Source: Bacteroidales bacterium
GTDB taxonomy: Bacteria; Bacteroidota; Bacteroidia; Bacteroidales; CG2-30-32-10
Assembly (NCBI GenBank): GCA_050013795.1
Contig: JBEKEO010000002.1
Location: 1 to 51,191 of the forward strand
Reading direction: 5' to 3'
Length of the DNA: 51,191 nt
In this document: positions 1 through 51,191 of the stretch, in pieces
Position numbering within the stretch: position 1 is the first letter of the stretch
How the letters are laid out: every line of letters starts with the position of its first letter
Notes under the pieces: generated by a model
Told to the model about the DNA's origin: nothing
Database searches by the model: none
What the model saw: the letters and a program-made list of their open reading frames with translations, nothing else
Program-made: the position numbers and the translations under genes

Positions 1-916
1 CGCCGCAAGGCGGGAGGGTTTTTATTAGCTGGCCTTGAATGTTAGTTATTTCAATTACTGCTTCCTGCCTACTGCCACTGCCTACTTCTTCTTGTGGGCT
101 TTCTATTGTTAAGTTATTTATAGTAGGATTAGGGTAAATTTTAATTTCATTATTTAAAAATATTTCATTGATTCCAACCCCATAACAGCCACTTTCATTA
201 TAAAGTGCAGCAATTTCGCTAGTATTCAGGGCACGATTATATATGCTGATATCGTCAATTTCGCCAGGTGCATATCCGCTGAATGTTGGGTCGCCGCCAA
301 AGTACAGTGGGGTATTATAGGAATTAATCTGTCCGGTAACTGATTTGGATTCAATCAGGTTGTTATTCACATAAAAATTCAAATAACTCCCATCATAGGT
401 GCATGCCAAAAAGTACCAGTTACCTGCAGTCCAGAAACCATTACTTGTTCCTTCCATATTAGCTGTACCGTTAGTTGTAACACAACAACCAAACGAATAA
501 TATGCAGAAGCTGAATGATTACCGCATACTATTAGTTTATATTGATAATAGGGAGCAGCAAAAGAAGTATAATCTTTCGTAACAATGGGGTCAGAACCGG
601 AACCTATAAAATCTTCTGAATAATACCAGGCACAGACACTAATAGCATTTTGTGGATTTAGCGCTGAGGAATTAGCAACTGTAATATAAGCGCTGCTGCC
701 GTTAAAATAATATGCGCTATTTGCACCGCCAAATCTGTCAGTAGCCAGAGTTGCACCGTTTAAAGAGCCGTTGTAACCATGACCACTTTCGTCGTTAGCA
801 TTTCCGCTAAAACAATATCTTGCAACAAGTCCGCTATCAAGTTTAACCTGTGCAAATGCACTGCTCAAGCCAATAATGGCGAGTATGATTGATAATAAAG
901 TAATTTTTGTTTTCAT
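1..916 (-). CDS. LamG-like jellyroll protein with T9SS type A sorting domain (3' end runs off window)
   Basis: Absent from ORF track; manual translation from ATG at 916: MKTKITLLSIILAIIGLSSAFAQ..GLVARYCFSGNANDESG..DRFG..GEIDDISIYNRAL..IKIYPNP..LIKTLPPCG; open to position 1. Confidence 0.85.
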   Translation of the reverse strand, partial: MKTKITLLSIILAIIGLSSAFAQVKLDSGLVARYCFSGNANDESGHGYNGSLNGATLATDRFGGANSAYYFNGSSAYITVANSSALNPQNAISVCAWYYSEDFIGSGSDPIVTKDYTSFAAPYYQYKLIVCGNHSASAYYSFGCCVTTNGTANMEGTSNGFWTAGNWYFLACTYDGSYLNFYVNNNLIESKSVTGQINSYNTPLYFGGDPTFSGYAPGEIDDISIYNRALNTSEIAALYNESGCYGVGINEIFLNNEIKIYPNPTINNLTIESPQEEVGSGSRQEAVIEITNIQGQLIKTLPPCG

Positions 917-965
917 GTTATTATGTTTTATTACTACAAAAATACTACCGATTATTTATATAACC

Positions 966-998
966 AAAAAGCCCATTCTTTATTTAAGAATGAGCTTT
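966..998 (-). terminator. Probable intrinsic terminator after the YVTN gene
   Basis: AAAAAGCCCATTCTT-tattt-AAGAATGAGCTTT hairpin; U-tract on minus strand. Confidence 0.6.
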
Positions 999-1033
999 GG
1001 TGCATTATTTTATTGTATCGTGCTTTGCTATAT

Positions 1034-2692
1034 TTATTCCTTAATAAACTTCTTCACCTCTACCCCTTTTTCAGTTTTCACCTCTACTATATATACCCCA
1101 CTTGGTAATGCCGAAACATCTATGTTTGTTTTATTACTTGTTGTTGCACCTGCCTCGCCGCAAGGCGGGAGGGTTTTTATTAGCTGACCTTGGATGTTAG
1201 TTATTTCTATTACTGCATTCTGCTTACTGCCAACTGCCGCTTGCTGGATTTCTATGGTTAGGTTATCAGTGGTGGGGTTGGGATAAACAGAAACATAAAA
1301 TGAATTACTTAACTCATTTATTCCTGTAACAATAATTGCAGCAGAAGTTGCAGAACAAGCGTTTGAATAGGTTACTGTAACTGAATAATTGCCTGGACTA
1401 AGGGGTGCATAGAATTGCCCTGTTGCGCCGATAATCGGATTACCATTCAGATTCCATTGATAACTTGCACCGGCTGTTGAAAATAATATACTTCCACTTG
1501 GTGTAATTACAGGTTTGGAAGCAGTGTCAACTGTAATAATAAGCGATGAAGTTGCTGTATAGCCATTCGCATCCGTAATAGTTGCAGAATAGCTTGTTGT
1601 ATTTAAAGGGGAAACGGTTTGACAAGAAGAGGTAACGCTATTGCTCCATAAATATTGATAAGGGGGTGTTCCTCCCGAAGCATAAACACAAATTGTTGTA
1701 TCGTTTCCTTTACAAATATTTGCATTGCCGCTTGTATAACTATAAGGATGTTGTTTATATGTGGAAATATAATTTCCTGATCCAGTTGGACTGGCGCCAA
1801 CCATAATTGTAGTTGTAACCATATTTGTTGCTGTGTTTATTACACTTACTGAATTAGCGCCATAATTTGTAATATATGCCTTACTTCCATCGGGACTAAA
1901 ACTTACACCCCAAGGGCTGGATCCTACTGTAATTGTAGTTGAAACAGTATTTGTAACCGTATTTATTACATTTACAGTATTATTACTTCTAATTGTAACA
2001 TATACCTTACTCCCATCAGGGCTCACTGATAAAGTACAAGGCTCTGAATCAACCGGAATTGTAGCCGTAACAGTATTTGTAGTGGTATTTATTACACTTA
2101 CAGTATTAGCAATATAATTATTAATATATAATTCTTTATGTATACTTATAATGCCTGCACCAGCACCAACCGGAATTGTAGCCGTAACATTATTTGTAGC
2201 ACTGTTTATTACCATAAGCGTAGCATCACTATAATTCGAAACATAAATCTTGCTTCCATCTGGGCTCACAGATATACCTATAGGATTATTGCCAACTACA
2301 ATTGTAGCCATAACCGTATTTGTAGCTGTGTTTATTACATTTACTGTATTATCATTATAATTCGTAACATATACTTTGCTACCATCAGGGCTGACGGATA
2401 CACCACAAGGACTATTACCAACCGGAATTGAAGCTGTAACAGTATTGGTTGCAGTATTTATCACACTTACAGAACCAGGATTATCATTATTCGTAATATA
2501 TACCTTACTTCCATCTGCACTTACAGATACTCCATAAGGATTAGTGCCAACCGGAATTGTAGCTGTAACAGTATTGGTTGCTACGTTAATAACTGATACA
2601 GTATTACTACTGGAATTTGTAATATAGGCAGTTTGAGCATTTGTTATCAAGCCAATAATGGCGAGCATAATAACAATGTATATTTTTTTCAT
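1034..2692 (-). CDS. YVTN-family beta-propeller repeat protein with T9SS type A CTD
   Basis: Signal peptide; repeats of VSVINTATNTVTATIPVG..PxGVSVSPDGSKVYVTN; YPNP..G-Y..KFIKE CTD. Confidence 0.9.
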   Translation of the reverse strand: MKKIYIVIMLAIIGLITNAQTAYITNSSSNTVSVINVATNTVTATIPVGTNPYGVSVSADGSKVYITNNDNPGSVSVINTATNTVTASIPVGNSPCGVSVSPDGSKVYVTNYNDNTVNVINTATNTVMATIVVGNNPIGISVSPDGSKIYVSNYSDATLMVINSATNNVTATIPVGAGAGIISIHKELYINNYIANTVSVINTTTNTVTATIPVDSEPCTLSVSPDGSKVYVTIRSNNTVNVINTVTNTVSTTITVGSSPWGVSFSPDGSKAYITNYGANSVSVINTATNMVTTTIMVGASPTGSGNYISTYKQHPYSYTSGNANICKGNDTTICVYASGGTPPYQYLWSNSVTSSCQTVSPLNTTSYSATITDANGYTATSSLIITVDTASKPVITPSGSILFSTAGASYQWNLNGNPIIGATGQFYAPLSPGNYSVTVTYSNACSATSAAIIVTGINELSNSFYVSVYPNPTTDNLTIEIQQAAVGSKQNAVIEITNIQGQLIKTLPPCGEAGATTSNKTNIDVSALPSGVYIVEVKTEKGVEVKKFIKE

Positions 2693-2763
2693 GGCTTTAT
2701 TTGTTCAATGTTCAACGTTTAAAGTTCAGGGTTGCCCACTGCCTACTGCTCCTGCCTACTTTC

Positions 2764-5109
2764 CTATTCTTTTACAAATTTCTTCACCTCTATGCCTTTC
2801 TCCGTCTTCACCTCCACCACATACACCCCGCCTGGGAATGCTGAAACATCTATGTTGGTTTTATTGCCTGTTGCTGCACCTGCCTCGCCGCAAGGCGGGA
2901 GGGTTTTTATTAGCTGGCCTTGGATGTTTGTTATTTCTATTACTGCCGCTTGCGGGCTTTCTATTGTTAGGTTGTTGGTGGCAGGGTTGGGATAAATCTT
3001 TATTAGATTAGAGAAATTTTGTTCATTTATTCCTGTAATAATATTAGGAACCACTTCTACAGTTATTATTGAATTTGTAGATTTCGACAAATACGCAGAA
3101 GAATCGCAATAGGTGCTTGTGCATCCTCCGGAATCGGTAATACTGAGACAAATGGTATAGTATCCTGCCGTACTATATATATGCGATGGGTAAGCAATAC
3201 TATCGTGAGTGCCATCGCCCCAGCTCCATAAATATTTTAATGGCGGAATACCTGTTGCATAATTAGTAACATAGTAAAGATGTGGCGTTGTTATATCGGG
3301 GGCTATTGTAAATATAGCTGAGCAACTCATTGCTATCATTTCAGATAGAGATCGTTTCCAAACACCTAAACCATTGGTTCCAGCAAGAATAGTGTCTCCA
3401 TTTAAAGTCAAGGCTGTTATTTTATTACTTGTTAAACCTGCAGTGACCCAACTACTGCCATAATTAGTAGAAATATATACGCCGTTATTTGTTCCTGCAA
3501 GTATGTTACTCCCATTCACAGTTAATGCGTTAACACAAGTATCTGTTAAGCCCAAGTTCATTTTAGTCCAATTTGCACCATCGTTAGTTGTTAAAAATAT
3601 ACCTCCGGCAGTTCCTGCTATTATATCCGATCCACTAGCAACTAATGCATTAACGGTTGTATCTTTTAAACCATTATTCACTTCATTCCAGTTTGTGCCA
3701 TTATTATTTGAAAAAAAGACTCCATTGCCATTTGTACCAGCAAAAACATTTGTTCCGTTAACTGCTAATGAAGTAACATCGCGAATACTCCAGAAACCAG
3801 AAATCATTGGGCTCCAAGATGCACCATTGTTAGTGGATAAATAAACAAAACCAGTACTACTACCTGCAAAAATATCGGGACCATTTGCAGCTAATGCATA
3901 GACCACATCATATGTTAAACCTGCCGCAGACCAAAGCTGCCCATTGTTTGATGACAATTCAACCCCACTATAGGTTCCAGCAAAAATATTGCTCCCACTT
4001 ATAGTTAATGAATAGGTTCCCCCTGCTGGCTCGGCAGACCAAAACTGACCATTGTTTAAAGATTTATATGTACCGCCATAATAATTAGAAGCGAAAATGT
4101 TGTTACCACTTATTGCGAATGATGTAATATCACTATTTACAAAGGTTGTGCTTACTGCGTAATTCCAATTGCTTCCATTATTTAAAGACCAAAATACACA
4201 ACCGTTACTAGTGCCTGCAACAATATTATACCCGTTTATGGCTAATGAGCGAATGTTAGTATCTAACAATCCCGAATTCTCAGCTGTCCAATTTCCACCG
4301 TTATTGGTTGATAAAAAAACACCATCATTAGTTCCTGCAAATATATTATTACCGCTTATGGTTAATGCAAAAATTTGCCGTCCTGCAGAAGTTGTTAAAC
4401 CTGTATTAACCTTAGTCCAGCTTGCGCCATTATTAGAAGACAAAAAGACACCGGCTCCTATACAATCACCTGCAAAAATGTTGTTCCCACTTATGGCAAT
4501 TGACGAAATATAGGCAGCTGTTAAGCCTGTGTTAGCTGCCGACCAACTCGAGCCATTATTAAATGAGCGGAAGATGTGTCCACTCGAAGTCCCGGCAAAA
4601 ACAGTATCTCCCTTTATAGCTAATGAACGAATATTTGTATCTAACAATCCTGTATTCACAACTGTCCAATTACCGCCTTTATTGGTTGACAAAAAGACTC
4701 CGTTTCCAGTCCCTGCAAAAATGTTATTCCCGCTTATTGCTAATGACATGATATTAAGGACTGTTAAACCTGTATTCTCCGCAGTCCAACTGCTACCATT
4801 ATTTGTAGATAAAAATACGCCATTATAAGCAGTTCCTGCAAAAATTGAATCTCCGCTTATCGCTATTGTTTCAACTTCATTATTGGTTAACCCTGTATTC
4901 ACAGCAGACCAATTATTGCCATTGTCTGAAGATAAATACATACAACCAGCATAATATAAACTCCCAGTTGTTCCAGCAAAAATATTCCCCCCGCTTATAG
5001 AAATACAGTTTATTTGTCTATAAATAGGACCATTAGTTTGATGCCACTGTGCATTTGCAAAACTCACTACACTTGCAAATGCAATAAGAAATAAAAGTTT
5101 TTTACTCAT
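2764..5109 (-). CDS. BNR/Asp-box beta-propeller protein with PKD domain and T9SS type A CTD
   Basis: Many IFAGT..GVFLSxNNGxxW repeats; YLWSWGDG..HIYSTAGYYTICL PKD motif; CTD. Confidence 0.88.
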   Translation of the reverse strand: MSKKLLFLIAFASVVSFANAQWHQTNGPIYRQINCISISGGNIFAGTTGSLYYAGCMYLSSDNGNNWSAVNTGLTNNEVETIAISGDSIFAGTAYNGVFLSTNNGSSWTAENTGLTVLNIMSLAISGNNIFAGTGNGVFLSTNKGGNWTVVNTGLLDTNIRSLAIKGDTVFAGTSSGHIFRSFNNGSSWSAANTGLTAAYISSIAISGNNIFAGDCIGAGVFLSSNNGASWTKVNTGLTTSAGRQIFALTISGNNIFAGTNDGVFLSTNNGGNWTAENSGLLDTNIRSLAINGYNIVAGTSNGCVFWSLNNGSNWNYAVSTTFVNSDITSFAISGNNIFASNYYGGTYKSLNNGQFWSAEPAGGTYSLTISGSNIFAGTYSGVELSSNNGQLWSAAGLTYDVVYALAANGPDIFAGSSTGFVYLSTNNGASWSPMISGFWSIRDVTSLAVNGTNVFAGTNGNGVFFSNNNGTNWNEVNNGLKDTTVNALVASGSDIIAGTAGGIFLTTNDGANWTKMNLGLTDTCVNALTVNGSNILAGTNNGVYISTNYGSSWVTAGLTSNKITALTLNGDTILAGTNGLGVWKRSLSEMIAMSCSAIFTIAPDITTPHLYYVTNYATGIPPLKYLWSWGDGTHDSIAYPSHIYSTAGYYTICLSITDSGGCTSTYCDSSAYLSKSTNSIITVEVVPNIITGINEQNFSNLIKIYPNPATNNLTIESPQAAVIEITNIQGQLIKTLPPCGEAGAATGNKTNIDVSAFPGGVYVVEVKTEKGIEVKKFVKE

Positions 5110-5169
5110 AATGTTTTTGCTTTATAATGTATTCGTGAATACTTCGTATTTCATAGCTTACTGTTTTGT

Positions 5170-7227
5170 TTATTCCTTAATAAACTTCTTCACCTCTACT
5201 CCTTTTTCAGTTTTCACCTCTACTATATATACCCCACTTGGTAAGGCTGAAACATCTATGTTTGTTTTATTACTTGTTGTGGCACCTGCCTCGCCGCAAG
5301 GCGGGAGGGTTTTTATTAGCTGGCCTTGGATGTTTGTTATTTCTATTACTGCCGCTTGCGGGCTTTCTATTGTTAGGTTGTTAGTTGCAGGGTTGGGATA
5401 AACAGCTATATTGCCAGCATTATTATTTATCTCATTTATTCCTGTTGTCATAGGTGAATACTCCCAAACACCGCTACCGTATGTTCCGGCTAAAATAGTA
5501 TCATTTCTTTTTAATAATGAATAAACTGAGGCCGCATAGCCTGTTAAACTACTTGAATTCACAGCTGCCCAGTTGCTGCCATTATTAGTAGACACGTATA
5601 CCCCCCCAACACCACTGTATGGAACTCCAGTTCCCGCTAAAATAGTATCCCCTTCTATGACTAACGTATTAACGTTGGTATTTGTTAAACCAGTATTTAT
5701 AATTGACCAAGTACTACCACTATTCTTAGACCTGAATACACCGTCACCACCAGTACCCGCAAAAATATTTTTCCCATTTATGGCTAATGATTTAATAGGT
5801 TTATGATTAGTAATAGCCGAACTCATTAAAGTATCCCAACGGTTGCCATTGTTTGAAGAAAAATGTACGCCGCCAGCACTACCTGCATAAATAGTGTCTC
5901 TGCTAGTGCTAAAGGCTAATGCATAAATATAAGGATTGGTTAAATTATTATTCACTGCATTCCAAGTACCTCCATTATTAGTTGATAAATACACACCATT
6001 ACCACCAGTTCCTGCAAAAATCTTATTTCCATTTACCACTATTGCATAAGTTTCATATGTTAAGTTTGTAGATGCCCAACTATTGCCATTGTCAGAGGAC
6101 AAATAAATACCACCCTGTGTCCCTGCAAAAATAGTATCCCCTTTTATTGCAAATGCATTAACTTGTGTATTTTGCAAGCCTGTATTCAACATAGTCCAAT
6201 TATTTCCATTGTCTGTAGAAGAAAACACACCACTATAAGTACCAGCATAAATATTATTTCCTTTAGTGGCGAATGCATTTACAATTGTGAAAATTATACC
6301 ATTACTTTTCGGAGACCAGCTGCTTCCATTATTTGAAGATAAAAATACTCCGTTTCCCCATGTACCTGCGAAAATGTTGTTCCCATTTATAGCTAAAACG
6401 ACTCCAAGACCCCAGCTTAATCCTGTATCCGCTGCTGTCCAAGTGCTTCCATAATTTGAAGACAAAAATACACCACTAGAAGTCCCGGCAAAAATATTAT
6501 TTTCGTTTATGACTAATGACCTGACTTCAACCTGTGCTAGATTTGAAGGTAATCCGGTATTTACTGCATTCCAGGTGCTTCCATTATTTGAAGATAATAA
6601 TATTCCGTTTCCAAAAGTTCCTGCAACAATAGTATCGCCCTTTATGGCAATCGACATAAAATCATCACTTCCTAATCCTAAACAATTCCAAGTGCTTCCA
6701 CCGTTTGTAGATGAATACACTCCATACCCATCAAGTGCCGCAAAAATACTATTTCCCCTTATGGCTACTGAACCGATATTTGATGATGACAAGCCTGACA
6801 AAGACCATGAGTTTCCATTATTTGTAGTCATATAAACTCCGGGGCTTGTCCCGGCAAAAATAGTGTCTCCACTTGTACTTACGGCTATTGTATTGATAAA
6901 AAGATTTGAAAATCCTGTATTCACCGCTGTCCAACTGCCCCCATTATTTGTCGATAAAAACATGCCATTACCACCTGCAAAAATGTTGCTCCCGCTTATA
7001 GCTATTGCTTGTATATTTTTGTTTGTTAAACCTGTATTCACCGCCGTCCAATTAGTTCCATTGTTAGTTGACAAAAATATACCATTATCAGTGCCCGCAA
7101 AAATATTGCTTCCGCTTATAGCGATACATTGTATATTTCCACCACAAGGACCATTAGTTTGCTGCCACTGCGCTTTTGCGTTCAAGCCAATAATGGCGAG
7201 CATAATAATAATGTATAGTTTTTTCAT
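5170..7227 (-). CDS. BNR/Asp-box beta-propeller protein with T9SS type A CTD
   Basis: SxNNGxxW repeats throughout; paralog of 2764-5109 lacking the PKD domain; CTD. Confidence 0.88.
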   Translation of the reverse strand: MKKLYIIIMLAIIGLNAKAQWQQTNGPCGGNIQCIAISGSNIFAGTDNGIFLSTNNGTNWTAVNTGLTNKNIQAIAISGSNIFAGGNGMFLSTNNGGSWTAVNTGFSNLFINTIAVSTSGDTIFAGTSPGVYMTTNNGNSWSLSGLSSSNIGSVAIRGNSIFAALDGYGVYSSTNGGSTWNCLGLGSDDFMSIAIKGDTIVAGTFGNGILLSSNNGSTWNAVNTGLPSNLAQVEVRSLVINENNIFAGTSSGVFLSSNYGSTWTAADTGLSWGLGVVLAINGNNIFAGTWGNGVFLSSNNGSSWSPKSNGIIFTIVNAFATKGNNIYAGTYSGVFSSTDNGNNWTMLNTGLQNTQVNAFAIKGDTIFAGTQGGIYLSSDNGNSWASTNLTYETYAIVVNGNKIFAGTGGNGVYLSTNNGGTWNAVNNNLTNPYIYALAFSTSRDTIYAGSAGGVHFSSNNGNRWDTLMSSAITNHKPIKSLAINGKNIFAGTGGDGVFRSKNSGSTWSIINTGLTNTNVNTLVIEGDTILAGTGVPYSGVGGVYVSTNNGSNWAAVNSSSLTGYAASVYSLLKRNDTILAGTYGSGVWEYSPMTTGINEINNNAGNIAVYPNPATNNLTIESPQAAVIEITNIQGQLIKTLPPCGEAGATTSNKTNIDVSALPSGVYIVEVKTEKGVEVKKFIKE

Positions 7228-7242
7228 AGCTTATTGTTTTGT

Positions 7243-8523
7243 TTATTCTTTTATAAACTTCCTCACCTCTATGCCCTTCTCCGTTTTCACCTCCACAATA
7301 TAAACCCCACATGGCAATGCTGAAACATCTATGTTTGTTTTATTGCTTGTTGTTGCACCTGCCTCGCCGCAAGGCGGGAGGGTTTTTATTAGCTGACCTT
7401 GGATGTTAGTTATTTCTATTACTGCATTCTGTGGGCTAACTATTGTTAGGTTATTTGTGGCAGGGTTTGGATATATCATTAAATTTTGCTTCGGATTTGT
7501 ATATTTCTCCCAAACAGAAGTTGGAGAATACAGATTAATTGTATATACTTCCTGCCCAGCTAAAGCCATACCTATAGAATCATTTACAAAAAATATTTTA
7601 TAAAATGAACTTAAGGTGCTGGTAGTGTCTTGATGCCATGTACTTCCGCCGTCAATGGTTCTTATTATTTTACCTGAATCTCCTGCAACAAAACCGATTG
7701 TATCATTTAAAAAATAAATGGAATTTAAATTCACAGTTATTCCTGTGTTTAAATATTGCCAACCAGTGCCTCCATTTATAGTTTTAATCATTTTTCCTGA
7801 ATCGCCCGCAGCAAATCCGACATTTGCAGAAATAAAAAACATCTTTCTAATATTCATTAAACTATCATCAAAAACATTCACCCAATTGGTTCCAGCTGTC
7901 ACTGATTTTAAAATTAAATGATTATTTGAATTCAATGAATTATAGGCTGCAATATATCCTGTGGCAGTGTCTGGGAAAAACATTATCTGTGGGGATACCG
8001 TAGTAAATGTGTCTATATTATTGGTTACAATACCGTTTATATATTTACTAATATAAAAGGGTGGGCTAAATCTATAATAAAGTAAAAATAAATGTGATAT
8101 ATCAGTAGCTGAAAAGTCCTGATAATACCCACCTTCACCTAAAACCTGATCCCAACTGGCCCCATTATTACTCGATTTGTCAATATAAATGATACCTTGC
8201 CAATTTCTAATATGAAAATATGTGTTTTGATTTCTGACTACTTCAATTGCTAAAGAACTTATTCCCATATCTGAATCATAATAAACATTACTCCAGGTAT
8301 TGCCATTGTCAATAGTAGCTTGTATATAAACAGAACTATTATCTGGTGACGGATCCCAATTATAACTATACATACCGGAACTAAGTGAAAGAAAATTTGC
8401 ATCACAAAAAGTGCCACTAAAGTATGGTTCAATAAAAGTGCTTAAGTATAAGTAATTATTCCATTGTGCATTAACCTTCAAGCCAATAATAGCGAGCATA
8501 ATAACAATGTATATTTTTTTCAT
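7243..8523 (-). CDS. YCF48-like beta-propeller protein with T9SS type A CTD
   Basis: LNSIYFLNDTIGFVAGDSGKIIRTIDGGSTW repeats; signal peptide; CTD. Confidence 0.85.
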   Translation of the reverse strand: MKKIYIVIMLAIIGLKVNAQWNNYLYLSTFIEPYFSGTFCDANFLSLSSGMYSYNWDPSPDNSSVYIQATIDNGNTWSNVYYDSDMGISSLAIEVVRNQNTYFHIRNWQGIIYIDKSSNNGASWDQVLGEGGYYQDFSATDISHLFLLYYRFSPPFYISKYINGIVTNNIDTFTTVSPQIMFFPDTATGYIAAYNSLNSNNHLILKSVTAGTNWVNVFDDSLMNIRKMFFISANVGFAAGDSGKMIKTINGGTGWQYLNTGITVNLNSIYFLNDTIGFVAGDSGKIIRTIDGGSTWHQDTTSTLSSFYKIFFVNDSIGMALAGQEVYTINLYSPTSVWEKYTNPKQNLMIYPNPATNNLTIVSPQNAVIEITNIQGQLIKTLPPCGEAGATTSNKTNIDVSALPCGVYIVEVKTEKGIEVRKFIKE

Positions 8524-8545
8524 GGCTTTAATTTAAAATAACTAC

Positions 8546-8576
8546 CAAAGGTATAACATTATAAATGTGAAATCAA
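8546..8576 (-). promoter_or_regulatory. Bacteroidota sigma-A promoter for the T9SS cargo array
   Basis: -7 TACCTTTG (8553-8546) with TTG about 20 nt upstream, just before ATG at 8523. Confidence 0.65.
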
Positions 8577-8643
8577 GCAATTTATCTAAAATATTTATTG
8601 AGGCACTTGCGCCAACTCTTATACGAGTCGCAGCAAATCGCAT

Positions 8644-8880
8644 GGGATTACTCACTATTCGCTAACGATTACTCACTATTCGTTAAGGATTACTCACTAT
8701 TCGCTAGGGATTACTCGCTATTCGCTAGGGATTACTCGCTATTCGCTAGGGATTACTCACTATTCGCTAGGGATTACTCACTATTCGCTAGGGATTACTC
8801 ACTATTCGCTAGGGATTACTCGCTATTCGCTAGGGATTACTCACTATTCGCTAGGGATTACTCGCTATTCGCTAGGGATT
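8644..8880. repeat. 21-bp tandem repeat GGGATTACTC(A/G)CTATTCGCTA, 11 full units plus 6 bp
   Basis: Counted directly; units start at 8644 and every 21 bp to 8854; no spacers. Confidence 0.97.
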
Positions 8881-8915
8881 TGCACCGATTCTGTGATTAA
8901 ACAGGAGTATTACAT

Positions 8916-8962
8916 AAAAAAACCTGCCTACCTTGTCGGTAGACAGGCCTTTCGGCAGGTTT
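8916..8962 (-). terminator. Hairpin/terminator after the 8984-9820 gene containing a CCTGCC..GGCAGG-type palindrome
   Basis: AAAAAAACCTGCCTACCTTGTCGGTAGACAGGCCTTTCGGCAGGTTT; U-tract on minus strand. Confidence 0.65.
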
Positions 8963-8983
8963 CAACTTCAAACTCCCAACTTT

Positions 8984-9820
8984 TTAAAGTATCACCACAT
9001 ATATCCATCCATCCCATATATAAGGGTCGGGGGAAGTATAGCTGAAAATGGGATGATTTTTCTTGCTTACAGGTAATTTAGTTGCTTTCTTAAGTTTTAC
9101 AGGCGTAATCACTATCGGAATTTTAGAATGCCTGACGGGTATTATGCCTGCATGGTTAATAGCCAATATGGTTCCGCTGGGAAGGTCGTTAATTTCAATA
9201 GTGCATTCCAATGAAACATAATCCACGCAGTTTGCTTTTAAAGGGATCATTCCTTTAGATGTAACTATGGCACAACGGAACAAATGCCCTTCCATACCTT
9301 TTACAGCTTTCCTGGCATGCACCTTTATCCATCCGGGACCTGCATCAGTTACCGCAAAATCGGGCTGCGTACTGGTTGATTTCTTGGCTAACCTGCCACC
9401 GCAACCGATTGCCAGAGTAACCCCGTCATTAACATTACCGCTGGCCTCTGCGACATCATTCACAGCGCCCTTCATAAACCTGATGACCTTGTTATACAGG
9501 TCAACTGTTATTCTTTTCTGTGATTTCACCTGGCTGGTGGTGTAGGTTTGCGGCCTCAGCTTCGAGCCGGTAAGCATGGTTAACAGCAAATTTGCGGCAT
9601 TATGCACCATCACATCGGTGGTGGTACAACCGCTCATGGCAGCAACACCGGTAGTTTTCAGGGTCAATCCTTCGTTTATCACTATTTCATCAGGATCGCT
9701 GTACTTAAGTTCAAGAATGTTGATCTTGGGAAGATTTTTAATTACTGACAGCATGATAAATGTCATTACAAATCTCTGTTCATAACAGAGTGGTTCTGGT
9801 TTTAAAATTTTTGTTTTCAT
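8984..9820 (-). CDS. Hypothetical cytoplasmic protein, predicted helical N-domain plus FN3-like C-domain
   Basis: 278-aa ORF with no signal peptide; amphipathic helical first half, then GPGWIKV..IEINDLPSG..WDGWIYVVIL resembling Bacteroidota FN3-containing hypotheticals. Confidence 0.6.
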   Translation of the reverse strand: MKTKILKPEPLCYEQRFVMTFIMLSVIKNLPKINILELKYSDPDEIVINEGLTLKTTGVAAMSGCTTTDVMVHNAANLLLTMLTGSKLRPQTYTTSQVKSQKRITVDLYNKVIRFMKGAVNDVAEASGNVNDGVTLAIGCGGRLAKKSTSTQPDFAVTDAGPGWIKVHARKAVKGMEGHLFRCAIVTSKGMIPLKANCVDYVSLECTIEINDLPSGTILAINHAGIIPVRHSKIPIVITPVKLKKATKLPVSKKNHPIFSYTSPDPYIWDGWIYVVIL

Positions 9821-9861
9821 AATGTATAACTTTTTTGAGTTTTATGGAATTATTTCCATAA

Positions 9862-9931
9862 CAAAGATACAACAATGAATATGCTGAATTCCACTGGATT
9901 TCACCTGCCGTTAACGGATTTCACCTGCCGT
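9862..9931 (-). promoter_or_regulatory. Promoter (-7 TATCTTTG) with upstream 16-bp direct repeat GGATTTCACCTGCCGT x2
   Basis: Perfect repeats at 9896-9911 and 9916-9931 (20-bp period); -7 element at 9862-9869. Confidence 0.7.
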
Positions 9932-9953
9932 AGGTTTTTGTCGACGAATGGAA

Positions 9954-10328
9954 TTATTCTTCGGGAACATGAACCTGTTTAAGTATGTTTATAATTTCAT
10001 CTTTACGGTCGCGGGCAAAGGGAATTTCTTCATCATGAGACAGAATAAGCGTGCATTTGCCACGACAGATCTTTTTTACACAATAGATATTCACGATATA
10101 GGATTTGTGTACACGCAAAAAAAACTCAGGATTTAATTCTTGCTCTATAATATGCAGACGATAAGAAACAGCTTCCTGTTCGTAGCCGATGAAATTAACA
10201 ATTGTATAGCTGCGTGATGCCTTGCAGTATTCAATGCTGTACTTATGCTTGATGAAAAAAGCATACTTAAATCGCAAAGGACCTTTGCCCTTCTCTTCTC
10301 CCGACGCATATGTTAACTCAAAAGACAT
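9954..10328 (-). CDS. Stand-alone LytTR DNA-binding domain protein
   Basis: IEYCKASRSYT..FFLRVHKSYIVNI..IPFARDRK LytTR signature; no receiver domain. Confidence 0.88.
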   Translation of the reverse strand: MSFELTYASGEEKGKGPLRFKYAFFIKHKYSIEYCKASRSYTIVNFIGYEQEAVSYRLHIIEQELNPEFFLRVHKSYIVNIYCVKKICRGKCTLILSHDEEIPFARDRKDEIINILKQVHVPEE

Positions 10329-10679
10329 CTTACACTTGCTTTAGCCGTTTCAAGTGGGTTGGTTTATTTCCGACTTGTGCTAAAAAAGTAAAGATGCTAC
10401 ATAGAATTCTTTTTAGTGGATACTTATTGACACACAAAGATACAACATTTATTTGCAAAAGTCAAGAAATTTGATAAATATTTTTATTATAATTGGAAAG
10501 GCGGCAAAATGTTTGCAAAAACGATGTGATTATGGGAAATAAAATTTGTCGGAAATGTAATAGGGTCATGTTTTTCCGACTTGCTTTCTGCCTGCTCTTT
10601 GCATGTTTTCTGAATTTATCAAAGAAAATGGTACGTAATGATTATGTGGGAATAGAAATATTGTTTTTAAGAAATAAAT

Positions 10680-10747
10680 CAGGTGTTTCACCTGTCGTTT
10701 TCAGGCGTTTCCCTGTTGTTTGCAGCCCCCTGCAAGAGGTAACTTTG
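10680..10747 (+). promoter_or_regulatory. Palindromic operator CAGGTGtttCACCTG, a degenerate second copy, and -7 TAACTTTG
   Basis: Palindrome 10680-10694; CAGGCGTTTCCCTG at 10702-10715; TAACTTTG at 10740-10747. Confidence 0.6.
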
Positions 10748-10798
10748 TTACGGAAACAATACGAAAAAGAAATCAAAACAATTCAAAATCTTATAGCC

Positions 10799-11926
10799 AT
10801 GAAAACAACAGATAAAATAAAAATTCTTCCGCTCTTTGCACTTGTGCTGCTGCCTTTTTCTAATATATTTTCTCAATCTTCACCGGGATCTGATGGCACA
10901 GTTTTTACAACTGTTGCACTGGCAGGGAGTTCGGCATCATGGAATAATCCGGCAAACGCAGCTACCGAAAACGGAATTTATTCCAGTACCGACAATATTG
11001 CTTCGAACGGAGATTATTCTGATTATTTGGTTGCCACAGGTTTCACATTCAACATTCCTGATAATGCAAGGATCACAGGTATTGAAGTTACTTTCTATAA
11101 AAATTCCGATAATTTGCCACATACCCACGACCATTCTGTAAGAATTATTAAGGGAGGAACAATAGGAGGTGATGAAAAAGCTTTTTCTTCTTCATGGGAG
11201 AAACAAGGCAATCCGGTTGTTTATGGAGGAAACAACGACCTGTGGGGCGAAACATGGACTCCTGCCGATATTAATTCGGATAATTTTGGTATTGCCTTAT
11301 CTGCTGAAAGGCAGGGAAACGGAGGAGGTTCGATGAGTGCAGAAATCGACTATATTAAAATAAATATTATTTATGATTTCGGGCTGCCAATTGAACTGTT
11401 AAGTTTCAATGCACTTCCTTCAAATGGTTCGGTATTACTCAAATGGGTTACTGCTTCCGAAACCAACAACGATTATTTTACTATTGAGAGATCGGCAAAC
11501 GGAATGGATTTCAGCACTGCCGGAACTGTTGCCGGAGCCGGTAATTCAAACAATTTAAAGGAATACAGTTTTACTGATGAAAATCCTTTCAGTACAATCT
11601 ATTACAGGCTGAAACAAACCGATTTCAATGGTGCTTTTACATATTCGGATATTATACTTGTCACCACATCCGGAAACAAAACGGCAGGTGTCGGAGTAAA
11701 TGCAACCGACGGGATATTGCATGTTACGGTTAATAATGCCGTTGCCGGTCCTCTGCAGGTAAACATATTTAATACTGCCGGCGCCCTTGTTTACGGCACC
11801 GAAACTCATATTGGCAGCGGCAGCAGCACGGTTGACCTTTCTACTTCATTGCCGGTAAGCATTTATATTGTAAAGGTCAGCATGAACAATATGCAACCTG
11901 TAACCACCAAAGTTTTTATGAATTGA
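10799..11926 (+). CDS. Secreted protein with T9SS type A CTD
   Basis: True start probably ATG 10799 (MKTTDKIKILPLFALV signal peptide, downstream of promoter); LPIELLSF..WVTASETNNDYFTIERS..YYRLKQTDFNG motif; CTD. Confidence 0.85.
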   Translation: MKTTDKIKILPLFALVLLPFSNIFSQSSPGSDGTVFTTVALAGSSASWNNPANAATENGIYSSTDNIASNGDYSDYLVATGFTFNIPDNARITGIEVTFYKNSDNLPHTHDHSVRIIKGGTIGGDEKAFSSSWEKQGNPVVYGGNNDLWGETWTPADINSDNFGIALSAERQGNGGGSMSAEIDYIKINIIYDFGLPIELLSFNALPSNGSVLLKWVTASETNNDYFTIERSANGMDFSTAGTVAGAGNSNNLKEYSFTDENPFSTIYYRLKQTDFNGAFTYSDIILVTTSGNKTAGVGVNATDGILHVTVNNAVAGPLQVNIFNTAGALVYGTETHIGSGSSTVDLSTSLPVSIYIVKVSMNNMQPVTTKVFMN

Positions 11927-12013
11927 TGTAAGATTTTTTTACAGAACATTTTTACTGCCAAACCTTTATTATTTATGTTCTAAAATTTGTTTAATTTGCA
12001 GTGAATTTTATTT

Positions 12014-13867
12014 ATGCTGCAAGCTAACAGTATGATGAACATATACAGATCAGTTGAAAAAATACTTCTGCTTTCCCTGCTTGTTTTTATTCATTATTTT
12101 GCTGTTTCCCAAAACACTAAGGCTATTGATAGCCTCAGCAGAAAATTAAAATCAGCTGAAAGCGATACTGTTAAAATAAGGCTTTATCTCCGGCTGGGAG
12201 ATGAATATCAAACTGCGCTTCCCGATACTGCTATCCGGTATTATGATAATGCCCTTGCTTTAGCCCGGCAGGATAGTTGTAAAAGTTATATTGCTTCGGC
12301 GTTTAATAAAATAGGCAAGGTTCAGTATCATAAAGGCGATTATGATAAAGCTACAGAAGCGTATCTGGACGCTTTAAATATCTATGAAAAAATAAATGAT
12401 CCGAAAGGAGTGGCTTCCTGTAATAAAGATATCGGGGATCTGTATTACGAGCAAAATGCATTCGAAAAAGCAAAAGATTATTTTTTAAGATCGTTGAAAA
12501 TTTATAATTCCATCGGCGATAAAATGGATGTGGCGGCATGCTTCAATAACATCGGAATGGTACTTGAAGGACAGGCAGATTATAACAAGGCGATCATCAA
12601 TTATTCCAGTTCTCTGGAAATCCGCAGTAAGCTTGGCGACAAGCTGGGCATGTCAAAATGTTATAACAATTTAGGTAATGCATATTCATGGTTGAAGAAC
12701 TATAATAAGGCACTGGAGTATTATTCAAAATCGCTGAAAATTAAAGAAGAGCTTAACGATCCAAATGGAATAGCCACCGTGCTGGTCAATATTTCCGATA
12801 TGGATGTGCTTATAGGTAAGTATGCCGACGCAATAAATTGTTCCAATAAAAGCCTTGATATTGCAAAATCAATCAAATCACTGATGCTGCAAAGGGATAA
12901 TTACGAGAACCTGTCCGACGCATACAATAAGCTTCACGATTATGAGAGTGCATTTAAATATCATGTGTTTTTCAAACAGGCTTACGACAGTATTTTCAAT
13001 AAGGAAAGCAATGATAAGATAGCCGATATGCAGGTGAAATATGAAACCGAGAAAAAGCAAAGGGATATTGAAAAACTGCAAAACGAAAAGGAAAGCCAGG
13101 ATCTGAAATTAAAGCAAAGCAGGATAGTTATCACTTCGGTTGCTGTTGGCGGCATACTGCTGCTTATCATTGCATTATCCATGCTGAATGGGTACAGGCA
13201 GAGGCAGTCGAAAAGAAAGATACTGACCACTGTTGTCGAAACAGAAGAGAAGGAAAGGAAGCGCTTTGCCGAGGATCTTCATGACGGGCTTGGACCTTTG
13301 CTTTCAAGCGTAAGCCTGTATGTGAATGAGCTGCAGTCGGAAAAACACGGGCCGGATAAGAAAAAGGAATTCTTTAAAACCGCCAATGATCTTATTGACG
13401 AATCAATAAAGAATACCCGCATGATAGCCAATAACCTGATGCCTGGTGTATTGAATGATTACGGGCTGATCAATGCGCTGGAAACATTCTGCGGCAAGTT
13501 AAAAAAGACAGGGGCCATTGAAGTTACCGTTCATTCGGATCTGAAAGACAAACGCTATAATGCCGTGGTAGAAATTACATTATACCGCGTTATCCTTGAA
13601 ATGATAAATAACACTTTAAAACATGCTGTCGCGAACGCTATAGATATTGAAATTCATGAAAAGGATAAATTCATAAACATCTCTTACAGTGATAACGGTA
13701 AAGGTTTTGATGTGGAAAAAACAATGAATGATCCGCAAAAAGGACTGGGATTAAACAATATTGTCAACCGCATAAAAACTATCGGGGGAAAGTGTGTTTT
13801 CCAGAGTGCGTTAGATAAAGGGACTCAGGTTAATATCGAAGTCAATTATAAAAAGTTCATGGTTTAA
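12014..13867 (+). CDS. TPR-repeat sensor histidine kinase (HisKA_3 type)
   Basis: TPR repeats, TM helix, ERKRFAEDLHDGLG H-box, NTLKHA N-box, DNGKGF, GLGL. Confidence 0.93.
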   Translation: MLQANSMMNIYRSVEKILLLSLLVFIHYFAVSQNTKAIDSLSRKLKSAESDTVKIRLYLRLGDEYQTALPDTAIRYYDNALALARQDSCKSYIASAFNKIGKVQYHKGDYDKATEAYLDALNIYEKINDPKGVASCNKDIGDLYYEQNAFEKAKDYFLRSLKIYNSIGDKMDVAACFNNIGMVLEGQADYNKAIINYSSSLEIRSKLGDKLGMSKCYNNLGNAYSWLKNYNKALEYYSKSLKIKEELNDPNGIATVLVNISDMDVLIGKYADAINCSNKSLDIAKSIKSLMLQRDNYENLSDAYNKLHDYESAFKYHVFFKQAYDSIFNKESNDKIADMQVKYETEKKQRDIEKLQNEKESQDLKLKQSRIVITSVAVGGILLLIIALSMLNGYRQRQSKRKILTTVVETEEKERKRFAEDLHDGLGPLLSSVSLYVNELQSEKHGPDKKKEFFKTANDLIDESIKNTRMIANNLMPGVLNDYGLINALETFCGKLKKTGAIEVTVHSDLKDKRYNAVVEITLYRVILEMINNTLKHAVANAIDIEIHEKDKFINISYSDNGKGFDVEKTMNDPQKGLGLNNIVNRIKTIGGKCVFQSALDKGTQVNIEVNYKKFMV

Positions 13868-13894
13868 ATGTATTTTTGTATAAACGGATAGTAT

Positions 13895-14530
13895 ATGAAC
13901 AGGAAATCAAGGATATTTATAGTGGATGATCATGAGATATTCAGAAAAGGATTTTCAATGGTCATTAGCACGTTTGAGAATATTGAACTCTGCGGCGAAG
14001 CTTCTAACGGGAAAGAATTCATTGATGTTATAGACAAGATAGATGCCGATCTTGTCTTTATGGATATCAAAATGCCTGTAATGAACGGCATTGATGCCAC
14101 TAAGGCTGCGCTTGAAATAAAACCGGATTTAAGAATAGTGGCCTTATCCATGTTCGGAGAGGAGAAATATCTTCAAAGCATGATAGAAGCAGGAGTTGCA
14201 GGCTTTCTTTTAAAGAATGTAAAACGCGAAGAACTGGAAATGGCTACTAAATTTATCCTGGAAGGGAAGAACTACTATTCAGAGGAATTGTTATCCTATT
14301 TCACCAAAAAGTATATCAGCAATAAACCCGATGCCGATATTTCAAAACGCGAACTCGAGGTATTGCAGTTAATAGCAAAAGGATTTACCAATCAGGAGAT
14401 TTCGGATAAGCTATTTATTAGTCTGAGGACAGTTGAAGGGCACAAGACCAATCTTATACAAAAGACCGGCTCGAAGAATATTGTCAATCTTCTTATTTAT
14501 GCCATGAAAAATAATCTTATTGAGCTTTAA
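13895..14530 (+). CDS. NarL/FixJ family response regulator
   Basis: VDDHEIFR, MDIKMP receiver; ISKRELEVL..GFTNQEISDKLFISLRTVEGH LuxR HTH. Confidence 0.95.
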   Translation: MNRKSRIFIVDDHEIFRKGFSMVISTFENIELCGEASNGKEFIDVIDKIDADLVFMDIKMPVMNGIDATKAALEIKPDLRIVALSMFGEEKYLQSMIEAGVAGFLLKNVKREELEMATKFILEGKNYYSEELLSYFTKKYISNKPDADISKRELEVLQLIAKGFTNQEISDKLFISLRTVEGHKTNLIQKTGSKNIVNLLIYAMKNNLIEL

Positions 14531-14555
14531 TAAATTGGCTCCATCCGGAATAAAG

Positions 14556-14597
14556 AAAAGCCGTAAGCATCATAAAAAGGGTACTTGCGGCTTTTTT
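14556..14597. terminator. Bidirectional terminator between response regulator and tRNA-Cys
   Basis: AAAAGCCGTAAG..CTTGCGGCTTTTTT between convergent genes. Confidence 0.65.
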
Positions 14598-14601
14598 GTT
14601 G

Positions 14602-14672
14602 AGGTCTCTTCCGGATTCGAACCGGAGTGAACGGTTTTGCAGACCGGCGCCTAGCCACTCGGCCAAGAGACC
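14602..14672 (-). tRNA. tRNA-Cys (GCA)
   Basis: GGTCTCTTGGCCGAGTGGCTAGGCGCCGGTCTGCAAAACCGTTCACTCCGGTTCGAATCCGGAAGAGACCT; anticodon GCA, U73 discriminator. Confidence 0.96.
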
Positions 14673-14748
14673 TTTTTATTAAGGATGCAAAGGTAAAAAA
14701 AATATCTAATCTGTCAATCTGTCGTTGAATTTTCAATAAGCAGGAATA

Positions 14749-15096
14749 TTATGGAAGCGTAATGCTTACTTTATCCACTCTTCCTTTTAGCGGAGGATTC
14801 ATTTTCGAAACAGTGACTTTGGAGTTTGTAATAGTTGGAAATTGCTTGTGCAATGCCCTGAGGATCCTTCTTGCAACATGTTCTAACAGCTTGGATTTAA
14901 CATCCATTTCGGCTTTTACCACATCATATACATGCTGGTAATTAACAGTGCTGTTGAGGTCATCCGTTCTTTCAGCCTTTTCAGTGTCTGTTGAAAACTC
15001 AAGATCAACGATGAATTTATTCCCAATGATCTGCTCTTCGGCAAAGCAGCCGTGATAAGCAAAGAACTCCATTCCGGTTAAAGTGATTATTCCCAT
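14749..15096 (-). CDS. folB: Dihydroneopterin aldolase
   Basis: FFAYHGCFAEE..DDLNSTVNY..LLEHVA..KMNPP. Confidence 0.95.
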   Translation of the reverse strand: MGIITLTGMEFFAYHGCFAEEQIIGNKFIVDLEFSTDTEKAERTDDLNSTVNYQHVYDVVKAEMDVKSKLLEHVARRILRALHKQFPTITNSKVTVSKMNPPLKGRVDKVSITLP

Positions 15097-15221
15097 GGGA
15101 TTGAATTTGAAAGGACGAAATTAAAGAATATCATTTAACCGGCATCGAATTTAATAAATCATCTTACTTTTGTACGCAAAGCAATAATACTATTTAGAGA
15201 TATAAAATATAGTTTTATTTT

Positions 15222-15308
15222 GACTCATCCCTAAATCCCTTCTCTACTTGTAGAGAAGGGACTTATAGTCTCCCCTCTTTGCTTGCAGAGAGGGGTAGGG
15301 GGTGAGTC
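15222..15308. repeat. REP-like multi-hairpin element upstream of glnS
   Basis: Outer stem GACTCATCCC/GGGGTGAGTC enclosing TCCCTTCTCTAC-tt-GTAGAGAAGGGA and CCCCTCTTTGC-tt-GCAGAGAGGGG. Confidence 0.75.
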
Positions 15309-15336
15309 AGAAAAATGAGAAAAGAAAATAAGAAGA

Positions 15337-17016
15337 ATGGAAACTAAACCCGAAAAATCACTGAATTTTATTCACGAGATCATTGAAGAGGATAATAAAA
15401 CAAGCAAATACGAAAAACGCGTGCATACCCGTTTTCCGCCTGAGCCCAATGGGTATCTGCATATAGGACATGCAAAATCCATCTGTCTCAATTTCGGCAC
15501 TGCAAAAAAATACAACGGTCACTGCAACCTTCGTTTTGATGATACCAATCCTGTAAAGGAAGATGTGGAATATGTGGATTCCATTAAGGAAGATGTCCGC
15601 TGGTTGGGTTTCGACTGGGAAGACAGGGAGTTTTATGCTTCCGATTATTTTGAAACACTGTATGAATATGCTGAATTGCTTATCAAGAAAGGTAAAGCAT
15701 ACGTTTGCGACCTTCCTGTGGAAGAGATAGGCAAATACCGCGGCACCGTTACTCATCCCGGAAAAGAAAGTCCATACAGGAACCGTACTGTTGATGAAAA
15801 CCTAGGACTTTTCCGCTCTATGCGTAAAGGTGAATTTCCTGACGGGGCCAAGGTGTTGAGGGCGAAGATAGATATGGCACATCCCAATATGTTGATGCGC
15901 GACCCAATCTTATACCGCATACTTCATTCCGAGCATCATCGTACAGGAAACAAATGGTGCATCTATCCCATGTATGATTTTGCTCATGGGCAGTGCGATT
16001 CTATTGAGAAAATAACTCATTCCATCTGTACGCTTGAATTCGAAGTACATCGTCCATTATATGAATGGTTCATCAAAGAATTAGGTATCTATGCTCCGCA
16101 GCAAATTGAATTTGCCAGGCTCAACCTTACCTATACCGTTATGAGCAAGCGCAAACTGCTGGAACTGGTGCAAGGCAATTTTGTAAATGGCTGGGATGAC
16201 CCGCGCATGCCTACTATATGCGGTTTGCGCAGGAAAGGATATACTCCTGAATCCATCCGGAATTTTGCCGATATTATTGGTGTGGCCAAAAGGGATAATG
16301 TTATCGATATTGCTTTGCTGGAACACTGCATACGCGAAGACCTGAACAAACGCTCATTGCGCAGACTGGCTGTTGTAAACCCCTTGAAACTGGTCATAGA
16401 TAATTACCCTGATGAAATGACAGAAGAACTGGATGCTGTGAATAATCCTGAAGATGCAAGTACGGGAATGCGTAAGATGCCATTTTCCAAGGAACTTTAT
16501 ATAGAACAGGAAGATTTTATGGAAAATCCTCCCGCCAAGTTTTTCCGTTTAACGCTTGGCAATGAGGTAAGGCTGAAATATGCATATATCATTAAATCCA
16601 CAGGACTAGTGAAGGATGAAATGACCGGTGAAATAAAAGAAGTTCACTGCACGTATGATGCGGAAACCAAAAGCGGAATGTCGCAGAGCAACCGCAAGGT
16701 AAAAGGAACCATTCACTGGGTTTCTGCCAAACATGCTGTTGAGGGGGAAGCCCGTTTATATGAACAGTTGTTTTCAAAGGAAAACCCCGAAGATGTTAAT
16801 GAAGGCGAAGACTTTAAAGCCAGTCTTAATTCCAGTTCATTGCTGGTGAAGAAATGTTATGTCGAACCTTCGCTGGCAGAGGCTAAGGCGGGAGATAAAT
16901 ATCAGTTTGAGCGTTTGGGATATTTTTGCGTTGATCCGGACGCAGCTAAAGGGATGCTTGTTTTTAACAGGACCGTTACATTAAAAGATTCCTGGACAAA
17001 AGCTGTAAAGAATTAA
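15337..17016 (+). CDS. glnS: Glutamine--tRNA ligase
   Basis: [39 protein letters not shown]. Confidence 0.97.
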
Positions 17017-17029
17017 GAAGGACTGTTTC

Positions 17030-17593
17030 TTAATATTTATTTATTTCTTCTTCAAGCTCTTTATACCACCCTTTTCCGTATTTCCGAATCAGGGGTTCTT
17101 TTAAAAATTTATAAACGGGAACATCTAGTTTTTTACCATGCTCGCATGCCGACTGGCATACATCCCAGTCGTGATAGTTCAACGCGTCCACATCTTTAAA
17201 TGAGGTGATGCGTATGGGATAAAGATGGCAGGAAATGGGTTTTCTGAAATTTATTCTTCCTTCATTATGTGCTTTTTCAATGGCACATTTGGCGATCTCC
17301 CCATCGAAATAAACAAAGGCGCAATATTTTTCTTCCCTTACAATAGGCGTCAGATAATCATTATCGGCATCGAGTTCAAAAAAGCCATGTTTACTGATGG
17401 TTTTAATTCCCTGTTCGGTAAGATATTCTTTATAATGGGGATAGTGTTCTTCTAAAAGGATTGCTTCTGCCTCTTCCAGTGGGGCTCCCGCATCGCCAGC
17501 CACACAGCATTCGCCTTTGCAGCGGGAAAGATCACAGACAAATTTTCTTTCTGCAATGAGTTCGGATATCAATGTATTTTCCACCACGATCAT
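17030..17593 (-). CDS. DUF3109 family protein
   Basis: FVCDLSRCKGECCVAGDAGAPL..KPISCHLYPIR..FLKEPLIRKYG. Confidence 0.88.
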   Translation of the reverse strand: MIVVENTLISELIAERKFVCDLSRCKGECCVAGDAGAPLEEAEAILLEEHYPHYKEYLTEQGIKTISKHGFFELDADNDYLTPIVREEKYCAFVYFDGEIAKCAIEKAHNEGRINFRKPISCHLYPIRITSFKDVDALNYHDWDVCQSACEHGKKLDVPVYKFLKEPLIRKYGKGWYKELEEEINKY

Positions 17594-17657
17594 ACTGCAA
17601 AAATAATTGTTTATTTAAAAGACTTCCCAAGTCTCGGGACTTTTTTACTTTTGCATC

Positions 17658-19187
17658 ATGGCAAATATGGAAGATATTTTCAAAAAAGTGATTTCCCATG
17701 CTAAAGAGTATGGGTTTGTATTTCCTTCAAGTGAAATATACGACGGCCTTAGTGCTGTTTATGATTATGGCCAGTACGGCTCGGAATTGAAAAAGAATAT
17801 CCGCGATTACTGGTGGAAATCGATGGTGCAGTTCAACGAAAATATCGTGGGCATCGATGCGGCAATATTCATGCATCCCACAGTATGGAAGGCTTCTGGC
17901 CATGTGGATGCTTTTAACGATCCCTTGATCGATAATAAAGATTCAAAGAAACGTTACCGCGCCGATGTACTTGTAGAAGAGTACATGGCTAAGATTGAAG
18001 ATAAAATCAATAAAGAAGTTGAAAAGGCTTCAAAACGTTTTGGTGTTGCATTCAACAAAGAGCAGTTTGTTACCACAAATCCAAGGGTTCTGGAGTATAA
18101 AACAAAAATAGAAACCATTAGCAAAAGATTGTATTCCTCGCTTGAAAAGAATGACCTTGCTGATGTGAAGAAACTTATTGAAGAACTGGAAATTGTTTGC
18201 CCTATTTCCGGTTCACGCAACTGGACCGAAGTTCGCCAGTTCAACCTGATGTTTGCCACTCAGATGGGATCGACAGCCGAAGGCGCCGATACCATTTACC
18301 TTCGGCCGGAAACCGCACAGGGGATTTTTGTAAATTTCTCGAATGTGATGAAAACCGGAAGGATGAAGATACCTTTTGGCATCGCACAGACAGGTAAAGC
18401 ATTCCGGAATGAGATCGTGGCACGTCAGTTTATTTTCCGCATGCGCGAATTCGAGCAAATGGAAATGCAGTTCTTTGTAAAGCCGGGAGAAGAAATGGAA
18501 TGGTATAAACATTGGAAAGAAGAGCGGATGAATTGGCATCTTTCCCTTGGAATACCAAGAGAAAAATATCGTTTCCATGATCATGAAAAGTTAGCGCATT
18601 ATGCAAATGCCGCTGCCGATATAGAGTTTGAATTTCCTTTCGGATTTAAAGAACTGGAAGGAATTCATTCTCGCACTGATTTCGACTTAAGTGCTCATAT
18701 GAAATTTTCAGGAAAGAAACTTCAGTACTTCGATCCCGAAACAAATGAAAGTTATATTCCTTATGTTGTTGAAACATCCGTTGGATTAGATCGTACTTTT
18801 CTAGCCATTCTTAGTTATGCTTATACTGAAGAAAAACTTGAAGACGGTTCTGAAAGAGTGGTATTAAAGATTCCACCTATGCTTGCTCCGATTAAAATTG
18901 CTGTCTTGCCACTTGTAAAGAAAGATGGATTGTCGGAAAAGGCGAGGGAGATCATGGATGGATTAAAGATAAATCATATGTGCCAGTATGATGAGAAGGA
19001 TGCCATTGGACGCCGTTACCGCAGGCAGGATGCTATTGGAACACCTTATTGTATCACCATTGATTATGATACTATGAAAGACAATACCGTTACTATACGT
19101 GAACGCGATTCCATGCAGCAGGAAAGGATCTCAATTGAAAATATTTCTAAGATAGTAGATGAAAAATTAGTACCCTTTACTTCATAA
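17658..19187 (+). CDS. glyQS: Glycine--tRNA ligase (alpha2 type)
   Basis: YLRPETAQGIF, FRNEI..FIFRMREFEQME, IGRRYRRQDAIGTP. Confidence 0.97.
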   Translation: MANMEDIFKKVISHAKEYGFVFPSSEIYDGLSAVYDYGQYGSELKKNIRDYWWKSMVQFNENIVGIDAAIFMHPTVWKASGHVDAFNDPLIDNKDSKKRYRADVLVEEYMAKIEDKINKEVEKASKRFGVAFNKEQFVTTNPRVLEYKTKIETISKRLYSSLEKNDLADVKKLIEELEIVCPISGSRNWTEVRQFNLMFATQMGSTAEGADTIYLRPETAQGIFVNFSNVMKTGRMKIPFGIAQTGKAFRNEIVARQFIFRMREFEQMEMQFFVKPGEEMEWYKHWKEERMNWHLSLGIPREKYRFHDHEKLAHYANAAADIEFEFPFGFKELEGIHSRTDFDLSAHMKFSGKKLQYFDPETNESYIPYVVETSVGLDRTFLAILSYAYTEEKLEDGSERVVLKIPPMLAPIKIAVLPLVKKDGLSEKAREIMDGLKINHMCQYDEKDAIGRRYRRQDAIGTPYCITIDYDTMKDNTVTIRERDSMQQERISIENISKIVDEKLVPFTS

Positions 19188-19192
19188 GAGTA

Positions 19193-20122
19193 TCAATCCA
19201 GGGAAAGGCTTGATGTTCCAAGCAAGTTATCGTCGATAAAGATATCGATATAGTAGGTGCCTTTTTTAAATTCTTTAGTCTTCTCCCAGTAAATGCTGAT
19301 ATCTTGGGATGTATTATCGTAATAAACTTCTTTCTTTACTGAATAGGCAATTGTCTTTCCTTTGAAGGTAAATGTGTCGTTTTCTGACTGGCATAAAATA
19401 GCACCATCGGGTTCGGCAATCCTGATATAAATAATTTTATATCCTTTTGTGGCAAGGGCATTGTCTAAAAGTGTAAAGCTTGTCCTTATCTTTAGGGTCT
19501 TTCTTGCATTTCGAGTAAGTATCTCCTGTTTCTTTGAATTCAGACGTATGCCTTCAGAGATTTGGTCGCTGGCTTTTAATGCCGCGCCTGCTTTTATTTT
19601 ATCAGCGAGGCTTGAATATTTCGAAGAAACCTCAATGTTTTTATTTAAAGAAGAGTCAAGTGTGTTTTTTACTTTTAAGTTTTCAGAAGACAGTGATTCG
19701 TTTTTTGATTTCAGGTCCTCGATTTTAGTAACATACTCTTTTAACCTTTTTTCAAGTTCTTCAACCTTTTCCTGATAGTTTGATGCTGAGCCTTTAAGGT
19801 TTTTTATTTCACTCATCAATGACTGGATATTTACTTTTTCCTTTGAAAAAACACTATCCAGTCCTTCATACTCCTTGCTTAATTCATCATATTCTAACTC
19901 GAGGTTTTTTAATTTATGCAGCATCTCGTCTTTTTGCGAGATGGCTGTTGTTTTGGCGGCACTTTCCTGTCGGGCAAGTTTACGGAATTCAATAAGCTGC
20001 CATGTCAGAATAACACAGGCAATGGTAAGAACAATTGTTAAGAAAATAAATAATGTCAGGAAATTTCTCCCTTTGTCTTTACTATCATTATCCGAATTAA
20101 AAAAATAACTGGAGTTTTCCAT
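19193..20122 (-). CDS. Membrane-anchored coiled-coil hypothetical protein
   Basis: N-terminal TM helix, long heptad region, C-terminal beta domain (YIRIAEPDG..GTYYIDIF). Confidence 0.75.
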   Translation of the reverse strand: MENSSYFFNSDNDSKDKGRNFLTLFIFLTIVLTIACVILTWQLIEFRKLARQESAAKTTAISQKDEMLHKLKNLELEYDELSKEYEGLDSVFSKEKVNIQSLMSEIKNLKGSASNYQEKVEELEKRLKEYVTKIEDLKSKNESLSSENLKVKNTLDSSLNKNIEVSSKYSSLADKIKAGAALKASDQISEGIRLNSKKQEILTRNARKTLKIRTSFTLLDNALATKGYKIIYIRIAEPDGAILCQSENDTFTFKGKTIAYSVKKEVYYDNTSQDISIYWEKTKEFKKGTYYIDIFIDDNLLGTSSLSLD

Positions 20123-20128
20123 AAACGA

Positions 20129-21064
20129 CTATTTCATGGCAAATTGTCCTTCTCCAATTAGATATCCATCCGTGAAAACCGATACGACATATGTTCCTTC
20201 AACAAACTCATCTGTTTTATCCCAATACATAACCAAATCCATTGCTTTATTCTCATAATCGATATCCTGTTTGATTGAAAATTGAATTTTTTGTCCATTA
20301 TAATCAAAAGCATGTTCGTCATCATCGGCAACTGTGAGAATTTTATCATCAGGGCGGGCAATACGGATATAAATTGTTTTTGTGCCTGACTGGGCTATAA
20401 GATTTTCGCTTAATGTAAATGATACTTTTATCCTGTCGGTTCTTTTAGCTTTTTCTTCAACATCTTCTTTCTTCCCTCCTGCTTTTAATCTTACAGGAAC
20501 GCCTTTTATATTATATGCCTTCAAAGAAGATGCCAAAGTAACTTTCTCACTAAGCTGTTCTTTGTCTTTGGTCAGTTCGGTAGTCTTTTCCTGTTCTTTT
20601 GAAAATTTATCTTTTATTTGCACATTTTCATTTTTCAGTGTTTTGTTAACACGATATAAGGAATCTATCTGCGAAACGTAACCCTGTGTAATGCCGCGTA
20701 GGTATTCAAGTTTTTTCTTGATGCTGTAATAATCCGCCTGAGTTGCTATCAGTTTTTGAATTTCATCAGCTTTTGCAGTAATAGTGCTGTCCTTCACTGC
20801 CAGTTTTCCCGATAACGAACCGTATTCTTTTTTAATTTTATTGTGTTCGGTCAACAAAGAGTCTAACTGGTGTTGCAACTGTTGGTTTTTTGTTTGTACT
20901 TTTTCTTCTCTAGTTATATTAATATACATCTTTCTTCCCGTCCCTATGAGCACACAAATAAGAGCAACTATAATAACAGACAAAATAATAATAATAATTT
21001 TATTCTTATTGCTTCTCTTTGGTTTTTCAACAACTTCCAATTTCTGTTTTTCAGTAGTTTCCAT
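20129..21064 (-). CDS. Membrane-anchored coiled-coil hypothetical protein (paralog of neighbour)
   Basis: Same architecture; YIRIARPDD..GTYVVSVF. Confidence 0.75.
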   Translation of the reverse strand: METTEKQKLEVVEKPKRSNKNKIIIIILSVIIVALICVLIGTGRKMYINITREEKVQTKNQQLQHQLDSLLTEHNKIKKEYGSLSGKLAVKDSTITAKADEIQKLIATQADYYSIKKKLEYLRGITQGYVSQIDSLYRVNKTLKNENVQIKDKFSKEQEKTTELTKDKEQLSEKVTLASSLKAYNIKGVPVRLKAGGKKEDVEEKAKRTDRIKVSFTLSENLIAQSGTKTIYIRIARPDDKILTVADDDEHAFDYNGQKIQFSIKQDIDYENKAMDLVMYWDKTDEFVEGTYVVSVFTDGYLIGEGQFAMK

Positions 21065-21103
21065 ATAAATTATTTTTCTGATGTTAAGTATTCTTTTGCT
21101 TAT

Positions 21104-21367
21104 TTATTGTTTAGGTTTATTCATTTCATCAACATAATTCAATCTTATTTCGGTAAGGAAATTCTCCATAGCTTTGGCCGATTCTGGCGAAAGATTATTG
21201 GCTGTTTTTTCTTTCAGCATCTCTATTATTTCTATCGATTGTTTAGCCTGCTCTAAATTCCTTTCAATTTTCCCTGTAAGTGGATTTTTCATCTTTCCTA
21301 GCGCTTGCATAGCTGAAGCGTGAAAAATATATAGTAGCTGTATAAATAATTGGTCGTTTTTTTCCAT
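21104..21367 (-). CDS. DUF1844 family protein
   Basis: ALGKMKNPLTG..NLEQAKQSIEIIEMLKEKTANNL..RLNYV. Confidence 0.8.
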   Translation of the reverse strand: MEKNDQLFIQLLYIFHASAMQALGKMKNPLTGKIERNLEQAKQSIEIIEMLKEKTANNLSPESAKAMENFLTEIRLNYVDEMNKPKQ

Positions 21368-21438
21368 CTGTACACCGAATAAGAATGTGCAAATTTAGTG
21401 TATTTTTGAAATAATTTTCAATTTTTATTTATTCTGTT

Positions 21439-22143
21439 TTGATAGGATTAAAATTAACATTTTTAGATGACTTTTTTGCCTTGATCTATCCTAAGGTTTG
21501 TATGGCCTGCGGTAAGAGCCTGTTCAAACATGAAAACTGTATATGTACATTTTGTTTATATCATTTGCCTAAAACCAATTTTCACTTAACGGAAGATAAT
21601 CCTGTAATCAGGCTGTTTTGGGGAAAAGTGCAGGTTTATTCTGCTGCTTCAATGTATTTCTTTCATAAAAAAGGAAGAATACAGAAATTGATGCATCAGT
21701 TAAAATACAAAGGGGAAAAAGAGATAGGGATTTTCCTGGGTAATCTTTATGGCAAAGAATTATTTGCCTCGCCACTTTTTAAAACGGTTGAATTTATTGT
21801 CCCCGTTCCCATGCATCCGAAAAAAGAAAAAATTCGCGGATATAATCAAAGTGAAATTATTGCCATTGGAATTTCTCAGTCGATGAATGCATCGGTAGAC
21901 ACCCAAACACTTATTAAAACAAATAAGACCGAAACACAAACAAAGAAATCACGATTCAGCAGGTGGGAAAATGTTAAGGAGGTTTTTGAAATACGTAATT
22001 ATGACCATCTTGTTAATAAACATGTTCTGCTGGTTGATGATGTGATAACAACAGGTTCAACTATTGAAAGCTGCGTTATGAACTTAGCCAAAGTGCCAGG
22101 AATAAAAATAAGCGTTGTTTCCATTGCGTATGCTTACCAATAA
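21439..22143 (+). CDS. ComF family protein (zinc ribbon + PRTase)
   Basis: CxxC..CxxC, VPVPMH..RGYNQS, LLVDDVITTGST. Confidence 0.92.
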   Translation: MIGLKLTFLDDFFALIYPKVCMACGKSLFKHENCICTFCLYHLPKTNFHLTEDNPVIRLFWGKVQVYSAASMYFFHKKGRIQKLMHQLKYKGEKEIGIFLGNLYGKELFASPLFKTVEFIVPVPMHPKKEKIRGYNQSEIIAIGISQSMNASVDTQTLIKTNKTETQTKKSRFSRWENVKEVFEIRNYDHLVNKHVLLVDDVITTGSTIESCVMNLAKVPGIKISVVSIAYAYQ

Positions 22144-22227
22144 AGAAGAATTATATTTCATGATTGCCTGAAACCGAAATGGCATTTCATATATTTATTA
22201 ATTTTCTTATTTTTGCTTTTTAATTTT

Positions 22228-22301
22228 GGGGCGTTAGCTCAGTTGGCTAGAGTGTTAGACTGGCAGTCTAGAGGTCATGGGTTCGACTCCCATACGCTCC
22301 A
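22228..22301 (+). tRNA. tRNA-Ala (GGC)
   Basis: GGGGCGTTAGCTCAGTTGGCTAGAG..CT-GGC-AG..GGTTCGACTCC..ACGCTCCA; G3:U70 pair. Confidence 0.96.
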
Positions 22302-22306
22302 CAAAC

Positions 22307-22333
22307 AAAACCCCTTTACATCAAAGGGGTTTT
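22307..22333 (+). terminator. Terminator after tRNA-Ala
   Basis: AAAACCCCTTT-acatc-AAAGGGGTTTT. Confidence 0.8.
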
Positions 22334-22367
22334 ATATTTATATCTTTTAACGATTAAGCATTACTTG

Positions 22368-22388
22368 CCTGCCTCGCGGCAAGGCGGG
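22368..22388. repeat. Intergenic copy of the 21-bp palindromic element
   Basis: CCTGCCTCGCGGCAAGGCGGG, 20/21 identical to the insert in the T9SS CTDs. Confidence 0.85.
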
Positions 22389-22726
22389 CAGTGGCTGACT
22401 GTCTGACGAGATAATATTTTTAATTTTCGCTTAAATCTATTCACAATAATATAAAGTTTCCACCTTTTGGTAAAGCAATTCATCGAAAAAAATTTAGTCG
22501 AAAGGCATAAATTATATTGCTTTTAAGCCAATTAACGCATAATTTATGGCTGTTTTTGCCACATTGCAGCTAATTACTGTTTAAACATTCGCAATTTTTC
22601 TTAATGTTGGTGTGATACCCGTTGGTATCGCTGCGCAAACAATTGGTGAGGTGATATAACCAACCGGTAAGACAATGTGAACTTTGGTTGCGATGTGATT
22701 ATGACGATATAAGACAGGGAAAAAGG

Positions 22727-22757
22727 TAAGGGGCTGCGTCTTTGACGCAACCCCTTA
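22727..22757 (-). terminator. Hairpin downstream of the AI-2E gene
   Basis: TAAGGGGCTGCGTC-ttt-GACGCAACCCCTTA. Confidence 0.7.
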
Positions 22758-22809
22758 TGGCTTAAATTTAATTATTACAGAATAAGGTGAGGGAGCTTAG
22801 TCAACTTTA

Positions 22810-23919
22810 TTATACAGCTTTCCTTTTTTTTCTCAATATCGATTTTATTTTTAATACGGGAGGCATGGTGTCGCCAAGCAGGAATCCCCATGGTTTAAGG
22901 GGTTCTATGTGGTCGAAGATAAGTTTTACAATAGCAAGTATAGGTATGGAAAGAAACATGCCGGGTATGCCCCACAATGCATTTCCCACTAATACGATCA
23001 GTATAGCGAAAAGAGCGTTGATCTTTACTTTCGAAGCAACTATTTTGGGAATGATGTAGTGGTTATCAAAAAACTGTATGATGTAAAATATTGCCAGTAT
23101 GTAAAATGAATACCAGGCTGTAGATTTAGTAGCCAAAGCAACCATCATGTGTAATACTATCCCTACAAAACCCCCTATATAAGGAATAACGTTGAGCATA
23201 GCAGCAATGATACCTATAAGGATAGCATAATCAATTCCAAGTATAAAAAGTGTGGAAGAATACAATATGGCTATAATAACAAATTCGATAACCAGCCCGA
23301 CAAGATAATGCTGGATAACATTCTTGGTCTGGGTAATTATTTCGCTTACATTGCCCTGATGGACTTTGCTAAAGAGTTTGTGAATAAAATCGAGTATGAG
23401 TGGTTTGTAAAACAGTATCATAAAGATATAAACGGGAATCAGGAACATGGCCACAAGTCCGGTGCCAATGGTGGCAACGGTATGCCCTATTGAAGAGCTG
23501 ATGGTATCAATGAGTTCGCCTTTGGTTTTTATTATCCATTCTTGTATCTGCTGTTTATTTATATCAAAATATCCTGAAGCCCAGGCAATAGTTTGGTTCA
23601 GCAAGGCTGTGAATTTATTGACCAGTATCGGCCACGATTCGCTGAACATAATTGCCTGCGAATATAAAAGAGCAACTAACCCTGCAATCACGATATAACC
23701 AAGAAATATGGTAAGCATTATAGCTATTACCCTGTTTATTTTCATCCGTACAAACATATTTACCACAGGCAGCAGTACTATAGCTATAATGATGGCAAAA
23801 ACAAGCGGCAATAAAATTAACTGACCGATGTATAATATCGTAAACAAGGCAATAAACCCTATCAGGAAAATAGTTGCTTTTGCATAAAAGGGCAATTTTA
23901 ATTCTTTATCTATACTCAC
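22810..23919 (-). CDS. AI-2E family transporter
   Basis: Multiple TM helices; LNVIPYIG, QFFDNHYIIPKIV..INAL, WGIPGMFLSIP. Confidence 0.9.
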   Translation of the reverse strand: MSIDKELKLPFYAKATIFLIGFIALFTILYIGQLILLPLVFAIIIAIVLLPVVNMFVRMKINRVIAIMLTIFLGYIVIAGLVALLYSQAIMFSESWPILVNKFTALLNQTIAWASGYFDINKQQIQEWIIKTKGELIDTISSSIGHTVATIGTGLVAMFLIPVYIFMILFYKPLILDFIHKLFSKVHQGNVSEIITQTKNVIQHYLVGLVIEFVIIAILYSSTLFILGIDYAILIGIIAAMLNVIPYIGGFVGIVLHMMVALATKSTAWYSFYILAIFYIIQFFDNHYIIPKIVASKVKINALFAILIVLVGNALWGIPGMFLSIPILAIVKLIFDHIEPLKPWGFLLGDTMPPVLKIKSILRKKRKAV

Positions 23920-23952
23920 AAATAATGCATTTTAAAAACTGTTTGTGAATAA

Positions 23953-24357
23953 TTAATCACAGGATTTATTTGTATTTGTTTCCTTCTTATGGGCAAGATG
24001 TTGCAGGATAAACTTACCAAATGATTTAACAGCATCGGGATGCTGGGCTACAACATTTGTAACGCCAAACTGCAATACCGAACCCAAAAACTTTCTGAAT
24101 ATATTGCCCGAGAAGCCAACAGCAATTTTTTTTGTAAGATAACCACTGGCCAAACCAATGGTAGTGCCTAAAATGTCTTCACCCAAAGAAGGTGATGAAA
24201 AAATATCTTTCACAGTACTTTTTAGAATGTTAATTGGTTTTAAACTTTCGTAGGTAATGTGGAATTGTTGTATCAAAAGTTGCCTCTTAACTTCCCGCTT
24301 GACTTCTAATAGTTGAATAGCATCTTTAAGTTCTGTAATGGATGTTATGTTTTGCAT
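23953..24357 (-). CDS. Conserved hypothetical protein
   Basis: 134-aa ORF in operon; ELKDAIQLLE..ESLKPINILK. Confidence 0.7.
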   Translation of the reverse strand: MQNITSITELKDAIQLLEVKREVKRQLLIQQFHITYESLKPINILKSTVKDIFSSPSLGEDILGTTIGLASGYLTKKIAVGFSGNIFRKFLGSVLQFGVTNVVAQHPDAVKSFGKFILQHLAHKKETNTNKSCD

Positions 24358-24363
24358 ATTATT

Positions 24364-24702
24364 TTATTTAAGCACTTGTTTAATAATATAATTGCACATA
24401 CGCCTTTTAAGCTTAGGTATAAAGAAATATATCACTATCGCCACTATACCATAAAAAGCAGCTATGGCGAAAAACCCCAATGAGGTTGCACCAAGTACTT
24501 CACCAAGCCAAAAAGCTAATCCCAAACTGATAAAAAGTATGAAAAACGCAAAAAAGAGAAACACAATAATTTGAGGGACCGCTGATGAAACCACATCCGA
24601 TGTTTTGTCAAGCGCTTTAAGCTTTGCCAACGCTAAGCTGGTTTTGCCATATTCAGTGGCTCTTTCCAGCAACGATTCCATTAATTTTGCATTGTCTTCC
24701 AT
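24364..24702 (-). CDS. Holin-like two-TM membrane protein
   Basis: EYGKTSLALAKLK followed by two TM helices; typical neighbour of YtxH. Confidence 0.7.
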   Translation of the reverse strand: MEDNAKLMESLLERATEYGKTSLALAKLKALDKTSDVVSSAVPQIIVFLFFAFFILFISLGLAFWLGEVLGATSLGFFAIAAFYGIVAIVIYFFIPKLKRRMCNYIIKQVLK

Positions 24703-24723
24703 GTTTGATGTTTTGAGAATATA

Positions 24724-24993
24724 TTAACCTTTTATATCCTGTTTCACTTCTTCGGCTGTAGTCTTTGCCTTTTGTGCAAAGTCGCAAACGTCCTCCTTTA
24801 CATGTTCGATCTTATCGGATATGCTTTCAAGAAATTCATTTAATTTCTCTTTTAAGTCATCTGCACAGTCTTCTCCTTTTTTACATATCTTCTTTCGGGT
24901 ATCTGTACCCTTTGCAGGGGCAAACAAAATACCCAATATAGCGCCGGCAGCAATGCCTGCCAATACGCCTAATACTACTTTTCCTGAATCCAT
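24724..24993 (-). CDS. YtxH domain protein
   Basis: GIAAGAILGILFAPAKGTDTRKKI. Confidence 0.92.
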   Translation of the reverse strand: MDSGKVVLGVLAGIAAGAILGILFAPAKGTDTRKKICKKGEDCADDLKEKLNEFLESISDKIEHVKEDVCDFAQKAKTTAEEVKQDIKG

Positions 24994-25032
24994 GATTTTA
25001 GTTTTTTAATGATTATTATTACTATGATGATT

Positions 25033-25188
25033 TTATAATATTTTCTTCCCCTGGATCACCCTTAGTATTATTGCTATAAAAGCGATAATAAGCAGAATGT
25101 GTATGATGTACCCGAAGTTGTATGCGAAAAATCCGATCGCCCATAAGACAATCAGGCATACTGCTATTACATAAAGTAGATTTCCCAT
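25033..25188 (-). CDS. lmo0937 family small membrane protein (51 aa)
   Basis: Below ORF-track cutoff; manual translation MGNLLYVIAVCLIVLWAIGFFAYNFGYIIHILLIIAFIAIILRVIQGKKIL. Confidence 0.88.
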   Translation of the reverse strand: MGNLLYVIAVCLIVLWAIGFFAYNFGYIIHILLIIAFIAIILRVIQGKKIL

Positions 25189-25409
25189 GATCTTTGTTTT
25201 TAATTATTAATTGATTTTATCTTCGGTTGTTGGTAAAAGTTTTGTGTTCTTGCCATTGTCATAAACTATATAGTAAGCTTTATTACAGTGACGTTTAGTT
25301 GTTGATATGTTTGATTACCCACAGGAGGAAAATAGTATGCCTGCTATTACAGCAAGCATACTGAAAGTAATTATTTTTTTCATTTCCTGTTTGCATAATA
25401 CTGTGATAA

Positions 25410-26048
25410 TTAAAACCTGAATCCTACAGTGCCCTGATACCATTCATTTTTGTAACGTGGGTTTGTAGATGTTCCGTCTCCGTTATTTGTCATAAGGTCC
25501 CAGCCAACTCTGGCGCCGATTACAAAATGTTGTATGGTAATATCCACACCACCTGTAAAGCAGAAAGTGTTTTTCCTGATATTATTATTTTTAAAATCCT
25601 GTTCCTGGTCGGAATTTATTAATGAACTCGAAAACACATCTTCTTGCTTAATCAAGTAAGAATATTGAGGACCCACCAATATGGTTATAAATTCACTTGG
25701 TTTTAATGCTAATAATATAGGCACATCAATATAGTTTGAGGTACTTGTATATTGGTAAGTAAGGCCAAGTACGGTGCCTGTTGCTTTATATCCTCTTTGA
25801 GAAAACAGGAATTCTGGCTGAATACCTAAATATGTTCCAATAGGGATTTCTAAAAAAGCGCCGCCTGCAAAACCGAATTTGCCTTTTGCTACAAAATCTT
25901 CGCCTTTTGTGTCATAAACATTTGAATAATTCGCACCTATTTTCAAGCCAAACAGAAGTTTGTTGCGAAAATCAGTTTTGCTATCCTGTGCGCTGCTAAT
26001 GTTAGCCATTAATGTAACGGCTGCAATAATTAAGATAATTTTTTTCAT
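25410..26048 (-). CDS. Outer membrane beta-barrel (porin family) protein
   Basis: Signal peptide; FGLKIGANYS, IQPEFLFSQRG, NYIDVPIL, terminal GFRF. Confidence 0.85.
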   Translation of the reverse strand: MKKIILIIAAVTLMANISSAQDSKTDFRNKLLFGLKIGANYSNVYDTKGEDFVAKGKFGFAGGAFLEIPIGTYLGIQPEFLFSQRGYKATGTVLGLTYQYTSTSNYIDVPILLALKPSEFITILVGPQYSYLIKQEDVFSSSLINSDQEQDFKNNNIRKNTFCFTGGVDITIQHFVIGARVGWDLMTNNGDGTSTNPRYKNEWYQGTVGFRF

Positions 26049-26105
26049 TTTTTTAATTTTTAGATTTGATTAATAATTTATGTTTCATTTTTGTTAAGTA
26101 AACTA

Positions 26106-26528
26106 TTAGCCTTTTTTAACCGATAAATCATTTAATGATTTATTAAGATTATCCATATCCTGGTTAAATCCGGCTTTAAATATTGTCCAGTTTTCTTTCC
26201 CTTCTACTTTGTAATCCTTTAGCTTCTTTTTCAAATAGTTGTTTTTTTGTTCTAGGTCTGCCACTTTGCTTTCGTCCTTAGATCTTATTTTCCTTTTTTC
26301 GTTTACTATGCTTGCTTTGAATTCGGCAATACTGCCTTCGTTTTTATTGAATCTAATTTCAGATTCCTTTTTTAAAGTTTCATAGACCGTAGTAACAGAG
26401 TCCTTTTGCGCGGCCTGTAACTTTGTTCTTGCTTTTTCTGACCTTTTATCGGGCTCCTGTCCGTAAGAAGTTGAAATTGTTCCGGCCACAAATGCTATTA
26501 TGGCCATGGTTAAGATTGTTTTTTTCAT
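26106..26528 (-). CDS. Secreted helical hypothetical protein
   Basis: Signal peptide; LEQKNNYLKKKLKDYK..WTIFKAGFNQDM; paralog of next gene. Confidence 0.7.
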   Translation of the reverse strand: MKKTILTMAIIAFVAGTISTSYGQEPDKRSEKARTKLQAAQKDSVTTVYETLKKESEIRFNKNEGSIAEFKASIVNEKRKIRSKDESKVADLEQKNNYLKKKLKDYKVEGKENWTIFKAGFNQDMDNLNKSLNDLSVKKG

Positions 26529-26587
26529 TTTATTAAATATAAGATTTGAATTATACTGTTTGTTTCTTTTTTGATTTTATTTTGCTG

Positions 26588-27019
26588 CTATCTGGCATTT
26601 TTATAGGTGAAATCTTTTAATGATTTAGACAGTTCCTCCATATTATTACTAAAATCTGCTTTGAAAGCTTCCCACTTTTCCTTTCCTTCTTCTTTGTAAT
26701 CATCAAGCTTCTTTCTCAGGTCGCTGTTCTTTTGATCTAGATCTGCCAGTTTCTTTTCATATTTGATTTTGATATCTGCTTTCTCGTTAGCAATTCTTGC
26801 TTTGAAATCAGCAAGGCTTTTTGCATTAGCGTTTATTTTATCTTCCGATTCATTTTTAAATTGTTGAATAGAATCTTTAATTGCCTGCGATAGCTCTTGA
26901 TTAGCTATCTCCACTTTATCTTTGGCATCATTAACTTTTTTTGCTGACGACTTACAAGCGGTGAACATTGTTCCTGACATAAGCATTGATATTGCAAGAG
27001 TAAAAATTGTTTTTTTCAT
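26588..27019 (-). CDS. Helical lipoprotein
   Basis: Lipobox FTA-C; LDQKNSDLRKKLDDYK..WEAFKADFSNNM. Confidence 0.75.
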   Translation of the reverse strand: MKKTIFTLAISMLMSGTMFTACKSSAKKVNDAKDKVEIANQELSQAIKDSIQQFKNESEDKINANAKSLADFKARIANEKADIKIKYEKKLADLDQKNSDLRKKLDDYKEEGKEKWEAFKADFSNNMEELSKSLKDFTYKNAR

Positions 27020-27046
27020 TTTGTTTTATGATTATAATCTGATTAA

Positions 27047-27232
27047 TTAAAGCGCTGCTAAAATCTTGAGTAATTCTTCTTTCGTTTTGCCAAGCTTTAT
27101 TTGAAGCCTTCCCAGCATTTCCTCTTTCTTGCCTTCCGCAAACTTCAGGTCATTTTCTGTTATGATTGCAAATTTCTGTTTGAGTTTTCCTTTCTGTTCA
27201 TGCCAGGTTCCTTTTACTTCTGTTATGTTCAT
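27047..27232 (-). CDS. csbD: CsbD family general stress protein
   Basis: KGTWHEQKGKLKQKFAIITENDL..EGKKEEMLGRLQIKLGKTKEE. Confidence 0.9.
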   Translation of the reverse strand: MNITEVKGTWHEQKGKLKQKFAIITENDLKFAEGKKEEMLGRLQIKLGKTKEELLKILAAL

Positions 27233-27297
27233 TTTATTTAGTTTAGTTTATGAATGAATTTTCACGATACAAAGGTCTTTCCTTTATTTCAGGGAAG

Positions 27298-27335
27298 TGT
27301 TACACAACTTTGTAAATAATTTACATCATTCACAC
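27298..27335 (-). promoter_or_regulatory. Cluster operator copy 1 (upstream of csbD operon)
   Basis: TGTTACACAA-N13-TTACATCATTCACAC; -7 GACCTTTG at 27270-27277. Confidence 0.85.
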
Positions 27336-27351
27336 ATTTTGCCTGTGCAAT

Positions 27352-27445
27352 AAAAAAGTGCTTCCAGTATATAATGAAAGCACTACGGAAATTTAATAGA
27401 ACTATCCTATTCTTATTTCACATTGTGAGTGATTAATTCACAACT
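27352..27445 (-). ncRNA. Candidate ~90-nt sRNA or leader
   Basis: Complete operator+promoter upstream, hairpin plus U-tract downstream, no ORF (only ATG-TGA). Confidence 0.4.
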
Positions 27446-27476
27446 CTACAAAGGTGAGAAACTATATGCCGGATAT

Positions 27477-27514
27477 TGTTACAGAATTATAGAAAAAAGT
27501 TACATCATTCACGC
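27477..27514 (-). promoter_or_regulatory. Cluster operator copy 2 (no ORF directly downstream)
   Basis: TGTTACAGAA-N13-TTACATCATTCACGC; -7 CACCTTTG at 27449-27456. Confidence 0.8.
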
Positions 27515-27615
27515 ATGTTGCAAAACGGTTCTCGGGGAGTAACAAAATAAAGGTGTGCCTAAAGTTAGAAATCCTTATTTTGTTTGTTTAATGTTCAACT
27601 ATCAATGATGCCGCT

Positions 27616-27678
27616 ATTGCTTGCCTCGCCTTCGATAAGTCGAAGCCTGCCTCGTTGGCAAGACGGGCGGGAAGCAAT
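27616..27678. repeat. Nested palindromic elements
   Basis: ATTGCTT..CCTTCGA-taag-TCGAAG[CCTGCCTCGTTGGCAAGACGGG]CGGGAAGCAAT. Confidence 0.6.
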
Positions 27679-27708
27679 TCGGGTGAACAAAAGTTTTTTC
27701 ACTCTTTT

Positions 27709-28332
27709 TTAATTTTTGCAATATAGAATAATATTAGCATAAGCATTACTTTCGCCAAGTTCACCGGCTTTATTCCAGTCTGAACAAGCCGCTTCGTTAT
27801 TACCAAGTTTATGCTTAGCATTACCACGAAGGTAGTATGCATATTTATTCATCCCGAATTTATTCAATGAATCAAGCCGGATAACTTTATCAAAATCCAA
27901 TATTTCATTACTATAATCACTTGTTTCATCCATTACAAAACTACGATTGAAGTATGCCATAGCATCCTTTGGATTAAGTTCTATAGCTTTATTTAAATCT
28001 GTTTTTGCACCCGTGTAATCTTTAAGCGCATCCTTTGCCAAACCACGAAAGGAGTATATGTTTTCATCCTTTGGATTAAGTTCTATGGCTTTGCTGAGAT
28101 CTGAAATTGCTCCTGTCCAGTCGCTTTGATGAAGCTTTGCCTTACCACGTTCGCCATAAGCTTTTTCATCGTCAGGGTTAAGTTTTATAGCTTTGTTGCA
28201 ATCTGATACGGCTCCTGAATAGTCGTTTATGCTGTCTTTTGCATGAGCACGATTAAAATATTCCACTGTTGTTTGTGCCTGAATAAAAGGAAAACTAAAA
28301 CAAAGAATAATTAATAATGCTGGTCTTTTCAT
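27709..28332 (-). CDS. Secreted tetratricopeptide repeat protein
   Basis: GAISDLSKAIELNP..AYFNR repeats; ACSDWNKAGELG tail. Confidence 0.9.
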   Translation of the reverse strand: MKRPALLIILCFSFPFIQAQTTVEYFNRAHAKDSINDYSGAVSDCNKAIKLNPDDEKAYGERGKAKLHQSDWTGAISDLSKAIELNPKDENIYSFRGLAKDALKDYTGAKTDLNKAIELNPKDAMAYFNRSFVMDETSDYSNEILDFDKVIRLDSLNKFGMNKYAYYLRGNAKHKLGNNEAACSDWNKAGELGESNAYANIILYCKN

Positions 28333-28450
28333 AATTTAAGATGTTATATAACTCGATTGTTCAATATATAAGAAGGTTGAAGTTGAAGGCTTCGCCTAAC
28401 AAAAGCTTATTCTGTTATCCATATATCATATTTTTGCGAAAAGGATAATA

Positions 28451-29584
28451 TCATTTATGTGGATGCTCGCTTTCATTGGTATTCTTATGTGGAGCATTTT
28501 GTTGTTGATTTGCTTCTCCAACCCTTTTAGTTGGAACAGATTGCTGCTGTTTTACTCCTTCTTCCTTTTTTGGTGGAGCAACCTGTTGTTGTTTTGCTCC
28601 TTCCTCTTTTTTAGATGGACTGACCTGTTGTTGTTGCTTTACTTCTTCACTCGTTTTATTTTGATTGTTTTGTTGTTGAGGTTGTACTTGTTTAGGCGAT
28701 TGCCATGCGTTTTGTTTTGGTTGTTCTTTTGTTGGTTGATATGATTTTTTCGAAGGAGTTTCAGATGTTCTTTGCGCTAAAGTTTTTACATCATTATAGC
28801 TGGCCACTTTAGATGGTGCTGGTCTTGAACCGTTAGCGTTATTTTTTTGCACTTGCGGCTTGTACATCTTAAGTTGATTATTGCCAAGACTCTGTCCAGG
28901 TTTGTTGCTTTCTTTTATAGTAACAGGATTAATTTTTGTACCAATATGTTTTTCTACGTCAGCTCTGTCAGGGCCCGATTTGTATGATGCATTATGTGCT
29001 TTATCATAGTATGCATTGTTTATCACCGTAGAGTTGTTAATGATCATAGTGTTGTTTTTTGAATTGACATAATAGTTACTAATGTCTCTTCTTCCAAAAT
29101 CCCTGCCGTGCATAATTGTCCAATGATTATGTTCCGGGTAATAGTCGTTACCATAAGCCATGCCTATACTTACACCAGGCTCCATTGGCGCCCATCCATA
29201 ATAATCATTTGATTTTCTCCAGCTAACCCATCCCGGACCCCATTCGTTACCTGGTATCCATATTGGTCCATAGGTATCATCTGTGTACCAGCGACCATAA
29301 TGAAAAGGCGCCCATCCCCATGGATAGTCAGATACCCATGTCCATCCTGCATTGGTTAACACCCAATAGCCATTAGTAGCATAAGGAGTAAAACCGGGAT
29401 ATACATCTGGCGACCAGACATAACCGTAATTGGGAATGTCAACCCACGTTCCGTAAGGGCTTAAATCATCATAAAAAACCTGGTAGCTTACAGATACTCC
29501 CTGTGCAGCGGTTTTTTGCGGCCTTATCCATGTACATATAATAAGTATAAGTAAAAGAGTAATAAATTTCAGTTTAGTTTTCAT
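28451..29584 (-). CDS. DUF6600-type protein with Q-rich low-complexity tail
   Basis: FYDDLSPYGTW..WTWVSDYPWGWAPFHYGRW..WGPGWVSWR; 14-aa KQQQVAPPKKEEGV repeats. Confidence 0.8.
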   Translation of the reverse strand: MKTKLKFITLLLILIICTWIRPQKTAAQGVSVSYQVFYDDLSPYGTWVDIPNYGYVWSPDVYPGFTPYATNGYWVLTNAGWTWVSDYPWGWAPFHYGRWYTDDTYGPIWIPGNEWGPGWVSWRKSNDYYGWAPMEPGVSIGMAYGNDYYPEHNHWTIMHGRDFGRRDISNYYVNSKNNTMIINNSTVINNAYYDKAHNASYKSGPDRADVEKHIGTKINPVTIKESNKPGQSLGNNQLKMYKPQVQKNNANGSRPAPSKVASYNDVKTLAQRTSETPSKKSYQPTKEQPKQNAWQSPKQVQPQQQNNQNKTSEEVKQQQQVSPSKKEEGAKQQQVAPPKKEEGVKQQQSVPTKRVGEANQQQNAPHKNTNESEHPHK

Positions 29585-29650
29585 TTTAGATTATTTTTTA
29601 CTGTGATGAAATTATTAAGGAACAAAGTTATTTCTCTTAGTTAAGTTAAG

Positions 29651-29688
29651 TGTTACACAATTAATGATATGAATTACATTATTCACAC
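29651..29688 (-). promoter_or_regulatory. Cluster operator copy 3
   Basis: TGTTACACAA-N13-TTACATTATTCACAC; -7 TAACTTTG at 29623-29630. Confidence 0.85.
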
Positions 29689-29713
29689 ATGAAATTTAAA
29701 GGGTAATAAAGCA

Positions 29714-29746
29714 AGAAACGTCATCTTTTTTAAGGATGACGTTTCT
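29714..29746 (-). terminator. Terminator after the OmpA-family gene
   Basis: AGAAACGTCATCTT..AAGGATGACGTTTCT. Confidence 0.75.
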
Positions 29747-29762
29747 GATGAATCAGGGTAAT

Positions 29763-31817
29763 TTATTTTTTCACAATAAGAAATTCTGTACGCCTGTTTA
29801 CCTGGTGTTCTGCATCAGTGCAATTTGAACCAACATTATCGTCACAGGCACACCCATTTACTAAGTGTGTTTTGCCATATCCTTTACCATAAATTCGTTC
29901 AGGATTTGTAATTCTTGTCTTTATATAATTGGCAGTGGCGTTAGCCCTGTTGTCGGATAATTTTTGGTTATATGCTTTGCTTTCCCTGCAATCGCAGTAT
30001 GAACTTAATTCTACGGTTATGCCAGAATTATCATTCATTACCTTAACAATTTTATCCAGTTCAGTTTCAGCATCCGGGCGGATATTGTATTTATCCAGAT
30101 CAAAATAAATAGTTTTCAGATCTAATAATTGTCCTAAATTAGCAATCACCTCCTTTTGCGGAGCAGTCACTACCCTTTGCGGAGGAATAACTTCTTCTTT
30201 CAGAAGCACAACATTAGCTTTCACAATAAAATCTTTACCAAAAGTGCTGGTAACAGTGTCGCCTTCGTTATATTTTTCTTTTTTACCTGATAATTTAAAC
30301 TTTTTATCCGAACTGACAAGAAAGGCAAAAGCCCCGTCATCTTTGGTGGTCACCGTATCAATAGTATTGCCTTTATTATCGCGTAATGTTATAAAGGTTT
30401 GGGGAATCAGATTCCCGTTTTTATCTTCTGCAATACCTTCTATTGTTTTGCCGATACCTAAATCTTTTAATATATCAAACGAATAAATATCATCGCCACC
30501 GCTGCCACCGGTTCTGTTTGATGAAAAATATCCTTTGCTCACGCTGTCGTTAACTATAACAGCAAAATCATCGTATTGCGTATTTAACGGAGCACCTGCA
30601 TTAACCACGGGGCCAAATTCAGAACCGTTTACGGCGCAAATATAAATGTCAAGACCTCCCAAGCCATAGCGTCCGTCGGATGAGAAAAACAATACTCCTT
30701 TAGCCTCTGCATAAAACGGGAACATTTCATCACCCTCTGTATTTATTTTATCGCCAAGGTTTTCAGGTTTTCCCCATACACCTTTTGCATCTTTTGTAAT
30801 TCTATAAATATCCGTTCCTCCATAGCCGCCGGGCATATCGCTTGTAAAATACATAGTGTTTCCATCACTAGTAAGGCAAGGTTGTCCAACAGAGTAATCC
30901 TTGTTATTAAGATAAAAAGATTCAGGAGTTGTCCATTTGCCATCTTTGTAAGTGCTGAAATAAATCTGAAGGTTTATAACCTTATCTTTTCTTTTAACAT
31001 TATAATTATTCCGGGTGAATGCCATACAGGTCCCATTATTACTAAAACTGGCCGGACCATCGTTCATTTTACCATCCAAGCTTCTGTCAAAAATTTTAGG
31101 TTTTGTCAATTGACCTTTATTCATTTCAGACATATAAATTTCCAAAAATGGCTTTCCCGTCCAGTTGTCTTTTCTTTCACCAAACATTGATGTTCCCCTG
31201 CTTGATGAAAACACAATACCATTTTTATAATAAGTGGTTCCAAAATCATTCGCCGTGGTATTTATATCCAGGTTTTCTATTTTATATTTACCATCATCTT
31301 TCAGCATATCAGGTAACATAGTGCTATTGGCTATATAGTCCTTTGCCCGTAAATCGTGCGATTTCAGGTCGCTGAATATATTCATCCATTTATTAGCCTC
31401 ATCGTATTTGCCATTGATCTTTAAAACCATTGCATAGTTGTAATAATCCTCCGGTAAAAGTCCTGAAGTTGCACTTACTAATTTTGAATAAGCTGCTTCC
31501 GATTCTGTATTTTTATTCATATTGTGATAAGCCAAAGCCAGACTGCGTTGTCCTTCCACGCTCAATAGTTTAGTATGATTATAAGAACTAATGGCTTTAT
31601 TAAAAGAATAATCAAAAGAATATTTATCTCCTGTTAATTCTTTATTCGATTTTTCCTGTGCAAAAGAGACATCAGGCGTATTAACTACAGGGCTATTACC
31701 CCCGGTTGATACCTTATTTGAATTTTCCGCTGATAATGAACTACCCGGATCTACCTGTGCAGTAACATTAATGTATATCCCGATAAATATAATAAAGGGA
31801 ATTAATAATTTTTTCAT
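29763..31817 (-). CDS. PorE-like OmpA family protein (TPR, PD40 propeller, CRD, OmpA_C)
   Basis: SDMPGGYGGTDIY, INTEGDEMFP, GLGGLDIY, IYFDLDKYNIR, NRRTEF. Confidence 0.9.
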   Translation of the reverse strand: MKKLLIPFIIFIGIYINVTAQVDPGSSLSAENSNKVSTGGNSPVVNTPDVSFAQEKSNKELTGDKYSFDYSFNKAISSYNHTKLLSVEGQRSLALAYHNMNKNTESEAAYSKLVSATSGLLPEDYYNYAMVLKINGKYDEANKWMNIFSDLKSHDLRAKDYIANSTMLPDMLKDDGKYKIENLDINTTANDFGTTYYKNGIVFSSSRGTSMFGERKDNWTGKPFLEIYMSEMNKGQLTKPKIFDRSLDGKMNDGPASFSNNGTCMAFTRNNYNVKRKDKVINLQIYFSTYKDGKWTTPESFYLNNKDYSVGQPCLTSDGNTMYFTSDMPGGYGGTDIYRITKDAKGVWGKPENLGDKINTEGDEMFPFYAEAKGVLFFSSDGRYGLGGLDIYICAVNGSEFGPVVNAGAPLNTQYDDFAVIVNDSVSKGYFSSNRTGGSGGDDIYSFDILKDLGIGKTIEGIAEDKNGNLIPQTFITLRDNKGNTIDTVTTKDDGAFAFLVSSDKKFKLSGKKEKYNEGDTVTSTFGKDFIVKANVVLLKEEVIPPQRVVTAPQKEVIANLGQLLDLKTIYFDLDKYNIRPDAETELDKIVKVMNDNSGITVELSSYCDCRESKAYNQKLSDNRANATANYIKTRITNPERIYGKGYGKTHLVNGCACDDNVGSNCTDAEHQVNRRTEFLIVKK

Positions 31818-31838
31818 GTTTTTATGTTTTTATAGTAA

Positions 31839-32777
31839 TTAAAAATATCTTGGAGAATGTATTTGTCTTTGATCAACAGATATAAAATCATAACGTAAAA
31901 AGACTTCATCACTGCCCTGGTTATACGTGTAGGTTTTTAAACCATACGACCAGTCATAAGAATAACCTATGTGCAGTTGGGGCGTAATATCCAATCCCAC
32001 TAAGGCTCCAAAAGCATCGCCGGTACGATACATTGCGCCAAGCAATAATCTTTTCGCGATAATAAATGATGCTGTAAGGTCGGCTTCAACAGGTGCAGCA
32101 GGTGTTTCTTTAATAAGCATAGTAGGTTTAAAATCAAGGTTGTTTGATAATTCTAACATTGTACCTGTAATAAAATAATAATTTCTTTGTTGCCTTCCCA
32201 CCAGGTTATTTTCGTTAGACGGATTTAGTGCATAATTATTTTGTAATAATTCAGGAACTGATATTCCGGCATAGAAACGTGGTCTTGAATAATATGCGCC
32301 AAAACCGAAATTAGGAGTTACATGATTATTGATATTGTTCATGAACACCGGGTCAGTTTGCTGATCTAATTGAAGCGTATTAAGGTTTGCATTGAACATA
32401 TCCGCTCCTACGCTTACACCAAGCGATAATTTCGAATTTGCAGTCAAATGCATTATATACGCATAATCAACAAATACCGATGTGTTATTGACAGGTCCTA
32501 TTTTATCATTTAATATAGATAAGCCTATTGCAATATGATCGTTTTTTAAAGGCATATGCATAGTTATAGTTTGGGTTTCAGGAGCGCCTTTAAAATCAAC
32601 CCATTGCGCACGATATAGAGCCGTTACAGTTAGAGCATCCCTGCTTCCGGCATAAGCCGGATTAACCATTAATGTATTGTACATATAATTGGTGAACATC
32701 GGGACTTGTTGCGCGTAAATGGTCAAACTCCCTAAAGTTAAAACCAATACGAATGTTATTTTTTTAAGTGTTTTCAT
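31839..32777 (-). CDS. T9SS membrane protein, PorP/SprF family
   Basis: QQVPMFTNYMYN..NPAYAG..YRAQW..GAPETQ..IGYSYD. Confidence 0.93.
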   Translation of the reverse strand: MKTLKKITFVLVLTLGSLTIYAQQVPMFTNYMYNTLMVNPAYAGSRDALTVTALYRAQWVDFKGAPETQTITMHMPLKNDHIAIGLSILNDKIGPVNNTSVFVDYAYIMHLTANSKLSLGVSVGADMFNANLNTLQLDQQTDPVFMNNINNHVTPNFGFGAYYSRPRFYAGISVPELLQNNYALNPSNENNLVGRQQRNYYFITGTMLELSNNLDFKPTMLIKETPAAPVEADLTASFIIAKRLLLGAMYRTGDAFGALVGLDITPQLHIGYSYDWSYGLKTYTYNQGSDEVFLRYDFISVDQRQIHSPRYF

Positions 32778-32816
32778 TTTGCTTTTATTTCATTATTATT
32801 TTTCCGTTTTATTGTT

Positions 32817-35800
32817 TTACCTATTTAGATATATAGTTCCTTTTATAACATCTGAACCATCACCAAGGTTAAGAATATAGAAGTATGTACCTATCGGCAA
32901 ATCATCTCCGCCAACTCTTAATCCTATTGTACATTTGCCATTCCATGTGTTTTGATATGGACTTGCTTCGAATACTTTATCTCCCCAACGATTAAAGATG
33001 TTAATTGTATTAGCAGGATAATTATTAATTCCCTTGATTACAAATAAGTCGTTTATTCCATCGCCATTCGGAGAGAAACCTTCAGGAATAAAGAAATACC
33101 ATGGGAATGTTTCAATAACTGAAACATTATTAATACTAATTGGATCAAGTTCGTTGCCCGTTATTATCGCAGTATTAACATAATCTCCTGTCGAATTTAC
33201 AGTTGCAGTTATGGTTAATATATCAGTTGCTCCATTATTCAGGCTACCTATTGTCCAAACACCTGTTGAAGGACTGTAAGTTCCATTTGTAGTTGTTGAT
33301 GAAACATAGGTATATCCGCTTTGTAAAATATCTATAACTATAACGCCTGTTGCATCAGCAGGACCATTATTTGTTGCTGTAATTGTAAATACTACTGTAT
33401 GTCCAATAATTGGATACGTATTATTTACTGTTTTAACAACGCTTAAATCAGTGGTGCAATTGATTACTATAACAGTAACTGTTGATGGTGTGGAAGAACA
33501 GCCATTGGCTGAAGCTATTAAAGAATAGATGCCGGCATCTGAAAGTGATGCAGAAAGAATAACAGGGTTTTGTAAAGTCGATGAATAGCTTCCCGGACCA
33601 GTCCAAAGGTAAGTTCCTCCCGGAACTGTCAGCGCAGTCAGATCTATTGAATTTCCTGCACAAACAGGAGAATTACTGTTTGCAAGAGCAACGGGTACTG
33701 GATTTACTGAAAGCGAAACATTGATTGAAGTATCATTTGAACATGTTCCGGTGATTACAACATTATAGTTTAATGCTGCATCAGAGATGTTTACTGGATT
33801 AATTGTAAATGTAGCTAAGGTTGCTCCTGCAATATTTACCGTTCCTTTTCTCCACTGATAGGTTAGGCCAGTTCCTGATGCAGCTACTGAAAAGCTTACC
33901 GAACTTCCTGCACATGCTGTTTGATTTGTAGGTTGTGAGGTAATGATCGGTGCCGTGTTGACTGTTAAAGAAACATTTATTGATGTGATGCTCGTATCTG
34001 TAGCAATAGAATCCGAAGTACCGTTTATGATGTTTGTACCGGATAACACTACTGCACCATTCCTTGCAAGTAATCTACCATCTATAGTTGAACCTGTATT
34101 CATCGTAATCGATGTTAAGGCAAGTATGTTTCCCTTAAATGAGGTTCCGTTTCCGATAGTTGCTGAACTTCCCACCTGCCAGGTAATGTTTTTAGCCTGT
34201 GCGCCTCCGCTAAGGATAACATTCCCACCTGCTCCTCCAATGGTGGTAAGATTTGATGCTATCTGGAAAATCCAGACTGCATTCACATCACCCAGACCAT
34301 CAAGGGTCAGATCGCCTGATTGTATCAAAAGTGTGGATGTTGATTTATAAATACCGGGGGTAAGTGTTAAACCACCTTGATCGCCTGCTACTGTAACAGG
34401 TGCAGGTGCACTTGCTGCCTCAGCAAAAAGATATGCATTAGTTAGGTCTTGTTTGGCCTGTGTTAGCATGGCAGCCACTCCCGGAGGGGCAACATCGTCA
34501 GAAGCATAAATAGCACCATTCACAACTGTGGCAGGAGGAAATCCGGTAATCGAACTTCGAACACCTGGACTTAGCCCAACATTCATATTTTTAATAACAC
34601 TAAAGCCCGTGCTCGTAATTGCTGTGCCGGCAAGAATGCCGAACCCGCCAGCTGAATTAAGGTTAGTATCCAACGTATTTATTGATGAACATCCACCAGT
34701 AATAACAACATTATAGTTGGATGCAATATCAACGATTGTTGCAGGATTAATTGTAAGTGTATCCGTAGTTACGCCTGAAATATTTCCTCCGTTGACTAAG
34801 TCTACAGTTCCCTTTCGCCATTGGTAGGTAAGATTTGTCCCGGACGCAACAACAAAAAAGCGGACCGAATCTCCGGCACATATAGTTTGATTGACAGGTT
34901 GTGTAATAATGACAGTTGCAGAGTTGACGGTTAACGAAACATTAATAGAAGTATCACTTGAACATGATCCGGTGATAACAACATTATAATTCAATGCCGC
35001 ATCCGTCAGGGCAACAGGATTAATTGTAAGCATATCACTTGTTGCCCCTATTATATTTACAACTCCTTTTCTCCACTGATAAGTAAGACCTGTTCCTGTT
35101 GCAACCACTGAAAAGCTTACTGAATCTCCAACGCATGCTGTTTGATTTACCGGTAGTGTGGTAATTATTGGAGCAGTGTTGACCTTTAAAGAAACATTAA
35201 TTGAAGTATCTTTTGAGCATGTTCCGGTAATAATAACATTATAGTTAGATGCAGTATCGGAGATACTAACCGGATTAATTGTAAGCGTATCATTTGTTGC
35301 GCCTATTATATTTACAGTTCCTTTTCTCCATTGGTAGGTGAGACCTAAGCCTGATGCAGAAACTGAAAAACTCACAGAATCACCAACGCATGCTATTTGA
35401 TTGACGGGTTGCATAGTAATGATTATTGCAGAGTCCACTTTTAAAGAAACATTTATTGAAGTATCCGTTGAACATGTCCCGGTGATAATAACATCATAGT
35501 TTGATGCTGTATCGGATATGCTCACAGGATTAATTTTAAGTGTATCAGAATTTACTCCTGAAATTTTTACTCCATTGATTAAATTTACTGTTCCCTTTCT
35601 CCATTGGTATGTGAGACCTGATCCTGATGCGGCCACTGAAAAACTAACTGGACTTCCGGCGCATACTATTTGATTGATAGGTTGTTTTGTTAATGTAAAT
35701 GCAGAGTCAACTTTTAAAGAAACATTAATTGAAGTATCCGTTGCAGAACAACCTCCGCTGATAACAACATTATAGTTGTATGCGGTATCGGAGATACTAA

Positions 35801-37346
35801 CCGGATTAATTTTAAGTGTATCCGTATTTACTCCTGAAATTTTAATTCCATTGATTAAGTTTACAGTTCCTTTTCTCCACTGATAGGTAAGACCTGATCC
35901 TGAAGCAGCCACCGAAAAACTAACTGAACTTCCGGTGCAAGCTATTTGGTTTAAAGGTTCTGTTGTAATAGATAAAATACTACCCGGAGGTGTAGCGGCT
36001 GCTAATCCTGCAGACGTTATAGCGCCGGTTAATGTAAGTGCCCTGCCATCTAGCACAACACCTGTATTAACTAAGTTGAACGCACCGGCAGAAACGACTA
36101 TCGTTCCTCTGAAAGTAGAATTATTGTTTATGCTCACTGCGCCGTCAACCATCCAAAACACATTTTTCGATTGTGCGCCGTTTATCAATTTAACTTTTGA
36201 ATTAACACTTGTTGTAAGAGCTCCGTTTATTATCTTGATAACAAATACACCATTTGGATTGCCCTGTGCATCAAGATAAAGTGAATCTGTAAAGGTTGCC
36301 GGTCCATTTATAGCCGAATTCATGAGATAAACATGTGGTGTAAGAACCAGGTTATGTCCAAACTGGACGGGATATAGCAACTGAATATCAGGAACCATGG
36401 CATTTAGAGTATCATAGAGTTTTGACACATCTGCAGCACATAGTATTGTAGAAGCATCAGGAGAGGTGTGAAGAATACCTGTAACTTCTCCCGCATTCCA
36501 TCCGGTAACTGAAGCAGCAAGATTGCTTCCCACATCACCTATAGAAGTTGATGATAAGTTGCCATTAAGCGCTCCATTAGCTGAAAATATTGTATAGCAA
36601 GCGGCCGAGCCAAGCGGAGGGGCATGTGGCCCTGTTAAAATAGGACTTCCGCAACCAATTGGTGTAAATGCGGTGATACCATCAATATTAATGGCTCCTG
36701 CAGGTGTGCTAAACGCCCTTCCTTCTAGTGAATCCCCCGAACCCATTGAAATGGCGCCTCCACTAATAATATTCCCTCTCATGGTAGAAAGGGATGCCAT
36801 GCTTACAAATCCCGTTATTTGCCAGTACACATTGCATGCCAATGCGCCATTGATCAGTTTTACTCTTGAAAGTGTATTCGTACTGAAAGTACCCCCAATT
36901 TTAATAATAAATTGAGCGCTGGAATTTCCCTGTGCATCTAATATAAGGTCTAATGTCAGTGTTGCATTTCCGGGTACAGAATAAACACCAGGAGTGAAGG
37001 TTACCCCGCTTCCTAATGACCCTGAAGGAGGAAATATAGTGGCAGGTTCGCCGTTTATCTGGGTTATGGTAGCTGCTAAAGCTATCCCGCATGCTGTAGT
37101 TGCAGCATCAGAACCATTATGCATTACACCGTTCACATTTCCAAATCCGGTTATGGAACCGGCGGTGTTCGTTCCAACATCGCCTGTAACGAGTGAATGC
37201 GCGCTTGCATTGTCTCCCACTGCCCCTGATGAAGTGAAGATAACAAATTTGGCAGCATCTGAGCCTAAGTTGACTTGTCCGAAATTTGTTTTCGGGAAAA
37301 ATAATAAAGTAACTGCTGTTACAATAAGTAATAATGTTCTTTTCAT
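32817..37346 (-). CDS. Large ice-binding-like adhesin: 3x DUF3494, 6 Ig-like repeats, DUF11, T9SS type B CTD
   Basis: TPGVY..LDAQGN..FII..NVYWQ DUF3494 motifs; GLTYQWRKG Ig repeats; DLSVVKTV..NNGPADATGV DUF11; IPEGFSPNGDGIND..IFNRWG..GTYFY..YLNR. Confidence 0.9.
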   Translation of the reverse strand: MKRTLLLIVTAVTLLFFPKTNFGQVNLGSDAAKFVIFTSSGAVGDNASAHSLVTGDVGTNTAGSITGFGNVNGVMHNGSDAATTACGIALAATITQINGEPATIFPPSGSLGSGVTFTPGVYSVPGNATLTLDLILDAQGNSSAQFIIKIGGTFSTNTLSRVKLINGALACNVYWQITGFVSMASLSTMRGNIISGGAISMGSGDSLEGRAFSTPAGAINIDGITAFTPIGCGSPILTGPHAPPLGSAACYTIFSANGALNGNLSSTSIGDVGSNLAASVTGWNAGEVTGILHTSPDASTILCAADVSKLYDTLNAMVPDIQLLYPVQFGHNLVLTPHVYLMNSAINGPATFTDSLYLDAQGNPNGVFVIKIINGALTTSVNSKVKLINGAQSKNVFWMVDGAVSINNNSTFRGTIVVSAGAFNLVNTGVVLDGRALTLTGAITSAGLAAATPPGSILSITTEPLNQIACTGSSVSFSVAASGSGLTYQWRKGTVNLINGIKISGVNTDTLKINPVSISDTAYNYNVVISGGCSATDTSINVSLKVDSAFTLTKQPINQIVCAGSPVSFSVAASGSGLTYQWRKGTVNLINGVKISGVNSDTLKINPVSISDTASNYDVIITGTCSTDTSINVSLKVDSAIIITMQPVNQIACVGDSVSFSVSASGLGLTYQWRKGTVNIIGATNDTLTINPVSISDTASNYNVIITGTCSKDTSINVSLKVNTAPIITTLPVNQTACVGDSVSFSVVATGTGLTYQWRKGVVNIIGATSDMLTINPVALTDAALNYNVVITGSCSSDTSINVSLTVNSATVIITQPVNQTICAGDSVRFFVVASGTNLTYQWRKGTVDLVNGGNISGVTTDTLTINPATIVDIASNYNVVITGGCSSINTLDTNLNSAGGFGILAGTAITSTGFSVIKNMNVGLSPGVRSSITGFPPATVVNGAIYASDDVAPPGVAAMLTQAKQDLTNAYLFAEAASAPAPVTVAGDQGGLTLTPGIYKSTSTLLIQSGDLTLDGLGDVNAVWIFQIASNLTTIGGAGGNVILSGGAQAKNITWQVGSSATIGNGTSFKGNILALTSITMNTGSTIDGRLLARNGAVVLSGTNIINGTSDSIATDTSITSINVSLTVNTAPIITSQPTNQTACAGSSVSFSVAASGTGLTYQWRKGTVNIAGATLATFTINPVNISDAALNYNVVITGTCSNDTSINVSLSVNPVPVALANSNSPVCAGNSIDLTALTVPGGTYLWTGPGSYSSTLQNPVILSASLSDAGIYSLIASANGCSSTPSTVTVIVINCTTDLSVVKTVNNTYPIIGHTVVFTITATNNGPADATGVIVIDILQSGYTYVSSTTTNGTYSPSTGVWTIGSLNNGATDILTITATVNSTGDYVNTAIITGNELDPISINNVSVIETFPWYFFIPEGFSPNGDGINDLFVIKGINNYPANTINIFNRWGDKVFEASPYQNTWNGKCTIGLRVGGDDLPIGTYFYILNLGDGSDVIKGTIYLNR
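33703..35975 (-). repeat. Intragenic ~250-bp Ig-domain repeats (6 copies)
   Basis: Recurring P.NQ..C.G..V.F.V.ASG..LTYQWRKG..NY.VVI.G.CS..TSINVSL.V. Confidence 0.88.
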
Positions 37347-37412
37347 TTTATTTGATTTTAATTTGTAAATTAATTTTCAGTTTACAAAGGTCAGTCTATT
37401 AATTACTACTCT

Positions 37413-37450
37413 TGTTACACAATTATATATATAAGTTACATGATTCACAC
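37413..37450 (-). promoter_or_regulatory. Cluster operator copy 4
   Basis: TGTTACACAA-N13-TTACATGATTCACAC; -7 GACCTTTG at 37385-37392. Confidence 0.85.
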
Positions 37451-37476
37451 TCTATGTTTAACTGGTTATTATAAGC

Positions 37477-37507
37477 AAAAAGCCCACTACGATGTGTAGT
37501 GGGCTTT
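37477..37507 (-). terminator. Intrinsic terminator
   Basis: AAAAAGCCCACTAC-gatgt-GTAGTGGGCTTT. Confidence 0.8.
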
Positions 37508-37530
37508 AGCTTTATTGAATTAATTAATTA

Positions 37531-39156
37531 TTATTGAGAAATCAGTTTACCTGTTTGAATGGTTTTGTCATTGCCAATCACTTTGTAGAAATAAATTCCG
37601 GAAGAAATATTACTTGTTTTAAGAGTGGTTAATTGTTTCAAGATATTTGTATTCATCACTTCTTCACCCAAAACATTATATATCCTCAATTCATAATTGC
37701 TGATTTGGGTTGCATCGTTAATCATTATGGTTACAGAACTATTAAATGGATTAGGATAAATTGTAACCATTTCATTTGTTGCATCAACCGGCTTAATATC
37801 TACCGTTATACAATCTCCGGGTACCATTGGAGCAAAAACATGAACAGAATCGGTTATTAAAGTGCCTACGGTTGTGAGTATTCTGCCATTAATTGCAACG
37901 CCTTTCAATATGGAAACTGCGGCATCGGAAACCATCGTTCCGTTAAAAACTGAATGGTCACTTATTTGCACAGCACCATTTACCATCCAATATATATTTT
38001 TTGCCTTTGCCCCGTTAATCAATATTACTTTTGAATAGGTGCTCGTTGAAAGGGCGCCGTTTAACCGAAGAATAAATACAGCATTGGTGTCATTTAGTGC
38101 ATTTAGGTAAAGTGTATCTGTAAATGTAGTAGCACCGTTCATGACATAAGTATGAGGTGTAAGTACCAGGTTATTCCCAAACTGAGCAGGATACAACAAC
38201 TCAATATTATAATGCGCTGTGTCCAGATAATTATAAACATTAAGCAAATCTGCACCACACGCAGCTGTAGCACTATTAGGTATAGTATCAATTTTTCCTG
38301 TTACAAGTAAAGGATTAAAACCCGTAGTTAAGCCTACATTTGTGCCAACATCACCGACAACATGCGTTACCAGGGAGTTTGTAACAGCTCCATCAGATGA
38401 AAATATTGCAAAGCAGGCAACGGTGTTAAGGTTTGGTGCAGTTGGTCCTGTAAGAACAGGACTGCCGCAACCGATGGGGGTATATGCCAGCACTCCTGCA
38501 ACAGTAACTCCCCCGTCTGTAGTAAGCGCTCTTCCTTCAAGCGTGTCGCCGGTGTTTATTTCAATTGCTGCATTGTTAGCAATAACAGTTCCCCTCATGG
38601 TAGTTCCCGTAGCCATGATTATCTGACCTTCCACTTTCCAGAACACCTTACATGCCTGTGCTCCGTTAATCAATTTAACCTTTGAACCGGCGCTTGTAGA
38701 AAAAGCCCCTCCGATTTGAAAAATAAATACAGCATTTGCATTTCCTTTTGCATTTAAAATAAGGTTTAAATTCAGCGTTGCTGCTGCAGAAATAGAATAT
38801 ACTCCCGCAATAAGGGTATCCCCGTTTCCAAGAGTTGGTGAAGGGTAGAAAGTAGGTATAGCTATATTCAGTGAGTCATAAACTTTCAACAAATCTACTG
38901 CGCATTGTGCACTTGCAGCATCCTGATCGCACATGATACCGTTCACGTTACCGAAATTGGTACTGGAGCCAACGTTAGAACCTACATTACCTGTAAGTTG
39001 AGAGATACCAGTGTTGCTAACTGCGCCATCCGACGAAAAGAGAACGAAATTGGCAACAGTTCCCAATGGAGGAGCATGTTGTGCAAAATTTAATGTTGGT
39101 ATCAATAGCAGTATAACTGCTGTTAATAGTACTTTGAATGTAATAATTTTTTTCAT
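37531..39156 (-). CDS. Ice-binding-like protein: 2x DUF3494 with T9SS type A CTD
   Basis: Two DUF3494 domains (NANAVFIFQI..KVFW; LTPHTY..KNIYW); IYPNPF..SGIYFY..GKLISQ. Confidence 0.9.
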   Translation of the reverse strand: MKKIITFKVLLTAVILLLIPTLNFAQHAPPLGTVANFVLFSSDGAVSNTGISQLTGNVGSNVGSSTNFGNVNGIMCDQDAASAQCAVDLLKVYDSLNIAIPTFYPSPTLGNGDTLIAGVYSISAAATLNLNLILNAKGNANAVFIFQIGGAFSTSAGSKVKLINGAQACKVFWKVEGQIIMATGTTMRGTVIANNAAIEINTGDTLEGRALTTDGGVTVAGVLAYTPIGCGSPVLTGPTAPNLNTVACFAIFSSDGAVTNSLVTHVVGDVGTNVGLTTGFNPLLVTGKIDTIPNSATAACGADLLNVYNYLDTAHYNIELLYPAQFGNNLVLTPHTYVMNGATTFTDTLYLNALNDTNAVFILRLNGALSTSTYSKVILINGAKAKNIYWMVNGAVQISDHSVFNGTMVSDAAVSILKGVAINGRILTTVGTLITDSVHVFAPMVPGDCITVDIKPVDATNEMVTIYPNPFNSSVTIMINDATQISNYELRIYNVLGEEVMNTNILKQLTTLKTSNISSGIYFYKVIGNDKTIQTGKLISQ

Positions 39157-39223
39157 GATTTTTTGTTTTTAAATTGTGAATGAATTTTCACGTTACAAAG
39201 GTGAGCACATAAAATCAGGGAAA

Positions 39224-39261
39224 TGTTACACAATTTTAGAAAAAAGTTACATCATTCACAC
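39224..39261 (-). promoter_or_regulatory. Cluster operator copy 5
   Basis: TGTTACACAA-N13-TTACATCATTCACAC; -7 CACCTTTG at 39196-39203. Confidence 0.85.
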
Positions 39262-39451
39262 ATTCTCTTTCAGGCAGTATTGCTTTACTATTATTCTTTG
39301 CAGGGGGGGAATAATTACTTTTGCTTTTCAGGTAATGGGTATAAAGGTATAGGGTATAATCCGTTCTTTCTTATGCCTTTATACCTTATACATCTATACC
39401 TTTTTATATTAATAAAATGTATGGTTTTATTTCGTTTTTAGTATAAAAACA

Positions 39452-39484
39452 AAAAGAGTATTTTCTGTCGAGCGATACTCTTTT
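39452..39484 (-). terminator. Probable terminator
   Basis: AAAAGAGTAT..ATACTCTTTT. Confidence 0.55.
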
Positions 39485-39501
39485 CGTTATTATGCAAATA
39501 T

Positions 39502-40251
39502 TTACTGTTCCACAATGGTATTGCCTTCCATGGTAACTCCACCGGTTCTGGCTAATGCTCTGCCATTAAGTGTTGCTCCTGTATTGAAAGTGATAGATTG
39601 CATTGCCATTATCGTTCCATCAAAAACTGAAGTAGTTCCAAAAGTTGCAGAACTGCCAACCTGCCAAAAAATGTTGGATGCAATGGCTTCTCCGCTTAGG
39701 ATCACTTTACGTCCTGATGTAGTGGTAAGTGATGATGCTATTTGTATAATGAAGACAGCATTCGCATTTCCCTTTGCATCAAAAGTCAGATCACCAGATG
39801 AAATCGCCAGAGAAGAAGTTGACTTATAAAGTCCGGGGGTTAGGGTAAGCCCTCCGATATTTCCCGATAATGTTACTATATCCGTACAAGTACGTCCGGC
39901 AGCATCATTATACGCTGCAGTCAAATCAAGTTTTGCCTGGTTGGCTATAACATCATTGATGTGTTGGGTGCCGTTCAATATCCCCGGAGGAAATCCGCCT
40001 ACTGAAGAACCTGGACTTAGTCCAAGATCACCTGTAATTGTTGTTGCTCCTGTACTTGTAACTGTTGAACCTGCAAGAACTGCAAGATTAGCTGCACCGG
40101 CAAGTGTCACCATTGACTGCACAGTGGTTTGAAGGGGTATTACAATTGAAGTGGTTACTGGAGTTACAGGATCAGTATTATCTTTTTTACATCCTGCAAT
40201 TAGAACAACCAATACTGCCATAAAGGTTGTTAATAGTTTTTTCTTTTCCAT
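39502..40251 (-). CDS. Ice-binding-like lipoprotein, single DUF3494
   Basis: Start probably ATG 40251 (the track's GTG at 40284 coincides with the predicted TSS); lipobox LIAG-C then KKD; GLTLTPGLY..NIFWQVGSSAT..GRALA. Confidence 0.9.
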   Translation of the reverse strand: MEKKKLLTTFMAVLVVLIAGCKKDNTDPVTPVTTSIVIPLQTTVQSMVTLAGAANLAVLAGSTVTSTGATTITGDLGLSPGSSVGGFPPGILNGTQHINDVIANQAKLDLTAAYNDAAGRTCTDIVTLSGNIGGLTLTPGLYKSTSSLAISSGDLTFDAKGNANAVFIIQIASSLTTTSGRKVILSGEAIASNIFWQVGSSATFGTTSVFDGTIMAMQSITFNTGATLNGRALARTGGVTMEGNTIVEQ

Positions 40252-40316
40252 TTTTTTGTTTTTTAATTGTGAATGAATTTTCACGTTACAAAGGTGGGTC
40301 CTTTAATTCGGTGAAG

Positions 40317-40354
40317 TGTTACATAACTATACAAATAAGTTACATCATTCACAC
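40317..40354 (-). promoter_or_regulatory. Cluster operator copy 6
   Basis: TGTTACATAA-N13-TTACATCATTCACAC; -7 CACCTTTG at 40289-40296. Confidence 0.85.
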
Positions 40355-40413
40355 TTTTATATAACAATAAGGAAATACTTCCATTATAAAATGAAAGTGT
40401 TAATTAAAGCAAG

Positions 40414-40451
40414 CGTTACACAAATTATGTAAAGAAATACATGATTCAAAC
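40414..40451 (-). promoter_or_regulatory. Cluster operator copy 7 (degenerate, no -7 element)
   Basis: CGTTACACAA-N13-ATACATGATTCAAAC. Confidence 0.6.
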
Positions 40452-40665
40452 ATTTTTAAGTACAATGTTTATTTGATAAAGTAATTTGCAACAGACATAG
40501 GCATTAAGCATATGTCGTCGACAACTGAATAGGGAAACAGCCAAAATAAGGTATTTATATTTCATCTGATATATTAAGTAGAATATATTTTTGAAGTTTT
40601 ATCTGCAGAATATCCTCTTCATTATTACATTTTTTAAATCAATATAAATTTCATACCAATTAAAT

Positions 40666-40703
40666 GTGTGAATCATGTAAAATATTTTTAAAATTATGTA
40701 ATA
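40666..40703 (+). promoter_or_regulatory. Cluster operator copy 8 (upstream of DUF748 gene)
   Basis: GTGTGAATCATGTAA-N13-TTATGTAATA; -7-like CACCTTTA at 40724-40731. Confidence 0.8.
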
Positions 40704-40863
40704 CGGTACTCGTCAAACATATTCACCTTTATACAATTTTATTTTGACTCAAATACATAATCTGATAATAGAAGAAAATAAAACTTTTTTCCTGTAATTG
40801 TATTTATATGATGTACTTAAAATATTTTGAAACGGGGAAATAGCAAACTCTATAAAAGCTTAC

Positions 40864-43194
40864 ATGCATAAATTGAAAAAAATATTGTTAATTATTATCG
40901 GTATCATTATAATCATTGGTGTGATTATTATTTTATCCGCTTCTTTCATTACAAAATATTTAGTTGAAAAGTATAGTGTAAAATATACGGGACGAGTGAT
41001 TACCATGGATTGGGCTTATACAAATCCCTTTACCGGCTTTGTACATTTCAGTGATTTTAAAATGTATGAATTCAAAAGTGATAGCGTCTTCTTTTCTGCA
41101 AATAACGTTAGTTTTAATATTGCATTGCTCGAACTGTTTTCCAAAGATTATAAAATAAGCGAATTAACATTAGATCATCCACGCATAATAGTGTCTCAAA
41201 ATAAAAAGGATTTTAATTTTAATGACATGATTGAAAAGTTTTCTTCTAAAAAGAATTCCGATACAACAAAAGAGCCTGTTCATTTTAGTATTCTAAATAT
41301 AAAAATAAATGACGGAGAATTCTATTACAGGGAAAAACAAATTCCTATAAATTATTTCATTAAAAATCTATATATCGAAAGCCCCGGAATAAGGTGGGAT
41401 GCAGATACTATTGCTGCAAAATATTCTTTTTTATCAGGCATCGGCAGTGGAGATATGAAAGGCTATTTTTCAATGAATCTAAAGACCTATGATTATCGCT
41501 TAACGGATGTCGTTCATAAATTCGATTTAAAAATAATAAATCAATACATTAAAGCGATGGTTAATTATGGAAACTTTTCTGCCAGTCTGGACGCAAATAT
41601 TCGTGCAAACGGAAATTTCCATGATGCAGGAAATATTAATATTAAAGGAATGCTTGCAATTAATGACTTTCATGTTGGTAAGAATATAACTGATGATTAT
41701 GCAGCATTTAAGAAATTGTCAGTAATTATTATTGAACTAAGTCCCAATAGTAAAAAATATCTTTTCGATTCGGTTTCACTCAGCTATCCTTATCTTAAAT
41801 ATGAGCGTTATGATTATCTGGATAATATGGAAATGATGTTTGGGAAAGGTGGCGCCACCATAGCAGCCGCTAACAATAATTCCGCACCATTTAACCTTGT
41901 TCTTGAAATAGGCGATTATATAAAGGCATTGTCGAAAAATTTTTTTAATAGCGATTACAATATTAACCGGATAACTATTAACAATGGCGAATTAAAATTC
42001 AATGATTATTCAATAAGCGAAAAATTTACTATGGACTTTAAGCCTGTATCTGTTTTTGCCGATTCCATTGACAAGAATCACAAACGTGTAAGCGCAATTT
42101 TTAATTCCGGCATTTATCCGTATGGTAATGTATCAGTCGCTCTTAGTATAAATCCAAAGGACAGTGGGGATTTTGACATGCAATATAATCTTCATAAGCT
42201 CTCTCTTACTATGTTTAATCCCTACATTATTAATTATACTTCATTCCCTTTGGACAGGGGAACAATGGAATTCAACGGTACGTGGCATGTAAGAAACAGC
42301 ATCATACAAAGTGAAAATCATCTGGTTATCATTGATCCGCGTTTGACCAAACGACTGAAAAATAAAGATACAAAATGGATACCTATGCCTTTAATAATGT
42401 CTTTTATTCGCGAAACGGGTAATGTTATTGATTATGAAATCCCAATAAGCGGTAATTTGAAGGATCCTAAATTCCATTTGTATAATGTACTCATCGATTT
42501 GCTGGAAAATATTTTTCTTAAACCATCATCAACATCTTATATAGTGCATGTAAAAAATATTGAAAATGACATTGAGAAATCACTTACTGTTAAGTGGGAG
42601 ATGCGAAATAATTCACTTTTACCTGATCAAGAAAAGTTTATTAAAAGAATGACAGACTTCCTGGTGAAAAATCCTGCTGCTTCTATTACTGTTTATCCGC
42701 AGCAGTATGAAGTAAAAGAAAAAGAATACATCCTGTTTTATGAAGCAAAGAAAAAATATTTCCTACTGACCAATAATAAGAATACTCAATCTTTCAGTAG
42801 AGCAGATTCAATAAAGGTTGATAAAATGTCTGTAAAAGATTCTTTGTTTGTTCTTTATTTAAACAAGCGGACTTATGGTTTAATGCTATTTACCATACAA
42901 GAGAAATGCTGGATGACCATAGGTTCAGCAATTATCAATAACAAATTCAATCAGTTAACTTCTGAAAGAGCGAACGCTTTCATTATGTACTTTGAGGAAA
43001 AAGGAGTGGGAAAACAGGTGAATATATTAGCTGGACAAAACGTTATTCCTTACAACGGTTTTTCATTTTACAAAATAGTTTACCATGGTGAATTTCCTGA
43101 ATCATTAATAAAGGCTTACCAGAAAATGAATGACCTGAATGATGATGAACTCAGAAATAGATATGAGGTGGAACGGAAGAATATACCCTTATAA
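40864..43194 (+). CDS. DUF748 / AsmA-like domain protein
   Basis: N-terminal TM anchor, NPFTG, FNFNDMI, IDYEIPISGNLKDPKF. Confidence 0.8.
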   Translation: MHKLKKILLIIIGIIIIIGVIIILSASFITKYLVEKYSVKYTGRVITMDWAYTNPFTGFVHFSDFKMYEFKSDSVFFSANNVSFNIALLELFSKDYKISELTLDHPRIIVSQNKKDFNFNDMIEKFSSKKNSDTTKEPVHFSILNIKINDGEFYYREKQIPINYFIKNLYIESPGIRWDADTIAAKYSFLSGIGSGDMKGYFSMNLKTYDYRLTDVVHKFDLKIINQYIKAMVNYGNFSASLDANIRANGNFHDAGNINIKGMLAINDFHVGKNITDDYAAFKKLSVIIIELSPNSKKYLFDSVSLSYPYLKYERYDYLDNMEMMFGKGGATIAAANNNSAPFNLVLEIGDYIKALSKNFFNSDYNINRITINNGELKFNDYSISEKFTMDFKPVSVFADSIDKNHKRVSAIFNSGIYPYGNVSVALSINPKDSGDFDMQYNLHKLSLTMFNPYIINYTSFPLDRGTMEFNGTWHVRNSIIQSENHLVIIDPRLTKRLKNKDTKWIPMPLIMSFIRETGNVIDYEIPISGNLKDPKFHLYNVLIDLLENIFLKPSSTSYIVHVKNIENDIEKSLTVKWEMRNNSLLPDQEKFIKRMTDFLVKNPAASITVYPQQYEVKEKEYILFYEAKKKYFLLTNNKNTQSFSRADSIKVDKMSVKDSLFVLYLNKRTYGLMLFTIQEKCWMTIGSAIINNKFNQLTSERANAFIMYFEEKGVGKQVNILAGQNVIPYNGFSFYKIVYHGEFPESLIKAYQKMNDLNDDELRNRYEVERKNIPL

Positions 43195-43246
43195 TATAAT
43201 GCTATTGAAATTTAAGCTAATTCATTGATAAATCATGTCCTTCAAT

Positions 43247-43284
43247 GTGTGAATCATATAACTTTTTGAAAAAGTTATGTAACG
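43247..43284 (+). promoter_or_regulatory. Cluster operator copy 9 (upstream of first MlaEFD operon)
   Basis: GTGTGAATCATATAA-N13-TTATGTAACG; -7 TAATTTTG at 43305-43312. Confidence 0.85.
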
Positions 43285-43334
43285 CTTTCCGCCTAACATG
43301 TTTCTAATTTTGCAATAGCAAAAGGATATATGAA

Positions 43335-44177
43335 ATGAAAAAATTCAACCCTGTTATTAAAGTAAAAAGTCTTGCAACAAAGCAATCTATTAATCTCAGT
43401 GAAAAGACCGTAAGTAAAACGGAAGCAGTTAAGAGTTTTTTAAATGAAGTTGCGGATTTTTTCTTGTTTATAACACGAATCATAAAGGAAACATTTTCAC
43501 GCAACTTTGAATTCAAAGAATTTTTTCGCCAGTGTTTTCAGATAGGTTATAAAACCTTACCGCTAATTTCAATAACAGGAATCATTATGGGATTGGTTCT
43601 TACTATTCAAACACGCCCGGTACTTGCCAGTTTTGGAGCGGTGACCATGCTTCCCGGAATGATAGCAGTGTCTCTCATCAGGGAAATGGGACCGGTGATA
43701 ACAGCGCTTATATGTGCAGGGAAAGTTGGTTCCGGAATGGGCGCAGAATTAGGCTCAATGAAAGTAACAGAACAGATAGATGCTATGGAAGTATCATCTA
43801 CCAACCCCATGAGGTTTTTGGTTGTTACCAGGGTTCTGGCAGCAACGCTGATGATACCTTTATTAATATTATATGCTGATGCACTTGGAATATTTGGAAG
43901 CTGGGCAGGCGCAAATATTAAAGGAGATGTAACATTTGTTTTGTTCTTCTCGCAGGCATTTAGTCATGTTGATTTTATGGATTTCATGCCTGCTGTAATA
44001 AAATCATTTTTCTTCGGAGCGGTTATTGGATTAGTTGGGTGCTACAAGGGATATAATGCAGGACGCGGGACAGAAAGCGTGGGTATTGCAGCAAATTCAG
44101 CAGTTGTGCTTGCATCTCTCCTTGTGATAATTGTTGATATGGTTGCTGTACAAATTACGGATATGCTGATAAAATGA
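43335..44177 (+). CDS. mlaE: MlaE family ABC permease
   Basis: REMGPVITAL..AELGSMKVTEQIDAME. Confidence 0.92.
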   Translation: MKKFNPVIKVKSLATKQSINLSEKTVSKTEAVKSFLNEVADFFLFITRIIKETFSRNFEFKEFFRQCFQIGYKTLPLISITGIIMGLVLTIQTRPVLASFGAVTMLPGMIAVSLIREMGPVITALICAGKVGSGMGAELGSMKVTEQIDAMEVSSTNPMRFLVVTRVLAATLMIPLLILYADALGIFGSWAGANIKGDVTFVLFFSQAFSHVDFMDFMPAVIKSFFFGAVIGLVGCYKGYNAGRGTESVGIAANSAVVLASLLVIIVDMVAVQITDMLIK

Positions 44178-44956
44178 AAACTGATCAAACAAAAATATTG
44201 CATGATGCCTCGTTGAACACTAAGAAGGATGAACCGGTTATAGAAATTAATAACCTGAAGAAATCTTTTGGAACTCAAGAGGTCTTGACAGATATTTCCT
44301 TAAAACTATTTAATGGTGAACACCTGGTAGTGCTTGGTAAATCAGGTGGCGGTAAATCTGTTTTAATAAAATGTATTGTTGGTTTATTGTCTGCTGACAG
44401 TGGAACAATAAATGTGTTCAATAAAAATGTGACAGTATTAAGCAGAAAAGAATTAGGTGTATTAAGGCAGAAAGTTGGTTTTCTTTTTCAAAGTGGCGCA
44501 TTATATGATTCTATGACTGTAAAACAAAATCTTGAGTTTTCTTTACGTAGAATAAAAAAGGATCTTACTGAAAAAGAAATTGAAGAAAAAGTAAATGAAG
44601 TTTTAGAGCATGTTGGCTTAGCAGATGCACTGTATAAAATGCCTTCGCAACTTTCAGGCGGGATGCGTAAACGAATAAGTTTGGCCCGCAGCATAGTGGT
44701 CGATCCTATGATCATGCTTTATGATGAACCTACCACAGGACTTGACCCAATAACTTCCGATGAAATAAGTTTTCTTATTAATGATATTCAGAAGAAATAT
44801 AAAACTTCTTCTATTATTATCACTCATGACCTTAAATGTGCTCTTAACACAGCAAATAGAATTATCATGTTAAACGATGGAGAAGTTTATAAGGAAGGGA
44901 AAGTTGAGGATTTTGAGAATTCAACAGATCCCTTAATTCATTCTTTCTTTAATTAA
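44174..44956 (+). CDS. mlaF: MlaF family ABC ATPase
   Basis: GKSGGGKS, FQSGALYDSMTV, LSGGMRKR, YDEPTTGLDP. Confidence 0.92.
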   Translation: MKTDQTKILHDASLNTKKDEPVIEINNLKKSFGTQEVLTDISLKLFNGEHLVVLGKSGGGKSVLIKCIVGLLSADSGTINVFNKNVTVLSRKELGVLRQKVGFLFQSGALYDSMTVKQNLEFSLRRIKKDLTEKEIEEKVNEVLEHVGLADALYKMPSQLSGGMRKRISLARSIVVDPMIMLYDEPTTGLDPITSDEISFLINDIQKKYKTSSIIITHDLKCALNTANRIIMLNDGEVYKEGKVEDFENSTDPLIHSFFN

Positions 44957-45013
44957 AGCTGAGGGCAACGTTACAAATCTAAAATCATAAATCTAATTCT
45001 AAAATTTTTAAAA

Positions 45014-45718
45014 ATGGATACGCACACACAAAAATTCAAACTTCGTCTGGGGATGTTTATTGCTGGAGGAATTATACTTTTTGTAATTGCCATTTTCTTT
45101 ATTGGTAAACAGAAAAATTTATTCAGCCCTGTTTTTAAACTTACTACAACTTTTTACAATGTAAGCGGGTTACAGGTTGGCAGTAATGTCCGCTTTTCAG
45201 GAATCAATATAGGCACAGTTGATAATATTGTTATTATAAATGATTCAACAGTACAGGTTGATATGCTTATAAGGAAAGATATTAGGCAATTCATCAAAAC
45301 GGATTGCCAGGCAGGGATAGGCTCTTCAGGAGTTATTGGCGATCGCATCTTGATCATTACTCAAGGCTCTACCGAAGCTCAGTTAGCAAAAGATGGGCAA
45401 CATATTACCTCAAAAGAACCAGTTGAAACAGATGCCATCATGAAAAGCCTCAAGGGAACTGTTGATAATACCGAAATTATTTCAAAACAACTTGCAGAGA
45501 TAATGGTTAAAGTAAACAGTGGTAACGGAACACTGGGCAGGTTAATACAGGATTCAACCATTGCCGAAAATATTAATCAAACTATAGTGAATCTTAAACA
45601 AAGTTCTAAAGGATTAGATGAAAACATGGAAGCGGCTAAACATAATTTTTTATTAAAAGGGTTTTATAACAAGAAGAAAAAAGAAGAAGAAGAAAAAGTA
45701 AAAGATGAACAGAAATAA
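45014..45718 (+). CDS. mlaD: MlaD/MCE family protein
   Basis: VSGLQVGSNVRFSGINIGTV; helical tail with GTLGRLI. Confidence 0.9.
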   Translation: MDTHTQKFKLRLGMFIAGGIILFVIAIFFIGKQKNLFSPVFKLTTTFYNVSGLQVGSNVRFSGINIGTVDNIVIINDSTVQVDMLIRKDIRQFIKTDCQAGIGSSGVIGDRILIITQGSTEAQLAKDGQHITSKEPVETDAIMKSLKGTVDNTEIISKQLAEIMVKVNSGNGTLGRLIQDSTIAENINQTIVNLKQSSKGLDENMEAAKHNFLLKGFYNKKKKEEEEKVKDEQK

Positions 45719-45757
45719 TTATTATGATGATATTTAATAGCTTAAAAACAAATCATA

Positions 45758-46678
45758 ATGTATTTTAAAAAAGTAACAAAAAAAACCTCTTTTCTTTTAA
45801 CAGAAACCTTTAAAGAATTTATAAACGATAATGCCATGAAGTTAAGCGCTGCATTATCGTATTATACCATTTTCTCTTTGCCGCCGCTGCTTATCATCAT
45901 CATAAGCTTATGCGGATTCTTTTTTGGCGCTGAAGCTGTGCGGGGCGAAATATTCGGACAGATCAACGGACTAGTGGGTAATGATGCCGCACTGCAAATA
46001 CAGGAAACAATTAAAAATGTAAAACTATCAACCAGCAATACATTTTTTACTACCATAGGCGTGATTGTATTACTAATAGGAGCATCGGGTGTATTTTCAG
46101 AGATACAGGGTTCCATAAATTATATCTGGGGCATCAATGCAAAACCAAAACGCGGTTTGATAAAATTCCTTATAAACCGACTTACTTCATTCTCTATGAT
46201 TGGGTCTGTAGGGTTTTTATTATTGGTGGGTTTAATTATAAATTCATTAATGGATGTGTTGAACAAAAGGCTGGCGGTATATTTTCCGCTCGACGCTATT
46301 TATTTATTTTATGCCATTAACATACTTATCGTTTTCCTTATCATTACGCTTTTATTTACTGTTATTTTTAAAACACTGCCCGACGGAAAAGTGGTTCTGC
46401 GTGATTGCATCGTAGGGGCATCGTTTACCGCTTTTCTTTTCATGATTGGTAAATTCGCCATAGGTTATTACATCGGGAGGTTTAATTTTGGCTCCATTTA
46501 CGGCGCTGCTGGTTCTATTATTTTAATTCTACTGTGGGTTTATTATTCAGCCATTATACTTTATTTCGGAGCCGAATTTACCAAGGTATATGCATACACT
46601 CACGGGCAAAAAATTATACCCAACAAATATTCAGTGCATATATCAACACAAAAAAAGAAATTTATGCACAGAAAATAA
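45758..46678 (+). CDS. YihY/BrkB family membrane protein
   Basis: SAALSYYTIFSLPP, YGAAGS..LLWVYYS..YFGAEF. Confidence 0.92.
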   Translation: MYFKKVTKKTSFLLTETFKEFINDNAMKLSAALSYYTIFSLPPLLIIIISLCGFFFGAEAVRGEIFGQINGLVGNDAALQIQETIKNVKLSTSNTFFTTIGVIVLLIGASGVFSEIQGSINYIWGINAKPKRGLIKFLINRLTSFSMIGSVGFLLLVGLIINSLMDVLNKRLAVYFPLDAIYLFYAINILIVFLIITLLFTVIFKTLPDGKVVLRDCIVGASFTAFLFMIGKFAIGYYIGRFNFGSIYGAAGSIILILLWVYYSAIILYFGAEFTKVYAYTHGQKIIPNKYSVHISTQKKKFMHRK

Positions 46679-47135
46679 CCTAAATTTTCCAATTTCTATT
46701 AATTTCATTCCCAACCGCCTGCCGGCAAGGCAAGCTTGTTCTCAAATCAAAAACATAAAATTCACTCACTACCTCACCTAAAAAAGCCTTAATTTCTGGC
46801 GGATTGTAAGGAAATGCAATAACCTTATAATGATTGTGCATATTATTAACCGAATACTTCAAAGAACTATGCCGAAACTGGAAATTATTAGAATGAGAAC
46901 GTTTTTAACTCTGTAGGAATTAACAATGTGTAAAAGGTGAAGTAATCTACACAAAAACCGTAAATAGGTCACTATAAAGGTTAAGCAATAAGTAAGTTAT
47001 GCATAAAGCGACAAAAAAATATGAGTTTAAAAATTAAAAAAACTTATAAAAAATTATGTTTACTGCAAAATTACTAATGAATTCTATAAAAATCGACGTT
47101 TCGCCTATATACCTTATACCTGTAAACCTCTAACG

Positions 47136-48305
47136 TCAATAATCAATCAGTTTTAAAGAATGAAGTAGTTTTCGTTCGGCTTTTAAAATAGAGAAGCGGT
47201 AACCTACAAATATCATGAATTTACCAAAACTATAATCAATATTTGAATTCACTTTTCCGATAGATAAAAAATATTCAAACATTCCCATTGCGCCAACAAT
47301 ATATCTTCCGTTATCATATCCTAAAGCAAACCTAACATCTGATTTTCCTGTACCGAAAAAAAAATGATGATAAGCAGAATTATCATCACGAGCGTAATTC
47401 ACTTGTTCTCCACCAATACCTTGAACAAGCGAGGCAGTGGCGTAGCACTTTTTAAGAAAAACAAGTGTATAAATATATCCCAGGTTCAATCCAAAGTTTT
47501 GTATACGTCCGCTGCGAATTAAGGAAAGTGTATTGAAACTGCTACTGAAAGGATAAGAAACAAGAGATGGATTGCCGCTTGCATCAAAATAAAAATAATA
47601 TATACCCAGTAAAAGCGAACCTGCACTTTTTTTCTGTTGCTCCGCAAACGCAAATGAATTTCTGTAAGAGATTTTTTTGTTATTTACAATATAATAACTA
47701 CTTACTCCTATGTTTGAAGCCCTCACATCGGAACGTATTGCGTATAGGGTATCGCTAATATAATTGTTGTATGATTTTGAATTTTTAATGTAAAACCCGC
47801 TATAATTTTGCACAAAAATATCAGTAGTAATTTTCCTGCCATAAAGATTTAATTGAAAATCATGATATTTTGTTGTACCTTTAATATCATTATCTTTAGT
47901 AAATATTTTTACACCCGTATTGACAATAAAGCTTACCCATCTTGAACATACGCCTATACCTAAATCATATTGCAAGTTGGGCACAAAAATTAATTTGTTT
48001 CCGCTATTCAAATCCATTAAACTGAATTTTAATAACCGTGTTGATATTGGTAATGTAATTACTAATCGCTTATAATAAGATTTAATATAATCCGTATCGT
48101 AATTAACGGTTCGCTCTTTGGTAATAATAAAAGCAGTGCTTCTGGGCATCCACATCCATTTTTGCGAAAGGGTTTTGTGAGGTATATCCCAAATTGTTTT
48201 AACTGAAGTATTCTTTGGTGTCGAGGAAGCATCTTGTGCATTACTGTTTATGGTTGCAAGGGACATCAATAAAAAATAAACAATCAGAAAAGCTTTTGTT
48301 TTCAT
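47136..48305 (-). CDS. DUF4421-like outer membrane protein
   Basis: Signal peptide; DFQLNLYG..YSGFY..EQQKKSAGS..FVGYRF. Confidence 0.7.
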   Translation of the reverse strand: MKTKAFLIVYFLLMSLATINSNAQDASSTPKNTSVKTIWDIPHKTLSQKWMWMPRSTAFIITKERTVNYDTDYIKSYYKRLVITLPISTRLLKFSLMDLNSGNKLIFVPNLQYDLGIGVCSRWVSFIVNTGVKIFTKDNDIKGTTKYHDFQLNLYGRKITTDIFVQNYSGFYIKNSKSYNNYISDTLYAIRSDVRASNIGVSSYYIVNNKKISYRNSFAFAEQQKKSAGSLLLGIYYFYFDASGNPSLVSYPFSSSFNTLSLIRSGRIQNFGLNLGYIYTLVFLKKCYATASLVQGIGGEQVNYARDDNSAYHHFFFGTGKSDVRFALGYDNGRYIVGAMGMFEYFLSIGKVNSNIDYSFGKFMIFVGYRFSILKAERKLLHSLKLIDY

Positions 48306-48364
48306 CGTTCATATTAAAAAAATCAGTATAATCAGCTTATTCTATTATCAAACATCCTACATTT

Positions 48365-49306
48365 TCAATTCCCATTCTTCTTTGCCTCTTTCCTGAAATA
48401 CCCTCTCAATAAAAAGGTATGTTGAAGCGCTTCCAGGTCTATATTTAATTTTTTTGAACTGCTGTCTAAGTTGCTTATAGTTGCTTTTAAAGTAGTGCCT
48501 GTTTGTTCATCATGCAACAAAACTCCTAAAGGGCTCTTTGAATTAGCGCTCGCATCTTTCAGGTTATTAATGAACACTTTTGCAGTGTCGGCAACACTTT
48601 GTAAATGAAAGACAGAAGTTTTTAAAGAATTAAATACCACTGTATCTGTTACTAAGTTATTAGCCAATGTCCCTTTTTTGTTCAGCTTTTCACTGAAATT
48701 AGCGAGAGACGAAATGAGTATTTGTGCTTTAGCAGAAGCCGCCTGAAGTGAATTTGCAACGGAAGAAATACTGTAATAAATTGAATCATTGTTCATCAGC
48801 TTACCTATTGTTCCTTCACCGTTAGCCAGTTTTTTTGTAATAGCCAGAATATTTAGATTGCTTTGCTGGAAAGTTTTCATGATATCTTCTGTAGATAATA
48901 ATGTTTCATTAGAAAGCGTATCATCTTCTGAAATTTCTGGAGATTGAGCAGTACCGCCATAGATTACAAGAATTTTATTCCCGATTAAGCCATCAGTGCT
49001 TATTTTTACTTTGGCGTCTTGACGGATATATTGTTTTGATTCTATATCAATGTCCATGATCACTTTTACTTGCGACTTTCCGTGGAACTCCATTTTTTTT
49101 ACCGCCCCTATCTTTACTCCTGAGAACCAGATATTATTTCCTGATTTTAACCCATTCACATCGTTGAATATAGTTGAAATAGTCATTTTCTTTGAAAAGG
49201 TAGAGTGCAGGTTACCTATTGTCATTATTCCGCCTGCCAGGAATAATATTCCTACAATAATGAAAAGGCCAACTACTGTTGCACGCTTATTTACAGGTTC
49301 ATTCAT
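48365..49306 (-). CDS. mlaD: MlaD/MCE family protein (second copy)
   Basis: DVNGLKSGNNIWFSGVKIG, STDGLIGNK, GTIGKL. Confidence 0.9.
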   Translation of the reverse strand: MNEPVNKRATVVGLFIIVGILFLAGGIMTIGNLHSTFSKKMTISTIFNDVNGLKSGNNIWFSGVKIGAVKKMEFHGKSQVKVIMDIDIESKQYIRQDAKVKISTDGLIGNKILVIYGGTAQSPEISEDDTLSNETLLSTEDIMKTFQQSNLNILAITKKLANGEGTIGKLMNNDSIYYSISSVANSLQAASAKAQILISSLANFSEKLNKKGTLANNLVTDTVVFNSLKTSVFHLQSVADTAKVFINNLKDASANSKSPLGVLLHDEQTGTTLKATISNLDSSSKKLNIDLEALQHTFLLRGYFRKEAKKNGN

Positions 49307-49309
49307 GAT

Positions 49310-50080
49310 TTATTGTATAAAATTATAATTGAAAAAACTCTTTACCTGTTCGTCATTTGATTCAAATACTTCTTTAAATTTTCCGACCTTCAAAAATTTC
49401 CCGTCAATTAACATGGCTACCCTGTCGCCTGTTTCTTTTGCACAGGTAAGATCATGGGTAATAATGATGGAAGTAGTATTGTACATTTTCTGAACTTCAT
49501 TAATTAGTTTATTTATTTCTTCACACGTAGTGGGATCCAATCCTGAAGTGGGTTCGTCATACAACATAATCTCAGGTTTGAGAATTAATGTCCGTGCAAT
49601 TCCTATTCTTTTCCGTTGCCCCCCCGAAAGATCAGATGGCATTTCATTTGCTTTATCTTTTAAATCAACAGCATCCAGTACTTCTTCTATAGCTGTATTG
49701 ATTTCTGTTTTATCTAGGTTCTTCTTATTCATCGTTAATGGAAATTCGAGATTCTGACGCACATTCATACTATCATACAAAGCACTGCTCTGGAATGAAA
49801 ATCCAATCCGCAAGCGTAAAGCATCTAATTCTTTCCCGGTTAATTTATCAACCTCATTTCCCAGTACTTTTACTATACCTTTATCAGGAAGCAATAACCC
49901 GACAAGAATTTTAATCAGAACTGACTTTCCTGAACCTGAACGTCCTAGCACAGCCATATTTTCTCCTTTAAAAACATCCAGATTAATGTCATTTAAAACT
50001 TTCAACTCACCAAACGATTTATACAATCCTCTGATAGAAATAACTGGTTCTTGGTTTGTTTTTGTATCTTGTTTTTTCAT
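49310..50080 (-). CDS. mlaF: MlaF family ABC ATPase (second copy)
   Basis: GRSGSGKS, LSGGQRKR, YDEPTSGLDP. Confidence 0.92.
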   Translation of the reverse strand: MKKQDTKTNQEPVISIRGLYKSFGELKVLNDINLDVFKGENMAVLGRSGSGKSVLIKILVGLLLPDKGIVKVLGNEVDKLTGKELDALRLRIGFSFQSSALYDSMNVRQNLEFPLTMNKKNLDKTEINTAIEEVLDAVDLKDKANEMPSDLSGGQRKRIGIARTLILKPEIMLYDEPTSGLDPTTCEEINKLINEVQKMYNTTSIIITHDLTCAKETGDRVAMLIDGKFLKVGKFKEVFESNDEQVKSFFNYNFIQ

Positions 50081-50084
50081 TATA

Positions 50085-50879
50085 TTAAAAATACCTTATC
50101 CAGTTGGCTATTTGCACAATTACAACTTCTTCAACAAATATGAGGAACATGGAGAGAACAACTGCTTCATTGGCTGCTCTCCCGACACCCTGTGTTCCAT
50201 TCAAAGCATTATACCCTTTATAACAACCGATGATACCAATGGTGAATCCAAAAACAATTGATTTGATTATTGAAGAAAATACATCAAGGAAAGAGATTGA
50301 TGAAAATCCATTATTTAAGAATGTTATAATACTTGTAGTTTCATTGGAATGAATATTGAAATATGAACCCATAAGTGCCACAAAACCACAAAACAAGCTT
50401 AAAATCGGTATTGTGATAGTACAAGCGATTACGCGTGTAGCCACAAGGTATTTGAATGGATTAATAGCAGATACTTCCATCGCCTCTACCTGCTCTGATA
50501 CTTTCATCGAACCCAATTCAGCGCCAATGCTGGAACCTACTTTTCCGGCACAAATCAATGCGGTGATCAATGATCCTAATGCTCTCACTATAGCAATTAC
50601 CATTAGAGATGGCAACCATGAAGTGGCTCCAAATTCAGATAATGATGGTCTTGATTGTTTTGTGAAAACTATTCCTGTAATAAAACCTGTAAGCGCAATT
50701 AAGGGAAGTGATTTTACACCGATTTCATAACATTGGTTGATAATTTCACGCAAATGAAAAGGAGGATGAAAAGCTTCTTTAAAAAAACGAAGTACAAATT
50801 TGAAAGCTTTGGTAACACCAGTAAAATACCGGTCAATCCCTTTGGAGAATAAATATTTATATGGGGTAGAATTTTTCAC
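50085..50879 (-). CDS. mlaE: MlaE family ABC permease (second copy)
   Basis: GAELGSMKVSEQVEAMEVSAINP; GTG start. Confidence 0.9.
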   Translation of the reverse strand: MKNSTPYKYLFSKGIDRYFTGVTKAFKFVLRFFKEAFHPPFHLREIINQCYEIGVKSLPLIALTGFITGIVFTKQSRPSLSEFGATSWLPSLMVIAIVRALGSLITALICAGKVGSSIGAELGSMKVSEQVEAMEVSAINPFKYLVATRVIACTITIPILSLFCGFVALMGSYFNIHSNETTSIITFLNNGFSSISFLDVFSSIIKSIVFGFTIGIIGCYKGYNALNGTQGVGRAANEAVVLSMFLIFVEEVVIVQIANWIRYF

Positions 50880-50906
50880 AACTTATTAATAAAATAAGAA
50901 TTCCAT

Positions 50907-51191
50907 TCAGGATGCAATCAGTTTTTGAATTCCTTGTTCGGTCATCACATCATCCCTTGCTGCAATAATGCATTCAAGGACATGATCCATCACTTCAGTT
51001 GTTATATAGACATTCATAGGAAACATTTTAATAGCGAAGATCACGGCTTCACCATCTTTCATATCCCTGTTGTATTCCGCAGTACGGAAGCCTGTGCTGA
51101 AGCTGAGATAAGGCGTACAGTGTTCCTTTATTTTTTTACCGGAGCGAAACCATTCGAATAATTTATCTCCAATGGTGTGCGTAAACTTGTT
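50907..51191 (-). CDS. C-terminal fragment of a protein entering from the right edge, possibly a PLP-dependent decarboxylase
   Basis: Manual translation NKFTHTIGDKLFEWFRSG..PYLSFSTGFRTAEYN..IFAIKMFPMNVYITTEVMDHVLECIIAARD..IAS*; the frame is clear but the family call is tentative. Confidence 0.5.
   Translation of the reverse strand, partial: NKFTHTIGDKLFEWFRSGKKIKEHCTPYLSFSTGFRTAEYNRDMKDGEAVIFAIKMFPMNVYITTEVMDHVLECIIAARDDVMTEQGIQKLIAS

Follow-up and report, generated by a model that had tools for sequence, protein, structure and literature searches.

The window (the whole stretch of DNA analysed, 51,191 nucleotides) begins at a contig end and carries there five tandem genes on the minus strand, whose passenger domains are mutually unrelated. 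The gene at 1034..2692 (g1) encodes a YNCE-like beta-propeller, that at 2764..5109 (g2) Sortilin/BNR and PKD domains, that at 5170..7227 (g3) a Sortilin/BNR domain and that at 7243..8523 (g4) a BNR-type propeller; the fifth, at 2..916, encodes a Laminin_G_3 domain and has its 3' end cut by the contig end. All four complete genes finish with a PF18962 Por_Secre_tail (52-60 bits). The cut fifth gene holds the start of the same tail and scores 25.1 bits, below the cut-off of 27. An AlphaFold model of the tail (pLDDT 86) shows seven strands, as in a type A T9SS sorting domain.

Within these tails lies a short repeated element. The 21-mer CCTGCCTCGCCGCAAGGCGGG occurs exactly (21/21) at 1149-1169 in g1, 2879-2899 in g2, 5285-5305 in g3 and 7358-7378 in g4, where zero copies are expected by chance. 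Each copy stands in the minus-strand gene 115 nt upstream of the stop codon, reads CCCGCCTTGCGGCGAGGCAGG in the gene sense and is translated as (L)PPCGEAG. The tail of gene 2..916 holds a partial fifth copy at 1..14, also on the minus strand: the 3' part of the element, truncated where the contig ends. In the AlphaFold model the seven inserted residues are numbers 39-45, within a loop spanning 39-50 that is the least confident block, and the insertion site is, on this prediction, the beta4-beta5 loop of the type A T9SS sorting domain.

Outside the array, a free-standing 20/21 copy, CCTGCCTCGCGGCAAGGCGGG, is found in intergenic DNA at 22368-22388 (no strand assigned), where chance again predicts none. 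A sequence search thus agreed with the original prediction on the four identical sites, the partial one and this sixth. The free copy begins 65 nt after a plus-strand tRNA-Ala(GGC) gene (22228..22302), a locus with no nuclease gene. Synteny with a same-genus genome breaks at the 3' end of this tRNA gene, before the copy, which therefore allows no empty-site comparison. Three further sites had been proposed as relatives, and they are indeed palindromes of CCTGCC...GGCAGG type, albeit looser ones. That at 27646..27667 is a degenerate 22-nt form nested in a larger ATTGCTT..AAGCAAT palindrome, and that at 46715..46734 (CCGCCTGCCGGCAAGGCAAG) is likewise degenerate; both are intergenic, with no strand assigned. 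The hairpin at 8923..8947 is followed by a T-run on the minus strand, after gene 8984..9820, and is terminator-like.

The element had been claimed for every T9SS tail, which proved too broad. In the window it is confined to the five tandem genes, and it is absent from the tail (37534..37770, minus strand) of gene 37531..39156 and from that of a plus-strand ORF whose position had been misplaced at 10799 and is in fact 10493..11926. Over the whole genome, the element or a derivative of it is present in about 10 of the 120 tail matches that span the site and missing from about 110. The element-bearing tail variant comprises the five tandem genes and at least two genes elsewhere.

Comparison of filled and empty sites revealed how the element lies in its hosts. 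An exact 7-residue gap at the element site was found in 42/120 site-spanning tail matches among paralogues in this genome. The DNA of empty-site paralogues is AAAACCCT followed directly by TGCAACA, placing the insertion point between ACCCT and TGCAAC; removal of the 21-mer restores ACC CT/T GCA, as had been predicted, and this matches many paralogues. Copies C32:3367 and C46:2198, on other contigs, also correspond to exact 21-nt gaps in paralogues. A GH92 gene on contig C12 carries the insert PALPAGR, which is missing from 8/8 family orthologues, including the same-genus one (91-93% identity), and an insert on contig C82 is missing from its same-genus orthologue. In three public runs, contigs span the GH92 copy and agree with it fully, which excludes an assembly artefact; an empty allele of the site was absent from the public-run contigs (contigs, not reads). 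In one public run, contigs end within the element at the GH92 site.

In the filled/empty pairs examined in this genome, junctions were ambiguous by only 0-1 nt and lacked a long target duplication. No consensus target sequence emerged from six junctions compared by eye. These pairs show that the element enters DNA as a precise 21-nt unit. Two candidates from the same-genus genome G001 were rejected on closer comparison: a copy on contig C49, taken as an inverted element at the same tail site, is an independent insertion in a different tail subfamily, and certain longer tails carry a different insert in another loop.

The element is dispersed well beyond the tails of the array. This genome holds 32 sites against 0-1 in three simulated genomes, and 27 against 1 with a reversed control. 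Other genomes of the family hold more (114 in G010, 81 in G002 and 49 in G011; controls 0-1), and among 41 relatives the element is confined to this family (f1) except for one site in G024. Copies occur in both orientations and several frames, giving peptides such as PASQQGG, TCLPARQ, PALPAGR and LPAGKAG. Coding copies sit in other T9SS tails, in signal peptides and in the GH92 gene; exact or 1-mismatch copies also lie in intergenic DNA and in tails in another frame or orientation. The element is translated wherever its landing place is tolerant.

The element has two master forms, CCTGCCTGCCGGCAGGCAGG of 20 nt and CCTGCCTTGCCGGYAGGCAGG of 21 nt; the GGC-centred form contains zero stop codons across all six frames. 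As single-stranded DNA the perfect 20-mer folds at -9.0 kcal/mol (z -3.0). The window copies form weak hairpins (-7.4 and -6.7 kcal/mol; z -1.3 and -1.1) and fold no better than shuffled sequence. The window 21-mer is a somewhat decayed copy of the palindrome.

The same 20/21-mer recurs in many phyla, at a minimum of 122 loci, where the free (N) positions of the motif depart from randomness. Among viral contigs, 40 stretches carry the 20-mer pattern and 17 the 21-mer pattern. An Rfam search of 15 cross-phylum loci returned merely two sub-threshold chance matches. Direct repeats of 7-8 nt flank 11/119 cross-phylum copies (among the matches listed) and were not seen in the filled/empty pairs of this genome; the element may have more than one mode of insertion.

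Could PPCGEAG instead be a peptide feature of one tail subfamily, multiplied by ordinary duplication, with the other matches being coincidental GC-rich hairpins? The five array copies do share site, frame and orientation, in tails that are 80-89% identical. This explanation nevertheless has to accommodate the exact and 1-mismatch copies between genes and in differently framed or oriented tails, the 27 sites against one in the control, the non-random free positions across phyla, and closest paralogues that lack exactly 21 nt. We regard it as scarcely credible. Nor was PPCGEAG found conserved at the protein level with variable codons, the pattern that was to have counted against the original prediction, and the 21-mer is enriched. 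Genome-wide enrichment and clean filled/empty pairs together bear out the proposal of a tiny REP-like element inserted in a secretion signal, and support a dispersed palindrome that inserts as a discrete unit over a peptide peculiar to the tails.

Homology between the array genes is limited to their last ~225 nt (80-89% identity, versus 51-58% upstream). At informative sites upstream of the element, 6/6 group g1 with g4, whereas downstream of it 7/7 group g1 with g3. The grouping switches within 1136..1187 of g1 (minus strand; matching columns in g2-g4), an interval that contains the element. With unrelated passengers, homology restricted to the tails and this breakpoint, exchange of the tail module is supported as the route by which the element spread among the five genes, in line with the gene conversion originally suggested. 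Among the four complete genes, the element has 0/21 variable columns, the upstream sequence 7/54 nt (only 2 in the adjacent 47 nt) and the downstream sequence 26/115 nt. The invariant block is therefore ~70 nt, not 21, and the earlier statement that the flanks vary holds overall but fails immediately beside the element.

The same data raise the question of whether the hairpin is kept for a local role, as a tail-recombination signal, a protein-binding site or a site of pausing or termination, so that selection and not parasitism would account for its spread. The near-invariance of the element with its 47 upstream nucleotides, the terminator-like hairpin at 8923 and the breakpoint interval that holds the element are in keeping with such a role. 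So is a tally in which ~5 of ~13 independent coding insertions of this genome fall in tails, which make up ~0.8% of it. That single breakpoint, however, lies in a 50-nt interval of which 60% is non-element sequence, so a recombination hotspot, as had been envisaged, is only hinted at, by one event. Moreover, about 110 of 120 tails do without the element, it occurs in both orientations and at differing loop positions, the window palindromes are decayed with unremarkable folding energy, and the sequence also turns up in unrelated genes and beyond this phylum. We consider a selected local role unlikely. The tail enrichment could reflect target preference instead of tolerance.

REP/REPIN elements are paired with RAYT tyrosine transposases (Bertels and Rainey 2011, PMC3116915), and Di Nocera et al. 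(2013, PMC3733652) document REPs that lie within ORFs; some REPs bear GTAG or CGTC tags. The element might then be an ordinary REP/REPIN, moved by a Y1 (RAYT or IS200-like) HUH transposase via a single-stranded hairpin. This genome has four Y1_Tnp genes, and an IS200-like transposase gene of G005 has the 21-mer 29 nt upstream of it. Yet the four Y1 genes are flanked by other small hairpins, of GCTCCGTAGGAGC type, with nothing element-like within 1.5 kb, and orthologues 75-84% identical to the G005 gene lack the element. Across the family it occurs at 2/30 Y1 loci, in one of which it interrupts the transposase gene itself, and by eye no GTAG or CGTC tag stands beside the copies inspected. With so few Y1 loci near the element and none of them in this genome, we rejected the RAYT/IS200 partnership, and the suggested RAYT/HUH gene flanked by the repeat found no support; movement by a Y1 enzyme seems to us most improbable.

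The second enzyme proposed at the outset, a GIY-YIG protein encoded by a gene flanked by the repeat, fared better, in relatives and metagenomes though not in this genome. Around small GIY-YIG genes, GC-rich hairpins number 22 per 12,000 nt within 250 nt versus 7 per 59,730 nt farther out, and each clade of these proteins has its own hairpin type. These loci were examined with a general hairpin scan, as a substitution-only scan misses the 20-mer (2/30 loci). In one clade the hairpin is the present palindrome: all 4/4 clade genes (>=76% identity; three genera of the family) have it in a broken tRNA-Arg copy. Among metagenome relatives of the clade the palindrome lies within 200 nt in 40/80, a count that includes duplicate loci and so does not represent 80 independent cases. 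It is clear in 20 of the 22 closest of them and doubtful in 1. A tRNA gene abuts 71/80 of the metagenome loci, and in relatives and metagenomes the clade genes are embedded in duplicated tRNA genes. The palindrome stands ~45-50 nt upstream of the start codon of the ~80-aa GIY-YIG protein, in the D-loop of the broken tRNA copy. The clade proteins match PF01541 (59-62 bits); their nearest solved chains are UPF0213 1zg2 and 1ywl (E ~1e-3), and NCBIfam matches are sub-threshold.

Co-occurrence of element and nuclease clade at the level of whole genomes is loose among the 41 relatives. No clade nuclease was found in this genome (G000, 86% complete) or in same-genus G001, where the best identity is 35-38%, and nothing within this genome ties the element to a nuclease. 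G010, with the most sites, has a GIY-YIG gene that is 50% identical and has no copy of the element next to it; in G034 a gene of 64% identity coexists with zero element sites. The nuclease gene stands beside the element in 1/57 viral stretches.

The closest published parallel is the Ssn family of GIY-YIG nucleases, which act specifically on single-stranded DNA, cutting it beside their NTS/SRM hairpin repeats (Chenal et al. 2025, PMC11893778). As described there, the gene for a single-domain protein of ~80-95 aa has at its flank a GC-rich hairpin repeat, tens to hundreds of copies of which are dispersed genome-wide, and distinct protein clades pair with distinct hairpins. Unlike the Ssn genes, the present ones are embedded in duplicated tRNA genes and have their hairpin in a broken tRNA D-loop. 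To our knowledge, Ssn enzymes have been described as nucleases and never as transposases. The word tRNA is absent from the main text of PMC11893778, and in-frame coding copies, which the present element has, go undiscussed in that text. The published SRM search motif, HGTCWYN(0-2)YYVSBRHN(0-5)WNVSBRGN(0-2)RNCYNB (PMC11893778), matched 0/27 genome copies within +-20 nt and had 4 matches genome-wide. For the present element, a single-domain GIY-YIG gene flanked by the repeat is found in relatives and metagenomes, and none was found in the genome of the window.

We favour the following reading, to which we give a probability of roughly 0.7: the 21-mer is a miniature palindromic insertion element in somewhat decayed form, the cognate hairpin of a tRNA-lodged GIY-YIG clade of ~80 aa, and reached its several tails by duplication or recombination. 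One insertion, at the ACCCT/TGCAAC junction, entered the beta4-beta5 loop of a type A sorting domain; the resulting tail variant then came to genes with unrelated passengers as the tail module was duplicated or recombined, and PPCGEAG is an incidental read-through. The adjacency in relatives and metagenomes suggests that the element serves one clade of single-domain nucleases as its cognate hairpin. By analogy with Ssn, the nuclease probably recognises the element as a single-stranded hairpin and would be the best candidate for the enzyme that moves or disperses it. Sorting signals that are cleaved off, such as T9SS tails and signal peptides, may gather copies because an insertion there would be of no cost to the mature protein. 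In this genome the nuclease seems to be gone or to be missing from the assembly, in which case the window copies would be fossils.

Other known elements resemble the present one in part. Rickettsia palindromic elements (RPEs) are reported to be ~100-150 bp long and confined to Rickettsia (Ogata et al. 2000/2002); RPEs are also described in the background of PMC3733652. Like them, the present palindrome is inserted in frame in functional genes and translated as an extra loop. It differs in its length of 20-21 nt, its cosmopolitan distribution and its candidate partner enzyme, and as its host is T9SS-bearing the likeness is behavioural only. Cyanobacterial small dispersed repeats, reportedly described by Elhai et al. 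in 2008, are said to be 21-27 nt long and to contain hairpins; we know of no partner enzyme identified for them. They too are discrete tiny insertions, including inside genes and structured RNAs, but of another sequence and reportedly restricted to cyanobacteria. The element shares with REP/REPIN sequences a short, GC-rich, dispersed palindrome (20-40 bp) and lineage-specific copy number (PMC3733652), and departs from them in being common to many phyla and in lacking a tie to flanked Y1 genes. Phage T4 SegB, a free-standing GIY-YIG homing endonuclease in a tRNA gene cluster (PMC2330249), likewise has a small, apparently selfish gene lodged among or inside tRNA genes; unlike the present system, it cuts double-stranded DNA and homes its own gene, without a dispersed hairpin repeat. 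A 20-21-nt unit lacks the terminal inverted repeats around 70-300 bp of non-coding DNA and the fixed TSD that define MITEs. Searching of the main texts of papers outside subscription journals found no paper describing the element or tRNA-embedded GIY-YIG genes with hairpins.

A bolder proposal, which we hold tentatively and think on balance doubtful, is that the palindrome and the 80-aa tRNA-riding GIY-YIG protein form a two-part mobile system, present nearly letter for letter in >10 bacterial phyla and some phages. The palindrome would be dispersed in trans via its single-stranded hairpin, cleaved signals would serve as safe sites, and the insertions of this palindrome may seed tail shuffling. 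If so, it would rank with the smallest mobile DNAs known.

If the pairing of nuclease and hairpin is functional, the Ssn concept, so far centred on a Neisseria repeat, would come to cover a cosmopolitan element able to enter genes in frame. The pairing would also supply a concrete candidate enzyme for the spread of very short palindromes, a question that REP-like repeats pose as well. Such inserts account for odd Pro/Gly/Cys-rich loops in annotation and for contig breaks in metagenome-assembled genomes. For T9SS, the array indicates that seven arbitrary residues can be accommodated in the predicted beta4-beta5 loop of the sorting domain and that near-identical tails are swapped among unrelated cargo genes.

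The 21-mer CCTGCCTCGCCGCAAGGCGGG was found at all four window positions for which exact copies had been claimed (1149, 2879, 5285 and 7358), and a free-standing copy at 22368 differs from it by one mismatch; shuffled sequences gave a chance expectation of none. The four exact copies lie in minus-strand genes (1034..2692, 2764..5109, 5170..7227 and 7243..8523), each with its stop codon 115 nt downstream of the copy, and are translated as PPCGEAG; window bases 1-14 are the terminal part of a fifth copy. All five genes of this tandem array encode a PF18962 T9SS sorting domain (hereafter tail): the complete four score 52-60 bits, and the truncated fifth, at 25.1 bits, falls short of the 27-bit cut-off. 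None of the 21 element columns varies among the four genes. The flanks had been said to vary; this held downstream (26 of 115 columns) but not in the adjacent upstream stretch (2 of 47), and since that stretch is nearly invariant too, identity of the 21-mer across the array is unremarkable by itself. Downstream of the free-standing copy, about 75 nt (22430-22507) have matches of 76-86% identity at 8 or more sites of the same-genus genome and, judged on sequence, are another dispersed repeat.

Comparison of tail sequences showed that the 21-mer is an insertion. One tail was used as a tblastn query against the whole assembly (G000; 325 contigs, 3.48 Mb, 37% GC, 86% complete), and 42 of the 120 site-spanning matches, out of 126 in total, showed an exact 7-residue gap at the insertion site. 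Closely related tails read ...AAA ACC CTT GCA ACA ACA... where the array tails read ...ACC CT[C CCG CCT TGC GGC GAG GCA GG]T GCA..., confirming the empty site (CT/T GCA) that the original prediction had reconstructed. In an AlphaFold model of the tail from 25 tail sequences (pLDDT 86, seven strands), insert residues 39-45 fall within the loop that joins strands 34-38 and 51-55, and this loop is the lowest-confidence block.

The passenger domains of the array are unrelated (YNCE propeller; Sortilin/BNR with PKD; Sortilin/BNR; BNR; Laminin_G_3), and only the final ~225 nt of the genes are similar (80-89% identity, compared with 51-58% upstream). A breakpoint test on 13 two-by-two informative sites among genes 1-4 paired gene 1 with gene 4 at 6/6 sites upstream of the element and with gene 3 at 7/7 sites downstream. 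At least one recombination event therefore occurred, with its breakpoint in a 50-nt interval containing the element. This supports the proposal that the element spread in the array through tail-module exchange. It had also been suggested that the element marks a recombination hotspot; the position of the breakpoint interval is only a hint that it favours tail exchange.

The element is a dispersed rather than a tail-specific feature. The pattern CC[TC]GCC-N5-13-GGC[AG]GG occurs at 32 sites in G000, 24 of them 21 nt long, and at 0-1 in three simulated genomes. A stricter pattern matched 27 sites and its reversed control 1, so that the expected genome-wide enrichment was borne out; about 5 of the 27 resemble ordinary terminators. 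ORFs of at least 150 aa hold 16 of these 27 sites, compared with 84% of 2000 random windows. In other G000 tails the insertion point is near that of the array without coinciding with it, and copies occur in further frames and in the reverse orientation: those at C32:3367 (read as PASQQGG), C46:2198 (TCLPARQ) and C229:4797 (nested within another palindrome) each correspond to a clean 21-nt gap in paralogues. In the C187 tail the site is empty (LIKTL/VTN) and element-like sequence lies in a different loop. Non-tail hosts comprise a GH92 catalytic domain (C12), the linker of a DUF3352 protein (C82), an Exo_endo_phos protein (C123), the N-terminus of a TonB-dependent receptor (C44) and two signal-peptide regions (C7 and C178). 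The GH92 insert, PALPAGR, is missing from 8/8 family orthologues (empty site GAGCAG/CAGGTGG), even from the same-genus one (91-93% identity); the element therefore moved after the two species split. In three public peat-metagenome runs, contigs span this copy with identical sequence. The GGC-centred form has stop codons in 0/6 frames.

A second dispersed GC-rich repeat consists of GGCAG(T/C) units of the GGCAGTGGCAGTAGGCAG type, found at window 65-82, about 1216-1250 and 2739-2756, and on C1, C118, C149 and other contigs. G000 holds 38 copies at up to 2 mismatches, mostly intergenic; some are read in frame, as VGSGSRQ or similar, within a different loop of tails (between 'TIE' and 'AVIE'), and the repeat is present in tails of the same-genus genome also.

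Among 41 relatives, the element pattern was limited to the family of the window save one copy elsewhere, with 0 for reversed controls. Genomes of the family have between 0 and 114 sites (G010 114, G002 81, G011 49), G000 having 9 with perfect arms. A cross-phylum scan of one genome per prokaryotic species found at least 122 loci, with Bacteroidota, many Patescibacteria, Ignavibacteria, uncultured Gammaproteobacteria, Planctomycetota and others as hosts among the matches listed. The motif's four free positions are strongly non-random across these loci, which are therefore the same element and not chance matches. On viral contigs, the 20-mer was found in 40 stretches and the 21-mer pattern in 17.

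Several loci show further repeats. Direct repeats of at least 7 nt flank the element at 11/119 loci among the matches listed, compared with 0.3% in shuffled pairings, and the base directly after it is C or T at 105/119. At L049, L062, L067, L071, L083, L095 and L123, several labelled CPR, tandem arrays of 7-nt units (CAATTTC, CGAAATC, CAAAGTC and others) lie on either side. At three G010 loci (L219, L227, L233) the element sits within the loop of a longer conserved CGTC-tagged palindrome, CGTCATTGCGAGG...CGAAGCAATC; nesting at window 27646 is similar.

Y1 (IS200/RAYT-like) transposases were rejected as the partner: a RAYT/HUH gene flanked by the repeat had been named as one candidate, and only 2/30 family Y1 loci have the element. 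At one of them the copy appears to have disrupted the transposase gene (L371, G004:C197:1-1919), a 20-mer near 418 lying at the junction where the gene splits into two frames. The four Y1 genes of G000 (C7:58042-58515, C226:2109-2612, C33:19864-20322 and C6:40771-41220) are flanked not by the element but each by several small hairpins with GTAG-like cores (GCTCCGTAGGAGC, GCCCTGTAAGGGC), and look like a separate REP-RAYT-type system. At L007 (G005:C8:30213-33233), an IS200-like Y1 gene comes after the 3' end of a Cas12a-like gene and has GCCNCGTAGNGGC hairpins around it and a 21-mer 29 nt before its start codon; a 350-bp tandem duplication takes in its 5' end.

We surveyed small GIY-YIG genes at 24 full-length loci in 13 family genomes. 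GC-rich hairpins numbered 22 per 12,000 nt within 250 nt of these genes and 7 per 59,730 nt farther off, and hairpin type was specific to each protein clade. In the clade putatively cognate to the element (G002:C217, G004:C156, G011:C402; 76-100% identical) the arrangement is always the same: the initial ~35 nt of tRNA-Arg(ACG), its D-loop split by the inserted palindrome (AATA/GTGC), then a spacer of ~20-40 nt, then an ORF of 80-82 aa (PF01541, 59-62 bits) that extends with its final codons into the 5' end of an intact tRNA-Arg. In G011, the palindrome holds another copy at its centre. Among 80 metagenome loci encoding relatives, several of them duplicates, a CCTGCC...GGCAGG palindrome lies within 200 nt in 40, most often 45-50 nt ahead of the start codon, and a tRNA gene abuts 71; in the 22 closest relatives (55-89% identity) the palindrome is clear in 20 and doubtful in 1. 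At L205 (1740-1760, 2030-2050), L191 and L192 the GIY-YIG stop codon falls within the D-arm of the downstream tRNA; tRNA 5' processing would therefore trim the ORF's last codons from a shared transcript.

REP-like palindromes within genes are already known (RPEs; REPs in ORFs; PMC3733652), and the pairing of element and GIY-YIG gene matches the known association of Ssn nucleases with hairpin repeats (PMC11893778). Unlike in that system, the published SRM motif fits 0/27 element copies, and tRNA and in-frame copies, both seen here, are not mentioned in the main text of that paper. The literature searched held no description of a cosmopolitan 20/21-mer, of its tRNA-embedded nuclease partner or of its build-up in T9SS tails.

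The GIY-YIG gene flanked by the repeat, the other candidate named, was present in family relatives and metagenomes but was not found in G000 itself. Its two small GIY-YIG genes, embedded in tRNA genes at C47:10880-11330 (after tRNA-Met) and C13:33880-34300, belong to other clades with other hairpins. Behind the C47 gene lies a broken 3' copy of tRNA-Met, interrupted at its anticodon-loop and T-loop positions by inserted TCCGCC-N4-GGCGGA hairpins. We infer, rather than conclude, that the nuclease moves the element, because no cognate member was found in G000 or its congener, and two genomes are mismatched: G010 has the most copies yet only a 50%-identical gene, and G034 has a 64%-identical gene and 0 copies. 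A cognate gene of G000 may be present but unassembled. The window copies are decayed, differing from the master form in four ways and folding no more stably than shuffled sequence, which fits fossil copies left behind after the lineage lost the enzyme.

By our own tally, G000 has roughly 13 independent insertions in coding sequence; about 5 are in tails, which account for ~0.8% of the genome. Copies also occur in signal peptides, in G000 and in relatives. These copies may reflect target preference; we read them as reflecting tolerance of cleaved sorting signals.

Follow-up and report, generated by a model that had tools for sequence, protein, structure and literature searches.

A conserved 38-bp tandem-repeat operator and its candidate AraC-family regulator in a putative stress regulon of Bacteroidota

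In a stretch of 51,191 nt from a Bacteroidales bacterium (hereafter, the window), one 38-bp sequence recurs upstream of genes as different as those encoding ice-binding proteins, lipid transporters and CsbD, which raises the question of what this repeat does and which protein may read it. A preliminary description, made from the sequence alone, had proposed that it is the operator of a regulon with invariant promoter geometry. All nine copies that it listed were located (27298, 27477, 29651, 37413, 39224, 40317 and 40414 on the minus strand, 40666 and 43247 on the plus strand), each facing its downstream gene. The exact core TGTAA-N16-TGTAA, i.e. two half-sites spaced by 21 bp, occurs 7 times in the window vs 0.38 +/- 0.60 expected from dinucleotide shuffles (0 of 100 reached 7), and the two remaining copies each have a single substitution, which turns a half-site into TGTAT in copy 40414 and into TATAA in copy 43247. 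In 8 of 9 copies a -7 box (AnnTTT[G/A]) begins exactly 21 nt past the last base of the operator, which equals the 30 bp given earlier between the second half-site and the end of this element. The box of copy 40666 ends in TTTA, and copy 40414 is the exception without a box at the fixed offset. The sites of the proposed motif are thus real, but its spacer, formerly written as free sequence (N13), is semi-conserved (CTTaTTT...AAAGTT).

The copy at 27298 heads the csbD operon, as had been claimed. The module (27270..27335, minus strand; operator 27298-27335, -7 box 27270-27277, matrix score 52.6) precedes a series of co-directional genes with short gaps (22810..27232, minus strand), and from this order and spacing we infer the extent of the operon. 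It comprises CsbD (27047-27232, Pfam E 4.3e-12), proteins of 143 and 140 aa, an OMP beta-barrel (25410-26048), two small membrane ORFs (including one of 51 aa at 25033-25188), YtxH (24724-24993), a holin-X-like protein (24364-24702), a 134-aa protein and an AI-2E transporter (22810-23919). In genome G032 the block from YtxH to AI-2E is under an operator of its own. The adjacent copy (operator 27477-27514, module 27449..27514, minus strand) does not directly precede the csbD operon; it is followed by a transcript-like unit of ~92 nt (27352..27443, minus strand), a small-RNA candidate for which it would serve as the promoter. This unit is predicted to form three hairpins (-22.8 kcal/mol, z -3.98), the last being an intrinsic terminator (27357-27384 and a T run) supported by a terminator scan. 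Relatives of it were found as one paralogue on contig C55 and two copies in G001, with compensatory changes at 5 of 25 pairs among the 4 sequences. Searches of the window, C55 and C56 gave no Rfam family at gathering score for the candidate, the sole matches being two tRNAs.

The remaining modules on the minus strand would serve as promoters of DUF6600 (28451-29584) together with a TPR protein (27709-28332; module 29623..29688), and of three ice-binding proteins. These are a 1509-aa ice-binding/T9SS protein (32817-37346, Ice_binding E 4e-113; module 37385..37450), whose gene is followed by those of PorP/SprF (31839-32777) and OmpA/PD40 (29763-31817), a 541-aa protein (37531-39156; module 39196..39261, with the top matrix score of 56.7) and a small lipoprotein (module 40289..40354). 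For the lipoprotein, an ATG located 33 nt downstream (giving 39502-40251) is a likelier start than the listed GTG at 40284, because the latter would coincide with the predicted transcription start. The additional copy at 40414..40451 (minus strand, score 40.0) is weaker, has no -7 box and is placed 97 bp ahead of copy 40317. On the plus strand, the module at 40666..40731, which points away from the ice-binding gene, would be the promoter of a DUF748/AsmA-like protein (40864-43194), and that at 43247..43312 the promoter of MlaE (43335-44177), MlaF (44174-44956), MlaD (45014-45718) and BrkB (45758-46678). The link between operator and Mla genes is also found in G004, G032 and one Paludibacter MAG.

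The matrix scan that the preliminary description had suggested, using the nine window copies, revealed 12 further sites in the rest of the 3.48-Mb draft genome (scores of 23-48, next-best match 15). The genome total is therefore 21 sites, separated from the background by a clean score gap and heading ~20 transcription units, which agrees with the proposed regulon. The register of the half-sites is identical in all 21, and 19 have the -7 box AnnTTT[G/A] at the fixed offset. Bacteroidota sigma-A promoters consist of a -7 box TAnnTTTG and a -33 element (TTTG/TTG) ~19 nt upstream; here the first base of the box is often C or G rather than T, and a -33 TTG at 17-23 nt upstream of the box was found in 0 of 21 promoters. 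Where the -33 element would stand, the operator sits. Genes and units headed by the operator include csbD, Usp, MlaEFD, the DUF748 protein, the small-RNA candidate, two signalling operons, 2 of 6 cold-shock genes and 3 of 3 assessable ice-binding genes. The predicted regulon also takes in YtxH, a LuxR-type regulator, a decarboxylase, outer-membrane barrels and a GH130/glycosyltransferase cluster. This content points to a response to cold, freezing or general stress. An inverted GTGAA-N6-TTCAC element, which echoes the distal TGTGAAT box of the operator, follows just past the predicted start in 6 of 21 promoters (MFE <= -3; ~8 by eye). A CRP/FNR site, an inverted repeat of the form TGTGA-N6-TCACA, was considered for the operator and rejected, because its half-sites are repeated in direct orientation; the downstream element reads GTGA-N8-TCAC and is present at a minority of sites.

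The regulator had been expected outside the window, and a candidate is indeed located there. On contig C56 the operator heads a gene of a small AraC-family protein (L002:11087-11653, minus strand, 188 aa; Pfam HTH_18 E 1.2e-15, HTH_AraC 5e-07), after which come a PAS hybrid histidine kinase (REC-PAS-HisKA-HATPase-REC-HPt) and then a single-domain response regulator, i.e. the kind of AraC and PAS kinase genes that it had been recommended to look for. Paralogues are encoded on contigs C96, C37 and C220, all outside the window, and those on C37 and C220 lie directly upstream of target operators without a site of their own, as is also the case in G190, G242 and G289. The C-terminal ~100 aa contain the two HTH motifs of the AraC/XylS family, and were modelled with seven helices (pLDDT 83.6). 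Foldseek matched this modelled domain to AraT, YesN, GadX, MarA, AdpA and SoxS (E 3e-05 to 2e-03), and it superposes on MarA, SoxS, AraC, AraT and YesN (structures including 1bl0, 7w5w and 1d5y of MarA/SoxS/Rob). At the sequence level, its PDB matches are 3oou (Lin2118, function unknown), then 6swi (AraT), 3lsg (YesN) and 12aw, the last three being AraC domains from response regulators and one hybrid two-component protein. The recognition helices YTYL[A/S]N[L/I]FSE and SSVAHLSNQFK[K/R] are identical in four paralogues and differ in a distant fifth; their positions are mostly invariant among 42 sequences, in parallel with the likewise invariant motif. A cupin/AraC-type N-terminal domain is not present in the candidate, and family membership does not need one (MarA lacks it). 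Instead, the N-terminal 60 aa are predicted to fold as beta-alpha-beta-beta-alpha-beta (pLDDT 91), the nearest solved folds being the HMA metallochaperones Atx1, CopZ, MerP and GolB (E 8e-03 and weaker, target-normalised TM 0.6-0.74), and the domain keeps a single Cys of the CxxC pair.

The linkage of operator and AraC gene is conserved far beyond this genome. Among 80 loci with AraC orthologues of 78-84% identity (from Prolixibacteraceae, Paludibacter, Flavobacterium, Chitinophagaceae, Saprospiraceae and others), an operator on the same strand precedes the orthologue by 60-250 bp in 58, and 71 keep the kinase downstream of it. These loci contain 99 sites scoring >=20 in 475 kb vs 0 in 20 Markov controls, and at the foreign sites the -7 box stands at the fixed offset in 69 of 89 cases and one base shorter in 9 more. 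The operator was also found upstream of the orthologue in all 5 cultured carriers examined (Flavobacterium gawalongense, F. rhamnosiphilum, F. urumqiense, Flavobacterium sp. W1B and Labilibaculum sp. K2S). In other genera, families and orders it heads the same gene families, with Ice_binding, CsbD, YtxH, MlaEFD, OMP barrels, Usp and BrkB recurring under it in G004, G032, MAGs and the cultured carriers. The circuit is apparently common to many Bacteroidota of cold habitats.

Co-occurrence of motif and regulator was assessed in two samples, with the reservations that related genomes are not independent cases and that such a pattern is expected for every gene on a shared island. In 41 relatives, a full-length AraC protein of >=52% identity is present in 8 of 10 motif-rich genomes (>=7 matches) vs 3 of 31 others, and each of these three carries 1-3 good sites. 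In a sample of 301 genomes from the phylum, 25 encode a close orthologue (E<=1e-80), and 16 of these have the motif vs 17 of 275 without such an orthologue; in the other 9 of the 25 the motif was not matched at <=1 mismatch. A listed site lies <=5 kb from a listed member of the AraC family in 16 of the 33 motif-bearing genomes of this sample; the family is large, with members at E<=1e-45 in 138 of 301 genomes.

Taken together, we propose that the repeat serves as an operator-promoter module controlling a stress regulon, in which two AraC protomers bind the tandem half-sites and activate promoters lacking a -33 element; judged from sequence, we give this reading a probability of about 0.6. The two half-sites (~nnnnAATnnTGTAAC, the distal one extended to GTGTGAATnATGTAAC) lie 21 bp, or two helical turns, apart. 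The proximal one ends 21 nt ahead of a Bacteroidota sigma-A -7 box (nAnnTTTG), and the operator would therefore span ~-70 to -33, replacing the absent -33 element. The likeliest binder is the 188-aa protein encoded on C56, with its HMA-like N-terminal domain, long helix and two-HTH domain, though one of its three close paralogues, which have the same recognition helices, may bind instead of or beside it, so that the single activator supposed earlier is only one possibility. Two head-to-tail protomers would recruit RNA polymerase, in line with the class II activation suggested previously, which fits the tandem half-sites, the fixed distance to the -7 box, the missing TTG and the linked AraC gene. 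The operator on the regulator's own gene would provide positive autoregulation. The co-transcribed hybrid kinase and single-domain response regulator presumably feed a signal to the AraC protein, although such a phosphorelay link to a protein lacking a receiver domain is conjectural.

Another DNA-binding protein, of an unrecognised family or encoded elsewhere, might bind the operator, the AraC gene being merely a conserved target, which we consider unlikely. Some genomes do lend it weight: G004 (15 pattern matches, 94% complete) and G032 (9 matches, 95% complete) have many sites and no intact close AraC gene in their assemblies, the only family member found in the former being 40% identical and the only paralogue of the latter truncated after ~residue 113, and the response regulator of the triad was found in neither assembly. 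In the G001 assembly (22 matches), stop codons interrupt the orthologue that lies under the operator, with a 68% paralogue intact, and co-occurrence and linkage with the sites are to be expected for each gene of a conserved island. However, no different DNA-binding family recurs beside the sites. The LuxR-type regulon member was not found at 1e-30 in the motif-rich G002, G013, G022, G029 and G032 and is present at 62% identity in the motif-poor G005, so it does not track the motif, and the window's only LytTR protein (9954-10328) has no nearby site. Moreover, tandem half-sites at 21 bp abutting the promoter are the classical AraC/XylS layout, and the paralogues placed immediately upstream of target operators (C37, C220, G190, G242 and G289) have the position of local regulators.

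Repression by masking of the -33 region, whether by AraC or another binder, would fit the overlap of the operator with the place of sigma's -33 contact, and the inverted element after some starts, repeating the distal box, could allow a switch, e.g. by looping. Yet with no TTG at usable spacing these promoters should be weak without an activator; one orientation and a fixed distance suit class II activation and are unneeded for steric repression; and the downstream element is missing from most sites and varies in a compensatory way, as in an RNA hairpin. A mainly repressing or switching role is accordingly improbable. Still less credible is a promoter module recognised by an alternative (ECF-type) sigma factor, in which TGTAACA would be the -35 and CCTTTG the -10 element. 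GTAAC does resemble the GGAAC-like cores of ECF -35 elements, and the CC preceding TTTG is better conserved than in ordinary -7 boxes, but a spacer of 22 nt is too long (~16-17 nt in ECF promoters), the downstream box matches the housekeeping -7 consensus, no sigma/anti-sigma gene was seen in the annotated operator-headed operons, and conservation reaches 30 bp further upstream into a second, equally conserved copy that a sigma factor does not need. The least probable reading, and a scarcely tenable one, is that the copies belong to a dispersed repeat, e.g. a mobile promoter cassette, and have no common regulator. Sites do cluster in islands (9 in 16 kb of the window; 17 on one strand in 47 kb of G001), and a few copies, the two small-RNA units, share flanks; against this, the sequences around operator and -7 box are otherwise different, the same bases are fixed across orders where spacers drift, and the orientation is always gene-ward.

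The preliminary description did not recognise the motif, and searches of full-text literature found no description of the operator or circuit, which is apparently undescribed. Its layout has close parallels. AraC at araI (I1-I2) and XylS at Pm bind tandem half-sites in a 21-bp register, the proximal one overlapping the -35 element; the present sites share the direct repeats two helical turns apart, the proximal one abutting the upstream promoter element, the single orientation, the fixed distance and a candidate binder with a two-HTH AraC domain. They differ in the promoter type (Bacteroidota -33/-7), the unrelated half-site (AATnnTGTAAC), the regulator (only 188 aa, HMA-like instead of cupin-type N-terminal domain) and the scope (~20 units vs one catabolic operon). 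LytTR regulators (AgrA, ComE) use direct repeats of 9 bp separated by 12-13 bp, i.e. a similar register of 21-22 bp upstream of the promoter, but no LytTR gene is linked to the operator sites, including the one in the window.

MarA, SoxS and Rob resemble the candidate as small AraC-type activators of stress regulons, with sites over the upstream promoter element and superposing structures; MarA and SoxS, however, bind one 20-bp box as monomers and are controlled by amount, whereas here there are two tandem boxes and an extra N-terminal domain. As in the YesN/AraT fusions of response regulator and AraC domain and the hybrid two-component systems of Bacteroides, a histidine kinase and a receiver accompany the AraC domain, but, unlike in the YesN/AraT fusions, they are encoded by three separate genes, the AraC protein being without a receiver and the receiver protein without a DNA-binding domain. 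Finally, csbD and ytxH are named after the Sigma-B general stress regulon of Bacillus, whose output overlaps with the present one in CsbD, YtxH, Usp and small membrane proteins. The proposed control differs, in that an activator would act at sigma-A-type promoters in place of an alternative sigma factor, and ice-binding proteins, Mla lipid transport and cold-shock proteins extend the regulon beyond that of Bacillus.

The nine copies of the 38-bp operator listed for the window in the preliminary description proved correct in position and strand, and every copy is oriented towards the next gene. Its two TGTAA half-sites, 21 bp apart, are both intact in seven of these copies and the other two carry a single base change in one half-site. 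The exact string TGTAA-N16-TGTAA is present 7 times in the 51 kb of the window; dinucleotide shuffles give an expectation of 0.38 ± 0.60, and 0 of 100 shuffles reached 7. A whole-genome scan, performed as had been suggested with a matrix built from the nine window copies, revealed 12 more sites in the draft genome (3.48 Mb, 325 contigs, 86% complete; the window is contig C2). These scored 23–48 and the next match scored 15, while with a second matrix, built from all 21 sites, the gap lay between 37.5 and 14.5. The consensus of all sites in the genome is GTGTGAATgATGTAACTTTTTtcta.AaTTGTGTAACA, in which TGTAAC is found in each half-site, together with a GTGTGAAT box. The stretch between the half-sites, originally written as a free spacer (N13), is in fact semi-conserved (CTTaTTT...AAAGTT).

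The fixed position of the -7 box also held: AnnTTT[G/A] begins 21 nt past the last base of the operator in 8 of the 9 window copies (copy 40414 has no box at this offset, and the box of copy 40666 ends in TTTA) and at 19 of the 21 sites genome-wide. This box fits the Bacteroidota -7 element, whose consensus is TAnnTTTG. A TTG placed 17–23 nt upstream of the -7 box was found in none of the 21 promoters, and the sole recurrent TTG lies within the operator, 27 nt from the box. If the G of the -7 box precedes the transcription start by about 4–7 nt, the operator is predicted to span roughly -70 to -33, with the proximal half-site occupying the position of a -33 element. Within the distal half-site, TGTGA and TGTAA are one helical turn apart.

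All the genes said to be headed by the operator in the window do lie downstream of sites. These are: the csbD operon (probably extending via an OMP barrel, two small membrane ORFs, YtxH and a holin-X-like gene through the AI-2E transporter, up to tRNA-Ala), the DUF6600 gene with a TPR protein, three ice-binding genes (PorP/SprF and OmpA come after one of them), the DUF748/AsmA-like gene, and MlaEFD with BrkB. The operator-headed units on other contigs are two cold-shock genes (C55 and C37), a 61-aa ORF with Usp and an OYE-type flavin oxidoreductase behind it, two paralogues of 85–89 aa, a pair of Gly/Tyr-rich secreted paralogues, a cluster of cupin, GH130 and glycosyltransferase genes, a gene for a PLP-dependent decarboxylase, a kinase/receiver/REC-PAS-kinase/REC-PAS-LuxR operon (C55) and an AraC/hybrid-kinase/receiver operon (C56). 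The genome carries four ice-binding genes, and the operator precedes all three for which upstream DNA was assembled; the fourth is cut off where contig C171 begins. Also operator-headed are the only CsbD gene recognised at Pfam level and two of the six cold-shock genes. A second MlaE-MlaF-MlaD operon with DUF4421 (48365–50879 and 47136–48305, minus strand) is devoid of the operator, and the regulon takes in just one of the two Mla systems of the window. The listed GTG start of the small ice-binding gene (39502–40284, minus strand) coincides with the predicted transcription start, and translation more likely begins at the ATG at 40251 (249 aa, lipoprotein-like signal).

The regulator was expected outside the window, possibly with a PAS kinase, and a candidate was found together with such a kinase behind an operator (C56:11710). 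The candidate is a 188-aa AraC-family protein (L002:11087–11653, minus strand; HTH_18, E 1.2e-15), whose gene is followed by those of an 881-aa REC-PAS-HisKA-HATPase-REC-HPt kinase (L002:8396–11041, minus strand) and a 143-aa single-domain response regulator. Judging from sequence conservation, its likely start codon is a TTG 21 nt upstream of the first ATG (L002:11633–11653, minus strand), which is conserved in 64 of 80 orthologous loci. With the seven added residues (MKLyIKY), which are conserved, the first 60 residues are modelled as a beta-alpha-beta-beta-alpha-beta fold (pLDDT 91), whose first strand this extension provides. The closest solved folds are HMA metallochaperones, with weak E-values (8e-03 and above), and just one Cys of the CxxC pair is retained. 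The AlphaFold model of the protein (pLDDT 83.6) contains a seven-helix AraC DNA-binding domain matching AraT, YesN, GadX, MarA, AdpA and SoxS. There is no specific NCBIfam model for the protein, and its Atlas clusters are named just "AraC family".

Four paralogues are encoded in the same genome: one 87% identical (C96, without an upstream operator), two 67% identical (C37 and C220, each ending just before the operator of the next gene) and a distant one (C35, 37%). The presumed recognition helices, YTYL[A/S]N[L/I]FSE and SSVAHLSNQFK[K/R], are shared by the candidate and its three close paralogues but not by the distant one, and their positions are mostly invariant across 42 sequences from many lineages. 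Other DNA-binding proteins were considered as binders of the operator. The LuxR-type response regulator of the C55 operon was rejected, its occurrence showing no correlation with the motif, as was the lone LytTR protein of the window, which has neither a nearby site nor linkage. The latter, a stand-alone 124-aa DNA-binding protein, is encoded beside a 278-aa protein of no matching family (together 8984–10328, minus strand), with no operator. Positions 2–8523 (minus strand) of the window encode five consecutive secreted proteins sorted by the T9SS (Por_Secre_tail), their domains being of the beta-propeller, BNR, sortilin or PKD type.

A scan of one genome per species yielded 548 AraC relatives, and the best 80 of these, 78–84% identical, were analysed as loci. 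They belong to Prolixibacteraceae, Paludibacter, Labilibaculum, Flavobacterium (several glacier isolates), Chitinophagaceae, Saprospiraceae, Cytophagales and Crocinitomicaceae, with a small number of MAGs that bear the label Ignavibacteria or another one. In 58 of the 80 loci an operator on the same strand (score ≥20) is located 60–250 bp upstream of the AraC gene, mostly at -105 to -122, and the 475 kb of these loci contain 99 sites scoring ≥20, compared with 0 in 20 Markov controls. The kinase core (≥57% identity) follows the AraC gene in 71 of the 80 loci. The PAS-HisKA-HATPase-REC-HPt part is kept at 65–85% identity and the N-terminal part varies in length between species, which suggests different sensory inputs feeding the same output. 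The receiver is present in 33 of the 80 loci, and in most others the fetched flank stops before its expected place.

Within a set of 41 genomes of the same order, 10 (including the genome studied here) have at least 7 pattern matches, with no more than 5 in reversed-pattern controls. A full-length AraC protein at least 52% identical to the candidate is encoded in 8 of these 10 motif-rich genomes versus 3 of the 31 others (G008, G012 and G015, with 1–3 good sites each), bearing in mind that genomes of the same lineage are not independent and that any gene of the island would co-occur with the sites. The motif-rich exceptions are G032, with a truncated paralogue only, and G004, with a family member of 40% identity only; in the assemblies of G004 and G032 (drafts 94% and 95% complete, respectively) there is neither an intact close AraC gene nor the receiver of the AraC/kinase/receiver triad. 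Their operator-headed genes are nevertheless of the same kind: Ice_binding, CsbD (several copies), YtxH, MlaEFD, OMP barrels, Usp, BrkB and AI-2E, as well as an HPt protein accompanied by a receiver. In G001, the sister genome, the operator-headed AraC orthologue is broken by stops.

An even sample of the phylum (301 genomes) contained the motif in 34, including the genome studied here (≤1 mismatch; controls 0–1). It was present in 16 of the 25 other genomes with a close AraC orthologue (E ≤1e-80) versus 17 of the 275 without one, and 9 of the 25 had no match under the strict pattern. Since the AraC family is large (a member at E ≤1e-45 in 138 of the 301 genomes), assignment to the subgroup depends on the score thresholds that we chose. 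Among the sites and family members listed, a site and a member are no more than 5 kb apart (the site being upstream, divergent or immediately behind the member) in at least 16 of the 33 other motif-bearing genomes. The operator-headed genes in the MAG loci encode Ice_binding, MlaE, GH130, ferritin/Dps, receivers and OmpA. Five cultured strains (Flavobacterium gawalongense, F. rhamnosiphilum, F. urumqiense, Flavobacterium sp. W1B and Labilibaculum sp. K2S) all have an operator-headed AraC gene, three have operator-headed Ice_binding, and CsbD, OMP barrels and Dps are so headed in two or three each.

The sister genome carries 17 operators on a single strand within 47 kb (G001:C31:32115–79229), together with two family members, and one-strand clusters are likewise listed for G111 and G127. 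The regulon studied here is therefore probably one island split by draft assembly. Neither a GC anomaly nor an integrase was seen in the window; tRNA-Ala (22228–22302) adjoins the csbD operon.

AraC at araI and XylS at Pm bind tandem pairs of half-sites with a 21-bp register, of which the proximal half-site lies at the promoter. The operator has the same layout, and because its proximal half-site takes the -33 position, the module can be read, by analogy, as a class II activator-dependent promoter occupied by a pair of protomers, either of the small AraC protein or of its paralogues. The one-turn distance between TGTGA and TGTAA would match the two helix-turn-helix units within a single protomer. 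Through its own operator the AraC gene would be positively autoregulated, and the co-transcribed phosphorelay would provide its input. PDB sequence matches of the DNA-binding domain are Lin2118 (3oou, function unknown), followed by AraC domains of the response regulators AraT and YesN and of a hybrid two-component protein, and hence the triad looks like a split response-regulator/AraC fusion. Unlike in AraT and YesN, the receiver has no output domain and the AraC protein no receiver domain. The output of the regulon and the habitats of its carriers suggest cold, freezing or a broader stress as the signal. The window DNA was found in 21 sequencing runs, from peat and wetland metagenomes, with no RNA runs among them, and the carriers include glacier isolates described in PMC12117939, a paper on six glacier Flavobacterium species, as far as the available text of that paper goes.

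The most far-reaching reading, with a probability of roughly 0.3, is the freezing and general-stress response of Bacteroidota, in which an HPt hybrid kinase would transfer phosphate to a stand-alone receiver, and this would signal, by protein contact, to the HMA-like/AraC activator (with additional inputs from paralogues). The activator would switch on ice-binding, cold-shock, CsbD/YtxH and Mla genes, along with a small-RNA arm, all through one invariant operator, and this entire set would spread as an island among cold-habitat lineages. If true, the receiver-to-AraC contact would be a so far undescribed coupling of two-component signalling to an AraC regulator.

The motif had not been recognised when first described, and no account of it was found in the full-text literature, in which subscription journals are little covered; with the same coverage, none was found of the control of bacterial ice-binding protein genes or of a general-stress regulon of Bacteroidota. 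The available text of a cold transcriptome of Flavobacterium sp. PL002 (PMC13413566) mentions neither AraC nor "promoter" or "regulator", and that of PMC12117939 does not mention AraC. The logic of the operator, as interpreted by analogy, is that already known for AraC/XylS class II activation. What appears to be unpublished is the sequence of the operator, the use of it at -7 promoters of Bacteroidota and the regulon, including the control of ice-binding genes, as well as, from sequence comparison, the putative regulator subgroup (HMA-like plus AraC domain) and the way in which it is paired with a lone receiver and a hybrid kinase. The analysis supplies a precisely defined operator, a prediction of the transcription start, a candidate regulator with kinase and receiver, and a gene list, and as operator, regulator and genes exist in cultivable psychrophiles, ice-binding and stress control becomes directly testable. 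Moreover, small proteins of unknown function (DUF6600, DUF5670, DUF4382 and ORFs of 61–89 aa) are flagged as cold- or stress-linked, and the operator can serve as a marker of regulon membership in peat, glacier and permafrost metagenomes.

Behind operator copy 27477 lies a candidate small RNA of about 92 nt (27352–27443, minus strand) with three hairpins, including a terminator. It has a paralogue in the same genome (C55:727–818, plus strand) and two copies in the sister genome (G001:C31:46632–46723 and 69217–69303), with compensatory changes at 5 of its 25 pairs. A BLAST search of 39 other relatives did not recover it, and Rfam has no match to it or to the leaders. At a minority of sites an inverted element, cGTGAA-N6-TTCACa, directly follows the predicted start: in the window at about 27245–27262, 39171–39188 and 40264–40281 (minus strand), and elsewhere at C56:7897, C220:363 and in both small-RNA copies. 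The right arm of this element and the distal TGTGAATGA box are reverse complements of each other. A 5'-terminal hairpin was rejected as a general feature, as folding at -3 kcal/mol or better is seen at 6 of the 21 sites of this genome, 7 of 36 foreign non-AraC sites and 3 of 53 AraC-upstream sites. Where present, the element may form a hairpin at the 5' end of the RNA or serve in looping as a third protein site, and compensatory variants in other species (GTAAT...ATTAC) favour the hairpin.
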